A DNA stretch of 55,543 bases from Nitrospirota bacterium (GTDB taxonomy: Bacteria > Nitrospirota > UBA9217): the NCBI GenBank assembly GCA_029858565.1, contig JAOUEV010000017.1, forward strand, positions 1-55,543. The letters are read 5' to 3'. Made by a program: the position numbers and the translations under genes. Positions 1 to 55,543 of this stretch are shown here, one piece after another; the first letter of the stretch is position 1, and every line of letters begins with the position of its first letter. The notes beneath the pieces were generated by a model. The model was not told the origin of the DNA and searched no databases. It saw nothing but the letters and a program-made list of their open reading frames with translations.

Positions 1-438
1 CGACAGCACATTGATCGATATGGTAAAGATGATGAAGGTGAACAGGATCCGCGTATAGTCGAAGAGGATCGTCTGGACCTCCCCGCCTGCTCCCAGAAAC
101 GCCGCAGCCCTCCAGCCGAAGAGATATCCTAGTATCATGATCGCGACCGATGCAATGATGACAAAGGCCATTGCCTGATAAGAGACCTGGGCCGCATCGC
201 CCTTCCGTCCCGCGCCCCAGAGCTGGGACACCAGGACCGTTGCGCCGGTGTTTATCCCCCAGGACACGCTCATGACCACAAAGACCATGATCTGGGCAAT
301 GCCCACCGCGGCAATGGAAGTCGCGCCGAGCCCGCCCACGAGAAAGATGTCCACGATGCCGACGGAGCGCTGCAGCAGGCTCGAAAGTACGACCGGCAAT
401 GCAAGCGAAAAGACCTGTTTTCTGACGCTTATTCCCAT
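1..438 (-). CDS. MATE-family efflux transporter (5' part; runs off window start)
   Basis: Own translation from ATG at 438: MGISVRKQVFSLALPVVLSSLLQRSVGIVDIFLVGGLGATSIAAVG...GATVLVSQLWGAG, a typical MATE N-terminus; not in the ORF track because it is truncated. Confidence 0.85.
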   Translation of the reverse strand, partial: MGISVRKQVFSLALPVVLSSLLQRSVGIVDIFLVGGLGATSIAAVGIAQIMVFVVMSVSWGINTGATVLVSQLWGAGRKGDAAQVSYQAMAFVIIASVAIMILGYLFGWRAAAFLGAGGEVQTILFDYTRILFTFIIFTISINVLS

Positions 439-452
439 GATGGAGGGTGGAC

Positions 453-1295
453 CTACTTTTTCTGGAGGGAGCGGACCTTCTTCAGGTTCCGGGGATCGTC
501 CTCATCGGTTTCCTTGGGTGTTTCCATGATCTTCGGCACATGGCGGAACAGCGGATGCGCCAGGAACGCCCGGAATCCATCCTCGCCGATTTTCCCTTCG
601 CCGATGTGCCAATGACGATCAACGCGGGATGCGAATTCCTTAAGGCAGTCGTTCAGATGAATGCCCTTTAACCGGTCAGCGCCGACAGTGGTCGAGATCT
701 CTTTCGCAAGGGCTTCGACGCCTGCAGGCGTGCGGATATCGTAGCCTGCCGCGAATCCGTGGCAGGTATCATAGCAGATGCCGATGTTCTCGCTATGAGC
801 AAGTCCGGCGATCACATCCTGCACCTGCTGAAGCTCGTAACCCACGTCGCCTTTCTCGCCGGCAGTGTTCTCAAGAAGGATCACGGCACTGGGCTTATGG
901 AGCTTCATTGCCATGTTCAGGGCAACCGTGACCCGTTCTATCATCCACTCCGGTTCCCTGCCGCTCGCGGACCCGAGGTGGGTCACCAAATATTCCGCAC
1001 CAAGCTTCTCCGTGCGCTCCAGGTCAATGACGAATTGTTCGATCGACCGCTCAAAAAGGTCTGGTTTGGGCGAAGCCAGATTGATGAGGTAATTCGTATG
1101 CACGAACACCGGACCGATGTCCCATTGTTCGCGCAGTTTTTTGAACTCAGCCGCATCGGCCGGATCGATCGGTTTGACGGTCCAGCCGCGCGGGTTGCGG
1201 CTGAAGATCTGCATGCAGTTGCAGCCCAGCTCGTGAGCGCGCTGCACGGCAAGAGAGAATCCGCCGGAGATGGAGACATGAAATCCTAATCGCAT
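453..1295 (-). CDS. nfo: Endonuclease IV (deoxyribonuclease IV)
   Basis: GFHVSI start, QIFSRNPRGW, HTNYLINLAS, LLENTAG, DTCHGFAAGYD, HLND...DRHWHIGEG, METP motifs. Confidence 0.95.
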   Translation of the reverse strand: MRLGFHVSISGGFSLAVQRAHELGCNCMQIFSRNPRGWTVKPIDPADAAEFKKLREQWDIGPVFVHTNYLINLASPKPDLFERSIEQFVIDLERTEKLGAEYLVTHLGSASGREPEWMIERVTVALNMAMKLHKPSAVILLENTAGEKGDVGYELQQVQDVIAGLAHSENIGICYDTCHGFAAGYDIRTPAGVEALAKEISTTVGADRLKGIHLNDCLKEFASRVDRHWHIGEGKIGEDGFRAFLAHPLFRHVPKIMETPKETDEDDPRNLKKVRSLQKK

Positions 1296-1299
1296 CGCA

Positions 1300-3315
<2,016 letters not shown>

Positions 3316-3334
3316 TTAAAAATGTGAATTTGGT

Positions 3335-4075
3335 CTACTTTTTCAATACCGCTTCCGCTGCGATATGACCTGCGAGTGTTGTCACAAATGATTTTAGCCC
3401 CGTCAATTCGCTCATCTCGGCATATGATCCGGATTTGGATGCTGACCGCGGCGAAAGGATAACAGCGGCCGAAGTATAGAGGTTCTCAGCCATCAGTTTC
3501 CGACACAGGATATTATAGCGCTCAGCATAAGATGCTCCCTTAAATTCAGGGAACACGGGAAAGTTCGGCGAGCTATCAGAAACCGGTGAACGGGAAGCGT
3601 CAACATCCTCAAGCAACATCACATACCCGACAAAAGGTTTTCTACTCTCGCCAAAAGCCCCTTCCCTGAAAGCTGTCCAAAGGTCAATAGCAGTTCCGAG
3701 CGCTTCCTCGCAGCGGTTATTGGCATTGTTGCCAAAGGAGGGTCCTACCTGTGATTTAAATTCAACAGCTGCAATCAGTTTCTCTTGATTTAATACCAGC
3801 AGATCCCACAATTTCGTTGGGCGAAAATATCCAGGCAAGGTCAAGACCTTCCGTTTCAGCATAATGTCGGCTTTAGGCAGGCCATTGGCGTGTACGATAT
3901 CAACAACAAGGTCAATAAAACCGTTCATATTACTGCCTGCAGTTACCGCGCTTCGTTCACCCTGGTCTTTCCTACCAGCCGCACGCTGTTTTTTCGCAGC
4001 CTTCTTTCTCCCGGACCAGAAGCTTTTCACAGCGGCACCAGCTTTAACATCATAGCCAGCAAGGTCAAGCGGCAT
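3335..4075 (-). CDS. Type II restriction endonuclease, PaeR7I/XhoI family
   Basis: [38 protein letters not shown] motifs; start re-called at ATG 4075 behind AAGGAG (246 aa); overlaps the end of the methylase. Confidence 0.85.
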
Positions 4076-5801
4076 ATATCGCTCCTTCATCATCATTAAC
4101 CGACAGAATCGCGCGCTCTTCTGCAGAGAGATTATAAAGCTCGCAGGTTAAAGCATTGCAGGCCGCAATATCTCTTATGTCAGCAGCATCTCTTAGCTTC
4201 TTTTTGAGATGCTCCGGCACATCCTGCCATCGGGGGATATGAATGCGCCTCAGATATTGCGCCTGGAACCTCAAATATCCACCTCGCATCTTAGTGGAAT
4301 AAGTCGTAATAAATACACGGGTAATATCCGAAAGCAATACAGCCTGAAGAGCTTTCAAATCCCAAGTCTCGGATGTTATGTAGTAAAGATTATGGTGAGG
4401 GTAATACTTGCCCTCCTCGTAAACAATATTTGCTTCCCCTTTAATATCAGGGATCAAGAGTTTCGGCGTATGCGTGATCTTAGGCGTAATTCTATCAATG
4501 GTCCTATACCAACGCTCGCTGCTGCGCTTGGCCACATTACGGTTGCATATTACTGCCTTATGCTCATTTAAATACGCAGCGAGTTTTGGGTATTTCTTCA
4601 GGTCAACGAGGCTACCATCATCATTAAATGGATTAACAACACCCATTCCGCGCCACTCAACCTTACCAGTACGAATATCCTTTGTCATAACCAAAGGCAG
4701 TTTACGGTCCTTTTCCACATCAAGTTGACGATACTCACCTACGTAAACTTTGTCAGCACCTGTTGCAACCCCAATCCCTACCTTGCAGCCAGCTTCTTCC
4801 AATGTCGGATAAACACTCTCTATGCGTCTGAGAATAGTCAACTGATCAAATGATTCAAGGACCCATGGCTCATTATCACACATTATCCCCGATACTTCAT
4901 GAATAGCGCTATTCGGCTTAATTGTCCGAACCCGCATATCATGAGCAAGACTGACTAACGTTTCTTTATCCACCTGCGGCCTATGTGTAATACGAGTTGC
5001 ACCTGATAGTTCCTTGCTGATTACGGTAATTGCCGGGTATGCGGATACTTCAGAATGGAAAGCATCGGTATTCACCATATCAACGTAATATTTTAAATGA
5101 AATCCTTTTGCTACCATCTGACGAAGTGGTCCGCCGTAACGATTCTTCATCCAACGGTCAGAGCAGATGAAGCCAACAGAGCCCTTCTGTCCGAGATGCT
5201 TCAATGAGTGCTCTATGAAGGGAATATATAGGTCAGCACGATCATAAAGTGTATCAAAACGATGCCGGTATTCTGCCAGTAAAATATCAGGAATCATCTC
5301 CTGACGCACATACGGAGGATTTCCTACAATATGAGTGAAATCAAAAGGGAAATCAGCAAGAAGGAAATCACCATGAATCAGCCACGTATCGAGTAGATTT
5401 TCCGTTGCTGATTGAGAAATGCCATTCCCCTTTAGCATGCTACTAAGTTGCATACGTGTGCCATTAAAGCTTGATTGATGCAATTCAACAGCTCGAATAG
5501 AATCTTTAAGTTCGGCAACAAGGTTAGTATGGTTCTGCGTATGTTTAAAGTACGACGCAAGCAGCCGCTCCACTGCAATAAGAAGAAATGCACCCTCTCC
5601 AAATGAAGGTTCAAGAAAACGTTTTTTCTGGAGAGCAGAATCAGTTGTGTAGCCAGTTAAATCTAATATAAACTCAACCACTTCGCGCCGCGTGAACACA
5701 GCACCGCGCTCATCAATGCCAGCAGAAGCTAACTGTGCGACTGCAGATTGTAGCTTGTCCATGCCTGGTAACGCTATTTGTGATACACGAAGTGATGTCA
5801 T
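4065..5801 (-). CDS. N6-adenine DNA methyltransferase (gamma class, PaeR7I/Eco57I/TaqI-like)
   Basis: Motif [11 protein letters not shown], motif IV GNPPY, C-terminal YPHHNLYYI and [15 protein letters not shown]; adjacent to the endonuclease. Confidence 0.9.
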
Positions 5802-5825
5802 CTTATTAGTTTGTTGATTAGAAAA

Positions 5826-7208
5826 TCAGTCTCCACTCTTGTCTTCCAACTGGTAATCCTTGATCTTCGTGAGCAGGGTCTTATAGCTCACCTGCAGGAC
5901 CTCGGCGGCCCTGGTCTTGTTCCCGCCGGTCTGTTTGAGCACCTGCCGGATCCTGCGGGACTCGGCGATGCGCGTTGCCGCGGCCGCGATCTCCTGAAGC
6001 GGACCTTCCATGGGTACATTCTCCGCCAGCGCCTCAAGCACGCTCTTCTCGCTGATCCCGAGGTCCTTGGACCGTATCATCCCGCCTTCGGCGTAGATCA
6101 TTGCCCGCTCGATCACGTTCTCCAGTTCGCGGACATTGCCCTTCCAGGGAAACTTCATCAGGATATCCATGGTGTCGTCGGCGATGAGCATCGGCCCCTT
6201 GCGTACTTCGGCGCTGTACTTGGCCAGAAAATGCTGTGCCAGCGGGGGAATGTCGTCACGCCGTTCGCGGAGCGGCGGGATCGTGATGGGAAACACATTG
6301 AGGCGGTAGAACAGGTCCTCACGGAATACCTTTTGTTCCACAGCCTTCTGCAGGTCCTTGTTCGTGGCAGCCACGACGCGCACGTCGATCTTGATAGACC
6401 TGTTTCCCCCGACCCGTTCGATCATCTGGTCCTGGAGCACCCGCAGGATCTTCGCCTGAAGCGCAAGGTCCATGTCGCCGATCTCATCAAGAAATACCGT
6501 GCCTTTATCTGCAAGCTCGAGCTTGCCCAGCTTCCTCGCTTCAGCACCGGTGAAAGCTCCTCGCTCATACCCGAAGAGCTCGCTCTCCAGAAGCTCCCGG
6601 GGTATCGCGGCGGAGTTGATGGCAACAAATGGACCGTCCTTGCGGTTGCCGAGATAATGGATCGCCCGCGCGAAAAGCTCCTTGCCGGTACCGCTTTCCC
6701 CATGCAACAGGACCGTGGCGTTGGTGGGAGCGACCTTCTGAATGGCCGACGTGATATCCTGGAGCTGTTTGCTCCTGCCGATGATCTTGGGCAAACCGAA
6801 CTTGTCCGCGAACTCGGACCGCAGAAGGATGTTCTCCGTTGCCACGCGGTAGGAATCGAACGCCCGCTTTACCAGAACGATCAGATGGCCCGTGTCAAAG
6901 GGTTTTGCCAGAAAATCATAGGCCCCGTCCTTGACCGCCTTCACCGCGTTCTCGATGGTGCCGTAGGCGGTCATAACGATGACCGGCAGGAGCGGATTCT
7001 CGGCCTTTGCTGTTCTCAGCACCTCGAAACCGTCCTTTTTCGGAAGTTTGAGGTCCGTCAGCACCAGGCCGATCCGTTCATCGGCCAGCTTTTTAATACC
7101 CTCGGCGCCATCGCGCGCGGGCACCACCTGGAACCCTTCTCCTTCCAGGGTCTTGGTAAGCATGGTCAGCATGCTTTCTTTGTCTTCGATCACCAGGATC
7201 GTATCCAT
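5826..7208 (-). CDS. Sigma54-dependent response regulator (NtrC/PilR-like)
   Basis: Receiver domain, GESGTGKE, GAFTGA, FLDEIG, FREDLFYRL, Fis HTH (GGNKTRAA); start at 7208 behind GGAGG. Confidence 0.92.
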   Translation of the reverse strand: MDTILVIEDKESMLTMLTKTLEGEGFQVVPARDGAEGIKKLADERIGLVLTDLKLPKKDGFEVLRTAKAENPLLPVIVMTAYGTIENAVKAVKDGAYDFLAKPFDTGHLIVLVKRAFDSYRVATENILLRSEFADKFGLPKIIGRSKQLQDITSAIQKVAPTNATVLLHGESGTGKELFARAIHYLGNRKDGPFVAINSAAIPRELLESELFGYERGAFTGAEARKLGKLELADKGTVFLDEIGDMDLALQAKILRVLQDQMIERVGGNRSIKIDVRVVAATNKDLQKAVEQKVFREDLFYRLNVFPITIPPLRERRDDIPPLAQHFLAKYSAEVRKGPMLIADDTMDILMKFPWKGNVRELENVIERAMIYAEGGMIRSKDLGISEKSVLEALAENVPMEGPLQEIAAAATRIAESRRIRQVLKQTGGNKTRAAEVLQVSYKTLLTKIKDYQLEDKSGD

Positions 7209-7230
7209 ACCCTGCCTCCCGAGCCGGATA

Positions 7231-8487
7231 TCAGCCAACCGGCAGCGTTATGGTAAATGTCGTACCCCGTCCCTTGCCGCTATCTACCACAATGGTCCCG
7301 CCGTGCGATACGACGATCTTGTGGACCAGTGCGAGACCCATCCCCACACCCCGGTCCTTGGTGGTGAAGAACGGAAGAAAGATGCGCTGGATCGTCTCTT
7401 GAGGAATGCCGATGCCGGTATCGCTGATCCTTACCTCCGCCTTCCCGCCTTCCCTCCGCGACTCGAGCGTGATCGTACCGCCGTCGGGCATCGCATCAGC
7501 GGCGTTCTGGATAAGATTGCAGAAAGCCTGCCGCAGCAGGCCTTCATCGGCAAGGATGACCGCGTTTTCCATTTTTTCGAGGATGCGGATCTCCCCGCCT
7601 CCGCCCGCCTGCAGGACCGAGGCAACGCATCCGGACAGCAGTTCCCCGAGGTTCACTTCTCCCGAGTTCAGCGCCGCAGGCCGGGCAAAGGTCAGCAGAT
7701 CGCCGATGATCCGGTTCATTGTCGCGATCTCCATCTGCACATCACCGATGATCGCGCGGCCCTGCTCATCCTGGTCCTTGGAAAGCAGGTTCAGATACCC
7801 TGAAATGACCGCCATGGGATTCCGCAGTTCGTGGGCAATGCCCGCGGACATCTCCCCCAGCGCCGTCAGCCGTTCCTTGAGCTCGACCTGTTCCTGGAGC
7901 CGCTTGATGTCGGTGAGGTCGGAAAAGGACAGGATCACGCCCTGGCGTTCCCCCTGCCGGTCCGTGAGCAAGGCAGTGTTAAAACCCAGCCAGAGACGTC
8001 CGCCATCCCGTTCCAGCGCCGTCTCCATCCTGATCGTGGGGACCTTGTTGTCGAAGGTTTCCTGTACGGCACTGCAGATGTCGCTGTTCCCGAACAGATC
8101 GGGGCATCCGGTGCCGATGGCCGCGGTCCGCGAGGCGCCCAGTAGTTCCTCGGCAGCCCGGTTCATCGTTTGCACCTTGCCCTTCTGGTCGAAGGTTATC
8201 ACACCATTGGACACGCACTGGAGGATGTTCTCATTGAGACTTTCAACGGTCTCCGCACGGAGCTCCGCAAGCGCCTTGAGACGCTGCAGCTCCTTTTCCT
8301 TTTCCTTGAGCTGGCGGGTGACATCCTGAAAGGCATTGATGATGAAGCTGACGTCAGGGGTCTTCTCCTGGTCCTGACCTTTCAGGTCCATTTCCTGGCG
8401 GTATTTTCGAAGTGAGGCCATGATGACCACTACTCCCAGAATGACCGCTGAAGAAGCGAACAGTATGGTAAGGATATGCTGGTTCAT
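7231..8487 (-). CDS. PAS-domain sensor histidine kinase (PilS/NtrB-like)
   Basis: N-terminal TM helix, PAS region, AHELRNP H-box, NLIQNA, DTGIGI, PFFTTK, GMGL. Confidence 0.92.
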   Translation of the reverse strand: MNQHILTILFASSAVILGVVVIMASLRKYRQEMDLKGQDQEKTPDVSFIINAFQDVTRQLKEKEKELQRLKALAELRAETVESLNENILQCVSNGVITFDQKGKVQTMNRAAEELLGASRTAAIGTGCPDLFGNSDICSAVQETFDNKVPTIRMETALERDGGRLWLGFNTALLTDRQGERQGVILSFSDLTDIKRLQEQVELKERLTALGEMSAGIAHELRNPMAVISGYLNLLSKDQDEQGRAIIGDVQMEIATMNRIIGDLLTFARPAALNSGEVNLGELLSGCVASVLQAGGGGEIRILEKMENAVILADEGLLRQAFCNLIQNAADAMPDGGTITLESRREGGKAEVRISDTGIGIPQETIQRIFLPFFTTKDRGVGMGLALVHKIVVSHGGTIVVDSGKGRGTTFTITLPVG

Positions 8488-9308
8488 GGTCGAAGAAGTC
8501 CGAAATACCAGTCAATGATCTCCGGGCCGGCGAACAATGAGGCAAGAGCGCCTGCGGCGAGAAATGGTCCAAAGGGAATATAGGAACCGGACTCATGCTT
8601 TTTCAGGAGGATGAGCACACCCCCGACAAGGGACCCGGCCAGCGCACCGAGCATGATGGTCAGGAGCGCTCCCTGCCATCCGATGAAGCTTCCGACCATA
8701 CCCATGAGCTTGATGTCCCCCCCTCCCATGGCCTCCACTTTCCGAAGCTTCTGCCAGAGCCAGCCGATGAGAAAGAGCGGAGCGCCGCCGGCCAGAAGAC
8801 CGAGGACCGAATTTACGAGACCCCGCAGGTAAGGGCCGTCAGGCAACACGGTTGAGAGGCCGAAGGGAAGCGGCTCCATGAGCGCGGTCATAAAGAACGG
8901 AGCTGCCGCGAGGCCGATCACCATCCCGGGCAGACTTATCTCATCAGGTATGATCTGGAAATCGAAGTCAATGAAGGTAATGACCACGAGCGCCGAGCAG
9001 AGCAGCATTACCAGCACCGCCTCGCCTCCCATGCCGAACCACTTCACCGCTCCGACGTAGAGCATACCGTTGAGGGCCTCGACAAGCGGGTAACGCCAGG
9101 AGATCGGCAATCCGCAGCTCCTGCATTTTGCGCGGAGCAGCAGAAAACTCAGGACCGGGATATTATCGTACCACCGGATGGATGCATTGCAGCGGGGGCA
9201 GCGTGACGCGGGTCGGACGACCGATTGTTCCCGTGGAAGACGGAGGATACAAACGTTCAGAAAACTTCCGATCACCAGACCAAAGAACAGCGCGAGGAAA
9301 TCGATCAT
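8484..9308 (-). CDS. pilD: Prepilin peptidase (A24)
   Basis: GSFLNVCILRLP, two CxxC pairs, FIDFD, MGGGDIKL, IPFGPFL. Confidence 0.93.
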   Translation of the reverse strand: MIDFLALFFGLVIGSFLNVCILRLPREQSVVRPASRCPRCNASIRWYDNIPVLSFLLLRAKCRSCGLPISWRYPLVEALNGMLYVGAVKWFGMGGEAVLVMLLCSALVVITFIDFDFQIIPDEISLPGMVIGLAAAPFFMTALMEPLPFGLSTVLPDGPYLRGLVNSVLGLLAGGAPLFLIGWLWQKLRKVEAMGGGDIKLMGMVGSFIGWQGALLTIMLGALAGSLVGGVLILLKKHESGSYIPFGPFLAAGALASLFAGPEIIDWYFGLLRP

Positions 9309-9673
9309 GCATGCTTCCCTTCAGGCTGCTTGGGTTTCGCCTTGATCGCGTCCGCCTCGCGGCTGAGCTCTTCAAGAAGACCGTCGGCCTCTTTTTCCAG
9401 TTGCGCGATACGTTCGAGCAATGACGCGATCTCGCCCTGTTTAAAGAATGCAGCAAAGTTCGCCGGCAAGGTCCCGCCCGTGCTCTGTTCCAGCAGGCGT
9501 TCGCCGACCTTCCGATGCTGTTCTCCGATAGCCTTTTGCACCCGGTCCATCTGCATCCTGATCCGGATGATGGCGATATCCGACTTCACGCGTTCAGACA
9601 GCGTCCCGGCAAAGGAAGTGACCCGGGTATACCCCTTTTCCATGTTCACCAGCGCTTTTTCCCAAACGGTCAT
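9305..9673 (-). CDS. Hypothetical coiled-coil protein
   Basis: 122 aa helical ORF with GGAG RBS; stop overlaps the pilD start. Confidence 0.7.
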   Translation of the reverse strand: MTVWEKALVNMEKGYTRVTSFAGTLSERVKSDIAIIRIRMQMDRVQKAIGEQHRKVGERLLEQSTGGTLPANFAAFFKQGEIASLLERIAQLEKEADGLLEELSREADAIKAKPKQPEGKHA

Positions 9674-9789
9674 GATGGCTCTCCGATCATCACGCCACGT
9701 CTTGCCTGGGAGACGTTTGGCAGTGATATCAATTCACAATCAAGATGGTCCACTCCTGCTCGATAATCTATCAGAACGCCTCCTAAATA

Positions 9790-12222
9790 TCAACTTACCA
9801 TGATCAGCCCGAGCCGGCCCCGCCACTTTTTCCCCACCAGTTCCCTGAGCGCAGGATACGCTTTCAGCGACGGATCACGAGCAAGCAGATCAAAGGCCTC
9901 TGCCCGTGCTTTTTCGAGCAGTTCTGCGTCTCGCAGGATGTTCGCTGCCCGGAGGTCGGGCAGACCGGACTGCCGGGTCCCGAAGAACTCTCCCGGTCCG
10001 CGCAGCCGCAGGTCCTCCTCGGCGATCTTGAAACCGTCCGTGGTCCTGGTGAAGGAATTCAGCCTGTCGCGTGTTTCCTCGGTGAACATGCGCGGCCCCA
10101 TGAGGACGCAGTAGGACTGATGGCCTCCCCGTCCCACCCTTCCCCGAAGCTGGTGCAGCTGGGCAAGACCGAACCGTTCGGGATGTTCGATCACCATGAC
10201 CGTCGCATTCGGCACGTCAACACCCACCTCAATGACCGTTGTCGAGACCAGCAGATTGGTCGCGCCTGTCTTGAACGCGGCCATGACCGCGTCCTTTTCT
10301 GATGATTTCATCCGCCCATGCAGCAGGCCCACGCTTGATTTCGGGAAAATGTCCTTCTGCAGATGCGCCGCCATCTCGGTCGCTGCCTTCAGATCGCTCT
10401 TCTCGGTCTCTTCGACCAGCGGATAGACCACATAGACCTGACGACCGGCGGCAAGCTCACCGTCGATGAGCCGGTACGCCTCGCTGCGTCTGCTCTCGAA
10501 ATAGAGTCGGGTGATGACCGGGCTTCTTCCCGGCGGCATCTGGTCGATCACCGACACATCGAGATCGCCGTAGACCGTGAGCGCCAGGGTCCGGGGGATC
10601 GGCGTCGCGGTCATGACCAGAACGTCCGGAGACAGCCCCTTTGCTTTCAATGTCGATCGCTGCAGGACCCCGAAGCGATGCTGCTCGTCGATGATCGCGA
10701 GCCCCAGCTTGTGGAACTGCACATCGCCTTCTATCAGCGCGTGAGTCCCCACGATGATCTGTGCCGTGCCGGCGGCAAGTTCCGCAAGCAAAGCCTCACG
10801 GTCCTTCTTCTTCATGCTGCCGGTCAGGGACCGTACGTTCACGCCGAGCGTGCCTGCAAGGGCGCTGATGTTCCGGAAATGCTGCTCCGCGAGGATCTCC
10901 GTGGGCGCCATGAGACATGCCTGGTACCCGTTCTCGACAGCCATGAGGCAGGCCATGAGCGCTACAACGGTCTTTCCGCATCCCACATCGCCCTGCACCA
11001 GCCTGTTCATGGGCCGGTCCGCGGTCATATCCTTCTTGATCTCCCTGATGACCCGTTCCTGCGCTTCAGTCAGCGTAAAAGGCAGCTTCTTCCGCAACTC
11101 TGCCTCGATACCGCCCCCCTCTTTGAACGAGATGCCCTTTTGATCAGCCTCGGTCCCTTTTTTCCTGAGGCCAAGTCCCAGTTCCAGGACGAACAGTTCC
11201 TCAAAACTGAGCCTTTGATGGGCCGCATCGGATCCCCGGTTCAGCAGAAAGATGTCTTTCTCCATTGTCGGGAAATGGACCTCCGCAAGTGCCCTGTGGG
11301 CGGGCATGAATCCGTATTTTGCCATGATCTGCTGCGGCAGAGCTTCAGGCACCGCGCCAGCGCAGGAATCGATGAGGGTCTTCATCATGCTCCTGATGGC
11401 CCTGACCGAGAGGCCGGCCGTTGCCCGGTAGATCGGCACGATCCTGCCTACATGGATCAAAAGGCTTTCCTGATCATTGTCATCGATGATCTCATATTCA
11501 GGGTTGTCCATCTGGGGCCGTCCGCCCTTGTAGGCATTGGCTTTCACGATCCCTGAGAGGATGACCTTCTGGCCGACCGCAAAGGCCTTTTTCATGAATG
11601 GCTGGTTGAACCACGAACCGGTAAGCATTCCGCTCCGGTCGGTGATCACCAGTTCGAAGACCTTGACCCGTATCCGCTTTGTCTGGACTACTTCCGCGGA
11701 AACGATCTCTCCCATGACCGTCTCAAAGGACCCATAGGACAGCCGTGCTATCTTCCTGAGGTTTCCCCGGTCCTCGTACCTCCAGGGGAAACAGGAAAGC
11801 GCGTCCTCGATCGTGGTAATGTCGAGCTTTTTGAGCAGCTCGGACCGCTTGGGCCCGATGCCCTTGCAGAACTGGATCGGCGTATCAAGGGGCAGCGCCG
11901 GTGCGGCAGCGGTCATTGCCGCAGCAGCCGGCGCCGGAGACCGGATCGTTTTCCCCTGCTCCCTGTCCCTGATAAGGTCAAGAGCCCCTGTGATACGATC
12001 CTTTTTCTCGCTTTCAGAACAGTTGTCGAAACCGTCGAACAAGCGCTCCAGATCGGCTGAAATGGATTCCTGGCCGCCGAGAGCCCTGAGTTCCTGGACC
12101 TGCGCGGTCATGAATACCTCGACGGCGGCAAGATTCTTCAGGTGCGCGAAGCCCGATTGGGACGCGTAGACAAGCGGTCTTTTGATCCTGTCGAGAATGT
12201 CCTGGATGGATGAAGAAGCCAT
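9790..12222 (-). CDS. recG: ATP-dependent DNA helicase RecG (with N-terminal extension)
   Basis: QGDVGCGKT, DEQHRFG, MTATPIPRTL, QLHQLRGRVGRG, DLRLRGPGE. Confidence 0.96.
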   Translation of the reverse strand: MASSSIQDILDRIKRPLVYASQSGFAHLKNLAAVEVFMTAQVQELRALGGQESISADLERLFDGFDNCSESEKKDRITGALDLIRDREQGKTIRSPAPAAAAMTAAAPALPLDTPIQFCKGIGPKRSELLKKLDITTIEDALSCFPWRYEDRGNLRKIARLSYGSFETVMGEIVSAEVVQTKRIRVKVFELVITDRSGMLTGSWFNQPFMKKAFAVGQKVILSGIVKANAYKGGRPQMDNPEYEIIDDNDQESLLIHVGRIVPIYRATAGLSVRAIRSMMKTLIDSCAGAVPEALPQQIMAKYGFMPAHRALAEVHFPTMEKDIFLLNRGSDAAHQRLSFEELFVLELGLGLRKKGTEADQKGISFKEGGGIEAELRKKLPFTLTEAQERVIREIKKDMTADRPMNRLVQGDVGCGKTVVALMACLMAVENGYQACLMAPTEILAEQHFRNISALAGTLGVNVRSLTGSMKKKDREALLAELAAGTAQIIVGTHALIEGDVQFHKLGLAIIDEQHRFGVLQRSTLKAKGLSPDVLVMTATPIPRTLALTVYGDLDVSVIDQMPPGRSPVITRLYFESRRSEAYRLIDGELAAGRQVYVVYPLVEETEKSDLKAATEMAAHLQKDIFPKSSVGLLHGRMKSSEKDAVMAAFKTGATNLLVSTTVIEVGVDVPNATVMVIEHPERFGLAQLHQLRGRVGRGGHQSYCVLMGPRMFTEETRDRLNSFTRTTDGFKIAEEDLRLRGPGEFFGTRQSGLPDLRAANILRDAELLEKARAEAFDLLARDPSLKAYPALRELVGKKWRGRLGLIMVS

Positions 12223-12252
12223 GTAATTCGTGATATTTTATTGATTTTTCAC

Positions 12253-12281
12253 TTGCATGCGATCAGGGGCTATGGTAGCAT
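12253..12281 (+). promoter_or_regulatory. Putative sigma70 promoter for rpmB
   Basis: TTGCAT-17 bp-TAGCAT with TG extension. Confidence 0.55.
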
Positions 12282-12328
12282 GGGCCTGCTTTTTAAGCAA
12301 TCATTTTCAGTTTCAGGAGGACGTTCCC

Positions 12329-12523
12329 GTGGCCGGTAAGTGTCAAATATGCGGAAAAGGCACGCTCAAGGGCAACCAGGTGAGCCATGCCAATAACAAG
12401 ACCAAGAAAATGTCCAAGCCGAACCTGCAGAGCGTGAAGACCCTGGGCCCCAATGGCCAGCATACGCGCATGAACGTCTGCACCCGCTGCATCCGCTCGG
12501 GCAAGGTAAAGAAGGTCGGTTGA
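12329..12523 (+). CDS. rpmB: 50S ribosomal protein L28
   Basis: GTG start behind AGGAGG; [31 protein letters not shown]. Confidence 0.95.
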
Positions 12524-12552
12524 TCGTTCCGAACAATCATCTGTTTTGTGCG

Positions 12553-12583
12553 ACCCCGCCGAATACCGGCGGGGTATTTTTTT
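12553..12583 (+). terminator. Rho-independent terminator after rpmB
   Basis: ACCCCGCCG-aatac-CGGCGGGGT hairpin followed by a T run. Confidence 0.85.
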
Positions 12584-12749
12584 GCCTTGAAAAGAACAAC
12601 AGCATGCTTCTTTGACAGGATAACGGGATAAGAATCTGATGAAGGCAGTAATCCGTTATATCCTGGTGGTCCTGCCATCCTGTCAAAATAGATTTTTGAT
12701 GTTATGCCGAACCTCTTGCGAAGGATCATTTTTTATATTATAGTACGCC

Positions 12750-13229
12750 ATGCAAACCAAAGTTAGGACCGTTCCCGAACTCGTTCCCCTGCTCTCCATC
12801 CTGCGCGCTGCCGGCAAGAAGATCGTCTTCACCAACGGCTGCTTCGATCTCATCCACCCAGGCCACACGCGCTATCTCGCCATAGCAAAATCCCTGGGCG
12901 ACATTCTCGTCATCGCCGTGAACAGCGACTCATCGGTCCGCACCATCAAAGGCCATAAACGGCCGATCAACAACCAGAACGACCGGGCAGAGACCCTGGC
13001 CGCCCTCGAAGCCGTGGATTTTGTCACGATCTTCGACGAGCCCGATCCTTACCTGGTCATCTCGGCTCTCCAGCCGGACGTGCTGGTGAAAGGCGGCGAT
13101 TGGCCGATCGAGAAGATCATCGGACGGGACGTGGTGCAGGCGCGGGGCGGCAGGGTCGTGAACGTGCCTTACGTGGAAGGAGCTTCAACAACGGGGATCA
13201 TTGAGAAGATTTTGAAGACTTACAAATAG
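12750..13229 (+). CDS. rfaE2: D-glycero-beta-D-manno-heptose 1-phosphate adenylyltransferase
   Basis: VFTNGCFDLIHPGH, AVNSDSSV, LVKGGDW, STTGII. Confidence 0.93.
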   Translation: MQTKVRTVPELVPLLSILRAAGKKIVFTNGCFDLIHPGHTRYLAIAKSLGDILVIAVNSDSSVRTIKGHKRPINNQNDRAETLAALEAVDFVTIFDEPDPYLVISALQPDVLVKGGDWPIEKIIGRDVVQARGGRVVNVPYVEGASTTGIIEKILKTYK

Positions 13230-13234
13230 GAACT

Positions 13235-13624
13235 CTATTCTTTTCGCTTTTTCCTGGCCTTTTCATCCTCTATAGCATAGAGAGTTGCATCATCATACCC
13301 GAAATAATGCCCGATCTCGTGCATGACCGTGTCCAGCACGATCTCTTCGATCTCAGTGTCCGTCCGGCTGTCCCGTTCGATCGGCCGCTGGTAGATCACG
13401 ATCCGGTCCGGCAGCATATTCCCGTAGTTCCATTCCCGCTCGGTCAGCGGCGTTCCCTGGTACAGGCCGTAGAGCGAACCGTCATCGATCCCCAGGTCTT
13501 CCAACAGGTCTTCCGAAGGTTCGTTCTCCACTTCCACGATGATATTGCGCAGCGCCGTGCTGAACTTCCTGGGAAGCCGTTCCAGGGACCGTTCGACGAG
13601 TTTTTCAAAGGCAGGACGGTTCAT
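13235..13624 (-). CDS. Zincin-like metallopeptidase (Zincin_1/DUF1025)
   Basis: LYGLYQGTPL, PDRIVIYQRPI, HEIGHYFG; start re-called at MNRPAF (13624). Confidence 0.85.
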   Translation of the reverse strand: MNRPAFEKLVERSLERLPRKFSTALRNIIVEVENEPSEDLLEDLGIDDGSLYGLYQGTPLTEREWNYGNMLPDRIVIYQRPIERDSRTDTEIEEIVLDTVMHEIGHYFGYDDATLYAIEDEKARKKRKE

Positions 13625-13625
13625 A

Positions 13626-14099
13626 TCACGGTCGCCTCTGCCCCCCGCTCTTCCGCCGGTGCCATTCCTCCCACTGACTGAATTTGGGAAAGTTCGTGCC
13701 AAAGAAGAATGAGGAGATGAGCAGGAAAAGATAGAAATCCGTGGTGTTCCTTCCCAGAACGTACAAAACCAGGCCGAAGATCGCCGGGACTTCGCAGAGC
13801 GCAAAAGTGACGATGGCCGCTGTCGTGAGCGGACCGAACTCCGCGGGACTGCCGGTCTGCGAGGCGTCGGCGTTGATGATCCTGCTGCTCAGAAAACGCA
13901 TCAGGGGAAAGAGTGCCGCCGAGATCCCCAGGAAAACGAACTTGATCATATCCAGCATGCCGCCCGCCATCGCCGTTCCTCCGAGCGGAATGGTCCCGTT
14001 CTCGAACAGGCCCACGATGACCGCGTAGACCACCAAGCTCGCCATGATCGCCAGGCCGATGATCACCACAACGCGGTATGCAGCCCGAAGCTTATCCAT
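13626..14099 (-). CDS. Hypothetical membrane protein (about 4 TM)
   Basis: Hydrophobic segments, ALCEVPAIFGLV; AGGAGG RBS. Confidence 0.75.
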   Translation of the reverse strand: MDKLRAAYRVVVIIGLAIMASLVVYAVIVGLFENGTIPLGGTAMAGGMLDMIKFVFLGISAALFPLMRFLSSRIINADASQTGSPAEFGPLTTAAIVTFALCEVPAIFGLVLYVLGRNTTDFYLFLLISSFFFGTNFPKFSQWEEWHRRKSGGQRRP

Positions 14100-14427
14100 T
14101 CTGTTCCTCCTTTAGATCAGGATGCTTTGCTCCAATGTTTTCTTAGTTTCCGCTGTCTGACTGACACCGACAGCCTCACTCCAGGCGACTTCAAGCGAAA
14201 TAAGAGTTATTGCCAGAATGATCAGAGATGTAAGCCTTGTCAGTTTTGTCATAGGCAAGTGCCTCAGTGGCAGGTCGGGTAGAGCAAGGCGAAACCCGAC
14301 AAACTTCTCATTCTTTACCGCAGCGGAAGAAATCGCGACATTTACGCACTGCATGTCGGATTTCACTGCGTTCTATCCGACATTCGAATTTCCTTCCGCC
14401 GCCTGTTAATCTCCTACCTATGGCTGA

Positions 14428-14619
14428 TTATTGTCGAGTCCGATAGATATGCCCGCTTCCAATGAGTGCGACGGCAATGCTCCAGTCGAGCACAGCCACG
14501 CCGAGCAGGAAGGCGTACTTTCCGGCGGCAAGCAGAAGACTCCCTTTTGTCATCAGTACGATGCCGCCGCTAAACCACAGGGCTGCGGCCAGTATCTTCA
14601 GAGTATGATGTTTTTCCAT
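14428..14619 (-). pseudogene. Short membrane-protein ORF, possibly an internally deleted remnant
   Basis: 63 aa MEKHHTLKILAAALWFSGG...GVAVLDWSIAVALIGS, two hydrophobic stretches; resembles the joined ends of a longer membrane protein (recollection only). Confidence 0.35.
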
Positions 14620-14721
14620 TATGAGAAATTCATTTTGCTGCAAATCATTGTCAAGCCCAACCAGTGTTTGTCTAGTTGGGGCTAAGTCGTAAAGACCGGA
14701 TTTTCGGTGTATACCAACCTG

Positions 14722-14736
14722 GCAATCAATATGCCA
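14722..14736 (-). promoter_or_regulatory. Putative sigma54 (-24/-12) promoter
   Basis: Minus strand TGGCAT-ATTGA-TTGC matches TGGCAC-N5-TTGC. Confidence 0.45.
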
Positions 14737-14869
14737 GCTGGCAGGTTGTGTGAACAACGTGAAGCCAGAAAGCTTCTGCCGTAATTCATGCCGGACGCAC
14801 GAACGTACCCGACAAGTCTCATCTACCTCACCCACCCCGTATTATTCGCCCAGCATACCTCTATCAATC

Positions 14870-14903
14870 AAAAAAGCCGGAGACTTTTCAATCTCCGGCT
14901 TTT
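14870..14903 (-). terminator. Bidirectional intrinsic terminator after eno
   Basis: AAAAGCCGGAGA-cttttcaa-TCTCCGGCTTTT. Confidence 0.85.
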
Positions 14904-14927
14904 GACGTTTACGATCATGCTCTCCTT

Positions 14928-16220
<1,293 letters not shown>

Positions 16221-16265
16221 TCAGTGTGGATGATTTCGGGCTTCAGATTATCGGGGGTGGTGTTA

Positions 16266-16289
16266 AATCCGCAATCCGCAATCCGCAAT
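16266..16289. repeat. Heptamer tandem repeat (AATCCGC)n
   Basis: Three perfect copies plus AAT, directly after the PGM stop. Confidence 0.85.
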
Positions 16290-17720
16290 TTACTTGCCTA
16301 ACACGTACTTCCTTCCCGCTTCGATCAGGTCTTTGATCTTCTCTTCAGATGAGGACTCCACATAGACCCTGACCACGGGCTCGGTGCCCGAGGCGCGCAT
16401 CAGGACCCAGGAATCGTCGTCGATCATGTATTTGGTGCCGTCAGCGGTGGTTTTCTTGCCTTTCACCCGGAAACCGTTCAGCTCGGTCATCGGCAGGCTC
16501 AAACGCTCGCCCACTTCCTTGCGGTTCGATTCATCGAGGTGGATGTTGATGCGATGGTTGATGATCGTGCCAACTTCCTTGAAAAGCCGCTTCAGCAGCT
16601 CCTTCAGGGTCTTCCGCTCCTTGGCCACCATCTCGGCCATGAGCAGGCAGGCGATGATCCCGTCCTTCTCAGGAACATGGTCCTTGATCGTGAGCCCGGC
16701 GCTTTCCTCGCCCCCGAAGATGATCTTTCCCTGCACCAGCAGGTCGCCGATGTACTTGAATCCGACGCCGGTCTCGTAAACCTCGATGCCGTGCTTCTTT
16801 GCCACTGCATCAACAAGGTGGGACGTGGCGATAGAACGCGCGGCGCCGCCCTTCCATCCGCGGCTTCGGCAGAGATAGTCGAGCACCAGGGCAAGAACCT
16901 GGTTCGGGTTGATATAGGTGCCGTCCGTGTCCACGATGCCAAAACGGTCAGCATCGCCGTCCACCGAAAGGCCGATGTCGAACTTGCCCTTTTTCAGGAT
17001 ACCCGCGAGCTCCGTCAGGTTCTCCTCGGAGGGTTCCGGCGCGTGTCCGCCGAAGAAAGCGTCGCGATGGCCGTGGATCGCCGTGACAGCGCAGCCGGCA
17101 TCATTCAGCACCGCGTCAAGATATCCCCTGCCTGTGCCATACAGGAGATCGACGCCGACCCGCAGCTTCGCCTTCCTGATCAGATCGAAATCGATCTTCT
17201 TCCGCAGGTCCTCGAGATAGCACTTGCGGAAATCAATTTCCTCGATCAGCCCTTTGGACTTCGCATCTGCCAGACCGAGAGACGGGATGTTATTCTTCTC
17301 AAGAAGCGCATTCGCCCGGGTTTCGATGTCCTTGGTCGTTTCAGGAAGCGCGGGGCCGCCCCAGGCAGGAGAGAACTTGAGGCCGTTATATTCGGGCGGA
17401 TTGTGGCTAGCCGTGAAGTTGATGCCGCCGGCTGCCTTGCGGCGCAGTATTTCGAAGGACACCACCGGGGTCGGCACATCGCGGTTAGACAGGAACGACC
17501 GCATGCCGTTCGCAGCGAACACACGCGCCGACTCCACCGCGAACCGCTCGGAAAGGAACCGGGTGTCGTATCCGATGACAACACCCTTCTCTTTCAGTCC
17601 CTGCGCAGCAAGGTGGTCGGCAATTGCCTGCGTGACCGCGCGCACTCGCGCGAAGGTAAAATCATCGGCGATCACGCCGCGCCATCCTGATGTGCCGAAC
17701 TTTATCTTAGGTGACGTCAT
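16290..17720 (-). CDS. Phosphoglucomutase/phosphomannomutase family protein
   Basis: FGTSGWRG, TASHNP phosphoserine motif, DGDADR, GGEESAG, RASGTEP. Confidence 0.95.
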   Translation of the reverse strand: MTSPKIKFGTSGWRGVIADDFTFARVRAVTQAIADHLAAQGLKEKGVVIGYDTRFLSERFAVESARVFAANGMRSFLSNRDVPTPVVSFEILRRKAAGGINFTASHNPPEYNGLKFSPAWGGPALPETTKDIETRANALLEKNNIPSLGLADAKSKGLIEEIDFRKCYLEDLRKKIDFDLIRKAKLRVGVDLLYGTGRGYLDAVLNDAGCAVTAIHGHRDAFFGGHAPEPSEENLTELAGILKKGKFDIGLSVDGDADRFGIVDTDGTYINPNQVLALVLDYLCRSRGWKGGAARSIATSHLVDAVAKKHGIEVYETGVGFKYIGDLLVQGKIIFGGEESAGLTIKDHVPEKDGIIACLLMAEMVAKERKTLKELLKRLFKEVGTIINHRINIHLDESNRKEVGERLSLPMTELNGFRVKGKKTTADGTKYMIDDDSWVLMRASGTEPVVRVYVESSSEEKIKDLIEAGRKYVLGK

Positions 17721-17817
17721 CTTGATTCAAAAAATATCATAACCGCATCATCTTTGCAACAGAAAACGCCGGAACCGAAAAACAAATATGAGATCCTTTG
17801 ACAGGAAGAACCTGTTT

Positions 17818-18297
17818 CTATATCTGAATGATCTCCGCCCGGATATCATCTCCGAGCGTCACTATAGCAACGGAATTGTAGGGAGCGTGCACCTTGTCCG
17901 TCGGACTTCCGGGATTCAGGAACAACATGTCCCCGTGCTTTCCAAAGAAAGGCTGGTGCGAATGACCGTACACGATCAGGTCCACCTTGTCGAACTCCTT
18001 CCGGATCATGTCCCGCTGAATGTCTATCTTATACTTTCCGTGGATCAGACCGACGTGGTATTTGCCGAGCTGCAGGACCTTCTTCTGGGGAAGCCGCTGT
18101 TGTTCCGCCGGGCCGTCCATGTTCCCGGCCACAGCCTCGACCGGCGCAAGGCTGCGAAGTTCATCAAGGACCGCAAGCTCGGTGATGTCACCGGCATGAA
18201 GAATGAGGTCAACATCCTGAAAAAGCTCGAATACCTTTGCGGGAAGATGGTGGTGTGGAACAGGGACGTGGGTGTCGGAAAGAACGCCGATTTTCAT
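17818..18297 (-). CDS. Metallophosphoesterase (YfcE/MJ0936 family)
   Basis: SDTH, HAGD, GNMD, GHSH, NPGS motifs. Confidence 0.9.
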   Translation of the reverse strand: MKIGVLSDTHVPVPHHHLPAKVFELFQDVDLILHAGDITELAVLDELRSLAPVEAVAGNMDGPAEQQRLPQKKVLQLGKYHVGLIHGKYKIDIQRDMIRKEFDKVDLIVYGHSHQPFFGKHGDMLFLNPGSPTDKVHAPYNSVAIVTLGDDIRAEIIQI

Positions 18298-18388
18298 GAG
18301 CAACAAGCTCCAAACGCAGAATGATGTTTCGATACTGAGGGTACTGAAGATAATTCGAACTTTTCCGAATCTTCCGTGGCTGATAAAT

Positions 18389-19639
18389 CTATGTTTTAAC
18401 TCGTGATCTTACCTCTTCAACGACCCTGTCCAGCGAGACCGCGATCTGCTCCTTGGTCGCCATGTTCCGCAGAACCGCTGTCCGCGAGACCATCTCCTGC
18501 TCACCGACGATAAGGGTGTAAGCGGCTTCGTACTTGTCAGCCTTTTTCATCTGGCTCTTGAGGCTTGCGCCGGTGTAATCGGTCTCAACGCCGATCCCCT
18601 CGTTCCGCAATGCATGGACCACCGGCAGCATGAGACCGACCGCCGCGTTTCCGAGCGCTGCTATGTACAGCTGCGGTCTTCTGGGCTTGAGCAATTCGGT
18701 GTTCAAGAGAGAGACAGCGCGCTCCACTCCCAGTGCGAATCCGATGCCCGGGATGGCCGGCCCGCCGATCTCTTTCACCAGCCCGTCGTACCGTCCGCCT
18801 GCTGCGACCGTGTTCTGGGCGCCGGCGTGTTCCATCACGAGCTCGAAGGTGGTACGCGTGTAATAGTCGAGCCCCCGCACCAGACGCGGGTTCACCACAA
18901 AGGGAATGCCGAGGGTTTTCAAGCCCGTTTCAACGACCGCGAAGTGGTCCTTGCAGTCGCCGCACAAATGGTCCAGCATGACCGGAGAGTCCGCGAACTT
19001 TTCCGCGTCAACCTTGCAGTCCAGTACGCGGAGCGGATTGGTCTCGTACCTTCTCTGGCAATCAGCGCAAAGATCAGGAAGTTTTGCCTTGAGATACCGC
19101 TTTAACACATCACGGTATCCGTCCCTGCAGGCAGCATCGCCAAGGGAATTCACCTGCAGCGTAAGACCGGTTATCCCGAGCCTTGCGAACAAACGGTGGA
19201 GCATTACCAGGATCTCAATGTCAACGTGCGGGTGCGTGCCGCCGAGGGATTCCACGCCGACCTGGTGGAACTGGCGGTATCTCCCCTTCTGCGGCCGCTC
19301 GTGCCGGAACATGGGCCCCATGTAATAGAGCTTCACGAGCTGGTTGTCGGCATAGAGCTTGTGCTCGATGAGTGCCCGCACAACACCGGCGGTTCCCTCG
19401 GGACGGAGGGTAAGCTTCCTGCCGTCACGGTCATCAAAGGTATACATCTCCTTCTCGACAATATCCGTGGAAGCGCCGATGCTGCGCGCAAAGAGTTCCG
19501 TATATTCGAACACCGGCACCCTGATCTCCGAGAATCCGTAGTTCTCGAATATCTCGCGAGCAATCTTTTCCAGATGCTGCCACGCCGGCATGTCAGCCGG
19601 AAGAATGTCCTTGACGCCTTTAATAGCCTGTATGCTCAA
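18389..19639 (-). CDS. hisS: Histidyl-tRNA synthetase
   Basis: LRPEGTA, FRHERPQKGRYRQF, VRGLDYY, GGRYDGL. Confidence 0.97.
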   Translation of the reverse strand: MSIQAIKGVKDILPADMPAWQHLEKIAREIFENYGFSEIRVPVFEYTELFARSIGASTDIVEKEMYTFDDRDGRKLTLRPEGTAGVVRALIEHKLYADNQLVKLYYMGPMFRHERPQKGRYRQFHQVGVESLGGTHPHVDIEILVMLHRLFARLGITGLTLQVNSLGDAACRDGYRDVLKRYLKAKLPDLCADCQRRYETNPLRVLDCKVDAEKFADSPVMLDHLCGDCKDHFAVVETGLKTLGIPFVVNPRLVRGLDYYTRTTFELVMEHAGAQNTVAAGGRYDGLVKEIGGPAIPGIGFALGVERAVSLLNTELLKPRRPQLYIAALGNAAVGLMLPVVHALRNEGIGVETDYTGASLKSQMKKADKYEAAYTLIVGEQEMVSRTAVLRNMATKEQIAVSLDRVVEEVRSRVKT

Positions 19640-19686
19640 CGCATGCTCCTTACCGCAATCGAAGTTCTTTGAATATTGGTGCTGTT

Positions 19687-19717
19687 ATTCCGAAATCCGC
19701 ATTCCGCAATCCGAAAT
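19687..19717. repeat. Degenerate heptamer tandem repeat (A[AT]TCCG[CA])
   Basis: attccga aatccgc attccgc aatccga aat. Confidence 0.75.
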
Positions 19718-19721
19718 TATC

Positions 19722-20522
19722 TTATGGTTTTCTCAGCAGTTTCCAGGGATGTTTCTTCACTTCTGCGGTGAAGTCCTTGATATTATCGGAAACTTCCTTC
19801 ATGTTCTCCATGGTGGCATCGACCTGCTTCCGGTTCTCTCCCATCAGCACATCGGTCTTCGCGCTCACATCGCGCAGATTCGCGATACTTTCATCGAGCT
19901 TTTTGATCATCTCAGGAAGCGTCTTGAGAGCAGCGGCGACCTCGTCCTTGCTCGAGGTCATGGTCTTGACGTTCGCCGTCACATCCTGCACGTTCGCGAT
20001 CGTGGCTTTGATCTTTACGGCCATCTCCGGGTCACCGGCAATACGGTCCAGGTTCGCTGCGATGTTCTTCAGCTTGTTCACGACCTCCATGCCAGCCTTG
20101 GTCAGATCCTCCATCTTGAGCGATTCTTCTCCCTTGATCACGGATCCTTCCTTCAGCATCTTTGCCGTCGAGGTTCCGCTGGTCAGCTCAACGTATTTCC
20201 CGCCGACCAGCCCCAGGCTCTTGATCGCCGCCTTGGAGTCCTCCCGCACGACCGCGTCGCTGAACACGCTCAGGCTCAGCTCGACCTGGTCCCCTTTGTC
20301 GGGATTCACCCGGATGTCCGTGACCTTTCCTACCTTGATGCCCGAGATCCTGACCTGGGCGTTCTTCTCGATGCCGTCGCTGAAAGAGAAGACGACCTTC
20401 ATCTCCTTCTTCTTCTTGAACAGGCTCTGGATATCGCTCACCGCGAACACCATCACCACAAGGATGGCAAAGGCGGACAGGAGGAAAATACCGGCCCGGA
20501 TCTCACTTCTTCTGTATTCCAT
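19722..20522 (-). CDS. mlaD: MCE/MlaD family protein
   Basis: N-terminal TM helix, VRISGIKVGKV, GLVGGKYVEL, helical tail ending HPWKLL. Confidence 0.88.
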   Translation of the reverse strand: MEYRRSEIRAGIFLLSAFAILVVMVFAVSDIQSLFKKKKEMKVVFSFSDGIEKNAQVRISGIKVGKVTDIRVNPDKGDQVELSLSVFSDAVVREDSKAAIKSLGLVGGKYVELTSGTSTAKMLKEGSVIKGEESLKMEDLTKAGMEVVNKLKNIAANLDRIAGDPEMAVKIKATIANVQDVTANVKTMTSSKDEVAAALKTLPEMIKKLDESIANLRDVSAKTDVLMGENRKQVDATMENMKEVSDNIKDFTAEVKKHPWKLLRKP

Positions 20523-20538
20523 AATTTACCTCTATACA

Positions 20539-20573
20539 AATCCGAAATCCGCAATCTACAATCCGCAATCTGA
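20539..20573. repeat. Heptamer tandem repeat (AATCCGC-like x5)
   Basis: aatccga aatccgc aatctac aatccgc aatctga. Confidence 0.8.
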
Positions 20574-21359
20574 TCATCCTACCAGCAGATCCTCGCGGTA
20601 GTCCTTGCTCGACGCGCTGAAAGAGATCGGTCCGTCAGGACTTCCGGTGATGAACTGCTGCACCAGCGGATCGGCGCTCTGGCGTATCTCCTGGGGCGTT
20701 CCCTCGGCAAGCACCTTTCCCATGTACAGAATGACGATCTTATCGGCGCTTTTCATGGCTTCTTCGACCGCATGGGTCACCACAACACAGGTGATTCCCA
20801 GCAGACGGTTCAGGTCCGAGATGAGTTTGGTGATCACCGAGGTCATGATCGGATCGAGCCCGGAGGTCGGCTCGTCAAAGAATACCACTTCCGGGTCCAG
20901 CGCCAACGCACGGGCCAGGGCTACGCGCTTCTGCATTCCGCCTGAAAGATGGTTCGGCAGCAGGTCTTCGAAATCGCGGAGTCCCACCATCTCAAGCTTC
21001 ATCTTGACCATGATCTTGATGATGTTATCGTCAAGCGTCGTGTGCCAGCGCATCGGAAGCGCCACGTTCTCGCCCACCGAGAGCGCGTTGATCAGCGCTC
21101 CGTGCTGGAACAGCATGCCGATCTTCTTGCGATAAGGATCGAGCCCCCGGCCGTGAAGACCGGTGATATCGGTGTCGTGAAACAGGATCTGGCCGTCATC
21201 GGGCTTGAGCGCGCCCACCATGGCCTTGAGCAGCGTGCTCTTGCCTCCGCCGCTCGTGCCGAAGATGTAGGTCACCTTCTTCTGCTCCGCGGTGAACGAG
21301 ACGCCGTTCAGTATCCTGCGGTTACCGAAGGACTTATGGATGTTCTTGACGGTGATCAT
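20574..21359 (-). CDS. mlaF: ABC transporter ATP-binding protein, MlaF/Mkl family
   Basis: GTSGGGKS, LSGGMQKRVALARA, FDEPTSGLDP, DPLVQQFI. Confidence 0.9.
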   Translation of the reverse strand: MITVKNIHKSFGNRRILNGVSFTAEQKKVTYIFGTSGGGKSTLLKAMVGALKPDDGQILFHDTDITGLHGRGLDPYRKKIGMLFQHGALINALSVGENVALPMRWHTTLDDNIIKIMVKMKLEMVGLRDFEDLLPNHLSGGMQKRVALARALALDPEVVFFDEPTSGLDPIMTSVITKLISDLNRLLGITCVVVTHAVEEAMKSADKIVILYMGKVLAEGTPQEIRQSADPLVQQFITGSPDGPISFSASSKDYREDLLVG

Positions 21360-21381
21360 TACCAATCCTATTCAAAATAGC

Positions 21382-21510
21382 ATAACCACAGGCGGCTGCG
21401 CCGCACACAGATTGAATCAAGGTCAACATCTCTGTTGATCAGATAGCCGCCGATAGCAGCCTATCTGCAGATATTCTGCTCCGCATCTAACCGTGTTCAT
21501 CCGTGGTTAT
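21382..21510. repeat. REP/MITE-like palindromic intergenic element
   Basis: Terminal inverted repeat ATAACCAC/GTGGTTAT, internal CAGATAG/CTATCTG hairpin. Confidence 0.5.
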
Positions 21511-21530
21511 TACCGGCAGATATGGCCCCA

Positions 21531-22319
21531 TTAACCATAGAACGCCGTGGTCATCACCGTGTCCAGGATGATGATGGCCAGGGTGGACCAGACGACCGAG
21601 ATCATGGTGGACTTTCCGACCTCTTCGGCGCTTCCTTCGACCACCAGGCCCCGGTAGCAGCCGATCATGACGATCGCCATGGCAAAGACCGTTGCCTTGA
21701 CCACGCCGGAAGCAACATCAGTGAAGCTCAGCACTTCCAGGGTCTCGCGTACGTAGGTGTCCGGCCTGATCCCGAGCCGGGTCGAGCCGAACAGGAATCC
21801 ACCCAGGACCGCGGTAAAGCTGCCCAGGACGGTTAGCGCAGGCAGTGCGATGAGCAGGCCGATGAACCGTTGCACAACAAGGAATCGCACGGGATTGATC
21901 GCCATGGTCTCGAGCGCAAGGATCTCTTCTGACACCTTCATCGTGCCGATCCGCGCCGTGATCGCCGCGCCCACCCTGCCGGCCACGATAAGGGCCGTGA
22001 TCAGGGGGCCCATTTCCCGGAAGATCGCGACGCTCACGAATCCCGGTATATAGCTCAGACCGCCGAGTTCCTTGAGCTGGAACGAGATCAGAACTGTCAG
22101 CGCGATCCCCAGGAGCGATGTGACGATCAGGACAAGCGGCAGCGAGTGCGTGCCGACCTCATCGACCGCCTGTAGAACGTTCGTTTTCCTGAACTTGGTC
22201 CGGTCGGAGAAGAGCGCCACGGTCTGGGAGACCGTTTCACCGAACAGATAGGTGAGGCTCGAGAGGTCCTGCAGGAAGGTGAAGAACATCCTGCCGACAT
22301 AACCAAAGAGTTTTATCAC
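21531..22319 (-). CDS. mlaE: ABC transporter permease, MlaE family
   Basis: REMGPLITALIVAGRVGAAITARIGTMKVSEEI. Confidence 0.92.
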   Translation of the reverse strand: MIKLFGYVGRMFFTFLQDLSSLTYLFGETVSQTVALFSDRTKFRKTNVLQAVDEVGTHSLPLVLIVTSLLGIALTVLISFQLKELGGLSYIPGFVSVAIFREMGPLITALIVAGRVGAAITARIGTMKVSEEILALETMAINPVRFLVVQRFIGLLIALPALTVLGSFTAVLGGFLFGSTRLGIRPDTYVRETLEVLSFTDVASGVVKATVFAMAIVMIGCYRGLVVEGSAEEVGKSTMISVVWSTLAIIILDTVMTTAFYG

Positions 22320-22386
22320 TTACATCCCCATGTTCGCTTCAGATCTCCCTTCGCGATGCATATCGGCGATCGGGGGTCCGAAAATC

Positions 22387-22728
22387 CTATATACCGTTCA
22401 AAGCGTCGTTCATGCTCGGAAAGATCTGGAAGATGCTGGAAAGCCGGGCGAGTTCGAACACATCGCGCACCGAGGGACTCGGTTCCACAAGCCGCAATTT
22501 CATTCCCTGTTTCATGCAGTTCTGCATGGTCTCAACGAGCGTTGCTATTCCGGAGCTGTCCATGTAGCGAACGCCGGAGAGATTGATCAGAAGCGCCTTG
22601 GATCCACCCGTTTTGAACACCTCTGCGATGCTGGTGCGCACATCCGGAGAGGTGTTCATGTCCACATCTCCTATGAGCTTGACCACCGTGCCCGCGCTGA
22701 TCTTTTCCGTTATGATCTCTACCTTCAT
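22387..22728 (-). CDS. STAS domain anti-sigma factor antagonist
   Basis: LIGDVD, VRYMDSSGIATL with the conserved phosphorylatable Ser. Confidence 0.9.
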   Translation of the reverse strand: MKVEIITEKISAGTVVKLIGDVDMNTSPDVRTSIAEVFKTGGSKALLINLSGVRYMDSSGIATLVETMQNCMKQGMKLRLVEPSPSVRDVFELARLSSIFQIFPSMNDALNGI

Positions 22729-23168
22729 GTTTTCACCTGCTGTTTTTGCTTGTCCAGCGTCAGGAGCGTGCCCTGCTCCAGGCTTGTGTCATAGGTGACC
22801 GCTTCAAATACCACTGCCATGAAATGGGTCCCCAGACCGCCCGGGCGGATGTCGTCAAGCGCGCGCGGCGCAATGGCGGAGCGGTCCGCTTTCTTCCCGT
22901 AGTCGCGGAGGGAGACCACGAACCGTTCGGGCTCATCGAGGACCGTGATGGTGACGGCCTTGTCGGGATCACCCCCGTATGCGTGCCTGATGATGTTCGA
23001 GCATGCCTCGTCCACGGCCAGCACGATATGGCGGGCCCCCTTCTTCCCGAACCCGGCATCCACGGCGAGCGGATAGAGCATGCTGCGGATGATGTAGAGA
23101 AAGCGCGGATGGCTCGGCACGGTAAGGGTGACCGCTTGCGGCTGCACTGTCGTTCTTGTGTCCGTCAT
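22725..23168 (-). CDS. RsbW/SpoIIAB-like anti-sigma Ser kinase (HATPase_c_2)
   Basis: LAVDEACSNIIRHAY, DYG, RPGGLG. Confidence 0.9.
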   Translation of the reverse strand: MTDTRTTVQPQAVTLTVPSHPRFLYIIRSMLYPLAVDAGFGKKGARHIVLAVDEACSNIIRHAYGGDPDKAVTITVLDEPERFVVSLRDYGKKADRSAIAPRALDDIRPGGLGTHFMAVVFEAVTYDTSLEQGTLLTLDKQKQQVKT

Positions 23169-23190
23169 CTGTCGCTCTTCCCCGGGACGG

Positions 23191-24474
23191 TCATTTCAGC
23201 GCTCCCAAGCACACGAGCGTCATATCGTCATGTTGCGGGCTCAATCCCGTGAACCGGTTCACTTCGTCGATGATCGCCTTCTTGAGGACCGAGGGATCGG
23301 CCGGGCTGGAAGCGATGAGCGCCTCGAACCGTTCATATCCGTACAGTTCTTCCCTGGCGTTCATGGCCTCGACGATGCCATCGGTATAGAGGACCACGGT
23401 CTCGCCCGGAGCGAGCGTCACCGACTCCTGCGTGAATTTCATTCCGTTCAGCATTCCCAGGGGAGCACCCCCGGCTCCGGCAAGACGCGCGACCGAGCCG
23501 TCGGCCTTCTTGATGATCGGCGGCAGATGGCCGGCGTTGGCCATGACCAGCGTGCGGCTGTTCGCGTCCAGTTCCAGGTAGAGCAGCGTGGCGAACATGC
23601 CCCGCCGGCTCCGGGCCGCCAGAAGATCGTTCAGCCTCGCGAGCGCCGCGGCCGGTACCTTCTCGGTAAAGGCCAGCGTGCGCATGTCGCTTCCCAGCTT
23701 TGCCATGTACAGGGCGGCAGGAACGCCTTTGCCGGACACATCGCCGATCACGATCCCGGTACGGTCCACGTCCAGGCTGATGAAATCGTAAAAATCGCCG
23801 CCTACCTCCAGCGCCGGCGTGTAGTGAGCGCTGAAACTGAAGTTCCGTACCTCGGGCGCCTGCTGGGGCAGAAAGCTTTCCTGCACGGTCCGGGCGAACT
23901 CCATGTCCTTCACGAGCCGCTGTTTCTCCATCAGCGACTGGTGCATTCTGGCATTCTCGAGCGCGATGGCGGCCATGCTGGAAAGGGCCTGGAAGAGCTC
24001 CAGATCATCGGTATCAAAAGGTTTTCCATCGAGACGGTTGATCACCTGGGCAACACCGGTGATGCGGTCTCCCACCTTGAGCGGCACCGTGATCATCGAT
24101 TTGGTGCGGTAGCCCGTCTTTTCATCATTACCGCGAAAGAACTTGGGATGGTCATAGGCATCCTCGAGCAGGAGCGGCTTTCCCTCCTCGGCCACGGTCC
24201 CCGCGATGCCCTGCCCCATCTTGAGCCGCACTTCCTTCTTTAATTTTTCACCGACAGAGCCTTGCGCCACCTGGTAGATAAGCTCGTTCGTTTGCGGATC
24301 AATACGCATGAGGCTGGACGCGTCAGCGTTCATCACCTTCTTCGATATGGTCATCACGTTTTCGAGAATGGTGTCCACATCGAGGGATGAGCTGATCACT
24401 TCATTCACATCGACAAGCGAGGAAAGGCGCTTGATCTTGCTCTTTAACCGTGCGATTTCATTCTTCTTTTCCAT
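23191..24474 (-). CDS. GAF + SpoIIE/RsbU PP2C phosphatase
   Basis: GAF domain, VGGDFYD, GDVSGKG, NAGH, YTDG, DDMT. Confidence 0.92.
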   Translation of the reverse strand: MEKKNEIARLKSKIKRLSSLVDVNEVISSSLDVDTILENVMTISKKVMNADASSLMRIDPQTNELIYQVAQGSVGEKLKKEVRLKMGQGIAGTVAEEGKPLLLEDAYDHPKFFRGNDEKTGYRTKSMITVPLKVGDRITGVAQVINRLDGKPFDTDDLELFQALSSMAAIALENARMHQSLMEKQRLVKDMEFARTVQESFLPQQAPEVRNFSFSAHYTPALEVGGDFYDFISLDVDRTGIVIGDVSGKGVPAALYMAKLGSDMRTLAFTEKVPAAALARLNDLLAARSRRGMFATLLYLELDANSRTLVMANAGHLPPIIKKADGSVARLAGAGGAPLGMLNGMKFTQESVTLAPGETVVLYTDGIVEAMNAREELYGYERFEALIASSPADPSVLKKAIIDEVNRFTGLSPQHDDMTLVCLGALK

Positions 24475-24625
24475 GGCCATACATTAGCACAGCAGGTTAT
24501 GAACGGCAAGAAAATTCAGGGCTAGAGGGCTAAAGGTCTAAGTGGTAAGTTGGATTTCTATCCCTGCTTCACCTAGCCCTCTAATCCTGCCTCTCCTACC
24601 CCCGATTCTTCTATCCCTGCCTCTC

Positions 24626-25861
24626 CTAGCCCTTCTTTATCCTTCTTATCCTTTCCACCACCGGCGGATGGGAATAGTAAAAAGCAGCATACAGCGGATG
24701 AGGATGGAGGTTCGACAGGTTCTCTTTTGAGAGTTTGACCAGGGCTGAGGCCATGGCCTCGGCGGTTCCGGTCAGTTCAACGGCAAAACGGTCCGATGCA
24801 TGCTCGTCCCTGCGGGAAAGCCAGCTGAAAAGCGGCGTCACGGGGAACAGGATAATGGACAACAGGAATCCGAGCACCAGCACTTTTGCATAGAACGATA
24901 ACCCGCCGGATATCCCCAGAAGGCCCGGCAACAGGTCTCCCTGGACCAGGTAATAGGCCATGAACAACCCGGCAAAGGCCATGACCTCGGTCATGACAAT
25001 GCGCTTGAGCACATGCTTCTTCTTCCAATGCCCTACCTCATGGGCCAGTACCGCGAGGACTTCCTCCTGGCTCATCTGCTGCAGCAGCGTATCGAACAGG
25101 ACGATCCTCTTTACCTTGCCGATTCCGGTGAAGTAGGCGTTCGAGTGCCTGCTCCTGCGCGATGCATCCACCTGGAATACCCGGCTCACCTTGAGGCCGG
25201 CCTTTTCCATGAGCATCTTGATGCGTTCCTCCAGCCCTTCCACCGTGAGCGGCTCGAACTTGAAGAACAGCGGTTCGATCAGCACCGGAGAGATATACAT
25301 CATGAAAACGCTGAAGCACAGGAAGAACAGCCAGACCCAGAACCACCACAGTCCGGGGCTCCACAACACGATCGACAATGCTCCGAGAACCGTGACCGTT
25401 CCGAGCACTGCGCCGATTGCCAAACCCTTCAGGAGGTCGGTGAACCAGAGCGTGAGGGTCATCGTATTGAACCCGTACTTGTTCTCGATGCGGAAATTGC
25501 GGTACAGGCTGAACGGGATGCCGAGTGCCGTCTCAACAACGGTCAGCAGGAGCGCGAACAGCACTCCTTTCCAGAGGAAAGAGTCCGTCAGGGTTGCGAT
25601 CCACCGGTCATACGCTGTAAGAAGGCCGCCGAACAGGAACAGCAGAAGCACAATAGTATCGAAGATAGACTCGATGAATCCGAATCGGCTGTTCTCGACC
25701 GTGTAATCCGATATCTTTCCGAGCAATTGCGGATCTATGACGCTTTCGAACTCCGGCGGCACCGCATGACCGTGGATCTTCAAGTGCGAAAGGTTCAGGT
25801 ACTTGAGCCAGTAACCGAAAGCTACGATGAAGAGATAGGCAAGAAGAATAATCGTGGTCAT
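24626..25861 (-). CDS. M48 family (Ste24-like) membrane metallopeptidase
   Basis: DASRRSRHSNAYFTG, AHEVGH, YSHPP..ERI. Confidence 0.93.
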   Translation of the reverse strand: MTTIILLAYLFIVAFGYWLKYLNLSHLKIHGHAVPPEFESVIDPQLLGKISDYTVENSRFGFIESIFDTIVLLLFLFGGLLTAYDRWIATLTDSFLWKGVLFALLLTVVETALGIPFSLYRNFRIENKYGFNTMTLTLWFTDLLKGLAIGAVLGTVTVLGALSIVLWSPGLWWFWVWLFFLCFSVFMMYISPVLIEPLFFKFEPLTVEGLEERIKMLMEKAGLKVSRVFQVDASRRSRHSNAYFTGIGKVKRIVLFDTLLQQMSQEEVLAVLAHEVGHWKKKHVLKRIVMTEVMAFAGLFMAYYLVQGDLLPGLLGISGGLSFYAKVLVLGFLLSIILFPVTPLFSWLSRRDEHASDRFAVELTGTAEAMASALVKLSKENLSNLHPHPLYAAFYYSHPPVVERIRRIKKG

Positions 25862-25890
25862 AAGTTCCCTTTACAGCGGCATTTTTTTAA

Positions 25891-26379
25891 TCAAGCGCCG
25901 CAGCACTTCTTGAACTTCTTGCCGCTGCCGCAGGGACAGGGATCGTTCCGACCTGCCTTCGGTCCCTCGCGCTTCACCGGCGGAGCGCCCATCGGTTTGC
26001 CCTCGGTAAAGTACCAGGCTCCGTCGATCTTTTCAAAATTCGACCGTTCCCGATGCTCCTGCGCAACACCGTTCTCCATGAATTTCACGATGAATTCCAC
26101 CTGTCCCTTTGTGTCGGACGGACCTCCGGCGACGGTGTTCACAATGGCAATGCCCTGCCATTCCGCCCGCTCGGCCCAGGACCGGGTGGTGGCCTCGTTG
26201 AAATCAGCCCGGTTGGCCGGATGCAATGATGCACGAAGCCAGGGAATCTCCTTCATGACATAGGCGCTGTACCGGGATCGCATGAGCTCTTGAGCAGTCT
26301 CGGCGCGCCGTTGACCGGCGATCACGGGACCGCAGCAATCCTGGTAGGTGCGGGTCGAACCACAGGGGCAGTTACTCAT
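25891..26379 (-). CDS. ychJ: YchJ family protein with SEC-C motifs
   Basis: [34 protein letters not shown]. Confidence 0.9.
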
Positions 26380-26429
26380 GGGAGCTCCTTCTGTATTTGA
26401 TCTGTATCCGGACAGATGCGCGCGGATAT

Positions 26430-27260
26430 TTAACTGTACTCATCGTGCTCCTCGCCACAGACCAGATGAATGATCTCCCAGGCGGTTTCTTCGATCGATT
26501 TGTTCGTTGTATCCACAACCTTCCAGGTCCTGTGCTTCCGCACCAGTTCCCAGACAGACTCGACCTCTTCAAAAACGTTCCTCAGGTCGCTGTAGCTCGG
26601 CTTGAGACCCGAGTTCTTCTGCCTGACCTTCCGTATCTTCTGCAGCACTTCAGGTTCTATCTGCAGGCAGACGATCTTGCCCTGATCGATCTCCTGAAGC
26701 TCCTCGGGCAGCGCGATTCCGGGAACGATCGGCACATTCGCGACCTTGTACCCCTCCTGGGCAAGGTAGAAGGAAGTCGGCGTCTTCGAGGTACGTGAAA
26801 GTCCCACGAGCACGATGTCCGCTTCTTTTAACCGCTCCGCTCCCCTGCCGTCGTCATGGCCGATGGTGTACTCGATCGCGTCGATCCGCCTGAAGTAACG
26901 TTCATCGACCTTCCTGAGCAGGCTGGGCGTTTCCAGCGGTTCCATGTGGAGATAGGCGGACAGATTGAAGATCAGCGGTCCCAGGATGTCATGGCTCAGG
27001 ATCTCGTGTTTACGGCAGTATTCGCTGGCAAAATCGCGCATCTCTTTTTTCACAAAGGTGAAGGCGATCAAGGCCTTGTCGGTCCGCGCCTGGTCCAGAG
27101 CCTTCTTAAGACTGGCCTTGGTGTCGATGTCGTGAAACATGGTCATTTTCAGCCGGGTCTGTTCGAACTGGACAATCGCAGCCCGCAGGATATGCAGGCC
27201 GCTCTGGCCGGTTGCATCGGACAGGATGTAGATCTTTTTTGATAACATTTTCTTTCCCAT
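26430..27260 (-). CDS. Pyruvate/PEP dikinase regulatory kinase-pyrophosphorylase (DUF299)
   Basis: [15 protein letters not shown]...[27 protein letters not shown]. Confidence 0.92.
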
Positions 27261-27570
27261 GGTCTTTCTCCTGGCAAGGTCATGCCTCCACAGCATGACG
27301 CGGTGCCCTCATACTGCCACAGTATCCGTCTCCTATCAAGACATAATGTTCTTGCTGCATCCAGCAGCGAGCGTTAATTCCGGACCGTGCAAACAGCACG
27401 CACTTCAACTCAAAATGAAGAATGTACCGGTTTTCCCGACGCATCTGGTCGGATTATATTCCGGAGCAATTCACCCACATTCCGACTGGCGGCAATAAAT
27501 TGCATTTTTAATCGTTGACGAAGCCGCGATACCATATATATACTTTTAGCTATTATCGGAGGTTATATAC

Positions 27571-28113
27571 ATGTCGGTCAAATACGCCATGCTCGGTATC
27601 CTTGCAAAAAAGGACCTTCACGGTTATGAACTCAAAAGCAGATTCGACGAGAAGGTCGGCGAATTCTGGAGTCTGAACTACGGACAGATCTATACTACCC
27701 TCGACCGGCTTGAGAAAGAAGACCTCGTCACCCACGACCGGCAGACCCAGGACAGGCGGCCGGACCGGAAGATCTACAGTATCACGCGCAAGGGCAGGAA
27801 AGAGCTCGACGAGTGGCTGACAGCGCCGGTCAATCGCGTCCGAGCGCTCAGGGATGAGTTCTTTGTGAAACTTGTGTTCATGGACAAGGACGATCCCGCC
27901 CCGGTCCTTGACCTGATCGAAAAACAGAAAGCCCTTTATCTCAGGCAAATGAACCGGCTTACCCATCAGAAAGTGGACCTCAAAAAGAAGCCAAACAACC
28001 GTGACGCGCTGATCACGGAGCTTCTTATGGACGCCGGATTGTTCCATGCAGAAGCGGACATCAAGTGGCTGAACCTGTGTGAGGCGAAGATAAAAGCGAA
28101 GTCAAAGAAGTGA
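27571..28113 (+). CDS. PadR family transcriptional regulator
   Basis: LHGYELK, GQIYTTLDRLE, RKIYSITRKG. Confidence 0.92.
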   Translation: MSVKYAMLGILAKKDLHGYELKSRFDEKVGEFWSLNYGQIYTTLDRLEKEDLVTHDRQTQDRRPDRKIYSITRKGRKELDEWLTAPVNRVRALRDEFFVKLVFMDKDDPAPVLDLIEKQKALYLRQMNRLTHQKVDLKKKPNNRDALITELLMDAGLFHAEADIKWLNLCEAKIKAKSKK

Positions 28114-28231
28114 TCCTTTGGCCATAAAAAAAGACACGTGATGCACCAGGGAAAGCTACGGCTCATTATTGAGATATACCGCAGGTGATTTCTGTGAATT
28201 TTGTGGCTAACTATAGTTTTAGGAGATGATC

Positions 28232-28921
28232 ATGATCCAGCTAAAGAACGCAAGCAAGTCCTATATGCAAGGCGCGCGCGAGGTCCATGCCTTGCGGAAC
28301 GTTTCTCTCAATATCGGGAAAGGCGAATTCCTGTCCGTTATGGGAGCCAGTGGATCGGGCAAAAGCACCCTCCTGAACCTGATCGGGGGACTCGATCAGC
28401 CGAGCGGCGGCGAAATATTCATGGACGGCAAACCGCTGCATGGCATCTCGGACGATGAACTCACGCTCATCCGCAGACGGCGCGTTGGTTTTATTTTCCA
28501 GTTTTTCAACCTGCTGCCGGTCCTGACCGCGGCTGAGAATGTCAGCCTTCCCCTGCTGCTCGAAGGCACCCCTTTCTCGCAAATACAACCGAAGGCCGTC
28601 GATCTGCTGAAAAAGATGGGGCTGGAAGAACGGGTCGATCACCGGCCCGAGCAGCTCTCGGGCGGCGAAATGCAGCGCGTGGCCATTGCCCGTGCCCTCG
28701 TGACAAATCCCGCGGTGCTCCTGGCTGATGAGCCCACGGGCAACCTCGATTCCCACACCAGCGAGGAAATCTTCATGCTTCTTAAATCGCTTCATGAACA
28801 GGGCCAGACCATCGTGATGGTGACCCATGATCCCCGCGCTGCCGCCTACGGCTCCCGCATCGTCACCCTGAAGGACGGCGCCATCTCCGAAGATATCACC
28901 ACCGGAGGACTTGAGGCATGA
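28232..28921 (+). CDS. ABC transporter ATP-binding protein (LolD/MacB-like)
   Basis: [41 protein letters not shown]. Confidence 0.93.
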
Positions 28922-31509
28922 ACATTCTGCAGCTCCTCCGCCATATCAGCGTGAAGCACCTCAGACACCAGAAGGCACGCTCCCTCATGGCCTTGATCGG
29001 CATCGCGCTCGGCGTGGCCGCCATGGTCTCGATCGATATCGTGAACATGAGCGTGCTCCGCTCCTTCGAGGACAACATCAACCGCATTACCGGTCGCGCG
29101 GTGCTGCAGGTCACCGACGCGGAATCGGGATTTCCCGAGGCCATGCTCGATGTAGTGCAGAAGGTCCCGGGTGTGGAGTACGCGGTCCCGGTGATCGAGA
29201 CGAACGGCTGCCTTGCCTGGGGCGACGAGCGCGCCTTCGCGGTCCTGGGCGTGGACGTGCTGCAGGACGGCAATATCCGCGACTACAGCATCACCGACGA
29301 GAGCTCGGACATCCCCGATCCCCTGCTGTTCCTGGCCCGGCCGGACTCTATCCTGCTGACCCGGGAAATGGCCGCACGCGAGCACATCGCGATCGACCAG
29401 CAGATCAAGGTCCAGACCGTGCAGGGCACCAGGACCTTCACGGTGCGCGGACTGCTCGAACCCGACGGACCTGCCAAGGCGCTCGGCGGGGACATCGCGG
29501 TCATGGACCTTTATGCGGCACAGCTGGCATTCGGCAAGGAAGGCAGGATCGACCGCATCGATGTCAGCATCCTCCGCGGAGAGTCCCTCGACACGATGAA
29601 GGAGCGCATCCAGGCCGCCCTGCCCGAAGGGTATAATATCGACACGCCTGCAGGCAGGTCGCGCCAGATGGAGAACCTGATGGGCCGTTTCAGGAAGAGC
29701 ATGGACATGATCGGCTATCTCGCGCTCTTCGTGGGCATGTACCTTATCTATAACACCGTCGCCATCTCCGTGGTCCAGCGCGGCAGGGAGATCGGCATCC
29801 TGCGCGCCCTCGGCGCCACACGGCGGCAGGTCAGCGGACTGTTCCTCGGGGAGACCGTCGTCCTGTCGCTTGCCGCATCGCTTCTCGGCATCGGTCTCGG
29901 CATCATCCTTGCCAAGATCTCGATCACCGCGGTAGCCAGGACCGTCTCATCCATGTACGGCCGTTCATCGATCACGGACCTGACCATCATTCCCCTGCAT
30001 CTGGCGAAGGACATCGCCATCGGAGTAGCCGCCAGCGTCATTGCGGCGTTTTTCCCCTCCCGGTCGAGTTCGCGCATATCTCCCATCTCGGCGATCCGTT
30101 CGACGCCCTATTCGTCGGACGCCCTCCGGCGCCACCGCGGCCTGACAATCGCGTCTCTTGCGTTCATCGGCATAGCCGGCGCGATCCTGCTCGTGTACAA
30201 GACCGCGGCGCATGCCTCTCCCCTGAGGAGTTCGTCCATGACCATCGCGGCCATGCTCTCGCTCTTGCTCGGCATCTCGCTCTCCACGCCCCTGTTCCTG
30301 CGCCGGTTCATCAGCATGTTCCACCGGCTGTTCGCCGGAAGGCTCGGCGCAGGAGGCAGGCTCGCGGGCCTGAACCTGGAAAAGAACCTGACCAGGAACG
30401 CCGTTGCCGTGGCAGCGGTCTTCTTCAGCATCTCCCTGTCCGTGAGTTCGTCAAGCCTGCTCTTCAGCGTTCAGAAAGGGCTCATGGACTATATCGACGA
30501 TGTGGAGCGAAGCGACGTTCTGATCACCTCGGGCCATCCATTGGCCTCGGCAGGCGCCCAGACCATCCCCATGCCGCTCGAGATGGCGCTGGAAATAGAG
30601 GCCATCCCCGGCGTGGATGCGGCCGACCCTTTCCGCAAGCTCTTCATCACGATCTCGGGTAGACGCGTACTGCTGGAAGCGATCGATATCCCCCGGTGGC
30701 TGAAGCGCAACACCGTCAAGGTCGTGAAAGGCATGCAAGGCGATGTGGGCACGATGATGCCCGGCAAGGACGTGATTTCCGTGAGCGAATCCGTGGCCAG
30801 CCGCTACGGTTTGAAACCCGGGGACCATTTCACCCTTCCGACACCCCAGGGCCCGGTGCGGTTCCTCGTGATCTCGGTGGTCGTCAGCTTCGCCTCCGAT
30901 TCCGGCGTGATCTTCATCGATTACCAGACCTTTCGCCGCATCTGGCAGGACCACAATGCAGACATGTTCTCGGTCTACGTAAGGCCGGGCAATGATGTCA
31001 TAGACGTGCGCGACGCCATCCGGGAGCTGTACAAGGACAAGCGCAAGATGTTCGTTCTCGATTCCCGGGAGTTCCGTGCCGAGATCAAGAAGCTTCTGGA
31101 CCAGTCCTTTGAGATGAACAACGCCGTGAACCTGCTCACCCTGGCCATCGCCGGCTTCGGGATCATCATCACGCTTCTGGCATCGGTCTTCGAACGCACC
31201 CGGGAGATCGGCATCCTGCGCTCCATCGGAATGAAACGAGGCCAGGTCTCCGGCCTGGTGCTGATCGAATCAGCCCTCCTGGGATTGGCCGGCGGGCTCC
31301 TGGGGACCTTTGCAGGCGTCCTGACCGGCTGGATCAACCTCGAAGGGTTCTTCCGTCTCGATTTCGGCGACAGCATCTCCTACCAGGTTCATTACCTGTC
31401 GATCTGCTGGGCGCTGCTGCTCGCCGTCGGGCTCGCGGTCCTGGCGGGTCTGTATCCCGCGCGCCGCGCCGCAAAGACCAATATCACGGAGGCCTTAAGC
31501 TATGAATAG
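28918..31509 (+). CDS. FtsX/MacB-like ABC permease (duplicated domains)
   Basis: Two REIGILR motifs, periplasmic domains, LYPARRAA ending. Confidence 0.9.
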   Translation: MNILQLLRHISVKHLRHQKARSLMALIGIALGVAAMVSIDIVNMSVLRSFEDNINRITGRAVLQVTDAESGFPEAMLDVVQKVPGVEYAVPVIETNGCLAWGDERAFAVLGVDVLQDGNIRDYSITDESSDIPDPLLFLARPDSILLTREMAAREHIAIDQQIKVQTVQGTRTFTVRGLLEPDGPAKALGGDIAVMDLYAAQLAFGKEGRIDRIDVSILRGESLDTMKERIQAALPEGYNIDTPAGRSRQMENLMGRFRKSMDMIGYLALFVGMYLIYNTVAISVVQRGREIGILRALGATRRQVSGLFLGETVVLSLAASLLGIGLGIILAKISITAVARTVSSMYGRSSITDLTIIPLHLAKDIAIGVAASVIAAFFPSRSSSRISPISAIRSTPYSSDALRRHRGLTIASLAFIGIAGAILLVYKTAAHASPLRSSSMTIAAMLSLLLGISLSTPLFLRRFISMFHRLFAGRLGAGGRLAGLNLEKNLTRNAVAVAAVFFSISLSVSSSSLLFSVQKGLMDYIDDVERSDVLITSGHPLASAGAQTIPMPLEMALEIEAIPGVDAADPFRKLFITISGRRVLLEAIDIPRWLKRNTVKVVKGMQGDVGTMMPGKDVISVSESVASRYGLKPGDHFTLPTPQGPVRFLVISVVVSFASDSGVIFIDYQTFRRIWQDHNADMFSVYVRPGNDVIDVRDAIRELYKDKRKMFVLDSREFRAEIKKLLDQSFEMNNAVNLLTLAIAGFGIIITLLASVFERTREIGILRSIGMKRGQVSGLVLIESALLGLAGGLLGTFAGVLTGWINLEGFFRLDFGDSISYQVHYLSICWALLLAVGLAVLAGLYPARRAAKTNITEALSYE

Positions 31510-32368
31510 CTTACCAGTGCAAAGTGCGAAGTGCGGAATGCGGAATGGACGGCAACTGCGGAATGCACCACAGCCTCGCTCGACAAGCGCCGCCCTTGTC
31601 TTTCTCCGTGTCCTCTGTGTCTCCGTGGTCATATCCGTATTTTCTTCACCCGCTTTTGCCATAAGCGGGAGGGACATTTTCGAGAAGGTCCATGAGGTGA
31701 GCGTCAAAGGGCTCGACCACGAGATCTCCATGACCATGGTGCTCTTCGACAAGAACGGCGGCAAGCGTACCCGTACGCTCACGTCCTACAGCAAGAACGC
31801 CGCGCCTGAAGCCTACAAGGCGCTTGCGGTGTTCAAGACCCCGCCGGACCTGAAGAACGTCGGATTCCTGGTCCATGCCCGCACCTTTTCCAATCGGGAC
31901 CTCTGGGCCTACTTCCCTGAGTTCAAACGCGTGCGGCGCATCGCCAATACCTCACAGGACGATTCCTTTTTCGGTTCCGACCTTTCCTATGACGACTTCA
32001 CCGGCCCCGCGAACCTCGACGATTTCAAATTCTCCCTGGAGCGTGAAGAGGTCGTTGACGGCAAACCATGCTACGTCGTGGAAGTAACACCGAAGACCCG
32101 CCGAAAATACACCAGATATCTCGCCTGGGTGGCAAAGGACCTGTGGGTCCAGGTGAAGATCGAGTATTATCAGGACAGGGACATCTACCGTTCGGGGACG
32201 TTCAAGAATGTCAGGTTGATCAACGGGATCCCTACGCCGTTCCGCAGTGAGATGGAGAACCGTAAAACGAACCACCGCACCGAACTGACGATCGACAACA
32301 TCAGGTACAATACGCAGTTCAGCGACGATCTTTTCACCCAGCGGTCGCTGGAGCGGGCGGGGAAATGA
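31502..32368 (+). CDS. Outer membrane lipoprotein-sorting (LolA-like) protein
   Basis: F..PPDLKNVGFL, WAYFP..KRVRRI, FFGSDLSYDD, DDLFTQRSL. Confidence 0.8.
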   Translation: MNSLPVQSAKCGMRNGRQLRNAPQPRSTSAALVFLRVLCVSVVISVFSSPAFAISGRDIFEKVHEVSVKGLDHEISMTMVLFDKNGGKRTRTLTSYSKNAAPEAYKALAVFKTPPDLKNVGFLVHARTFSNRDLWAYFPEFKRVRRIANTSQDDSFFGSDLSYDDFTGPANLDDFKFSLEREEVVDGKPCYVVEVTPKTRRKYTRYLAWVAKDLWVQVKIEYYQDRDIYRSGTFKNVRLINGIPTPFRSEMENRKTNHRTELTIDNIRYNTQFSDDLFTQRSLERAGK

Positions 32369-33777
32369 TCCGATCAGGGACCGTGGATGACGGAACGAGG
32401 ATCATGAAGAGCTTCGCCTGCTATGTTTTCATGGTTCTATCCAGTATTGTCGCATGCGCACCGATAATCTATGCAGACGATCTTCTCTCCATGTCAGGAA
32501 GGCTTGATCTTCGCAGCGTACATGCCCTCCAGGATGATAGTGTGCCAGAACACCCTTCCCTGGATGGCAGGATCAAGGTCAGCGCAGAAGGCACCTCATG
32601 GAGATTCCACTCCTGGATCGAGGGCGGATGGGACGGGAGCGTCAAAGGTCCTGATCACGAGCATGGAAGGATCATGAACTTCGCTGACCTGTACCAGCGG
32701 TCCACACCGTATCTGGAGTTCAAGGAACTCTGCCTGTCCTATTCGACGCAGGCACTTGATCTACGGGCAGGGATCCAGCGTTTTGCCTGGGGCCGGATCG
32801 ATGAATATCCATCGAACGATCTCCTGAATCCCTGGGACTATACGCGCTTCCCCCGCAAGCCGCTTGAGGACAGGAAAATAGGAGTTCCTTCGCTTTCCGC
32901 CAGCATCAATAACGGGGACTGGACCGTGGAAACGGTCTGGGTCCCGGTTTTCGTGCCTTACCGCCTTCCCCTGCCTGATGAACGCTGGTCCGGGACCTCC
33001 ATTGCAGCAACTATGGCCCAGATCCCCAATGCCGAGATCACGGTCCAGGAACCTGATCTGCCTGACCGGACCTTCAAGAACAGTACGATCGGCATGCGCA
33101 TGAAATATCTCGGTACGATGGAATGGTCGTTCAACCTCTTTCATGGCTATGATCCCAAACCCGTGTTTAAAACCACATCCCTAGCGATCGTACCGATAGG
33201 TAGTTCGATCGTTATCGACCCCGGGTATGTTCCGGATTTCCATCGCATGGCCACCGCCGGCTTCGATGCCTCCTTCGTGACCGGCGGCTGGAGCCTGCGG
33301 GCGGAAGCATCCTACGCCTTTCACCGGTATGTGAATATCAGACATGAGCTTTGGGGATATCCAACAAATCCCGGTCCCGGAGTTTATCCGCTCGATCCGG
33401 CGGAAGAAATACATGACAGCATTGATTACGGGATAGGAGCGGATTACCGGCTGTTCGAGGACGGTCACCTGACCGTGCAGGGTCAGCAGACCATGACGCT
33501 GGGAAATGTAGATGATTTATATGAACGGAAGATCGAGTCGATACTGTGGGCGAACTTGAAAACGACCTTCATGAACCAGAAGATCGAAACAAATATGAGC
33601 GCCGCGTTCAATCCCGAGCACAATGATCGCATGATAAAGATCAACGGGTGGTATGTTGTTTCAGATGCGTGGAAGGCCGGGGCAACCTGGATAGCATTCA
33701 CAGGACCGGAACAGTCGTTTTTTGGAAGGTACGCAAGAAACGACCGGATAGAGGCTGAAGTTCGGTATTTCTGGTAA
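32365..33777 (+). CDS. Putative outer-membrane beta-barrel protein (DUF1302-like)
   Basis: Signal peptide, RAGIQRFAWG, FGRY..ND..EVRYFW C-terminus; follows the LolA-like gene. Confidence 0.65.
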   Translation: MIRSGTVDDGTRIMKSFACYVFMVLSSIVACAPIIYADDLLSMSGRLDLRSVHALQDDSVPEHPSLDGRIKVSAEGTSWRFHSWIEGGWDGSVKGPDHEHGRIMNFADLYQRSTPYLEFKELCLSYSTQALDLRAGIQRFAWGRIDEYPSNDLLNPWDYTRFPRKPLEDRKIGVPSLSASINNGDWTVETVWVPVFVPYRLPLPDERWSGTSIAATMAQIPNAEITVQEPDLPDRTFKNSTIGMRMKYLGTMEWSFNLFHGYDPKPVFKTTSLAIVPIGSSIVIDPGYVPDFHRMATAGFDASFVTGGWSLRAEASYAFHRYVNIRHELWGYPTNPGPGVYPLDPAEEIHDSIDYGIGADYRLFEDGHLTVQGQQTMTLGNVDDLYERKIESILWANLKTTFMNQKIETNMSAAFNPEHNDRMIKINGWYVVSDAWKAGATWIAFTGPEQSFFGRYARNDRIEAEVRYFW

Positions 33778-33827
33778 AGCGTAGCCAGAGATATTAGGCC
33801 ACTTTTGATCTGAAGTGATAATTCCTT

Positions 33828-34226
33828 TTACCTGCGGGCCATCCTGCGGCGCATCCACAACCATAGCAATAGCAGCGCAAGGAGACCTCCGGGAAGTGCT
33901 GGCAAGCAGGGCTCTTCCTCAGGGATCGCCGGCGACACGATCGGGCGGGAAATTGCTGATGCCACCTGCGTGACCGTGGCTTCGGACACAGGTTCTGCAA
34001 CGGGCTCGGCAGCAGCTTTCCCAGGGACTTTCCTGAGCCTTTTCTTTCCCTGGACCCTGACCGGTCGTCCCTCTTTGTCATGGAGGTGGTATTCACCGTA
34101 GTACAGGTCCCACTCCGCGCACTCCTTCAGGCAACGGTGGCCTCCCTGGTAGTCGGTCTTTCCCGGATGAGCATGGGTCTCAGGCGGGAAAAGCAGAATG
34201 GTCAGGAACAATATCAGGATCAGCAT
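33828..34226 (-). CDS. YHYH-domain exported protein with C-terminal TM anchor
   Basis: Signal peptide, HPGKTDYQGGHRC...EYHLH, C-terminal hydrophobic stretch followed by RRR. Confidence 0.7.
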   Translation of the reverse strand: MLILILFLTILLFPPETHAHPGKTDYQGGHRCLKECAEWDLYYGEYHLHDKEGRPVRVQGKKRLRKVPGKAAAEPVAEPVSEATVTQVASAISRPIVSPAIPEEEPCLPALPGGLLALLLLWLWMRRRMARR

Positions 34227-34233
34227 GGGTGGG

Positions 34234-34262
34234 AGTGTACAGGAAGACCCCCTACCTGTCAA
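34234..34262 (-). promoter_or_regulatory. Sigma70 promoter of the YHYH gene (probably leaderless)
   Basis: TTGACA-17-TACACT, ATG 7 nt downstream. Confidence 0.7.
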
Positions 34263-34290
34263 TATGACCTGTAAAATACGCTTTTTTTAT

Positions 34291-34319
34291 TTGACAACCC
34301 CTGCCCCCGATGTTACATT
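34291..34319 (+). promoter_or_regulatory. Sigma70 promoter of tRNA-Ala
   Basis: TTGACA-17-TACATT with TG extension and AT-rich upstream tract. Confidence 0.75.
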
Positions 34320-34345
34320 ACCCCTCGCCGTTGCAGATAAAATGT

Positions 34346-34421
34346 GGGGCTGTAGCTCAGCTGGGAGAGCACAAGGCTGGCAGTCTTGGGGTCAGGGGTT
34401 CGATCCCCCTCAGCTCCACCA
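34346..34421 (+). tRNA. tRNA-Ala(GGC)
   Basis: 76 nt GGGGCTG...CAGCTCCACCA cloverleaf, anticodon arm CAAGG-CTGGCAG-TCTTG, GTTCGA T-loop, G3.U70. Confidence 0.98.
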
Positions 34422-34466
34422 AAAACAACAAATGGGTTGGCGTAAGCCAGCCCTTTTTTGTTTTTG
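34421..34466 (+). terminator. Intrinsic terminator after the tRNA (repeated at about 34605 and 52631)
   Basis: GGGTTGGC-GTAA-GCCAGCCC followed by T tracts. Confidence 0.8.
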
Positions 34467-34585
34467 ATCAAGTGGGGATCGAACGAGAGGGTCTGGGAGA
34501 GAAACTCTCCCAGGCTTCGGGGGTAACAGGCCGGATTCATCGGCCGCCATAGGGGGCTGGCCCCCTGTGGAAGCGAAGCGCGTAA

Positions 34586-34668
34586 GATCCCCCTCAGCTC
34601 CACCAAAAACAACAAATGGGTTGGCGTAAGCCAGCCCTTTTTTGTTTTTGAGCAAGTGGGGATCGAAC
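34586..34668 (+). repeat. Tandem copy of tRNA 3' end plus trailer (184-bp period)
   Basis: 83 bp matching 34402-34484 with one mismatch. Confidence 0.92.
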
Positions 34669-34690
34669 CAAAGGGTTATGGGGAAAGATT

Positions 34691-35065
34691 CTATCGCTTC
34701 TTCACATATTTCACGCCTTCAACATCTTTCAAGTCACTGTCCTGTGTCCAGATAACCGCGTCATGAATTCTGGCGGTTGCCACAATCACTGCATCCGCCA
34801 TAGGTAATTTTGTTTCATAGCCAATCTTCGCGGCAGTAACGGCGGTCCCGCTATCAAGGTCAATCACCTGTCCCTGCTGCATCAAAGCAACAGCCTGCAA
34901 TGCCGCATCCTCGCCTCTCTGCTGCAAAATCCGCTTGAATACCTCCAGAATGCAGAGCGTCGGGACAAGCAGATCATCGACGTCTTCAATGGCAGGAGCG
35001 AAGAAACCCGCATTCGGTCCATCGGCAAGATATTCGAGCCATCCACAGGAATCGACGAGGTTCAT
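34691..35065 (-). CDS. vapC: VapC-like PIN toxin
   Basis: NLVDSCGWLEY, LPMADAVI, WTQDSD. Confidence 0.9.
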   Translation of the reverse strand: MNLVDSCGWLEYLADGPNAGFFAPAIEDVDDLLVPTLCILEVFKRILQQRGEDAALQAVALMQQGQVIDLDSGTAVTAAKIGYETKLPMADAVIVATARIHDAVIWTQDSDLKDVEGVKYVKKR

Positions 35066-35268
35066 ACGCGGTCTTTCTCCCTGTTCACCGTGGTATCAAT
35101 CCCCTTCAGAAATCCGCGCATGGACTTCACTTTTTTCACCGGCACGAGCTCGATCCGGTTTGCGTAATTGATGACCTGCATCTTCTCTCCCGGCTTGATG
35201 CTCAGAGTCTCCCGAACATCACGCGGGATTACAACCTGGTACTTCGGGGAAACAGTGACGGTTTTCAT
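35062..35268 (-). CDS. AbrB/MazE-family antitoxin
   Basis: VSPKYQVVIPRDVRE..IKPG; GGAGG RBS; stop overlaps the toxin start. Confidence 0.9.
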   Translation of the reverse strand: MKTVTVSPKYQVVIPRDVRETLSIKPGEKMQVINYANRIELVPVKKVKSMRGFLKGIDTTVNREKDRV

Positions 35269-35298
35269 GGCGACCTCCATCGATAGTCTATGCGTAAT

Positions 35299-35327
35299 AC
35301 TATATCATCATCGATGCCCCCTGACAA
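35299..35327 (-). promoter_or_regulatory. Sigma70 promoter of the toxin-antitoxin operon
   Basis: TTGTCA-17-TATAGT; ATCGAT palindromes in the spacer and near the RBS may be operators. Confidence 0.65.
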
Positions 35328-35371
35328 GAGAAAATACATATCTGCCTCTCCTGTCATCACTGCGAGACAGA

Positions 35372-36070
35372 GGCGCATATCTCAAGAAACAGCGCGAGCT
35401 GAGCGACATGTCCCTGCGGGACGCGGGCGCAGCAGCCGGGCTTTCGCACGTCCACGTCAAGGAAATCGAGGACAGCGTCACCACCCCGTCGTTCGACAAG
35501 GTGATGCGGCTGGTAAAGGCCTACCATGCTGACCTGCAGGACTTCCTGAGGGCGACCGGCTACCTGCCGAAGAACACGGAGGTCGCGTCAATCGGCAAGA
35601 TGCGGAAGATCCCGGTCATTTCCTGGGTGGCTGCCGGCAGGTGGACCGAAACAGGCGAGATGTTCCTTGAGGAAGATGTAATCGAGTGGATCGAGACCGA
35701 CGTGAAGGGCGAGCACAACTTCGCGCTGCATGTGAAAGGCAATTCCATGGAGCCGGAGTTGAGCTCCCCTGAAGCAATTGGGCTCGTCTCTCAGGGTGAG
35801 TAAGCTTTTCCGTATCCGCTCGCCGCGCTCACTCCAGAGTTCAAGGAAGGCGAAACTCTCGTTATCAGCCCTACTGCGAAAGCGGAGAACGGCGACTACA
35901 TTATCGTGAAGAATGACGAGGAAGAGGCGACGTTCAAGCAGTATAAGAGATACGACAGTATGAAAATCCTCCACCCCCTCAATCCTCAGTATAATGACAT
36001 CGTCCTGAATAAGGATAAGGAATACCGGGTCGTCGGGGTGGTGATGGAGAAGAAGAAGAGGTATAAGTAA
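35372..36070 (+). pseudogene. XRE-HTH + S24 peptidase repressor (CI/LexA-like), interrupted by an 81-bp insert; native start unclear
   Basis: GAYLKKQRE..SLRD HTH, IPVISWVAAG cleavage loop, VKGNSMEP catalytic Ser; after an in-frame TAA the frame continues EFKEGE..EATFKQY..LHPLNPQY..RVVGVV. Confidence 0.85.
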
Positions 36071-36098
36071 GCCAGCTGTTCGTTGGTTACATTTTTTT

Positions 36099-37307
36099 TC
36101 ACATCAGCGTTACGTGAAAGTTCATCGGACGAAGCACATAGCCGGCGCTTCTCAGGGATGGCCTTTGCAGCGGAAGCACTTTCGGCGCCTTGCTGCTTGC
36201 CCGAAAAACGAGATAGATATGATAATTTGCCAAGCTTTCGGATTTGTCCAGCTCATTTGTTGAAATGTAAAAGCCTCCGCTCAGATTAGCAGCGCTTGTT
36301 GATTTCACTTCAATCGGTCGTTCACTTCCATCTACATCGAATGAGAGGATATCATAACCAGCACCGGCGTTTCTCTGAGATACGTGAACGATCCTTCTAG
36401 CGAGCTCTCTTTTACCCGCATCGATGAATCTCTTTTTCTCAAGTTCGAGGACGACTGCTTCTCCTCGGTCACCAATCCGCCTCAATTGTTTCTGACGCAT
36501 TTCGAAATCACCGGGACCCGTGTTGCCTCGTTCAGGAGTCGTGCGTTGCATGGGCGGCATCTCATCGATAAAAGCCGCCCCCTCTATGGCGTCACTGAGA
36601 ACCGGATAGGAGCCAGTCGCAGTAGCAGTAGCGGATGCGGCCTGATCGGGCGGATATCCAAACACGTGGTACAGCAACCGCATATATAAATAGATCGGTT
36701 GAGACGTTAGATCCGGCCATGTGGAACGGTATTCCATCAGGGCTTTCTGCATCGCAACTTCGGAATCAAAAGTTCCCGGAAGATTGAGCTCAGAAACGAA
36801 ATGCTGAAGATGACGTTTTGAGTAAATGGGCGCGAATCTATCGGGATAGTACAGGAAAAGGATCTTCCCTTTGAACATAGGGGATATCTTGTTTTCTTTG
36901 ATTGCGGCCATGTCATCTGTTTTCGCCGCATCCAGGAGCTGAACAAGAGCAGCCTTTATGTTATCGAAGGCCTGCGTATGATTGCCTCCCCAATGTGCTG
37001 CATGGCGGTATCTCTCTCTGTGGTCGCTCTTCGTTTTGCCGTAGTAGACGCCGAACTTAGCAGCCGTCGCACCCAGGATACGGCCGCATTTATCTAACTC
37101 GCGCTCTAATCTATAGCAAAACGATCGGTTGTCTCTTCCCCTCCCAATTACGAAGTCGTCTATCCGCATCTGCGCTATCTTACGCGGTGTATAATCGGAC
37201 ACAAACCGCCGTCGGCGCTCCTCAGTAGCTCTCCATTCTTCGCGGTCTCTCTCAACAAGAATCGGCACCTGCGCGTTGATCTGTTCTGCCATTTCTATGC
37301 GATTCAT
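36099..37307 (-). CDS. DUF3883 (NOV_C, PD-(D/E)xK) domain nuclease with distinct N-terminal domain
   Basis: IGDRGEAVVLELE, GAGYDILSF, IEVKST, FYISTNE. Confidence 0.85.
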   Translation of the reverse strand: MNRIEMAEQINAQVPILVERDREEWRATEERRRRFVSDYTPRKIAQMRIDDFVIGRGRDNRSFCYRLERELDKCGRILGATAAKFGVYYGKTKSDHRERYRHAAHWGGNHTQAFDNIKAALVQLLDAAKTDDMAAIKENKISPMFKGKILFLYYPDRFAPIYSKRHLQHFVSELNLPGTFDSEVAMQKALMEYRSTWPDLTSQPIYLYMRLLYHVFGYPPDQAASATATATGSYPVLSDAIEGAAFIDEMPPMQRTTPERGNTGPGDFEMRQKQLRRIGDRGEAVVLELEKKRFIDAGKRELARRIVHVSQRNAGAGYDILSFDVDGSERPIEVKSTSAANLSGGFYISTNELDKSESLANYHIYLVFRASSKAPKVLPLQRPSLRSAGYVLRPMNFHVTLM

Positions 37308-37356
37308 GATTAGTCCTTTTTGCTATGGGACATAAAGGAGTGTCTGTTTCTTTCGG

Positions 37357-40170
37357 CTATCCTACATGTATCCCGACTAACGCCGTCGTCACTCGCGCCC
37401 GTTTCTGGCGGTCCGGGATCCATTCCAGGATTACGCTCTTCATGGCTTCATCAAAACGCGCCTGAAGCCTGTTGACATCAAGACCTGCCAAAGACGGCGG
37501 GTTGGCAACACTCTCGGCCTTTGTCCATTCTATACGTTCGCATTCCTCTATATTCCCTTCCGGAACACCCCGCAAAGTGAGCACGCGCGAGGTTGCATGT
37601 CCTGGCTTATCTTCATATCGGACAAGATACCGGGCGTAGATTACTACTTCACTGCCGATCTGTGAAACCTCACCTGTAAAGCTCGGCTCAGACACCTCTT
37701 TTAGAAGAGCATCAATCAACGGATGCCCGATGCCGCCCAGCTCACTGCCGCGCTTTCTGAGAGACAGCGCACGATCAAAGCATACGTTCTCGTAGCGCGG
37801 CGCAAGATGATAGCGGCGCTGCAAGGATTCAGGAACATGGAATGTCCATAGTTCACCTTCCGGCATTGCTGCACCACCGAGACGAAGGATGGTGCTTCGC
37901 ACCCACTGACCCAACTCGTCCATCGTATGTCTGCCCTCGATGCGACGGTAATTTTCCAGGTTGAACTGGGTCAGATCCTGAGAAAGAGCGCTCAGTGCTT
38001 CCCGAGCCCGGTTTGCCTCCTTGATCATCTCAACCATGTCCTTCTCTGTCCTTCGGTAATCCCGATCAACCAGAGCGCGTTTGTACAATTCCTGATAATC
38101 GGGACGGCTTCCTAACAGACCGAGGATTTCGCTTTGAAAATCTTCCCGCACATGCCCTTGTTCATCCACCTTGCCGATGGACTCCGCAATCTCAGTTAAT
38201 TTATATTGAAGCATGTCATAGATACGTTCTTCTACTGTATCGTCGGCAAAAAGGTTGTACACCTGCACTGTCTCAAGCTGGCCGTAGCGATGAATGCGGC
38301 CGATGCGCTGCTCCACAGCCATGGGATTCCAAGGCAGGTCGTAATTGAACAGTATTCTACCGATCTGCAGGTTGATGCCTTCGCCTCCTGCTGACGTGCA
38401 AATCAGGAAGCGCGCACCGTTCTCTTTCCAAAAAGACTCCATCGCAGCGATCTTGTCTTCAAGCGGACCGCCTTTAATATTCGCGATAAAACCATGACCA
38501 AAAATGCGGCCCAATTCCTCGGAAAGAAATTCGAGCGTATCCCGATACTGCGTGAAAATAACAAACCGCTCAGCTGGATTGTCCCGTGATAGATCACTAA
38601 TCGCGCGCACTAGCGTTTCAAAGCGGCGGTCTGTGCCATCCGGCACATGGCTGATGAGATCGCGTACTTTCCGTATCTCATCCGGAATGTCAGTCTCAGC
38701 GAACACTCCCTCTTCGCCTTCTTCATCACCGTCGAGCGACCAGTCGGTCGTCTCTGCCTGTTCCTCTCGCTTCTGCAAACGCCGCCTGACGCGGCCAACA
38801 TAGGCCTCGGCATCACTGTTCGTTGCTGACGCTTCCCCGAGGATCGCCCGGGCCACGGCTTGCGTCTCATCCTGGAGGCGCATGATCTCTTCTGCAAAAG
38901 ATGCAGCTTTCGCGGGTGTCTGCGTACTGCGTCGTCGGGTTTCCAATTCAAGCTGTTTGCGTACGAGCAAGACCAAGAGCCGCCGCCGCAGTGCCTGGCG
39001 GATAGCTCGCGGACTGGAAGACATGATCTTCTGGAACGTCGCCATAACAAAGCCGATCGCCCGCTGCTGGCTTGTAGTCCTCTTTTGATCGATACCAGCT
39101 GCGCTGTAGCCTTCGCGCAGATACTCACTCAATTGATCGTAAAAATGCCGCTCGCGTGGGGCAAGCGAGAAACGTTCGGTATGCACCTGACGCCTGCGGA
39201 AGATCGGCTCGCCGGATGAATCAGTCACTTCGCGTTTTGTGCGCCGGATCATGACACGGTTCAAGAGACCCATGCGGTTATTAACCGCTTCCGGGTCCGC
39301 AAAGAGCTGGTCATCGAGAATCTGGATCAAAGACCAAAACTGAAACGCGTTGCCCTGATGAGGTGTAGCGGAAAGGAAGATAAGATCGCGCGCGTGGTTC
39401 CGCAAGGCCTCTGCAAGTTTGTAGTTTTGCGTGGTCACCGTCTTCTTGCCGCTCTTGGTGCGTGAAACATGGTGCGCCTCGTCGATGATCACTAGGTCCC
39501 ACGGAGCAGCCGCAAGCATCCGCTGCATACGGCGCGGCACTTTAAGCGTATCTATCGAAACGATGACCTGATGGTGACGTTCCCAGGCAGCAGAACCATG
39601 GTCCTGAAAATCCCGGCCCAAGATATCGAAATGCAGCCGGAAACAGCTATCGAGTTCCCTGCGCCAGTTCTCGACCAGGCCGGCAGGGGTCACGATCAGG
39701 ATGCGCTCTACGTCTTTACGCGCTATCAACTCGCGGATCAGCATCCCCGTTTCGATGGTCTTTCCAAGACCGACTTCATCAGCGATCAGCACTCGGCGGG
39801 GAGATTGATTGACCAGATCATGAACCATGAGGATCTGGTGCGGAAGCAAATCCACCCGGCTTGCGGAAAGTTCGCCGCCCGTGTTGGCAAAGCTCATATC
39901 AAGGGCCATCTGCTTGATACGATAGTCCCGGGGATCGTCAAAGCTCCCGGCAGCAAGTCTCTCCCACAAGTCAGCGGCCTTCTCCAGCCATTCAATCGGC
40001 ACGTTCTCGACTCGCTCGCCATCTGCTGTTTTAAAAAGCACCTTGGCCTGATAAACGCCTAACTCTTCGGAGACGCGTATTACCTCTCCGACACCCCACT
40101 CTGGATGGCTCTTCACGCGGACTTTGTCGTCCCGATTGATTGCTATATATGCTGTACTCGTCTCACTCAT
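37357..40170 (-). CDS. SNF2-family helicase (defence-associated)
   Basis: LLPHQ, ADEVGLGKT, DEAHH, LSATPHQG, GGEGINLQ, PWNPMAVEQRIGRIHRYGQ. Confidence 0.93.
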   Translation of the reverse strand: MSETSTAYIAINRDDKVRVKSHPEWGVGEVIRVSEELGVYQAKVLFKTADGERVENVPIEWLEKAADLWERLAAGSFDDPRDYRIKQMALDMSFANTGGELSASRVDLLPHQILMVHDLVNQSPRRVLIADEVGLGKTIETGMLIRELIARKDVERILIVTPAGLVENWRRELDSCFRLHFDILGRDFQDHGSAAWERHHQVIVSIDTLKVPRRMQRMLAAAPWDLVIIDEAHHVSRTKSGKKTVTTQNYKLAEALRNHARDLIFLSATPHQGNAFQFWSLIQILDDQLFADPEAVNNRMGLLNRVMIRRTKREVTDSSGEPIFRRRQVHTERFSLAPRERHFYDQLSEYLREGYSAAGIDQKRTTSQQRAIGFVMATFQKIMSSSPRAIRQALRRRLLVLLVRKQLELETRRRSTQTPAKAASFAEEIMRLQDETQAVARAILGEASATNSDAEAYVGRVRRRLQKREEQAETTDWSLDGDEEGEEGVFAETDIPDEIRKVRDLISHVPDGTDRRFETLVRAISDLSRDNPAERFVIFTQYRDTLEFLSEELGRIFGHGFIANIKGGPLEDKIAAMESFWKENGARFLICTSAGGEGINLQIGRILFNYDLPWNPMAVEQRIGRIHRYGQLETVQVYNLFADDTVEERIYDMLQYKLTEIAESIGKVDEQGHVREDFQSEILGLLGSRPDYQELYKRALVDRDYRRTEKDMVEMIKEANRAREALSALSQDLTQFNLENYRRIEGRHTMDELGQWVRSTILRLGGAAMPEGELWTFHVPESLQRRYHLAPRYENVCFDRALSLRKRGSELGGIGHPLIDALLKEVSEPSFTGEVSQIGSEVVIYARYLVRYEDKPGHATSRVLTLRGVPEGNIEECERIEWTKAESVANPPSLAGLDVNRLQARFDEAMKSVILEWIPDRQKRARVTTALVGIHVG

Positions 40171-40589
40171 GTCAAATTAAACCCCACAAGATAAAATTCA
40201 TTGCCTGCCCGATCCTGTTTGTGCGGTGAACCGAAGATGCGACGCAGGGAAATTCGTTCCAGTCCTACTTCGAACCAGAAGTCGTCGGCTTGATTCAATT
40301 TCCGTTTGAATACGATCTGTACATAGCCGCCCATTCGTTCCAGCTCATTTGCCCGCGATGCTAATAAATCGTGAATGTATGAAGAAACAGAATCCCGATT
40401 CTCCCCTGCTGCTATCAGCACATCTTCGACACCTTCGATGAGGATCTTATGGCCTCGCGGAAAGTGGAACGGCTCTTCCCGCAGTTCGCGGAGATAATCC
40501 AGAAAGCCCATCCGGACTTGATTCGGCTCAATGCCGCCTTCTCTTTCATCCTTCAGAAACTTAGTTTCGATAAGCAGGTATCCTGCCAT
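40167..40589 (-). CDS. Small conserved-looking protein, possibly inactive P-loop (BrxB/BrxF-like role)
   Basis: 140 aa, start overlaps the methylase stop (TGATG), stop overlaps the helicase start (ATGA); Walker-B-like ILIEGVED. Confidence 0.7.
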   Translation of the reverse strand: MAGYLLIETKFLKDEREGGIEPNQVRMGFLDYLRELREEPFHFPRGHKILIEGVEDVLIAAGENRDSVSSYIHDLLASRANELERMGGYVQIVFKRKLNQADDFWFEVGLERISLRRIFGSPHKQDRAGNEFYLVGFNLT

Positions 40590-43500
40590 CAGATCGCCCC
40601 TCCATGGCGCAACAGAGGCGCGCCCTCTATGACCCCGATCACCCGGTCGATTGCGCCTTCCCAATCCGACCGAAGCTGCCGTACATACCGCAAACCGGCA
40701 AGAATTTCAGAACGCCTGGCATCGAACCGTTCGAGCCACGGCAGAACACTCTCTCCTGCATCTGACAATGCGATAAGAGCATGCAGCAAGTCTACCAGCA
40801 GCACTTTGTTATTCGACGGCAATTCGCCCTCAAACAGCTCTTCCTGCGTTTCGCCGGTTTTCGCTCTCAGTATTGAGAGTACATCTTCCAGCCGTTCCCT
40901 TGGTTGTTTTACCTCGTAGGTACGACCGCGTCCGGTCCTCCCTTTCACTATCAGTCCTGCCTTTTTCAGATCCTCTGTGCTCACTTGAAGCGCCCGCGTA
41001 CTCTTGGTGATCTTGTCCATGCTCACTTCGCGGCTATGCCCGGCCAAAAGTCGCAGCCACGCATAAGTGAGAAAATCCACCTCTTCCAGTTCCGGCGGCA
41101 AAGGCCGCTCGCGCGTCACGAGTTGATCAACGATGCTGCTGATGTCCTGAAGCGCCTTATGGAGAGGATAAGTCATTCCTTCATGGTCCAGCACCTTGTC
41201 ATAGTGCGTGCTGTAAAGTTCCAGACACTTGCCGATGCAGATCAACCGCACATCCGGTTCCGGCAATGGTTTGTTCCCGTATCGCCCAGCCTCAATAGCC
41301 AAAAGTTCCGCCCGTGCAAGACGACGAACTTCCTGTCGAATGCCCGCCCATGATCGCGCAGTCGGGTCTTCCTTGCGCTTACGGCAGACGTGGATAAGGT
41401 CAAATGAAATATTTTCTTTATCCATCAAGTGGAGGGATGATTCTGCTTCGCTATGAACTGGGTAAACAGCGGCAATTTCAAAGCCAGTATCGCACAATGA
41501 CTGGAGCAACCCTTCCCACACAGTGCCTGCCTGGTCAGTGTGATGAAACGTAAAAATCAATAACCCGTCTTCCGGCAATTGGTCATGAACACGCTGAAAT
41601 ACAGTGGAAAGTCCCTTATAAAAATCTTCCCGGCTTTTTCCGCGTGTCCGATTTTCGACAACCTCTTCCGTTTTTGGGGTATATTCCGGCGCAAACCAAG
41701 AGTAATGGCCTTTAAGTGCCAGCCGCAGCCAAACATAAAAGAAGTCGGCGAGCTCCGAGTAATTGACGTTGCCAACGTAAGGCGGATCAGTAACAACAAT
41801 CGTGGGTGTTTCCGATGATACTTCTGCTGAATTCGCGCAATGCAACAAACGACTAGCATCAGTCAATTTATCGGTTTGAATTTTAACACGGTTCTCATCA
41901 TCAGTATTCGCTTTAAAGTCCCATCCTTCTGTTTGGTAATCAACACCGCCAACTACGAGCCCATATTCAGACAAAAAGGACCCAGCGGCGATACTCGGCA
42001 AACCAAAAACATTATTTTCCGCTGTCGTTATTTTTGTTTGGAAGTCGTGCCGTGCAAAAACGCCCTCAGCGGTCAGACTGCCTACTGCAGAGCGAGATAC
42101 ACGGTGGCGTGTAAATAGATTGTTAGCTTCCAGCGTATTTGAATACGCACACAACAGCATCTCCATCAGCTTCTCGTCCTTCTCAGCCATGATACCTTCA
42201 AGCAATGTTGAAAGCGCAAGAAGCTGGCGCGTCCCAAACATATCGTGCCATTGATTGTAGTGATGTTGAAGCAGTCGCGCAGTTTCTGCCCCATTTGGAA
42301 TAACACTCTTGGGATATGGCAGGCCTGCCTTGTTCTTCTCCCACAGGCGTTCTGCATTTTGTAAACGTGCCTGATCGGAGGCTGACCAGCGCTTAAAGAA
42401 CTTGCCATTTTTAGGAAGAAGCAATCCCTTTATTTCATCATTAGAAAGGGTACCTGATGCTTGTGACAAAACGCCGAACATCGTTTGCTGACTATCATCC
42501 ACCTCTTCTACCGGCAGGACATAGGCTTGAAGTGCATAAGGACGAACTGGCAATCTGCGCTCCTGCGGAAGCAGTCTAATGCTTTCAATGATCCTATCCT
42601 TGTTTCCACAGCGGCACTGGAAATAACCCTTCTCAGGAAGATTGCCTTTGCTCGGATCATAGTTATGATTGCACGCGGGGCAAGATAATTCACCCTCGGG
42701 TAGGGGGCCGCGCCACTGCCATACCGCTTCACAGGATGGGCAAAGCATCACAGTGATCTGAACTTTTTTCCGTGCCTTCTTCTTGTCCCACGGAACCCTT
42801 GCCTTGAAATTCTTCTCACAGTGAGGACAATCCAGCGTCACAAGGCTTTCATTTGATTTTTTCTTAGGCTTGGGGGGCTCGACCGTGTAAGTCCATGCCG
42901 TAGTAGGCCTTCCTTCGCCGCCGGACCCGCGAGAGCTGTTAACCATCATTGCCGGTTCAGCAATAAGTGAAGCAACATCCACTTCCCAATCAAAGGTCTT
43001 CTTGCATTCTGGACATTTTGTATCGCGATGATAGCGTACAGAAACCGTCTTTGCGGCTACGAAATAATCCTTGAACAATGGGACTTCTTTTTTACAGGTG
43101 GGATCTGTGCAAATCGCATGTTTGACCCAGAAGGTATAGATGACATCCGCATCAATGCCGGACGCTACCTCGGTCTTGTACAGATCAAGAAGCGTCTCGC
43201 GCATGGGCTTTCCGTTATTCCAAGCTACAGGTCGCGCTGCCAGTCTTTCGAAGGCTGCCTTGAGCGCATCGATTTCGACCGGTTCCACTTCTGTCTTGAC
43301 GATGAACCAGGCAACCGGATTCAGGTCTATTCCCACGACCTTACAGCCAAGCCGCAGCGCCTCCACCACAGTCGTACCGCCACCCATGAACGGATCGAGC
43401 ACCACCTTGCCCGTGGTATCCGGGTCTTTGTTGTGGTCCTTGTAGAACTCCGCCATGAGGTCAACCGGCGTTCCGTCTTCTTTGTATGCCGGTTTGAGCG

Positions 43501-43675
43501 CACCGAGCAGAATCGCCCGAAACACGCACGACGCCCGCCGAGCAAACCATTTGTGCATCTGGTAGATCGGCTTAAAGCTGCTCCTCTCCGGCTCGGCAAG
43601 ACGGTTTATTTCGACAATCGGAAAGCCGACCTCGATGGCGCGGCGCGAATGGATTTGTGACTTGTTATCACTCAT
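40589..43675 (-). CDS. DUF1156 adenine-specific DNA methyltransferase with zinc ribbons
   Basis: MHKWFARR, DPFMGGGTT, TDPPY..NVNYSELADFFYVWL, several CxxC pairs. Confidence 0.9.
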   Translation of the reverse strand: MSDNKSQIHSRRAIEVGFPIVEINRLAEPERSSFKPIYQMHKWFARRASCVFRAILLGALKPAYKEDGTPVDLMAEFYKDHNKDPDTTGKVVLDPFMGGGTTVVEALRLGCKVVGIDLNPVAWFIVKTEVEPVEIDALKAAFERLAARPVAWNNGKPMRETLLDLYKTEVASGIDADVIYTFWVKHAICTDPTCKKEVPLFKDYFVAAKTVSVRYHRDTKCPECKKTFDWEVDVASLIAEPAMMVNSSRGSGGEGRPTTAWTYTVEPPKPKKKSNESLVTLDCPHCEKNFKARVPWDKKKARKKVQITVMLCPSCEAVWQWRGPLPEGELSCPACNHNYDPSKGNLPEKGYFQCRCGNKDRIIESIRLLPQERRLPVRPYALQAYVLPVEEVDDSQQTMFGVLSQASGTLSNDEIKGLLLPKNGKFFKRWSASDQARLQNAERLWEKNKAGLPYPKSVIPNGAETARLLQHHYNQWHDMFGTRQLLALSTLLEGIMAEKDEKLMEMLLCAYSNTLEANNLFTRHRVSRSAVGSLTAEGVFARHDFQTKITTAENNVFGLPSIAAGSFLSEYGLVVGGVDYQTEGWDFKANTDDENRVKIQTDKLTDASRLLHCANSAEVSSETPTIVVTDPPYVGNVNYSELADFFYVWLRLALKGHYSWFAPEYTPKTEEVVENRTRGKSREDFYKGLSTVFQRVHDQLPEDGLLIFTFHHTDQAGTVWEGLLQSLCDTGFEIAAVYPVHSEAESSLHLMDKENISFDLIHVCRKRKEDPTARSWAGIRQEVRRLARAELLAIEAGRYGNKPLPEPDVRLICIGKCLELYSTHYDKVLDHEGMTYPLHKALQDISSIVDQLVTRERPLPPELEEVDFLTYAWLRLLAGHSREVSMDKITKSTRALQVSTEDLKKAGLIVKGRTGRGRTYEVKQPRERLEDVLSILRAKTGETQEELFEGELPSNNKVLLVDLLHALIALSDAGESVLPWLERFDARRSEILAGLRYVRQLRSDWEGAIDRVIGVIEGAPLLRHGGAI

Positions 43676-45507
43676 ATCACAGAGTTATTTGCAATAGCAG
43701 AGAATCCCGTGAATATATCCACTACATCTTGCAATGCTTGCGGTTTTGATTTCATAGCAATGTCCACATATGCCTCTCGGATTCGCGTGTGGTCTGACTG
43801 GAAAAATTCACCGCAGAATCTATTAAAAATCAATTTACCAGGAAGCATCAACTTAAATGCATCCGATTCAAGCGATTTACGAAGCCGCTCATGCTCGGCT
43901 CTTATCGCAGCATCAAGCGCTTGAGGGCTTAGTGATGACGATATTGTGGAAAAAGAAGATGCCACTTGGCTTGAAATATCATTGATAACTTCATCAATCG
44001 ATAAACGATCAATATTTCGAACAGTTGGTTGAGGTAAAGCGCCCATGAGCCGTATATGCTCTCGTACATTCCATAGCACGGCAGGCATCAAACTGGATGC
44101 CGCAGTATGTACCAGGGTCTCTCTTATTTTGCTTGGGTCTCTACGATCTGTTGGCAAATACAAGGTCTTAGCCACTTCGGAAAGTACATGTTCATCAAGA
44201 AAATAATTTTCTACATGGCGCGCAGGAAGACACTTAAACCGCTTGTTTGTTTCCAAGGTTGCAATAACATCGTTGGATAGTCCGTCGCGATCGCGAACGA
44301 GAAATAGCTCAATGCCAAATATCGCGCTGCCAAGTTCATCAATGACCGATCGGAGCGCGATGATGTTTTCAACAGAACCAATTGGCATTAAGTAGGAATC
44401 AGGAAAGGTCGTTTGTGCGACCTTATGATATACAAGACGGTCGATGCTTGCGGTATTGCCTTCGATAAACACCAGCCGTTTGCCCACAGCAAACAAGCCA
44501 AGATTGGCACCAGCGGATCGGGTCACAGCAGAATTAATATCATTTAATGAGCTTAATTTATGAGCTTGATTGCCGTTTGTCGCGGCAGCATCGATAAAGA
44601 AAACATTTCCAGCAGAGTAATAAGTTGAAATCAGATCGGCAGAATGTGTGAACAGAATAAGCTGATTGGTTCCTCCCCCAAAATCCTTTAATGTTTCAAT
44701 TAACCGAAACGCGAGTGTGGGGTGAAGATGGAGCTCTGGTTCATCGATGAGAATAATAGAATGCGTAATTTGCTTCCAAACCAGGTCAAACGCAATCTTA
44801 ACGACTTCCTGCTCCCCCGAACTCAGCGCGCCGAAAGCCATGGGCTGAGACGTACCAATCCTGTAGTGAAATTCCCGTGGCGCTTTAGGATCTATTGGCT
44901 CTAATGTCTTTCCCGGTAAAAGGCGGGTAAACATCTCCTGGTAGGCAAGGAAAGGATCTGGATGTTTTAGCAAAGCTTCACTACCAAGTCGGTCTGGATG
45001 TGCCTTTATAAAATTTGCAATCTTTTGATCCCGGTTTGCGGCCTTCTTATATATTTTATTAACGAGTTCCTGCCAGCGTCCAATAAATGGGTTCAAATAC
45101 CATGAATAAGGTGTATCTTGGTCATCTGGGTCTGGTGTGGCCAACGTGAATTGCTCGAATCGCACCGGTTGAACGGCTCTATTGGAGTCAATTTGAATGA
45201 CTGCGCCTGTATATGCCTGATTGCCACGACGAGACGCAAGATATTGCTCTAGTTGTTGGCACCTTTGCTGGACATTGACGGCGATCGACATTGATTTCCA
45301 TGCATCTTCCTCTTCTTGCCGTGTAGCCGACAATCCCATTGTAACGCTCGGCGAACCTGGCGACTGAAACGTACTAACTATGGCTTGTTTGAGTCGCGTC
45401 TTTCCAGAACCGTTGGCGCCAGCAATAATGACAACATTCGATGACGCTTCTATTTCCAAAGCGCGAATTGGTGGATAGTTCTTAATAGCGATGCGATCCA
45501 GCCTCAT
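43672..45507 (-). CDS. ABC-ATPase + TOPRIM (OLD/DUF4435-like) ATP-dependent nuclease
   Basis: GANGSGKT, LSSGE, IDEPELHLHP, THS; FIEG..D, RDRD, VENY. Confidence 0.82.
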   Translation of the reverse strand: MRLDRIAIKNYPPIRALEIEASSNVVIIAGANGSGKTRLKQAIVSTFQSPGSPSVTMGLSATRQEEEDAWKSMSIAVNVQQRCQQLEQYLASRRGNQAYTGAVIQIDSNRAVQPVRFEQFTLATPDPDDQDTPYSWYLNPFIGRWQELVNKIYKKAANRDQKIANFIKAHPDRLGSEALLKHPDPFLAYQEMFTRLLPGKTLEPIDPKAPREFHYRIGTSQPMAFGALSSGEQEVVKIAFDLVWKQITHSIILIDEPELHLHPTLAFRLIETLKDFGGGTNQLILFTHSADLISTYYSAGNVFFIDAAATNGNQAHKLSSLNDINSAVTRSAGANLGLFAVGKRLVFIEGNTASIDRLVYHKVAQTTFPDSYLMPIGSVENIIALRSVIDELGSAIFGIELFLVRDRDGLSNDVIATLETNKRFKCLPARHVENYFLDEHVLSEVAKTLYLPTDRRDPSKIRETLVHTAASSLMPAVLWNVREHIRLMGALPQPTVRNIDRLSIDEVINDISSQVASSFSTISSSLSPQALDAAIRAEHERLRKSLESDAFKLMLPGKLIFNRFCGEFFQSDHTRIREAYVDIAMKSKPQALQDVVDIFTGFSAIANNSVI

Positions 45508-45568
45508 TTTGATTCAACCTCCTTGCTGCCCGAGCATCTTCTTTCTGACCAGATACGATTCTGCGACA

Positions 45569-46432
45569 TCAGATAGCACAATCCTTGATGAATCCATTCT
45601 CTTCGCATATCGTATTGTGGTATTGAGCCAGCCATTCGTATTTGGCTCGGACATGAGTGTCTGAAATATTTTTCGACGCTGTAGTAATCGCGTCTCTGTG
45701 CCGTTGTAGCAATTTAATCGCATTTGATCGGTAGCCAATGGTCATTATTTCACTTTTTCGTTCACCTGTTGCCTGCCTATACTCTTCAATTTGCTTCATG
45801 GAAGTATGCCATCCTACTGACTGCATACATATATTCAGATAGTCGATAAAGTACTTCGGTGTCTTGCTTTTTGTCTCTGCATATTTACGGAACGTCATTG
45901 GTATCGGGTCTATATCATTGCTATAATGCTTTCTGTGTTTGTGCTTTTCAAAGTAGCCGTAAACCTGGTCAGAAAGCATCAACACCGGAACATTGGCTTC
46001 ACGTTCAAGATTATATGCATTTGCCATTGCTGGACTAATCAACAGATCGCCGTCCGCATACCACCAGCCGAAATCGATGCCTCCGCGCAAGAAATAGCCA
46101 TTGAGTACACTATTACCTTGAGCATATGCGAAGGAAGTGAATTCGCTCATTATTGAATCGAATGCCCCCTCCGTTTCGGTCATATCTGATTTTATTGGTA
46201 TAGATATGACTATACAGTCGGAAAAAGCCAACACTTCTTTCTTATATAATGCATGCATTCGTTGAATATCAATGTCAGAAGATCGATACTCGAACTCATC
46301 ACGGACTTTCCGTAGTGCTTTTTCGATTTCTTCAAGTTCTTCCTTGGAACGAACCGATCGCACTTTATCAGAAAAACCGAGCAAATCGACGAACGCGCTA
46401 ATCGTGTGGCACAGCTTTGACTCATCTATCAT
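45569..46432 (-). CDS. Divergent class III nucleotidyl-cyclase-like protein
   Basis: AFVDLLGFS, FSD, LRGGIDFG, PAMANAYNLE echo the cyclase motifs; start at 46432 behind AGGAG. Confidence 0.6.
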   Translation of the reverse strand: MIDESKLCHTISAFVDLLGFSDKVRSVRSKEELEEIEKALRKVRDEFEYRSSDIDIQRMHALYKKEVLAFSDCIVISIPIKSDMTETEGAFDSIMSEFTSFAYAQGNSVLNGYFLRGGIDFGWWYADGDLLISPAMANAYNLEREANVPVLMLSDQVYGYFEKHKHRKHYSNDIDPIPMTFRKYAETKSKTPKYFIDYLNICMQSVGWHTSMKQIEEYRQATGERKSEIMTIGYRSNAIKLLQRHRDAITTASKNISDTHVRAKYEWLAQYHNTICEENGFIKDCAI

Positions 46433-46445
46433 GCCGTTCCTTCTC

Positions 46446-46796
46446 CTACAGAGCCGCAAATATTTGTCGTACGATCTTGTTTGTCATCGTATTGGAAAAA
46501 GACGCCACAACGCTTCCTTGCGTCGTTCCCTGCCGTAGCTCTACCTCGCCTGTATCATGGTTGTATGAGAGAGCGTATCTTTTCCCGGCCACCTTGAACC
46601 ACAAAACGTTCTTCATTTCACCTTCACGTACCATAATTTCAAGTGGATCATTATCCTTCCGCCATAACACACCGCCCGCTATGGCCAATGCTACTTCGTT
46701 AACATCTTGCGCGTGATGGTCTGCCCTATCAACAACGCCCTTAAGATAATCTCTCAAAAGATCAACATCAGTTATTTGCTGTGGCATGTGAGCCAC
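46446..46796 (-). CDS. Integron-cassette-type protein (VCH_CASS1-like)
   Basis: YLKGVVDRADHHA..V..VALAIAG.VLW, NVLWF..GKRYALSYNH. Confidence 0.65.
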   Translation of the reverse strand: MAHMPQQITDVDLLRDYLKGVVDRADHHAQDVNEVALAIAGGVLWRKDNDPLEIMVREGEMKNVLWFKVAGKRYALSYNHDTGEVELRQGTTQGSVVASFSNTMTNKIVRQIFAAL

Positions 46797-46822
46797 CCCC
46801 TCACGCTTATTTTGATGCGTGT

Positions 46823-47662
46823 TTATTTTCCGGCTGCTTTTGCTGTTTTTTCTACTTTAGTTAGCAAGCGGATCGCGGCATGATACGTTGCTAAATAAAA
46901 ATGAAACATCCATGCATACCAGATGTTCTTGTCATAGTTTGATTTCTGCTTCGGATCGTGATGACGTATGGAGAAATTGTTCGCTATATCAAACAGCGCA
47001 GACTCATCCTTGCCGTCAAGCACTTTATCGAGGCCCTTGGTCTTCTTGAGCCACTCGAAGACATCCGCCATCTCCCGAACAGCTTCTTTCTTTTCTGTAA
47101 AAGACAAATGGCGATTTCGCCATTTTGTAATTGCATTTCTCACCTTGCTATCCACATTGGCTTCATCGTATGGGAGTATTTCAGCATCAAGTATGTGTTG
47201 TAGTCCTTGAGAACCAATAGCGAGGATAGTCCCGTCTTTCATCAGTTCGTATCCTGTCTTGTAATCACAAAGGAACGAGTTAGCCGTGTCTCTGAATTCT
47301 GAACGGCCGGCGTCGCTATCATAAGAACCGTAGTCTGAGTAGTTCCACCCCGAATCCGACACGAAGTCTTCCAATTTGCCCGGCTTAGACACGTGGTCAT
47401 AAAGAAACTCAAGCGCATCGAAGATATGATCCTCGGTAATTATTTCTTGCGCCCATTTCGTTATCGGAAAAGGCTGGAATGTCAATGCAATCGCAGCTTC
47501 GTGCTTTATAGAATCAGGGATGCCAGTTTCCGTAATCCCAGCCTTTTCTTTAAAATAGTCTTTGCTGCGAAAAAGCAGAAATAGATTCTGCATCTTCCAA
47601 TAAAGCTCTTCCAGAGTTAGGCTCGTCTGATTCTTTCTTGAACTATAATATCGTTTCGCCAT
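46823..47662 (-). CDS. AbiJ-like / HEPN-like hypothetical defence protein
   Basis: FDALEFLY, INSERT-free C-terminal helical region with ANNFSIRHH, reminiscent of AbiJ-related proteins. Confidence 0.5.
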   Translation of the reverse strand: MAKRYYSSRKNQTSLTLEELYWKMQNLFLLFRSKDYFKEKAGITETGIPDSIKHEAAIALTFQPFPITKWAQEIITEDHIFDALEFLYDHVSKPGKLEDFVSDSGWNYSDYGSYDSDAGRSEFRDTANSFLCDYKTGYELMKDGTILAIGSQGLQHILDAEILPYDEANVDSKVRNAITKWRNRHLSFTEKKEAVREMADVFEWLKKTKGLDKVLDGKDESALFDIANNFSIRHHDPKQKSNYDKNIWYAWMFHFYLATYHAAIRLLTKVEKTAKAAGK

Positions 47663-47679
47663 ACTGTGATTCCAGATTC

Positions 47680-47838
47680 CTATTGCACACTATATTCCAG
47701 ATCAGCTCTACCCGAATCCCAAGTATGAATGTAGGACAGTCCGATATGTGCTACTGACAGAATACAGACCAGCAATACGTGATACTTGTTCAGCCAGATT
47801 CTTGCATTTTGGACTACTCGCTTCATTTTATTGTCCAT
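47680..47838 (-). CDS. Small single-TM protein (52 aa) or gene fragment
   Basis: AGGAGG RBS before MDNKMKR, hydrophobic VLLVCILSVAHIGLSYI. Confidence 0.4.
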   Translation of the reverse strand: MDNKMKRVVQNARIWLNKYHVLLVCILSVAHIGLSYIHTWDSGRADLEYSVQ

Positions 47839-47954
47839 AGTCGTTCCCTCCTGATTGTTGGTATTCGGGACCGCCCTACAGACATACTCGGTAGCCACCA
47901 GGCCATGTAGTTCGGGAATCGAGTACAACTGATCTGTTTATCCTCCTCTAATAA

Positions 47955-48470
47955 TTACAATCGAAGGTCCGTCGGATAGTGGACCGCGATCTCTGTTACC
48001 CCATGAAATGCCTTATCGCTCGACACGAGCACATCCGCCTTCAGCCTCAGTGCTACCGCCAGCACTACTGCGTCATTCGTGAGAAAGCCGTACTTCTCCT
48101 GCATCTTGAACGCGGTCTTCGTGAGGTCTTCCAGTGTGCAGGCCGCGAACCCAAGTCCAAGGTCCACGAGTGCATTGACCTTTGCCCGGTAGAGGCTCAG
48201 GCCTTTGACGACCTCTGGTTTTGACGCAAGGCGCAGTGCCGGTTTTCCCTCCGCGACGAGGCCCTTCATCATTGCCTCTGCAAGCATCAACTTGTGAGTC
48301 AACTCCTGCCACACGGTCTGCGGCAGAATGCCTGACAACTCACCCTGGGCGCAGCGCCGGATAAATCTCTGGGCCTGGACCGAAGAGCCTTGCTCCGCAT
48401 AGAGCAACACATTCGTGTCGATCACGCAGACGCTGCCGCTCGGGATATCATCGAGATTTACAGATCCCAC
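47955..48470 (-). CDS. PIN-domain (VapC-like) toxin
   Basis: VIDTNVLLY, ELTHKLMLAE, FLTNDAV, SSDKAF. Confidence 0.88.
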   Translation of the reverse strand: MGSVNLDDIPSGSVCVIDTNVLLYAEQGSSVQAQRFIRRCAQGELSGILPQTVWQELTHKLMLAEAMMKGLVAEGKPALRLASKPEVVKGLSLYRAKVNALVDLGLGFAACTLEDLTKTAFKMQEKYGFLTNDAVVLAVALRLKADVLVSSDKAFHGVTEIAVHYPTDLRL

Positions 48471-48700
48471 GCATCCTCCTCAAGAACCGCCTTGAACTGC
48501 GCAGAGGTCAACTTCATCGGTCGATCGCAAAAGAGTTGATAAGCGGCATCTCGTTTTACCGGATCGGCGCCCTTGGGAGACAGATAGTTTTCGAGTGCTT
48601 CCTGGATCACATCGCTCAAGGGGCGCCCTTCATCTGCAGCTCGGCGTTTTGCCCGGCGCAGCACGTCTTCTTCCAACAGTGTTCCGACTTTCTGTTTCAT
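48458..48700 (-). CDS. Ribbon-helix-helix antitoxin
   Basis: KVGTLLEEDVLRRAKRRA..GRPLSDVIQEAL; overlaps the PIN gene. Confidence 0.82.
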   Translation of the reverse strand: MKQKVGTLLEEDVLRRAKRRAADEGRPLSDVIQEALENYLSPKGADPVKRDAAYQLFCDRPMKLTSAQFKAVLEEDAWDL

Positions 48701-48712
48701 ACGACACCTCCG

Positions 48713-49705
48713 TTAATTCACCGGTCCCAGCACGATCCACGGCGTGAGCATTTCCATGAGCGTCAATGCACCGTGCCGATAGACGGACTGCGCGCCCGGC
48801 CCTTGTATCCTGTTGTGCCCTCGTCCTGCGATCACCGCCAGCCGCATGGCAGGATCGACCCACAGCCCATCACCTGCCTTTGGCAGCTGTTCGGTTGGTC
48901 CGAAAAAACGATAGCGCTTTCCTTCCAGAGCCCGGTCTACGTCTTTCAAACCGGGATCGCTCAAGCCGGGGCCAAGAAATATATATCCATGGTCGCTCGT
49001 TACGAGTACTTTTCGATCCGGCGGCACCGCCTGGACCGTGCGCTTCCATGCCTGCTCCAGCCCGTCCCAAATGCCGTCGAACATCGACTCATCGGTTGCG
49101 GTGCTGTCGGTGTAGCGCTGGTCCGGAAACCGGGACCAGAGAAGCATTGACTCGTCGCCGTCTCTGATCGTGTGATGATCGCTGGTCTGGCCAAAGTAGT
49201 AAAACCGGATATTCCTTTGCTTCAATTCTCCACGGCCGGTGAGCTGCGAGGGACCAATATCCTTCGGCAGGCCAAGGCCGAGACGCTCGGATATGAAATA
49301 TTCGGTCTCGCTCGGCACAGCAGCGCGGCTGCACCCGCTTTCCAGAACAGCGCGCCGGGAGTCCTTAGCCAGGGCGATTAGCCTCGGCATCTCCCGAAGC
49401 GAACAGCCGTCCAATATCACGACAGCGCTTTTCTGGTTGCGCCCGAAGAAGGAGGCGACCGTCCTTTCCGCTGACGGCGGCGCAGTCAGCTCAGCAAAAA
49501 GCGATGAAGCCGAGCTTCGTAAAGCATTTTCCCTCTCATTCACCAGTACTTCACCGCGCCGCAGATAGTCCTTAGGCGAGTTGCCCGATGCGGCAAACGC
49601 GTCCTGGGACCAAACTTCATTAAGCAGCCAGTTTTCAAGTCCCGACAGACGCGGGCCAGGCTGCGTGAGGCGCTCAATGAGGGCGCGATCCAGCGCGGCT
49701 TTCAT
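48713..49705 (-). CDS. Stand-alone PglZ-like alkaline-phosphatase-superfamily protein
   Basis: VILDGCSLRE, VPSET, VTSDHGY, HGALTLMEMLTPW. Confidence 0.78.
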   Translation of the reverse strand: MKAALDRALIERLTQPGPRLSGLENWLLNEVWSQDAFAASGNSPKDYLRRGEVLVNERENALRSSASSLFAELTAPPSAERTVASFFGRNQKSAVVILDGCSLREMPRLIALAKDSRRAVLESGCSRAAVPSETEYFISERLGLGLPKDIGPSQLTGRGELKQRNIRFYYFGQTSDHHTIRDGDESMLLWSRFPDQRYTDSTATDESMFDGIWDGLEQAWKRTVQAVPPDRKVLVTSDHGYIFLGPGLSDPGLKDVDRALEGKRYRFFGPTEQLPKAGDGLWVDPAMRLAVIAGRGHNRIQGPGAQSVYRHGALTLMEMLTPWIVLGPVN

Positions 49706-49707
49706 TT

Positions 49708-52320
49708 TTATGCACCCTCCCGGTTTCTGCGGCCTTCATTCTGAAGCTCAACGCTGAAACGCGCCATGTAACTTGCCCCCGACAGGTTGGGAAGTTTTTC
49801 ACAATGCTGTTCCAATCCTGCCTTGGTCATCGGTCCAGGCACCATGATATCGAGTTGCACCCCTACATCACCGGACCCTGAAAGCGCGCCGCGATACGCG
49901 GCAGGCAGACTGGACAGGTCCTGGCCTTTATAATCCGCAAAAATGGTGAAACGCACTGTTCGGACGATCGGATCGTCCATATCAGTGAGCCGAGCGGCGG
50001 TCTGCTGACGAAGCTCGCCAAGACTGCGACAGGACGGAGTGCTTCTCTCTTCAACCGTGACCGCGGGAGTGGATGGCGGCTGTTCTCCGGGTTCCACGTC
50101 CGATTCTGCTGGCTGATCCGTGGTCGTAGCAGGTGTAGTACCGGGCTGTGACGGGCGCTCGGGCCTCTCAGCCTGTGTCTGCCAGGGTGTGCTGACCACT
50201 GCCTGATTCAGTTCAGAATCCGTAAGCGATACACGTTCACCGCAGAAATTCCCTCTCGGATGCTGTAAACCAAGAACAGGATTTCGATCCGCTGCAAGAG
50301 AACGGAGAATATCCGTTACCACGGTTACAGTAAGCGGAACAGGATAGCCTAAAGAGTTCCGATAGGCACGCTCGATCTGCTCTACCCGCTGTCCGAAGAA
50401 GACCGAAAGATTTCTCCGGAGATGTTCTTCGATCAACGAAGGCGGAAAGACCTGAGAGCGAAGATAGGTAAGCACTTCCTCCTTGCTGCCGGCCTGACCC
50501 AGATTTTCTTCCTCGAACTGCGTTTGGGAAACCTGATCGCCCCAGCGCTCGATCCTGATGTACAACAATCCCGCTGACTTTAACGTGCGTTGGATCTGCT
50601 GCACCTGCGCCCGCTCGATCTGTTCGAACTTCGTTCGGCGTTCAGCGTTAGAAGATGATGCGGCAAGCAACCGCGCAGCCTTGAGGCGCTTGGCAAGCGC
50701 CAGCAGGTCGGGATTTGTAAGATGATCCACTCTCGGGTCGCGCGGCTCAAGCAGGAGCACCTGGTTCCTGAGCTCAAGCCCCTGATAGAGAGCGAACCGT
50801 TCAGCCTGTGACAAGCGGCGAGGCGCTAAGACATATCGCTGACCGTGCCTGGAGAAGCCCTGAAGCGCTAGCTTTGTTTCTTCCAGATCGCGGTAAATGG
50901 CCGCCTGATGATTCTCCCGAAATACCTCCTGCAGCCAAAGTTGAATGACCTGCTCGCGCGCTGTGTCGTCACTGTGCCGCATAGCGTCGAGCTCGACCTT
51001 GGCGTATTCATTTTCCACTAGATCGAAAAGGAAACGGCCTTCGCGTTCGTGGAAATAGGTCCCATATCTTCTGAACGCCTCGAGACCGGCATGATACTGA
51101 TTCGGATCATCGCCGGGCTTGACAACATGCCGCACAAGCTCATCGGTCGTCATGCCGACAGCGCGACCGCCCGGAACCAGGCTCGCCAGCAGTACCGCAG
51201 ATGCAATAGCTTCCGCATACGGCTGTGCGGCAAGATCACGGTAATTGCCGGCAGCGGGATTGATCAGCGATCCGCCGGGGTCGAGATCAGAGAGACGGTC
51301 CGCGCAAACCGGATCGGTCACGCGACAATTGGATGCGGTCATCAAATAGGAACCTTCGGGAGTCGCGTCCAGCATGGCGCCGAGCAGGCCTAATGCGCTT
51401 CGTGTGCCTTGAAATCCGCCACTTTCCGTTATACGCTCAAAGACCAGTTCTATCAGATCGGGGAGGAACGGGAAGGACTCCTCCATACGACCGACGTAGC
51501 CATCGGGCACTTCCATCCCAAAGCGACGCCATGTGTTGATGTATGATTGGATAAGCGAACGTGCAGACTCCTTGTCATAGCTATCGGCGTTCTTAAACAG
51601 CCGGTGCCGAACAATGGATGCCCGATCCTGAGGTTTGCGGAAATGTAATTCTATTCTCTGCGTCCGCTTGAGCGTGGAACCTGGCTCCTTGTTGCCGTCG
51701 TAAACAGCAGCGAAGAGAGTCAAATGACTCCCCTCACGTCCTGCCTCCTCGCTCAGCATCTGGAGGAACGCTATATTCTGACTTCGCTTGGTCGAATCGG
51801 GTATAATATCAATGCCCCGTTCCAACTCATCGAGTATAAGAACCAGGTGGCAGTCCTTAATGGCAGCCCGGAAATCATCGAGGTCAGGTGCCCGCTCTGC
51901 GCTCCACTTGGCCTTGAGCCGCTGACCAATCAGCATCCAAAGCGCATCGCTCGGCATGGATTGATCGGTAAATTTATGGACGATGACTTCGGGATTCTTC
52001 GGTGGGGACCAGTCGTAACCGGCCTTCGCGGTCCAGGCTTTTGCTTCGGCAAGGCTCGCGAAGAGATGATAGCCTAAGAGAAGAGTATGAGATTTCCCGA
52101 GACCCTTGACCGCTTGGGCTAGGACTGTCCCCGGACCAGCCCCCTCTTTGAATCTCCTGCTGAGTCCCTTGAGAACCTTATGGAGGTCCTCGGAAAGATA
52201 CGTCAGCTCGAAGAACCGTTTGGCACTGCGCTCAAGACTGTCCGCAGGACCGGACCTAAGACGTTCGAGGTCGATAACACCATCTAGAGATTCTGTTGAT
52301 TCATAGCGTCGCTCTATCAT
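49708..52320 (-). CDS. DUF499-type AAA+ ATPase (BrxC-related)
   Basis: KGLGKSH Walker A, LILDE Walker B, IVRHRLF, SFPFLP, FQGTR; start re-called at ATG 52320. Confidence 0.82.
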   Translation of the reverse strand: MIERRYESTESLDGVIDLERLRSGPADSLERSAKRFFELTYLSEDLHKVLKGLSRRFKEGAGPGTVLAQAVKGLGKSHTLLLGYHLFASLAEAKAWTAKAGYDWSPPKNPEVIVHKFTDQSMPSDALWMLIGQRLKAKWSAERAPDLDDFRAAIKDCHLVLILDELERGIDIIPDSTKRSQNIAFLQMLSEEAGREGSHLTLFAAVYDGNKEPGSTLKRTQRIELHFRKPQDRASIVRHRLFKNADSYDKESARSLIQSYINTWRRFGMEVPDGYVGRMEESFPFLPDLIELVFERITESGGFQGTRSALGLLGAMLDATPEGSYLMTASNCRVTDPVCADRLSDLDPGGSLINPAAGNYRDLAAQPYAEAIASAVLLASLVPGGRAVGMTTDELVRHVVKPGDDPNQYHAGLEAFRRYGTYFHEREGRFLFDLVENEYAKVELDAMRHSDDTAREQVIQLWLQEVFRENHQAAIYRDLEETKLALQGFSRHGQRYVLAPRRLSQAERFALYQGLELRNQVLLLEPRDPRVDHLTNPDLLALAKRLKAARLLAASSSNAERRTKFEQIERAQVQQIQRTLKSAGLLYIRIERWGDQVSQTQFEEENLGQAGSKEEVLTYLRSQVFPPSLIEEHLRRNLSVFFGQRVEQIERAYRNSLGYPVPLTVTVVTDILRSLAADRNPVLGLQHPRGNFCGERVSLTDSELNQAVVSTPWQTQAERPERPSQPGTTPATTTDQPAESDVEPGEQPPSTPAVTVEERSTPSCRSLGELRQQTAARLTDMDDPIVRTVRFTIFADYKGQDLSSLPAAYRGALSGSGDVGVQLDIMVPGPMTKAGLEQHCEKLPNLSGASYMARFSVELQNEGRRNREGA

Positions 52321-52327
52321 GACTGGT

Positions 52328-52356
52328 AGAATAGCACAGAATTCTTGAAGTGTCAA
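52328..52356 (-). promoter_or_regulatory. Sigma70 promoter of the defence operon (probably leaderless)
   Basis: TTGACA-17-TATTCT with TG extension; ATG 7 nt downstream, no SD. Confidence 0.72.
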
Positions 52357-52439
52357 GAAAAATTATGCACGCAGACGGTATCGCTGGGACATTCAGGAGG
52401 GAATAATACAGAGGGTCTTGGGCTCACCCAGTTACTTAT

Positions 52440-52612
52440 TGTGCTAAAATTGTGCTAAAACGTATCCGAACAGGCATAATCATCGTAATAGCCGTAATCA
52501 CCGTAAGGTCACAAACTCCTTGATTCACTGGCAAAAACGGGAAACCAGGTGATAACTCAAGGATTGTGATTTTCAGCCCTGCCCTACTGGCCGTCTTGGG
52601 GTCAGGGGTTCG
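52440..52612 (+). repeat. attR-like end, copy 1 (arm-type sites plus tRNA 3' half)
   Basis: ~173 bp repeated at 54200-54372; opens with TGTGCTAAAA-T-TGTGCTAAAA. Confidence 0.88.
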
Positions 52613-52814
52613 ATACCCCTCAGCTCCACCAAAAACAACAAATGGGTTGGCGTAAGCCAGCCCGTTTTTGTTTTTGATCAAGTGGGGATCGAACGAGAGG
52701 GTCTGCGATTAGGGGACGTTGATACGTGAGCTGCATTTATCTCTAAGAACCAACTTCTTCGAGCCTAACCCGGGAATCGCGAGCAGGCCAGACTTCAGAA
52801 TTAATATTCTCTTC

Positions 52815-52925
52815 CGAATATTAGACAGTGAGATGAAAGAGGAGCTTGCGCGGATGGAGAAGGATTTGCAGCTTGGCGGTGGACCCTACTATCACTCACG
52901 AGATGAGCTGCATGAGCGTAACTGA
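52815..52925 (+). pseudogene. Possible antitoxin C-terminal remnant
   Basis: ...EELARMEKDLQLGGGPYYHSRDELHERN; the RDELHER ending is typical of small antitoxins; no toxin follows. Confidence 0.35.
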
Positions 52926-52949
52926 TAAAAGCATCGTCACATCCATCTT

Positions 52950-54122
52950 CTAAACGAGCGCGGAAAGAAACTTCCCCGCGGAAACGATCCTTGCCCCTTT
53001 TTCAATCTTATCCACTCCGCTCTTCTTCACCACCTGATAGACGAACGGGATCGAGAGCCTCTCTTTGAAATAGGGGATATGCGGGGATAGTGTTGCATCG
53101 TTGAGTTTTACTTCGACCGCGAACCAGGGCCTGCCGCCTATGGTCACAAGAAAATCGACTTCACGCTTATCAACATCCCGCAGATAATAGAGCTCCGCCT
53201 TGTGTCCTTCGTAATCAACAAGAAAGTGAACGTATTTCAAAAGATGGGAAGCTATAAGGTTCTCGAAGCGCGCGGCCTCGTCCTCCACTTCCGACCAGTC
53301 CCATAAATAGAGTTTGGGCTCCTTTTTCAGCGAACGGATCTTTTTCGCGGTAAACGGATATATTCGGAAGTGATAGTAAAAGGTCTCCAGAATGTCCATC
53401 CAGTGCGACACCGCGCGGAAGCTGACCTCGAGGTCTTCCCGCATGGCGTTGACCGACAGCAGCGAACCGACTTTCGACGGCAGAATATCGCTCAGGAGCT
53501 TCATGTTGCCGATGTCCCTTATGGCCTCAATGTCCTGAATATCCTCGCGGAACATTCTCTCCGTTTTTTCGTTATGCCATCGCCGAAGCAGCCGCGTATT
53601 CTGCTTCAGGAATGGTTCGGGAAACCCCCCGAAAGCATCAAGCGTGTCCAGTGCGCTCTGATGGCTGCCCTTCCCGATCGGCAATTCCTTCTGCAATGAC
53701 GACACATAGGCAATCCGCTCAACCTCCGCCAGCGTGAAGGGATGGAGACGGTAATAATGATACCTGCCTTGCAGCGAATCGCCCCCGCGCCGATAGAGAT
53801 CGAGCCGGGCGCTGCCGGTCACCAGGAATTTATAGGTTTCCTTCAGTTTGTCGTATTCGCCTTTGACAAGACCCTTCCACTTCCGGTATTTGTGTATCTC
53901 GTCGAGGATAAGAAGCTCCGTATCCCCCGGCCATGAAGAAGCGGTAATGGCCTTCCGGTCCGTCCGGTTGTCCCAGTTGAAATAGGCGTGATTGCTGAAA
54001 TGCGTCGCCACGAAGTTTCGGCAGAGGGTCGTCTTTCCGACCTGGCGCGGGCCGCCGACAAATACCATCTTTTCCCGCAAGTCTTCCACAATGAACGGCG
54101 TCAAATACCGGTCTTTTTGCAT
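52950..54122 (-). CDS. AAA_14 + DUF4143 ATPase
   Basis: GPRQVGKTT, LDEIHK, VTGSAR, DSLQGR, GGFPEP, KEPKLYLWD, REVDF..EVK. Confidence 0.92.
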   Translation of the reverse strand: MQKDRYLTPFIVEDLREKMVFVGGPRQVGKTTLCRNFVATHFSNHAYFNWDNRTDRKAITASSWPGDTELLILDEIHKYRKWKGLVKGEYDKLKETYKFLVTGSARLDLYRRGGDSLQGRYHYYRLHPFTLAEVERIAYVSSLQKELPIGKGSHQSALDTLDAFGGFPEPFLKQNTRLLRRWHNEKTERMFREDIQDIEAIRDIGNMKLLSDILPSKVGSLLSVNAMREDLEVSFRAVSHWMDILETFYYHFRIYPFTAKKIRSLKKEPKLYLWDWSEVEDEAARFENLIASHLLKYVHFLVDYEGHKAELYYLRDVDKREVDFLVTIGGRPWFAVEVKLNDATLSPHIPYFKERLSIPFVYQVVKKSGVDKIEKGARIVSAGKFLSALV

Positions 54123-54199
54123 GTCAGTACTATACATTATTTTTTTGCCTGAAAGCAAATATTTAAGCGTATATTTTTGCCTTCGGGTTATGAATCCAC

Positions 54200-54496
54200 T
54201 GTGCTAAAATTGTGCTAAAACCTGTCCAAACAGGCATAATCATCGTAATAGACGCAATCATCGTAATGTCACAAACCCCTTGATTCACCGGTAAAAACGG
54301 GAAACCAGGCGATAACTCAAGGATTGTGATTTTCAGCCCTGCCCTACTGGCAGTCTTGGGGTCAGGGGTTCGGCTTGCCGAACCAAGGGAGTTTGAGGGA
54401 AGGACTTCCCTCATGTTTTGGGGGAGTACACGAGGGGGCTGGCCCTTTCGTGAAGCGAGCATGCGAGCGCGCGAGATTCCCCCTTCAGCTCCACCA
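54200..54496 (+). repeat. attR-like end, copy 2; tRNA 3' half interrupted in the T-loop by a 103-nt insert
   Basis: Matches 52440-52612; tRNA sequence stops at GTTCG (54372) and resumes ATTCCCCCTTCAGCTCCACCA (54476-54496). Confidence 0.88.
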
Positions 54497-54501
54497 AAAA
54501 C

Positions 54502-54539
54502 AAAAAACAGGGCTGACCGAAAGGTCAGCACTGTTTTTT
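54502..54539 (+). terminator. Intrinsic terminator (probably the native tRNA trailer)
   Basis: AAAAAACAG-G-GCTGACC-GAAA-GGTCAGC-A-CTGTTTTTT. Confidence 0.8.
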
Positions 54540-54874
54540 CAAAAAGTTGTGATCGAACACATGGATTATGAGGAAAGGAATTTCCCATTGATGTGGAGCA
54601 GCTTGGGATAAGTTGGGCTTTTTCGTAATAAAAGCGTGAAATATTACTACTAGTTCCATAAGAATCGCAAAGGGGCAACGATTACCCCTGGTCCCTGCAT
54701 TACGCTACCCCTCTCACTATTGAACTGTTCAGTTTCATGATATCCCTGCTAGATCCGCTATGAATGTTCCTTTCCAACTACCATCCAGCGCAACAACTAC
54801 AACAGGAGTTGACATCCCGGGTCTTCGAGGTAATATAGTGGACTTCGGGAGCACTGCTGTATCAGGAGGAAATG

Positions 54875-55543
54875 ATGTCAGGCGGAGCATCAGAAAAGGC
54901 ACTGCAGCATTTTCAGGACCATCGCAAGGACTATCTGAAGGACCTTAAGGACCTTGTGACCATACCGAGCATCAGTTTCCCGGGATTTGAGGCTGCGCCG
55001 CTCAGAACCTGCGCTGATGTCGTGGCCGGACTGATGCGCTCCCATGGTCTGCCGGATGTGCATATTCTTGAGACCGGTGCGGGATATCCCGCGGTATTCG
55101 GCCAATGGCTGGGCGCGCCAAACCAGCCTACCCTGCTGCTCTATGCCCATTACGATGTCCAGCCTGTCGGCACCTCCGGCAAATGGACCACCCCGCCTTT
55201 TGAACCTTCAGTACGGGAAGGCCGGTTGTTCGGCCGCGGGACATCCGATGACAAAGGCGGGGTGATGATGCACATCGCGGCGATCTCGTCCTGCCTGAAA
55301 AGCTCAGGATCCCTTCCCATCAATATCAAGGTCCTGATCGAGGGAGAGGAAGAGGTCGGGTCGGTGAATCTGGAGAAACTGCTGGCGACCCACCGGGAGC
55401 TGCTCGCCGCCGATGCCGTGGTGATCGCGGACAGCGAGAACTTCGACACCGGATATCCGTCCCTGACCGCGTCGCTCCGGGGCATCGTGACCGTAACCGT
55501 TGAAGTGCGGTCCCTTTCCTCGAGCGTCCATTCCGGCACCTGG
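54875..55543 (+). CDS. M20/M25/M40 family dipeptidase (5' part; runs off window end)
   Basis: Own translation behind AGGAGG: IPSIS, YAHYDVQP, PPFEP, GRGTSDDKG, EGEEEVGS, SLRG, HSG. Confidence 0.92.
   Translation, partial: MSGGASEKALQHFQDHRKDYLKDLKDLVTIPSISFPGFEAAPLRTCADVVAGLMRSHGLPDVHILETGAGYPAVFGQWLGAPNQPTLLLYAHYDVQPVGTSGKWTTPPFEPSVREGRLFGRGTSDDKGGVMMHIAAISSCLKSSGSLPINIKVLIEGEEEVGSVNLEKLLATHRELLAADAVVIADSENFDTGYPSLTASLRGIVTVTVEVRSLSSSVHSGTW

Follow-up and report, generated by a model that had tools for sequence, protein, structure and literature searches.

The tRNA-Ala locus and its element copies

The DNA that we analysed, a 55,543-nt stretch from a Nitrospirota bacterium (GCA_029858565.1; hereafter the window), contains one tRNA according to ARAGORN, and this tRNA is uninterrupted. 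The window also holds copies of a structured non-coding element, which were scored with R1, a covariance model from 31 related copies. Two copies are intact (E1, 34466-34606; E4, 54365-54497, also found by nhmmer at 1.6e-30) and two are decayed (E2, 34650-34728; E5, 54540-54662). The complete repeat is called a unit here and its folded core a module. An nhmmer search of the whole genome placed units at this one locus only. The features are:

34291..34319, plus strand: promoter-like site of the tRNA-Ala gene (TTGACA, 17-nt spacer, TACATT; 10/12 matches), the only such site in 34250-34760
34346..34421, plus strand: intact tRNA-Ala(GGC) (ARAGORN; Rfam tRNA at 61 bits)
34398..34484, plus strand: long imperfect palindrome of T-loop and tRNA 3' end, terminator (stem 34434-34453) and inverted copy GGGGATCGAAC (34474-34484), from the DNA fold
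34485..34586, plus strand: module E1, three-hairpin subtype (hairpin 1, 34493-34513; extra hairpin, 34529-34545; hairpin 2, 34547-34570; then the GAAGCGAAGCGCG box), from R1 (99.9 bits for E1), sequence reading and fold
34587..34605, plus strand: tRNA-Ala 3' end repeated from T-loop A58 through CCA (second copy; repeat families D1 and D3)
34618..34637, plus strand: second terminator copy, accompanied by a second inverted flank
34650..34728, plus strand: E2, decayed or truncated unit (R1 15.8 bits, E 0.027; nhmmer E 0.014)
34691..52439, minus strand: cargo of an 18.2-kb island (Pfam, PADLOC)
52440..52708, plus strand: island end (52440-52586) followed by the 3' half of a tRNA, starting at the anticodon loop (52587-52631), a terminator and the inverted flank (repeats D1, 97%, and D2)
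52950..54158, minus strand: AAA_14/DUF4143 ATPase (PDC-S01) between both island-end copies (Pfam; PADLOC 5.4e-49)
54200..54372, plus strand: second island-end copy and a tRNA 3'-half fragment (54347-54372) stopping at the T-loop GGTTCG (repeat D2, 93%)
54367..54384, plus strand: perfect 18-nt palindrome GGTTCGGCTTGCCGAACC joining the tRNA fragment to E4 (sequence reading, fold)
54379..54475, plus strand: module E4, two-hairpin subtype with a GCATGCG insert (hairpin 1, 54394-54413; hairpin 2, 54429-54452; box, 54453-54475; R1 107.5 bits for E4)
54476..54529, plus strand: tRNA 3' end copy ATTCCCCCTTCAGCTCCACCA (54476-54496), then a two-way terminator (54512-54529), terminator-like on both strands (sequence reading)
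54540..54662, plus strand: E5, decayed full-length unit, 37% GC, with a decayed tRNA-end copy (R1 34.1 bits, E 3.6e-7, model positions 1-125)

The two diverged full copies described in an initial annotation of this DNA are real by their R1 scores, and both end where it had placed their ends, with tRNA sequence resuming directly afterwards (ATCCCCC at 34587; ATTCCCCC at 54476). Two further 'truncated starts' had been listed. The one at about 34664 is indeed the remnant of a copy, but is better described as a decayed or truncated unit, E2, which adjoins the 3' end of a PIN gene (34691-35065, minus strand). The one at 52690 is no independent copy; it is formed by the final ~19 nt of a 122-nt direct repeat. 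The decayed full-length E5 was absent from that list.

The 122-nt direct repeat (34377-34498 vs 52587-52708, 97% identity) bounds the 18.2-kb island, and its copy at 52587-52708 takes in the beginning of a module (~16 nt, ending at 52705). Genes in the island encode a PIN protein, an HTH/S24 protein, PD-T4-1, an Hma-like helicase/methylase/ATPase set, an AriAB-like protein and a second PIN protein; no recombinase domain was found by Pfam among the 16 ORFs scanned.

Units are built from direct and inverted copies of a tRNA end

Units follow a fixed order: the 3' end of the cognate tRNA (from inside the T-loop to CCA), a trailer with an intrinsic terminator, an inverted copy and the module. The inverted flank is the first 8-16 nt of the unit's own tRNA-end segment in inverted orientation. 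Given this order, one tRNA segment recurs along an array in direct and inverted orientation by turns, and two turnarounds, the terminator loop and the module, connect the successive copies. Units are 167-184 nt long and carry no cargo.

It had been suggested that CGAAC at the start of each copy targets the T-loop by pairing with it. Instead, CGAAC falls within a longer stretch in which the cognate T-loop and T-stem are copied in inverted orientation, and it changes along with the T-loop. A T-loop variant is reproduced in the flank of a Parcubacteria unit, and one divergent unit in the window's genome begins at the variable loop, with an inverted flank that matches accordingly. Double changes are found in 6/10 closing-stem pairs. 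Three element-free sites (G005, G033 and G035) have the tRNA and terminator and lack the inverted flank, which indicates that flank and module arrive together. Folded as DNA, 34396-34486 reaches -27.4 kcal/mol (z -6.9; 0/200 shuffles), and the long palindromes of three phyla gave z-scores of -6.9, -7.0 and -4.5 (0/200 shuffles each).

The module has a conserved, strand-specific fold

The constant module comprises ~95-115 nt, with 2-3 covarying hairpins and the conserved box. The E1 fold is far better than expected from shuffles (z -3.8; 0/200 as good). Across the 31 copies, standard pairs make up 90.5% of pair cells, compared with 84.3% in shuffles (0/500 reach 90.5%), and sliding of the pairing partners reduces this to 39-60%. 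Two-sided changes occur in 18/37 pairs. G.U pairs are frequent (e.g. 28/31 copies at columns 32/62) and the fold is therefore assigned to the plus strand, which is the tRNA-sense strand. In agreement with the initial annotation, the hairpins that it named are present and keep their pairing despite stem changes, with G.U pairs on the plus strand. For the match of GGCTGGC to the anticodon region, it had allowed for coincidence: the hairpin-2 loop occurs as CTGG, CAGG, CCGG or TTTG with no relation to tRNA identity, so the match is indeed a coincidence.

The units correspond in layout to E. coli RtT repeats

Although no named family had been recognised for the element, its layout is that of the E. 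coli RtT repeats (rttR; RF00391). As read from the sequences, the ~100-base element is the folded core of a tRNA-3' repeat unit that is a Nitrospirota counterpart of RtT by layout and a short motif. As in Nitrospirota, the E. coli RtT units share the strand of the tRNA genes that they directly follow or separate, are often preceded by a terminator and occur in tandem arrays, and at their end they repeat the last 18-20 nt of the cognate tRNA, from inside the T-loop. The inverted copy of the cognate T-arm is likewise found upstream (GGGGAAGGAT for Tyr, GAGGAT for Pro and GGGGGGAT for Ser), followed by hairpins, and both kinds of unit have a GCGAAGCG-type box ending in GAGT directly before the tRNA end. 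In contrast, only the E. coli units have a direct copy of the T-stem 5' side beside the insert, and the hairpin sequences differ. The tyrT repeats ('178-bp x 3.14') were reportedly described by Egan and Landy in 1978 and by Bosl and Kersten in 1991.

We do not claim homology, since the hairpins differ and the models do not cross-detect. An Rfam gathering scan of the window returned tRNA only (the RtT gathering score of 45 bits was not reached), and when 34300-34760 and 54300-54640 were scanned by E-value, RtT was absent from the results up to E 10. Across the window's own genome, RF00391 had a single 14.7-bit match elsewhere and none at the window; as a control, it detects 16 places in E. coli K-12. 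Conversely, R1 found nothing in the K-12 chromosome with standard filters; once these were off, its score at the tyrT locus was only 9-11 bits (E 0.02-0.07).

Movement of modules from one tRNA to another

Of 36 genomes in the same family, 22-23 gave BLAST matches to E1 or E4, and loci from related genomes contributed 53 distinct units. A same-strand tRNA was present upstream, within the flank examined, for 40 of the 53, representing six anticodon types (Ala-GGC 20, Ala-CGC 6, Leu-TAA 6, Leu-CAA 6, Val-GAC 1 and Ser-CGA 1). The terminal copy of the cognate tRNA end matches 16/16 in 30 of these 40 units and 15/16 in 4 more. The same layout was found in Patescibacteria.

One clade (support 96/95) contains units behind Ala-GGC, Leu-CAA and Leu-TAA, the tRNA labels require 13 changes on the tree (minimum 4), and the units of one array differ in terminators and module subtypes. 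Modules have moved between tRNAs, with both flanks re-matched to the new tRNA. In the eight arrays compared (the window, L016, L020, L021, L024, L030, L048 and L106), an outer unit never outscores an inner one. Within the Ala-CGC clade, branch lengths are 0-0.014 and units are near-identical across genera, whereas the DNA beyond the units differs; a host function (e.g. as an RNA) fits this as well as recent spread does.

The initial annotation had offered a non-autonomous tRNA-targeting mobile element or a small structured RNA. What stands of this is a structured non-coding family at tRNA 3' ends that has no linked enzyme gene and has moved between tRNAs; targeting of the T-loop by CGAAC does not.

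Units may act as single-stranded DNA cassettes

We tentatively favour a reading in which the units are DNA-level cassettes that act in single-stranded form, and not genes for working RNAs. New units would be added on the 3' side of the tRNA gene, leaving the tRNA whole, and older units would be pushed outward and then decay. The module flanks would represent the two strands of one target segment, pointing to a fold-back or strand-switch on single-stranded DNA. A cut-and-paste transposase or integrase is disfavoured because neither would give this geometry. The module would be the part under selection for single-strand structure, and general host replication or transcription machinery might read it on single-stranded DNA. 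Such a role for host machinery is suggested by the resemblance of hairpin 1 to a plasmid hairpin (below), and it would explain why no dedicated gene travels with the element; across the 53 distinct units examined, no linked enzyme gene was found. The covariation and G.U pairs are equally compatible with RNA, and we counted this against the DNA cassette.

A possible analogy is provided by integron attC sites and CTX phage attP(+), in which, as is generally known, two inverted half-sites on one strand pair and mimic a duplex target. The units would be comparable in having a structured loop between half-sites and in forming cassette-like arrays that grow at one fixed site. They are unlike these systems in that they have no linked tyrosine recombinase and no conserved R-box-type motif and carry no gene.

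Hairpin 1 resembles a hairpin in the presumed single-strand (lagging-strand) origin (sso) region of small Firmicutes plasmids. By blastn, a 37-nt stretch of E4 matched small plasmids from lactic acid bacteria (50 plasmids, 89%, E 2e-3), and R1 positions 20-109 align colinearly to pCL2.1 at 18.2 bits. The match also holds in reverse: an HMM from 7 plasmid copies alone, searched against a 296-kb target set, gave 53 matches, every one on a unit and in the correct orientation (best E 5.7e-5); when run against the window's whole genome, it ranked E4 first, at an E of only 0.16. In pCL2.1 and 320 other plasmid records, a conserved hairpin beside motifs resembling RS_B and CS-6 matches hairpin 1 and its flanks; the region is unannotated and a presumed sso, and the match spans ~37-80 nt and is marginal genome-wide. 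Like the module, the known origins ssoA and ssoW are strand-specific, folded, non-coding and about 100-200 nt long, and in the module this strand-specific fold appears as G.U-rich covarying helices on the plus strand. The tRNA-end flanks are present in the units and absent from the plasmids. The 31-copy module alignment contains neither RS_B nor CS-6 in the form given in PMC4598088, and the AAGCG/AGCGC box is the sole part of the module that aligns with the plasmid CS-6-like stretch. PMC5703833 and PMC8860593 describe how an sso on single-stranded DNA is read by host RNA polymerase or a primosome.

More speculatively, and in our view improbably, the RtT-like modules would be single-strand initiation signals related to the plasmid sso, and the units would be replication products. 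They could then have arisen by fold-back or rolling copying of a small single strand in dumbbell form, with the tRNA end and terminator as its stem and with the terminator tip and the module as its two loops. If true, the E. coli tyrT repeats of 1978 and their counterparts in many phyla would share one mechanism, dependent on replication and not on a recombinase.

Alternative explanations

The main rival to the DNA cassette, which we regard as possible but rather doubtful, is that the unit is the gene of a small structured RNA. Transcripts reading through from the tRNA promoter would be cut by tRNA-processing enzymes into a stable RNA, protected by the closing stem and the tRNA-like CCA tail, with a host role such as sponge, decoy or regulator. 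This is consistent with covarying structure specific to the tRNA-sense strand, with units always co-oriented with and near a tRNA (the first unit lies 25-60 nt behind it), with a gene-like end (a tRNA-like 3' end, then a terminator) and with strong conservation of units at a given locus between genera. A stable rtT RNA is reported for E. coli, and RtT units of the E. coli lysT cluster sit between tRNA genes of one strand and are therefore probably transcribed. Further support comes from the annotation of E. coli rttR as a small RNA and from a preprint which involves rtT RNA in tyrT transcript processing and perhaps the stringent response, its mode of action being described there as not known (10.1101/2024.07.17.603846). 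However, a canonical terminator precedes every Nitrospirota unit read, including E1 behind tRNA-Ala, no promoter-like site was found between tRNA-Ala and E1 or upstream of E4, and E4 is intact although no working tRNA lies upstream of it, all of which disfavours plain co-transcription with the tRNA. Outer units are decayed, the element has no Rfam match, and a small RNA leaves unexplained both the inverted flank re-made for each new tRNA and its joint arrival with the module. RNA-library contigs from four runs cover the tRNA (34336-34425) only, and these contigs belong to other organisms.

We consider it unlikely that the units are scars of T-loop-integrating integrase elements, with the module as an attachment-site arm whose gene-carrying body was lost. 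The T-loop is a classic crossover place of tRNA-targeting integrases, and the duplicated tRNA end begins there. The locus is also an island hotspot, where repeats of tRNA fragments flank both the 18.2-kb defence island and another, small segment, and other genera carry the same island end. Against this, a body or integrase was found in 0/53 distinct units, the duplex site left of the junction has no T-stem-like half-site, and the crossover of the islands here runs onward from the anticodon loop instead of falling at the T-loop boundary of the unit. Moreover, duplex binding sites are not expected to covary with G.U pairs, and the inverted flank is not accounted for.

Still less likely is a miniature IS200/IS605-type element (PATE), moved as a single strand by a Y1 (HUH) transposase and inserted 3' of TTCG in T-loops. 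Strand-specific subterminal hairpins, the lack of a target duplication at E4, and the position of its module after GGTTCG, with an internal CGAACC complementary to that target, would all suit such an element, and Y1 genes are common in related genomes (one is 69 nt from a unit in G008). Typical units, however, are preceded by a terminator and inverted flank, not by TTCG, and the window genome has one unit locus only, unlike a spreading PATE. The linked HUH gene that the initial annotation had proposed to look for is not seen, in that Y1 transposase genes do not track the element: Y1 (PF01797) occurs in 31/36 family genomes, including 11/13 without an element match, and was not found in element-bearing G004, G016 and G023. 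Nor is the element a transposon with its own enzyme; no enzyme gene is linked to the units.

Finally, an intron or intervening sequence in the tRNA T-loop, removed from the transcript, had been proposed for the last copy, where, within 54347-54496, tRNA sequence up to GGTTCG and again from ATTCCCC onward flanks the module, but we give this almost no credence, since the tRNA copy at E4 has no 5' half and lies beside an island end, the 40 units with a tRNA in the flank examined lie behind an intact tRNA and not within it, and Rfam shows no intron family match. Judged from its sequence, the left junction of E4 fits a collapse of the usual palindrome of tRNA end, terminator and inverted copy, within the 3'-half fragment of a dead tRNA. 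The same GGTTCGGCTTGCCGAACC-type junction recurs in another genus, at locus L046, and different collapses occur at the corresponding place in other genomes.

A structured unit recurs at the tRNA-Ala locus

To our knowledge, repeats that copy a tRNA tail, long recognised (over decades) downstream of tRNA genes in E. coli, have no accepted origin or function. The initial annotation had noticed structured repeat copies at the tRNA-Ala locus of the Nitrospirota contig, and this observation was upheld. Each copy is a unit composed of a tRNA 3′ end, a terminator, an inverted copy of the tRNA end and a hairpin module with a conserved box (copies E1, E2, E4 and E5).

Features of the tRNA-Ala locus in the window
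34291–34319, + strand: promoter-like site upstream of tRNA-Ala(GGC)
34346–34421, + strand: tRNA-Ala(GGC), a normal gene (tRNA call and Rfam)
34434–34453, + strand: terminator 3′ of tRNA-Ala
34474–34484, + strand: 11-nt inverted copy of the tRNA-Ala T-loop and 3′ side of the T-stem
up to 34586, + strand: module E1, ~100 nt
34587–34605, + strand: second copy of the last 19 nt of tRNA-Ala
34618–34637, + strand: repeat of the same terminator, then the inverted copy again
3′ of this second terminator and inverted copy, + strand: decayed module E2
54379–54475, + strand: module E4, intact
after E4: copy of the tRNA end, then another terminator
54540–54662, + strand: unit E5, fully decayed

A ‘truncated start’ reported at 52690 proved to be merely the end of a 122-nt direct repeat. 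Clear units in the source genome were found only here; in addition, tRNA-Arg(TCT), part of a cluster of seven tRNAs on a different contig (C14, 128008–128268), is followed by a divergent unit.

Unit flanks copy the upstream tRNA

Among 53 distinct units, 40 had a same-strand tRNA upstream within the examined flank (Ala-GGC 20, Ala-CGC 6, Leu-TAA 6, Leu-CAA 6, Val-GAC 1 and Ser-CGA 1); the other 13 were cut by the flank or contig limit, or lay behind tRNA fragments at island ends. The end of the unit matched the last 16 nt of its tRNA at 16/16 positions in 30 of these 40 and at 15/16 in another four, while the remaining six units were truncated or decayed. The copied tRNA end begins with a stretch whose reverse complement forms the left flank, and this flank covaries with the tRNA, with double changes in 6 of 10 closing-stem pairs. 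In a Parcubacteria unit, the left flank tracks a T-loop variant. The tRNA-Arg(TCT) unit, which is without the GAAGCGAAGCGCG box, has a copied tRNA part of 32 nt that begins at the variable loop, and here the left flank mirrors the variable-loop start. The rule is that the left flank mirrors the start point of the copied tRNA end and arrives with the module. Since this mirroring holds tRNA by tRNA, the CGAAC sequence, previously taken for the module's targeting device, is no such device and belongs to the inverted tRNA copy. The loop of hairpin 2 had also been suspected of tracking the anticodon; when checked against both anticodon and acceptor it varied freely, and its resemblance to the anticodon region is therefore due to chance.

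One normal unit (L034/L043, in G015:C133) is carried by a tRNA whose body and acceptor end are of the Ala type; with GAC in place of GGC as its anticodon, this tRNA is called as tRNA-Val(GAC). Separately, record 9 of the public RNA run X3 (aligned to window 34390–34422) is a 94-nt contig in which the final ~30 nt of a tRNA-Ala occur twice, 31 nt apart, and may be a short tRNA-linked repeat from another organism.

The inverted flank comes with the module

Together with the terminator and the inverted copy, the 3′ part of the tRNA folds into a single long imperfect hairpin, with z-scores against shuffles of −6.9 in the window, −7.0 at a Patescibacteria locus and −4.5 at E. coli proK (0/200 in each case). 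An array therefore consists of one tRNA segment repeated in direct and inverted orientation, with terminator loop and module alternating as the joints between copies. In three element-free relatives, other DNA directly followed the tRNA and terminator, without an inverted copy; therefore, the inverted flank accompanies the module, and the tRNA trailer by itself does not have it.

E4 had been read as an intervening sequence in the T-loop. This reading did not hold, as the E4 junction is a perfect 18-nt palindrome, also present in another genus and compatible with collapse of the usual long palindrome. Different collapses were found at other places. A linked HUH gene had also been raised, but the presence of Y1 transposase genes did not track the element. 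In one case (L032, G008:C1:629261–629813), a tRNA-Ala unit is followed at 69 nt by the gene for an IS200-type Y1 transposase, a proximity that may be chance since that genome has 33 such matches.

Structure and distribution of the family

Alignment of 31 related copies revealed four helices. Standard pairs filled 90.5% of pair cells, compared with 84.3% in column shuffles (0/500 reached the observed value) and 39–60% in a slid-partner control, and changes on both sides were present in 18 of 37 pairs. The many G.U pairs assign the fold to the tRNA-sense strand. A coding role was rejected by inspection, because alignment indels and optional inserts break the reading frame. An Rfam scan at gathering scores returned tRNA as the sole match; a ‘permuted tmRNA’ row at 31.8 bits was explained by the tRNA end together with GGGGCUG in the hairpin-2 loop.

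Within the taxonomic family of the source genome, BLAST searches with E1 or E4 gave matches in 22–23 of 36 genomes, and remnants were found in two apparently empty genomes. Outside the taxonomic family (24 genomes), each query returned one or two weak matches; those in G039 and G060, located by coordinates, were 21–25 nt long and are not units. A pattern scan of genome contigs yielded 92 stretches, of which ~35 were estimated to be chance, and the matches assigned the family to Nitrospirota. When 80 pattern-scan loci were given to R1, our covariance model from the 31 copies, 27 scored and all except three were Nitrospirota, and Patescibacteria tRNA-Ser and tRNA-Met loci reached 36 and 29 bits. 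The family in Nitrospirota is large and covarying, with close relatives in Patescibacteria, and our literature searches on rtT/rttR/RF00391 returned no description of it. A Verrucomicrobiales pattern match was dropped as it falls within a LysR-like gene. Five pattern matches in viral contigs were judged to be chance (none near a tRNA, R1 scores of at most 21 bits), the one inspected falling within an ORF, and phage records gave no blastn match to E4.

The units share their layout with E. coli RtT repeats

The E. coli K-12 annotation has rttR and tpr behind tyrV, and the Rfam model for the tRNA-linked RtT repeats (RF00391) matched 16 places in K-12. We inspected four annotation-confirmed tRNA loci: tyrTV, proK, serX and the lysT-valT cluster. 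As in the Nitrospirota units, all four have an inverted copy of the cognate T-arm followed by hairpins. All four also have a GCGAAGCG-type box ending in GAGT that precedes the cognate tRNA end, which begins within the T-loop, and a terminator is frequently in front. RF00391 did not score the window, and R1 had no match on the whole K-12 chromosome; with filters switched off, its score at the tyrT locus was only 9–11 bits. As neither model detects the other's elements, we file the element as an RtT-kind variant and not as a member of RF00391. What the element shares with RtT is the layout and a short motif; these models gave no evidence of formal homology.

Units move between tRNA genes

In a tree of 42 full modules (81 columns, low resolution; E4 of the window and partial units were excluded by the full-length filter), 13 changes of tRNA label were required, where 4 is the lowest possible number and shuffled labels averaged 19.7 (0/200 reached 13 or fewer). 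E1 belongs to a well-supported clade that comprises units behind Ala-GGC, Leu-CAA and Leu-TAA, and units of the same array may differ in subtype and terminator. These results provide evidence for movement of units between tRNA genes. Each move must have re-made both flanks, which favours a target-copying mechanism over slow co-adaptation.

Alongside the observed layout, tRNA tracking, covariation and movement, we tentatively propose a DNA-level cassette, to which we give somewhat less than an even chance. The module would work in single-stranded form, and the flanks would be generated through a fold-back or strand-switch event; we infer both this single-strand mechanism and a role for the host machinery. 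The main rival, that the unit is a processed small RNA, appears possible but rather unlikely. A terminator precedes every Nitrospirota unit inspected, and the one in the window is canonical with no promoter-like site after it, although in the E. coli lysT cluster units do lie between same-strand tRNA genes. E4 is intact even though promoter and working tRNA are both absent upstream, the inner unit scored at least as high as the outer unit in the eight arrays compared, and E2 and E5 are undergoing decay. On the other side, Ala-CGC units are near-identical across genera whereas the DNA beyond them differs, as would fit an RNA or another host function. In addition, a preprint (10.1101/2024.07.17.603846) repeats that rtT RNA is linked to tyrT processing and perhaps to the stringent response, and states that how it acts is unknown. 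Public RNA runs favoured neither reading (shares of at most 0.14, with contigs covering the tRNA alone).

A possible link to plasmid single-strand origins

A blastn search with E4 matched a 37-nt stretch in 50 small plasmids from lactic acid bacteria (89%, E 2e-3). The hairpin matched in pCL2.1 belongs to a non-coding region upstream of the rep operon. It adjoins a larger hairpin whose base resembles RS_B and whose loop resembles CS-6 (both motifs as given in PMC4598088). This plasmid module was present in 321 records. The entire constant part of R1 was colinear with pCL2.1 (18.2 bits), at a locus picked from the BLAST match. In the opposite direction, a search of the 296-kb locus set with an HMM made solely from seven plasmid copies yielded 53 matches (E down to 5.7e-5), all 53 on units and on the correct strand. 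In the whole 3.9-Mb genome the top-ranked match of this HMM was E4, though only at E 0.16. A comparison of Lactococcus with Enterococcus plasmids shows covariation in the plasmid hairpin itself (positions 401–437 of L182, which is pCL2.1, and L185–L188); in the Enterococcus plasmids it is followed by a T-run and may additionally be a terminator.

These sequence similarities are suggestive of a link between the module and plasmid single-strand origins. According to PMC5703833 and PMC8860593, such origins are folded single strands that work in an orientation-dependent manner, with priming by host RNA polymerase or a primosome, and are hotspots of recombination; one within an integrative conjugative element is reported in PMC4595007. 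If the link is true, the driver would be the host replication machinery on single-stranded DNA; if it fails, the family remains a well-defined set for asking whether the units are RNAs. The case contributes a Nitrospirota family, a flank rule, evidence of movement and a testable single-strand-origin lead.

A defence island uses the same tRNA

An 18.2-kb island with defence genes aboard (window 34691–52439) lies 3′ of E2 and is bounded by the 122-nt direct repeat (34377–34498 and 52587–52708, 97%). No recombinase or integrase domain was found among the 16 ORFs scanned.

Features of the island and its end
36099–37307: PD-T4-1, in the island
37357–40170, 40589–43675 and 49708–52356: Hma-like HmaA/HmaB/HmaC, in the island
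43672–45507: AriAB-like fusion, in the island
also in the island: two PIN proteins and an HTH/S24 repressor
52440–52612 and 54200–54372: island end, a 173-nt repeat (93%)

The 173-nt island end has short direct repeats inside (AATCATCGTAA twice) and leads into a tRNA-Ala 3′ half whose first nucleotides are those of the anticodon loop. A matching island end adjoins tRNA-Ala fragments in G005, G007, G021, G025 and G033, which points to one island family using tRNA-Ala across genera. An AAA_14/DUF4143 ATPase gene (PADLOC PDC-S01, 52950–54158) stands alone between the two island-end copies in the manner of a one-gene cassette, and is followed in order by the second island end, a tRNA 3′-half fragment stopping at GGTTCG, and E4.

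Follow-up and report, generated by a model that had tools for sequence, protein, structure and literature searches.

Organization of the operon

The window analysed here is a 55,543-nt contig of a Nitrospirota bacterium (JAOUEV010000017.1), and it carries a run of genes that was read at first pass as a hybrid BREX-related defence operon. Which defence system does this locus encode, and what governs its expression? The operon is real: 12 ORFs, all open and co-oriented, occupy positions 36099-52320 of the minus strand. The genes named in the first-pass annotation all exist on this strand, but an 80-aa ribbon-helix-helix (RHH)-like ORF (48458-48700) was overlooked. The reported tight or overlapping junctions were borne out, with a 2-nt spacer between the ATPase and PglZ genes, a 1-nt overlap of the methylase stop with the start of the 140-aa gene (TGATG), and a 4-nt overlap of the 140-aa and helicase genes (ATGA). 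The last cargo gene also overlaps the methylase start by 4 nt. The ATPase start had been placed at 52356. It lies instead at ATG 52320: the TTG at 52356 opens the −35 hexamer TTGACA, and alignments with relatives start at residue 1 of the 870-aa form. The five core genes are as follows (PADLOC values here and below are matches of single proteins to models, not PADLOC system calls).

49708-52320, minus strand: DUF499-type AAA+ ATPase (HmaC/BrxC-like), 870 aa; Pfam DUF499 24.6 bits (cut-off 23), PADLOC HmaC 7.8e-17
48713-49705, minus strand: stand-alone compact PglZ, 330 aa; recognized by fold model and Foldseek
40589-43675, minus strand: predicted DUF1156 N6-adenine DNA methyltransferase (HmaB-like), 1028 aa; Pfam DUF1156 and N6_N4_Mtase, PADLOC HmaB 6.1e-45
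40167-40589, minus strand: 140-aa PF26277-family protein, iSTAND-like with a degenerate P-loop-like alpha/beta fold, predicted PglZ partner; AF2 pLDDT 89.2
37357-40170, minus strand: SNF2 helicase without nuclease (BrxHII-like), 937 aa; PADLOC BrxHI/BrxHII 7.2e-102, Pfam SNF2-rel_dom and Helicase_C

Alignments of the core proteins with their relatives run over the full length, and the catalytic motifs are intact. The ATPase has Walker A GLGKS at 73-77 and Walker B VLILDE at 160; the helicase has GLGKT at 134 and DEAH at 230. In the methylase, motif I lies at 92 and DPPY at 630, with an insert carrying four CxxC motifs between them. Co-occurrence elsewhere, on which the first-pass reading had been staked, was examined in 52 related loci. 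All five core genes occur in the same order in 21 of them, 19 of which also carry the RHH and PIN genes, so the arrangement is not due to chance. The MAGs bearing related loci are labelled as many different phyla. Fifty genome loci were drawn by peptide patterns from this PglZ subfamily, so the loci are a biased sample of the class.

Assignment to the Type-3 BREX-Related class

By sequence comparison, the core matches the Type-3 BREX-Related (BR) class, which was defined in silico only (Rakesh & Krishnan, NAR 2026, PMC12839542, main text). The shared components are the DUF499 ATPase, the DUF1156 N6-methylase, the nuclease-less BrxHII-like SNF2 helicase, a PglZ that stands alone and keeps its catalytic residues, and a small protein of the inactive P-loop-like (iSTAND-like) kind; the methylase here belongs to the double Zn-finger subset. 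Starting from the observed gene content, synteny, folds, motifs and operator conservation, we consider it probable that the locus is a Type-3 BREX-related restriction-modification-like anti-phage system with a promoter tied to the RHH-PIN pair, exchangeable cargo and a downstream PD-T4-1-like add-on. By analogy, the first pass was right to propose a methylation-based, BREX-related system outside the six classical BREX types. Instead of a "hybrid", the locus is better read as a defined class carrying embedded cargo. The first pass also allowed that such architectures might have been recorded bioinformatically, with no experimental work known to it, which is correct for Type-3 BR; experiments exist for the sister class Gao_RL (Type-2 BR), now characterized as MANTIS (10.64898/2026.09.23.753747), and for Halomonas HmaA (Hma/Type-1 BR), assayed alone (PMC11232893).

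Three known systems were considered and rejected. The DUF499 ATPase and DUF1156 methylase genes of Gao_RL/MANTIS are homologous to those here. However, no ORF here matched DUF3780, as the first pass had noted, and there is neither a DUF3780-type MtsB nor a PLD-helicase MtsD; their positions are taken by PglZ and the 140-aa protein, and the substitution for DUF3780 had been seen at first pass. NCBIfam equivalog scores are far below the cut-offs (ATPase, 50.9 vs 1200 bits; methylase, 121 vs 1000 bits). The Hma system with fused nuclease gives the best PADLOC models for the ATPase (HmaC) and methylase (HmaB), and the helicase matches HmaA (2.6e-100), but only over profile positions 22-646 of 1176 and without a Pfam NOV_C domain. 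PglZ, the 140-aa protein and RHH-PIN are additional here. Classical BREX, especially type 3, shares the PglZ catalytic fold, a BrxC-like ATPase and a BrxHII-like helicase. In contrast, the ATPase here is of the DUF499 type, the PglZ has 330 aa vs 879 residues in 9zn5_B, and neither BrxB (PF08747) nor a Pfam-level PglZ was found in the genome.

The compact PglZ and its predicted partner

The PglZ sequence is below the Pfam PF08665 threshold, and sequence-only comparison with solved PglZ and PorX chains yields weak matches (E 0.13-0.26). The structural model (AF2 pLDDT 84.2, pTM 0.88) shows a helical domain in the first 90 or so residues and, after it, an alkaline-phosphatase-type core, with Foldseek matches to PorX (1.2e-9) and BREX PglZ 9zn5_B (4.1e-6). 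Residues D99, T134, D238, H239 and H311 are invariant.

The 140-aa protein is present in 22 of 24 loci having the methylase and helicase. It has no Walker A, and in the AF2 model its alpha/beta fold contains a three-strand insert (98-114) after strand 89-94. We regard it as iSTAND-like from weak fold matches (best Z 4.6-5.1 by VIA), every one of which is to an AAA+/RecA-type chain. None of 23 family members matched a PADLOC model, and hhalign detected no profile similarity to BrxB (probability 0.7%). Its predicted binding site on PglZ is the N-terminal domain, at residues 2-17 and 57-68, much as BrxB is reported to bind PglZ residues 1-96 in the BREX PglZ:BrxB sub-complex (PMC12205998). The predicted complex scored 0.87 against 0.00 for the best of three controls, by a mark attained by 58/80 solved complexes and 2/110 mismatched pairs; runs agreed in at least 89% of contacts, with a partner pLDDT of at least 89. 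Resemblance to the solved BrxB-PglZ complex (9zn5) may account for this pass.

The RHH-PIN pair and the operon promoter

The first pass overlooked the RHH-PIN pair, which is conserved, and the promoter with its operator. The PIN gene is conserved in relatives and is therefore not cargo.

52328-52356, minus strand: promoter TTGACA-17-TATTCT (TG-extended)
52342-52359, minus strand: putative palindromic operator TTCTTGA-N4-TCAAGAA, overlapping the −35 box; sole zero-mismatch site in the window
48458-48700, minus strand: 80-aa RHH (CopG/VapB-like) protein, putative antitoxin and operator-binding repressor; in 41/52 loci
47955-48470, minus strand: predicted 171-aa PIN-domain (VapC-like) nuclease; Pfam PIN 38.8 bits (cut-off 23.6)

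The RHH profile matches the PDB CopG-family RHH protein 9kkd_A (5.4e-5), and its Pfam RHH matches are weak. In the PIN alignment the acidic site is intact (D18, E56, D133, D152). The two genes overlap by 13 nt, and 31 of the 35 related loci that span the interval from PglZ to the methylase carry the pair within it. VapBC modules with an RHH antitoxin, such as PDB 7by2, are built alike: the PIN has four acidic residues, the RHH gene lies upstream and overlaps the PIN gene, and the promoter carries a palindromic operator. The two profiles match the two chains of 7by2, with E 0.031 and 0.11. The difference is that here the ATPase and PglZ genes lie between the operator-promoter and the pair, so autoregulation, if any, would govern the whole defence operon. 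The main text of PMC12839542 states that Type-3 BR neighbourhoods have no conserved stand-alone nucleases, whereas this clade carries a conserved PIN, paired with the RHH gene, and a palindromic promoter that is apparently leaderless. "PIN" appears three times in that main text, never for Type-3 BR, and neither the pair, nor such a promoter, nor variable cargo beside the pair, nor a contact of the 140-aa protein with the PglZ N-terminal domain was found there; its supplements may list such neighbours.

The "one strong promoter" of the first pass is indeed the best minus-strand consensus match (10/12). However, the region has 16 promoter-like sites vs 14.6 ± 3.8 in shuffles, so the promoter's weight comes from conservation: it is the sole conserved block upstream of the operon in seven loci with otherwise unrelated flanks. 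Since the −10 box ends 7 nt before ATG 52320, the mRNA is apparently leaderless. In 27/38 loci the palindrome (at most two substitutions) occurs 30-45 nt ahead of the ATPase start, against a background of one unrelated match in 1.17 Mb.

The operon promoter and operator seem, from these comparisons, to belong to the internal toxin-antitoxin pair. In one locus (L055) the palindrome-promoter motif precedes a stand-alone RHH-PIN pair, and it is missing in all three PIN-less loci, which have Shine-Dalgarno leaders instead; as those three come from one distant clade, this tie amounts to about one independent contrast. Another explanation is that the pair is only a selfish addiction cassette fixed in the operon. 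The palindrome would in that case be the binding site of another factor or simply part of the promoter, and nothing would link the pair to control of the defence genes. According to 10.1101/2024.01.29.577857, Hma, BREX and their relatives often harbour toxin-antitoxin pairs and other cassettes. A remnant locus that has lost PglZ and the methylase, and of the ATPase keeps only residues 1-77, has retained the promoter, RHH and PIN, which is typical addiction behaviour, and five distant class members (L035, L036, L040, L042 and L056) have no pair. We nevertheless think this unlikely, given the operator contrasts above, the position of the pair 12 nt after PglZ with no promoter gap of its own, and a divergence that tracks that of the core genes.

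Embedded cargo

Between the ATPase and methylase genes there are seven ORFs, compared with three allowed in the published Hma survey (10.1101/2024.01.29.577857). Four of them form a low-GC OLD/PARIS-like cargo block (43672-47928).

47680-47928, minus strand: doubtful 82-aa ORF opening the block, GC 0.458; no family match, no homologue in 52 loci
46823-47662, minus strand: 279-aa protein like PADLOC candidate PDC-S32 (1.2e-9), GC 0.433; in 0/52 loci
45569-46459, minus strand: 296-aa protein with a weak HEC-01B match (PADLOC 8.8e-4), GC 0.423, preceded by a 363-nt gap
43672-45507, minus strand: 611-aa OLD-family ABC ATPase with TOPRIM (fused PARIS AriAB-like), GC 0.450; PADLOC AriAB 8.4e-51, Pfam AAA_21 and AAA_15

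The GC content of these ORFs is 0.42-0.46, vs 0.48-0.59 for the other eight operon ORFs, and the OLD-family ATPase carries Walker A GANGSGKT. Promoter- and terminator-like sites lie in the 363-nt gap (46459-46526), so internal transcription starts are possible. None of the 52 related loci shares this cargo, which together with the PD-T4-1-like gene is an addition to Type-3 BR. Inserts of 0.8-9.4 kb occupy the same two junctions, on either side of the RHH-PIN pair, in 11 loci, and 6 of 10 insert ORFs tested matched PADLOC models. As judged from sequence, these junctions are landing sites for exchangeable defence cargo; cargo embedded between system genes has also been described for Hma (10.1101/2024.01.29.577857).

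The downstream DUF3883 gene

36099-37307, minus strand: appended DUF3883/NOV_C PD-(D/E)xK protein (PD-T4-1-like), 402 aa, D319...E331-V-K333; PADLOC PD-T4-1 5.5e-77 over full length, Pfam NOV_C

The first pass listed this nuclease as a system component, which the comparison did not support: the gene is absent from all 52 related loci, and none of 10 ORFs tested downstream of the helicase has NOV_C. It recurs only in two near-identical metagenome loci (L062 and L063), and nucleotide homology with both reaches the DUF3883 stop codon and goes no further, so gene and operon move together in this sub-lineage. On this comparative evidence it is a lineage-specific add-on confined to the sub-lineage. 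It might instead be the real effector, acting in trans with the nuclease-less helicase as a split HmaA in a Type-1/Type-3 hybrid with two nucleases. This joint movement and the position of the gene, 49 nt after the helicase on the same strand, are compatible with such a role, and the Hma/Type-1 BR helicase carries a fused NOV_C/DUF3883 nickase reported as essential for defence (PMC11232893). The absence from relatives makes this improbable, as does the best model, full-length PD-T4-1, which PADLOC carries under a single model name, with HmaA not among the matches listed. Moreover, an insertion of about 3.07 kb interrupts the L063 copy, whereas the remainder of the operon is intact.

Proposed mode of action

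The activities and the defence function proposed for the Type-3 BR core are modelled on BREX and MANTIS. In the MANTIS model, the ATPase with a co-factor loads the methylase for hemimethylation, and the helicase motor restricts (10.64898/2026.09.23.753747). By analogy, the DUF1156 methylase would mark host DNA with N6-methyladenine at a short motif, with the DUF499 ATPase as loader and scaffold. The compact PglZ would be a metal-dependent phosphodiesterase/nuclease whose N-terminal helical domain anchors it to the 140-aa inactive-P-loop-like adaptor, mirroring PglZ:BrxB. The SNF2 helicase would translocate along DNA that lacks the modification. In this clade the apparently leaderless promoter, whose −35 box lies inside the RHH-PIN palindrome, would drive the whole operon; the RHH protein, probably with PIN, would repress the operon, and the PIN RNase may be a backup or addiction arm.

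Genomic setting

The operon lies within a repeat-flanked stretch adjoining tRNA-Ala.

34346-34498, plus strand: tRNA-Ala(GGC) (34346-34421) and copy 1 of a 122-nt direct repeat (34377-34498)
34561-34682, plus strand: repeat copy 2 (81% identity), left border of the operon-bearing stretch
52587-52708, plus strand: repeat copy 3 (97% identity), right border

An inactive relic in a decaying island is very unlikely. In favour of that reading, no integrase was found within the repeat-flanked stretch, the adjoining S24 repressor gene is interrupted and degraded relatives exist (L041, L054 and L063), but the 12/12 open ORFs, full-length core alignments, intact motifs and retained start/stop overlaps speak against it. 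A fourth, partial repeat copy lies at 54469-54507.

Class of the operon and its core proteins

The operon is a run of 12 co-oriented ORFs on the minus strand, at 36.1-52.4 kb of the window. Its parts are as follows.

36099-52320, minus strand: whole run (ATPase, PglZ, RHH80, PIN, cargo, methylase, 140-aa protein, helicase, DUF3883 protein)
48458-48700, minus strand: RHH80, an 80-aa ORF
47955-48470, minus strand: PIN, a 171-aa ORF
43672-47928, minus strand: four cargo ORFs
52342-52359: palindrome TTCTTGA-N4-TCAAGAA, over the -35 box

The gene junctions quoted in the first-pass annotation were correct when the coordinates were re-examined. It had placed the ATPase start at TTG 52356. This codon was rejected and the start was set at ATG 52320, because TTG 52356 opens the -35 hexamer.

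[quoted passage not shown] As defined in that paper, Type-3 BR combines ATPase and methylase with a BrxHII-like helicase that lacks a nuclease. A stand-alone active PglZ was reported in all 569 taxa and iSTAND in 82%; iSTAND is an inactive STAND protein with an inactive P-loop domain and eroded Walker motifs (PMC12839542). The present locus is Type-3 BR, and not MANTIS, Hma with a fused nuclease, or classical BREX, because the NCBIfam equivalog scores were far below cut-off and the helicase is without the nuclease half of HmaA. It is a genuine, intact member, with embedded cargo, of a class whose in silico description appeared in January 2026. Literature searches gave no experimental work on Type-3 BR, and all activities of the operon are ones that we infer.

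The locus shares with Type-3 BR the DUF499-type AAA+ ATPase, the DUF1156 N6-adenine methyltransferase and the nuclease-less Snf2 helicase. The ATPase matched Pfam DUF499 at 24.6 bits (cut-off 23) and PADLOC HmaC at 7.8e-17, and has Walker A and Walker B. The methylase matched Pfam DUF1156 at 28 bits (cut-off 24) and PADLOC HmaB at 6.1e-45. Its motif I is at 92 and DPPY at 630, with four CxxC motifs in between (the target-recognition insert), which fits the Type-3 subset with a double Zn finger (PMC12839542). The SNF2 helicase matched PADLOC BrxHI|BrxHII at 7.2e-102 and HmaA at 2.6e-100, the latter at profile positions 22-646 of 1176 only. No Pfam match to NOV_C, PLD or REase domains was found in the helicase, and a PADLOC PLD_Helicase match was confined to the helicase core (492-670).

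The stand-alone PglZ with its catalytic residues is also shared with Type-3 BR, as judged by fold and invariant residues; Pfam alone gives no match. The sequence of the 330-aa protein did not reach Pfam PglZ, its PADLOC PglZ match was weak (7.6e-4), and its sequence matches to solved chains were weak. It had 557 homologues at E <= 0.001 among 7368 candidates. Compared with its structural model (pLDDT 84.2, pTM 0.88), PorX scored 1.2e-9 and 9zn5_B, a PglZ chain of BREX, 4.1e-6, and D99, T134, D238, H239 and H311 were invariant in 21 sequences.

The neighbouring classes differ in several ways. Gao_RL is Type-2 BR with DUF3780 and is now characterised as MANTIS (10.64898/2026.09.23.753747). MANTIS has a DUF3780-type MtsB, whereas no such Pfam match occurred in any scanned ORF here, and its MtsD carries a PLD/HKD nuclease fused to the helicase, whereas Pfam finds no PLD domain in the present helicase. 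The NCBIfam model DUF499_antiphage scored 50.9 vs 1200 bits here, and DUF1156_antiphage 121 vs 1000 bits. In Hma (Type-1 BR), HmaA is a Snf2 helicase with a C-terminal NOV_C/PD-(D/E)xK nuclease fused to it, whereas NOV_C lies on a separate gene here; HmaA by itself defends against T4 through the NOV_C nickase (PMC11232893). With regard to classical BREX, a family search for BrxB (PF08747) and for PglZ at Pfam level gave no match to either in the genome of the window (100% complete by marker genes).

A conserved RHH-PIN pair between PglZ and the methylase

A total of 52 related loci were compared, 50 from a scan with a PglZ alignment and 2 from relatives. The scan used peptide patterns of this PglZ subfamily, and the sample is biased accordingly. 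The MAGs carrying the 50 loci were labelled Nitrospirota, Gammaproteobacteria, Burkholderiales, Desulfobacterales, Acidobacteria, Binatia, NC10, Verrucomicrobiota, a planctomycete, and others. In tblastn maps, the gene order was ATPase, PglZ, RHH80, PIN, methylase, 140-aa protein, and helicase. The full five-gene core was present in 21/52 loci, most of the others being on short or truncated contigs. The 140-aa gene was found in 22 of the 24 loci with both methylase and helicase.

PIN was present in 31 of the 35 loci spanning PglZ to methylase; it is missing from L035, L036, L040 and L042, whose PglZ is the most distant (38-44% identity). RHH80 was present in 41/52 loci and lay directly upstream of PIN wherever both occurred. 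Both genes were found together in 39 of the 42 loci with either one, and in the window they overlap by 13 nt. The first-pass annotation had overlooked the RHH80 ORF. A reading of the PIN gene as cargo was rejected on the synteny of the relatives. The 171-aa protein was also rejected as iSTAND; it passes the Pfam PIN cut-off (38.8 vs 23.6 bits) and keeps the acidic quartet. D133 and D152 were invariant, and D18 and E56 were kept in 14/15 aligned sequences, the exception being L043. The RHH80 profile matched a CopG-family RHH protein at 5.4e-5. The PIN and RHH80 profiles touched both chains of the VapBC structure 7by2 weakly (E 0.031 and 0.11). By sequence, the pair shares with VapBC a PIN protein with the acidic quartet and, adjacent and upstream, the RHH gene of a putative antitoxin.

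In the main text of PMC12839542, no mention of an RHH-PIN pair was found, and conserved stand-alone nucleases are said there to be lacking. The present clade has PIN and the window also has DUF3883. The absence of a conserved stand-alone nuclease is a descriptive trait in that text and not a class criterion.

One genome (G300) carries a stand-alone RHH80-PIN pair (53-57% identity); over 10 kb to either side, it is not accompanied by any other system gene. A PIN scan of 400 genomes of another class added one locus, in full system context, and no further stand-alone pair.

Decayed relatives and distant PIN-less loci were also observed. In L054 (G008:C6:152500-172400), RHH80-PIN borders directly on the promoter and ATPase residues 1-77; PglZ, methylase and the 140-aa gene had no match, and the helicase is 7.6 kb away. 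In L041, methylase residues 11-99 alone are left before the helicase. In L024, a partial 140-aa gene takes over where the methylase match stops, at residue 522. The distant PIN-less loci L035 (2930-3520) and L042 (10960-11826) carry ORFs of 196 and 288 aa between PglZ and methylase; neither matched in PADLOC, and they may be analogues that fill the RHH-PIN slot.

The promoter and a putative operator

In seven loci with otherwise unrelated flanks, the sole conserved block upstream of the ATPase was TTCTTGACA-NN-TCAAGAA, followed by a TATTCT-like -10 box and a start codon about 7 nt past it. In 27/38 loci, a copy of the palindrome (<= 2 substitutions) preceded the ATPase start by 30-45 nt. Elsewhere in 1.17 Mb, on both strands, one unrelated match was found, together with the promoter of L045 itself at a shifted estimate. 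The window has exactly one site. The three PIN-less loci that were examined (L040, L042 and L056) all had Shine-Dalgarno leaders instead of the palindrome. The stand-alone pair in G300 has the same motif upstream, then a normal leader.

Read most simply, the palindrome would be the operator of the RHH-PIN pair itself and would, in this clade, control the whole operon; this reading draws on one stand-alone locus and on PIN-less loci that form a single distant clade. We put forward, with somewhat less than even confidence in the whole, that in this clade the VapBC-like RHH-PIN pair has come to govern a minimal BREX-like system as its master switch, with derepression and cargo control included. 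Together with PIN as its co-repressor, the RHH protein would bind the palindrome over the -35 box of the apparently leaderless promoter. While bound, it would repress the genes for ATPase, PglZ, methylase, adaptor and helicase and any embedded cargo. Upon infection, the labile antitoxin would be lost and the whole defence operon derepressed. The same loss would release the PIN RNase, which would act as an abortive backup. Landing sites at the two junctions flanking the pair would put new defence genes under the same switch.

Generally, WYL-type regulators are known to govern defence expression. If a toxin-antitoxin operator does govern this operon, it would be a new way to wire defence expression to infection, and would explain the exchangeable defence cargo at two fixed junctions.

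Embedded cargo and the DUF3883 gene

According to PADLOC, the cargo ORFs of the window include a PDC-S32-like protein, a protein with a weak HEC-01B match, and an AriAB/OLD-like protein (8.4e-51). The last, which resembles OLD/PARIS (fused AriAB), also matched the ATPase-Toprim_I-B and Old models; by these matches, it has in common with OLD/PARIS the ABC ATPase and the C-terminal TOPRIM region. The GC content of the four cargo ORFs was 0.42-0.46, vs 0.48-0.59 in the other eight operon ORFs. None of the 52 loci had homologues of this cargo. Inserts of 0.8-5.1 kb were present between PIN and methylase in L004-L007, L018, L039 and L048, and inserts of 1.5-9.4 kb between PglZ and RHH80 in L012, L014, L015 and L039. 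In compact loci, the PIN-methylase spacing was 8-108 nt. Among the ORFs between PglZ and methylase in relatives, 6/10 matched PADLOC models at <= 1e-5 (PDC-S33, Ppl-like, SIR2/pAgo-associated, PDC-S19, PDC-S54 and PDC-S60). Embedded genes, many of them defence genes, were reported in 62.7% of Hma systems (Payne et al., 10.1101/2024.01.29.577857). The matches in the relatives' inserts fit this published idea.

The DUF3883/NOV_C protein matched PADLOC PD-T4-1 at 5.5e-77, with residues 24-400 on profile positions 25-376 of 383. It has in common with PD-T4-1 full-length similarity and the PD-(D/E)xK motif (D319...EVK333). DUF3883 was rejected as a core gene: no homologue was found in the 52 loci, and NOV_C was absent from all 10 ORFs tested downstream of the helicase. 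The genes at this position vary between loci (20 loci). In a metagenome scan, the helicase-DUF3883 pair recurred in two close relatives of the element (85-92% nucleotide identity), in which homology with the operon stops at the DUF3883 stop codon. In one of them, L063, an insertion of ~3.07 kb (6621-9691) splits the DUF3883 gene near residue 205. It is possible that the protein works in trans with the helicase. We read the gene as a PD-T4-1-like, lineage-specific add-on.

The 140-aa protein and its predicted contact with PglZ

The 140-aa protein had no family match in Pfam, NCBIfam or PADLOC, and no PADLOC match was found in 23 members of its family. It had 184 homologues among 195 candidates, all tagged PF26277. 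Against a protein atlas, it reached unnamed clusters only, with scores < 0.9. A profile search of 1.84 billion representatives gave 85 proteins at E <= 0.001; the longest was 269 aa, most were ~140 aa or shorter, and none of the 85 linked the protein to a larger family. The model (pLDDT 89.2) has a three-strand insert at 98-114, after the strand at 89-94. This secondary structure fits the description of iSTAND (three-strand insert after strand 4). Walker A is absent from the protein, and a C-terminal helical bundle is absent from the model. Its VIA fold rows were all AAA+/RecA-type P-loop proteins, at a weak Z of 4.6-5.1, and Foldseek gave no match in the PDB at E <= 0.001. BrxB-containing chains were absent from the VIA rows, which is not evidence of a different fold; hhalign of the family against BrxB (five sequences) gave a probability of 0.7%. 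We treat the protein as a candidate for the iSTAND of PMC12839542, the fold matches being weak.

With both proteins supplied as alignments, the complex prediction for PglZ and the 140-aa protein scored 0.87, vs 0.00 for the best of three controls; the mark it passed was reached by 58/80 solved complexes and 2/110 mismatched pairs. Contacts agreed by at least 89% between runs, and the partner pLDDT was at least 89. The predicted interface on PglZ comprises residues 2-17 and 57-68, in the N-terminal helical domain. In BREX, PglZ acts as a metal-dependent nuclease, and BrxB binds to its N-terminal domain, residues 1-96 (PMC12205998); the modelled contact would mirror this arrangement. Because a like complex is already solved (9zn5), the pass may reflect likeness to it.

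As far as the literature was found, Type-3 BR is the smallest BREX-like machine described. The PglZ here (330 aa) has a predicted adaptor-binding N-domain and a catalytic core only, and the adaptor has 140 aa. At this small size, the system offers a manageable model for two questions about BREX that are still open, namely the roles of PglZ and BrxB-like proteins and the coupling of methylation and restriction. Four points are new in this study: RHH and PIN form a conserved pair, together with an apparently leaderless promoter that bears its putative operator; cargo lies at two junctions; PglZ is predicted to contact the adaptor; and DUF3883 is reclassified as an add-on specific to the lineage.

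Genomic setting

The window is an entire contig of a 3.9-Mb genome in 144 contigs. A 122-nt direct repeat starts within a tRNA gene, and further copies lie on either side of the operon.

34346-34421: tRNA-Ala(GGC)
34561-34682: further copy of the 122-nt repeat, 81% identity
52587-52708: further copy of the 122-nt repeat, 97% identity
54469-54507: partial fourth copy (tRNA-end repeat)

Therefore, the operon lies within a repeat-flanked stretch of ~17.9 kb. No integrase was found in this stretch, and housekeeping genes resume beyond both of its ends (DUF1302 at one, an M20 peptidase at the other). Among relatives, the PglZ gene has a patchy distribution, being present in 3/41 genomes (own genome counted) and in 9/401 genomes of a phylum sample.

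The same stretch carries a second, unrelated toxin-antitoxin pair and an interrupted repressor gene.

35068-35271, minus strand: MazE/AbrB-type antitoxin (Pfam 9e-9)
34691-35065, minus strand: 124-aa PIN toxin (Pfam 3.6e-14)
35168-36070, plus strand: interrupted gene for an HTH + S24-peptidase (LexA/CI-like) repressor

The first part of the repressor gene ends at a stop codon (35801-35803), after S24 profile positions 1-55, and a second frame (35837-36070) covers positions 49-116. The two halves are parted by a short insertion or a frameshift.

The operon is followed by a second small repeat-bounded segment (52440-54507), in which two copies of a 173-nt repeat, 93% identical, lie at 52440-52612 and 54200-54372 and the partial tRNA-end repeat at 54469-54507. 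The segment encloses an ATPase gene.

52950-54158: AAA_14/DUF4143 ATPase (PADLOC PDC-S01, 5.4e-49)
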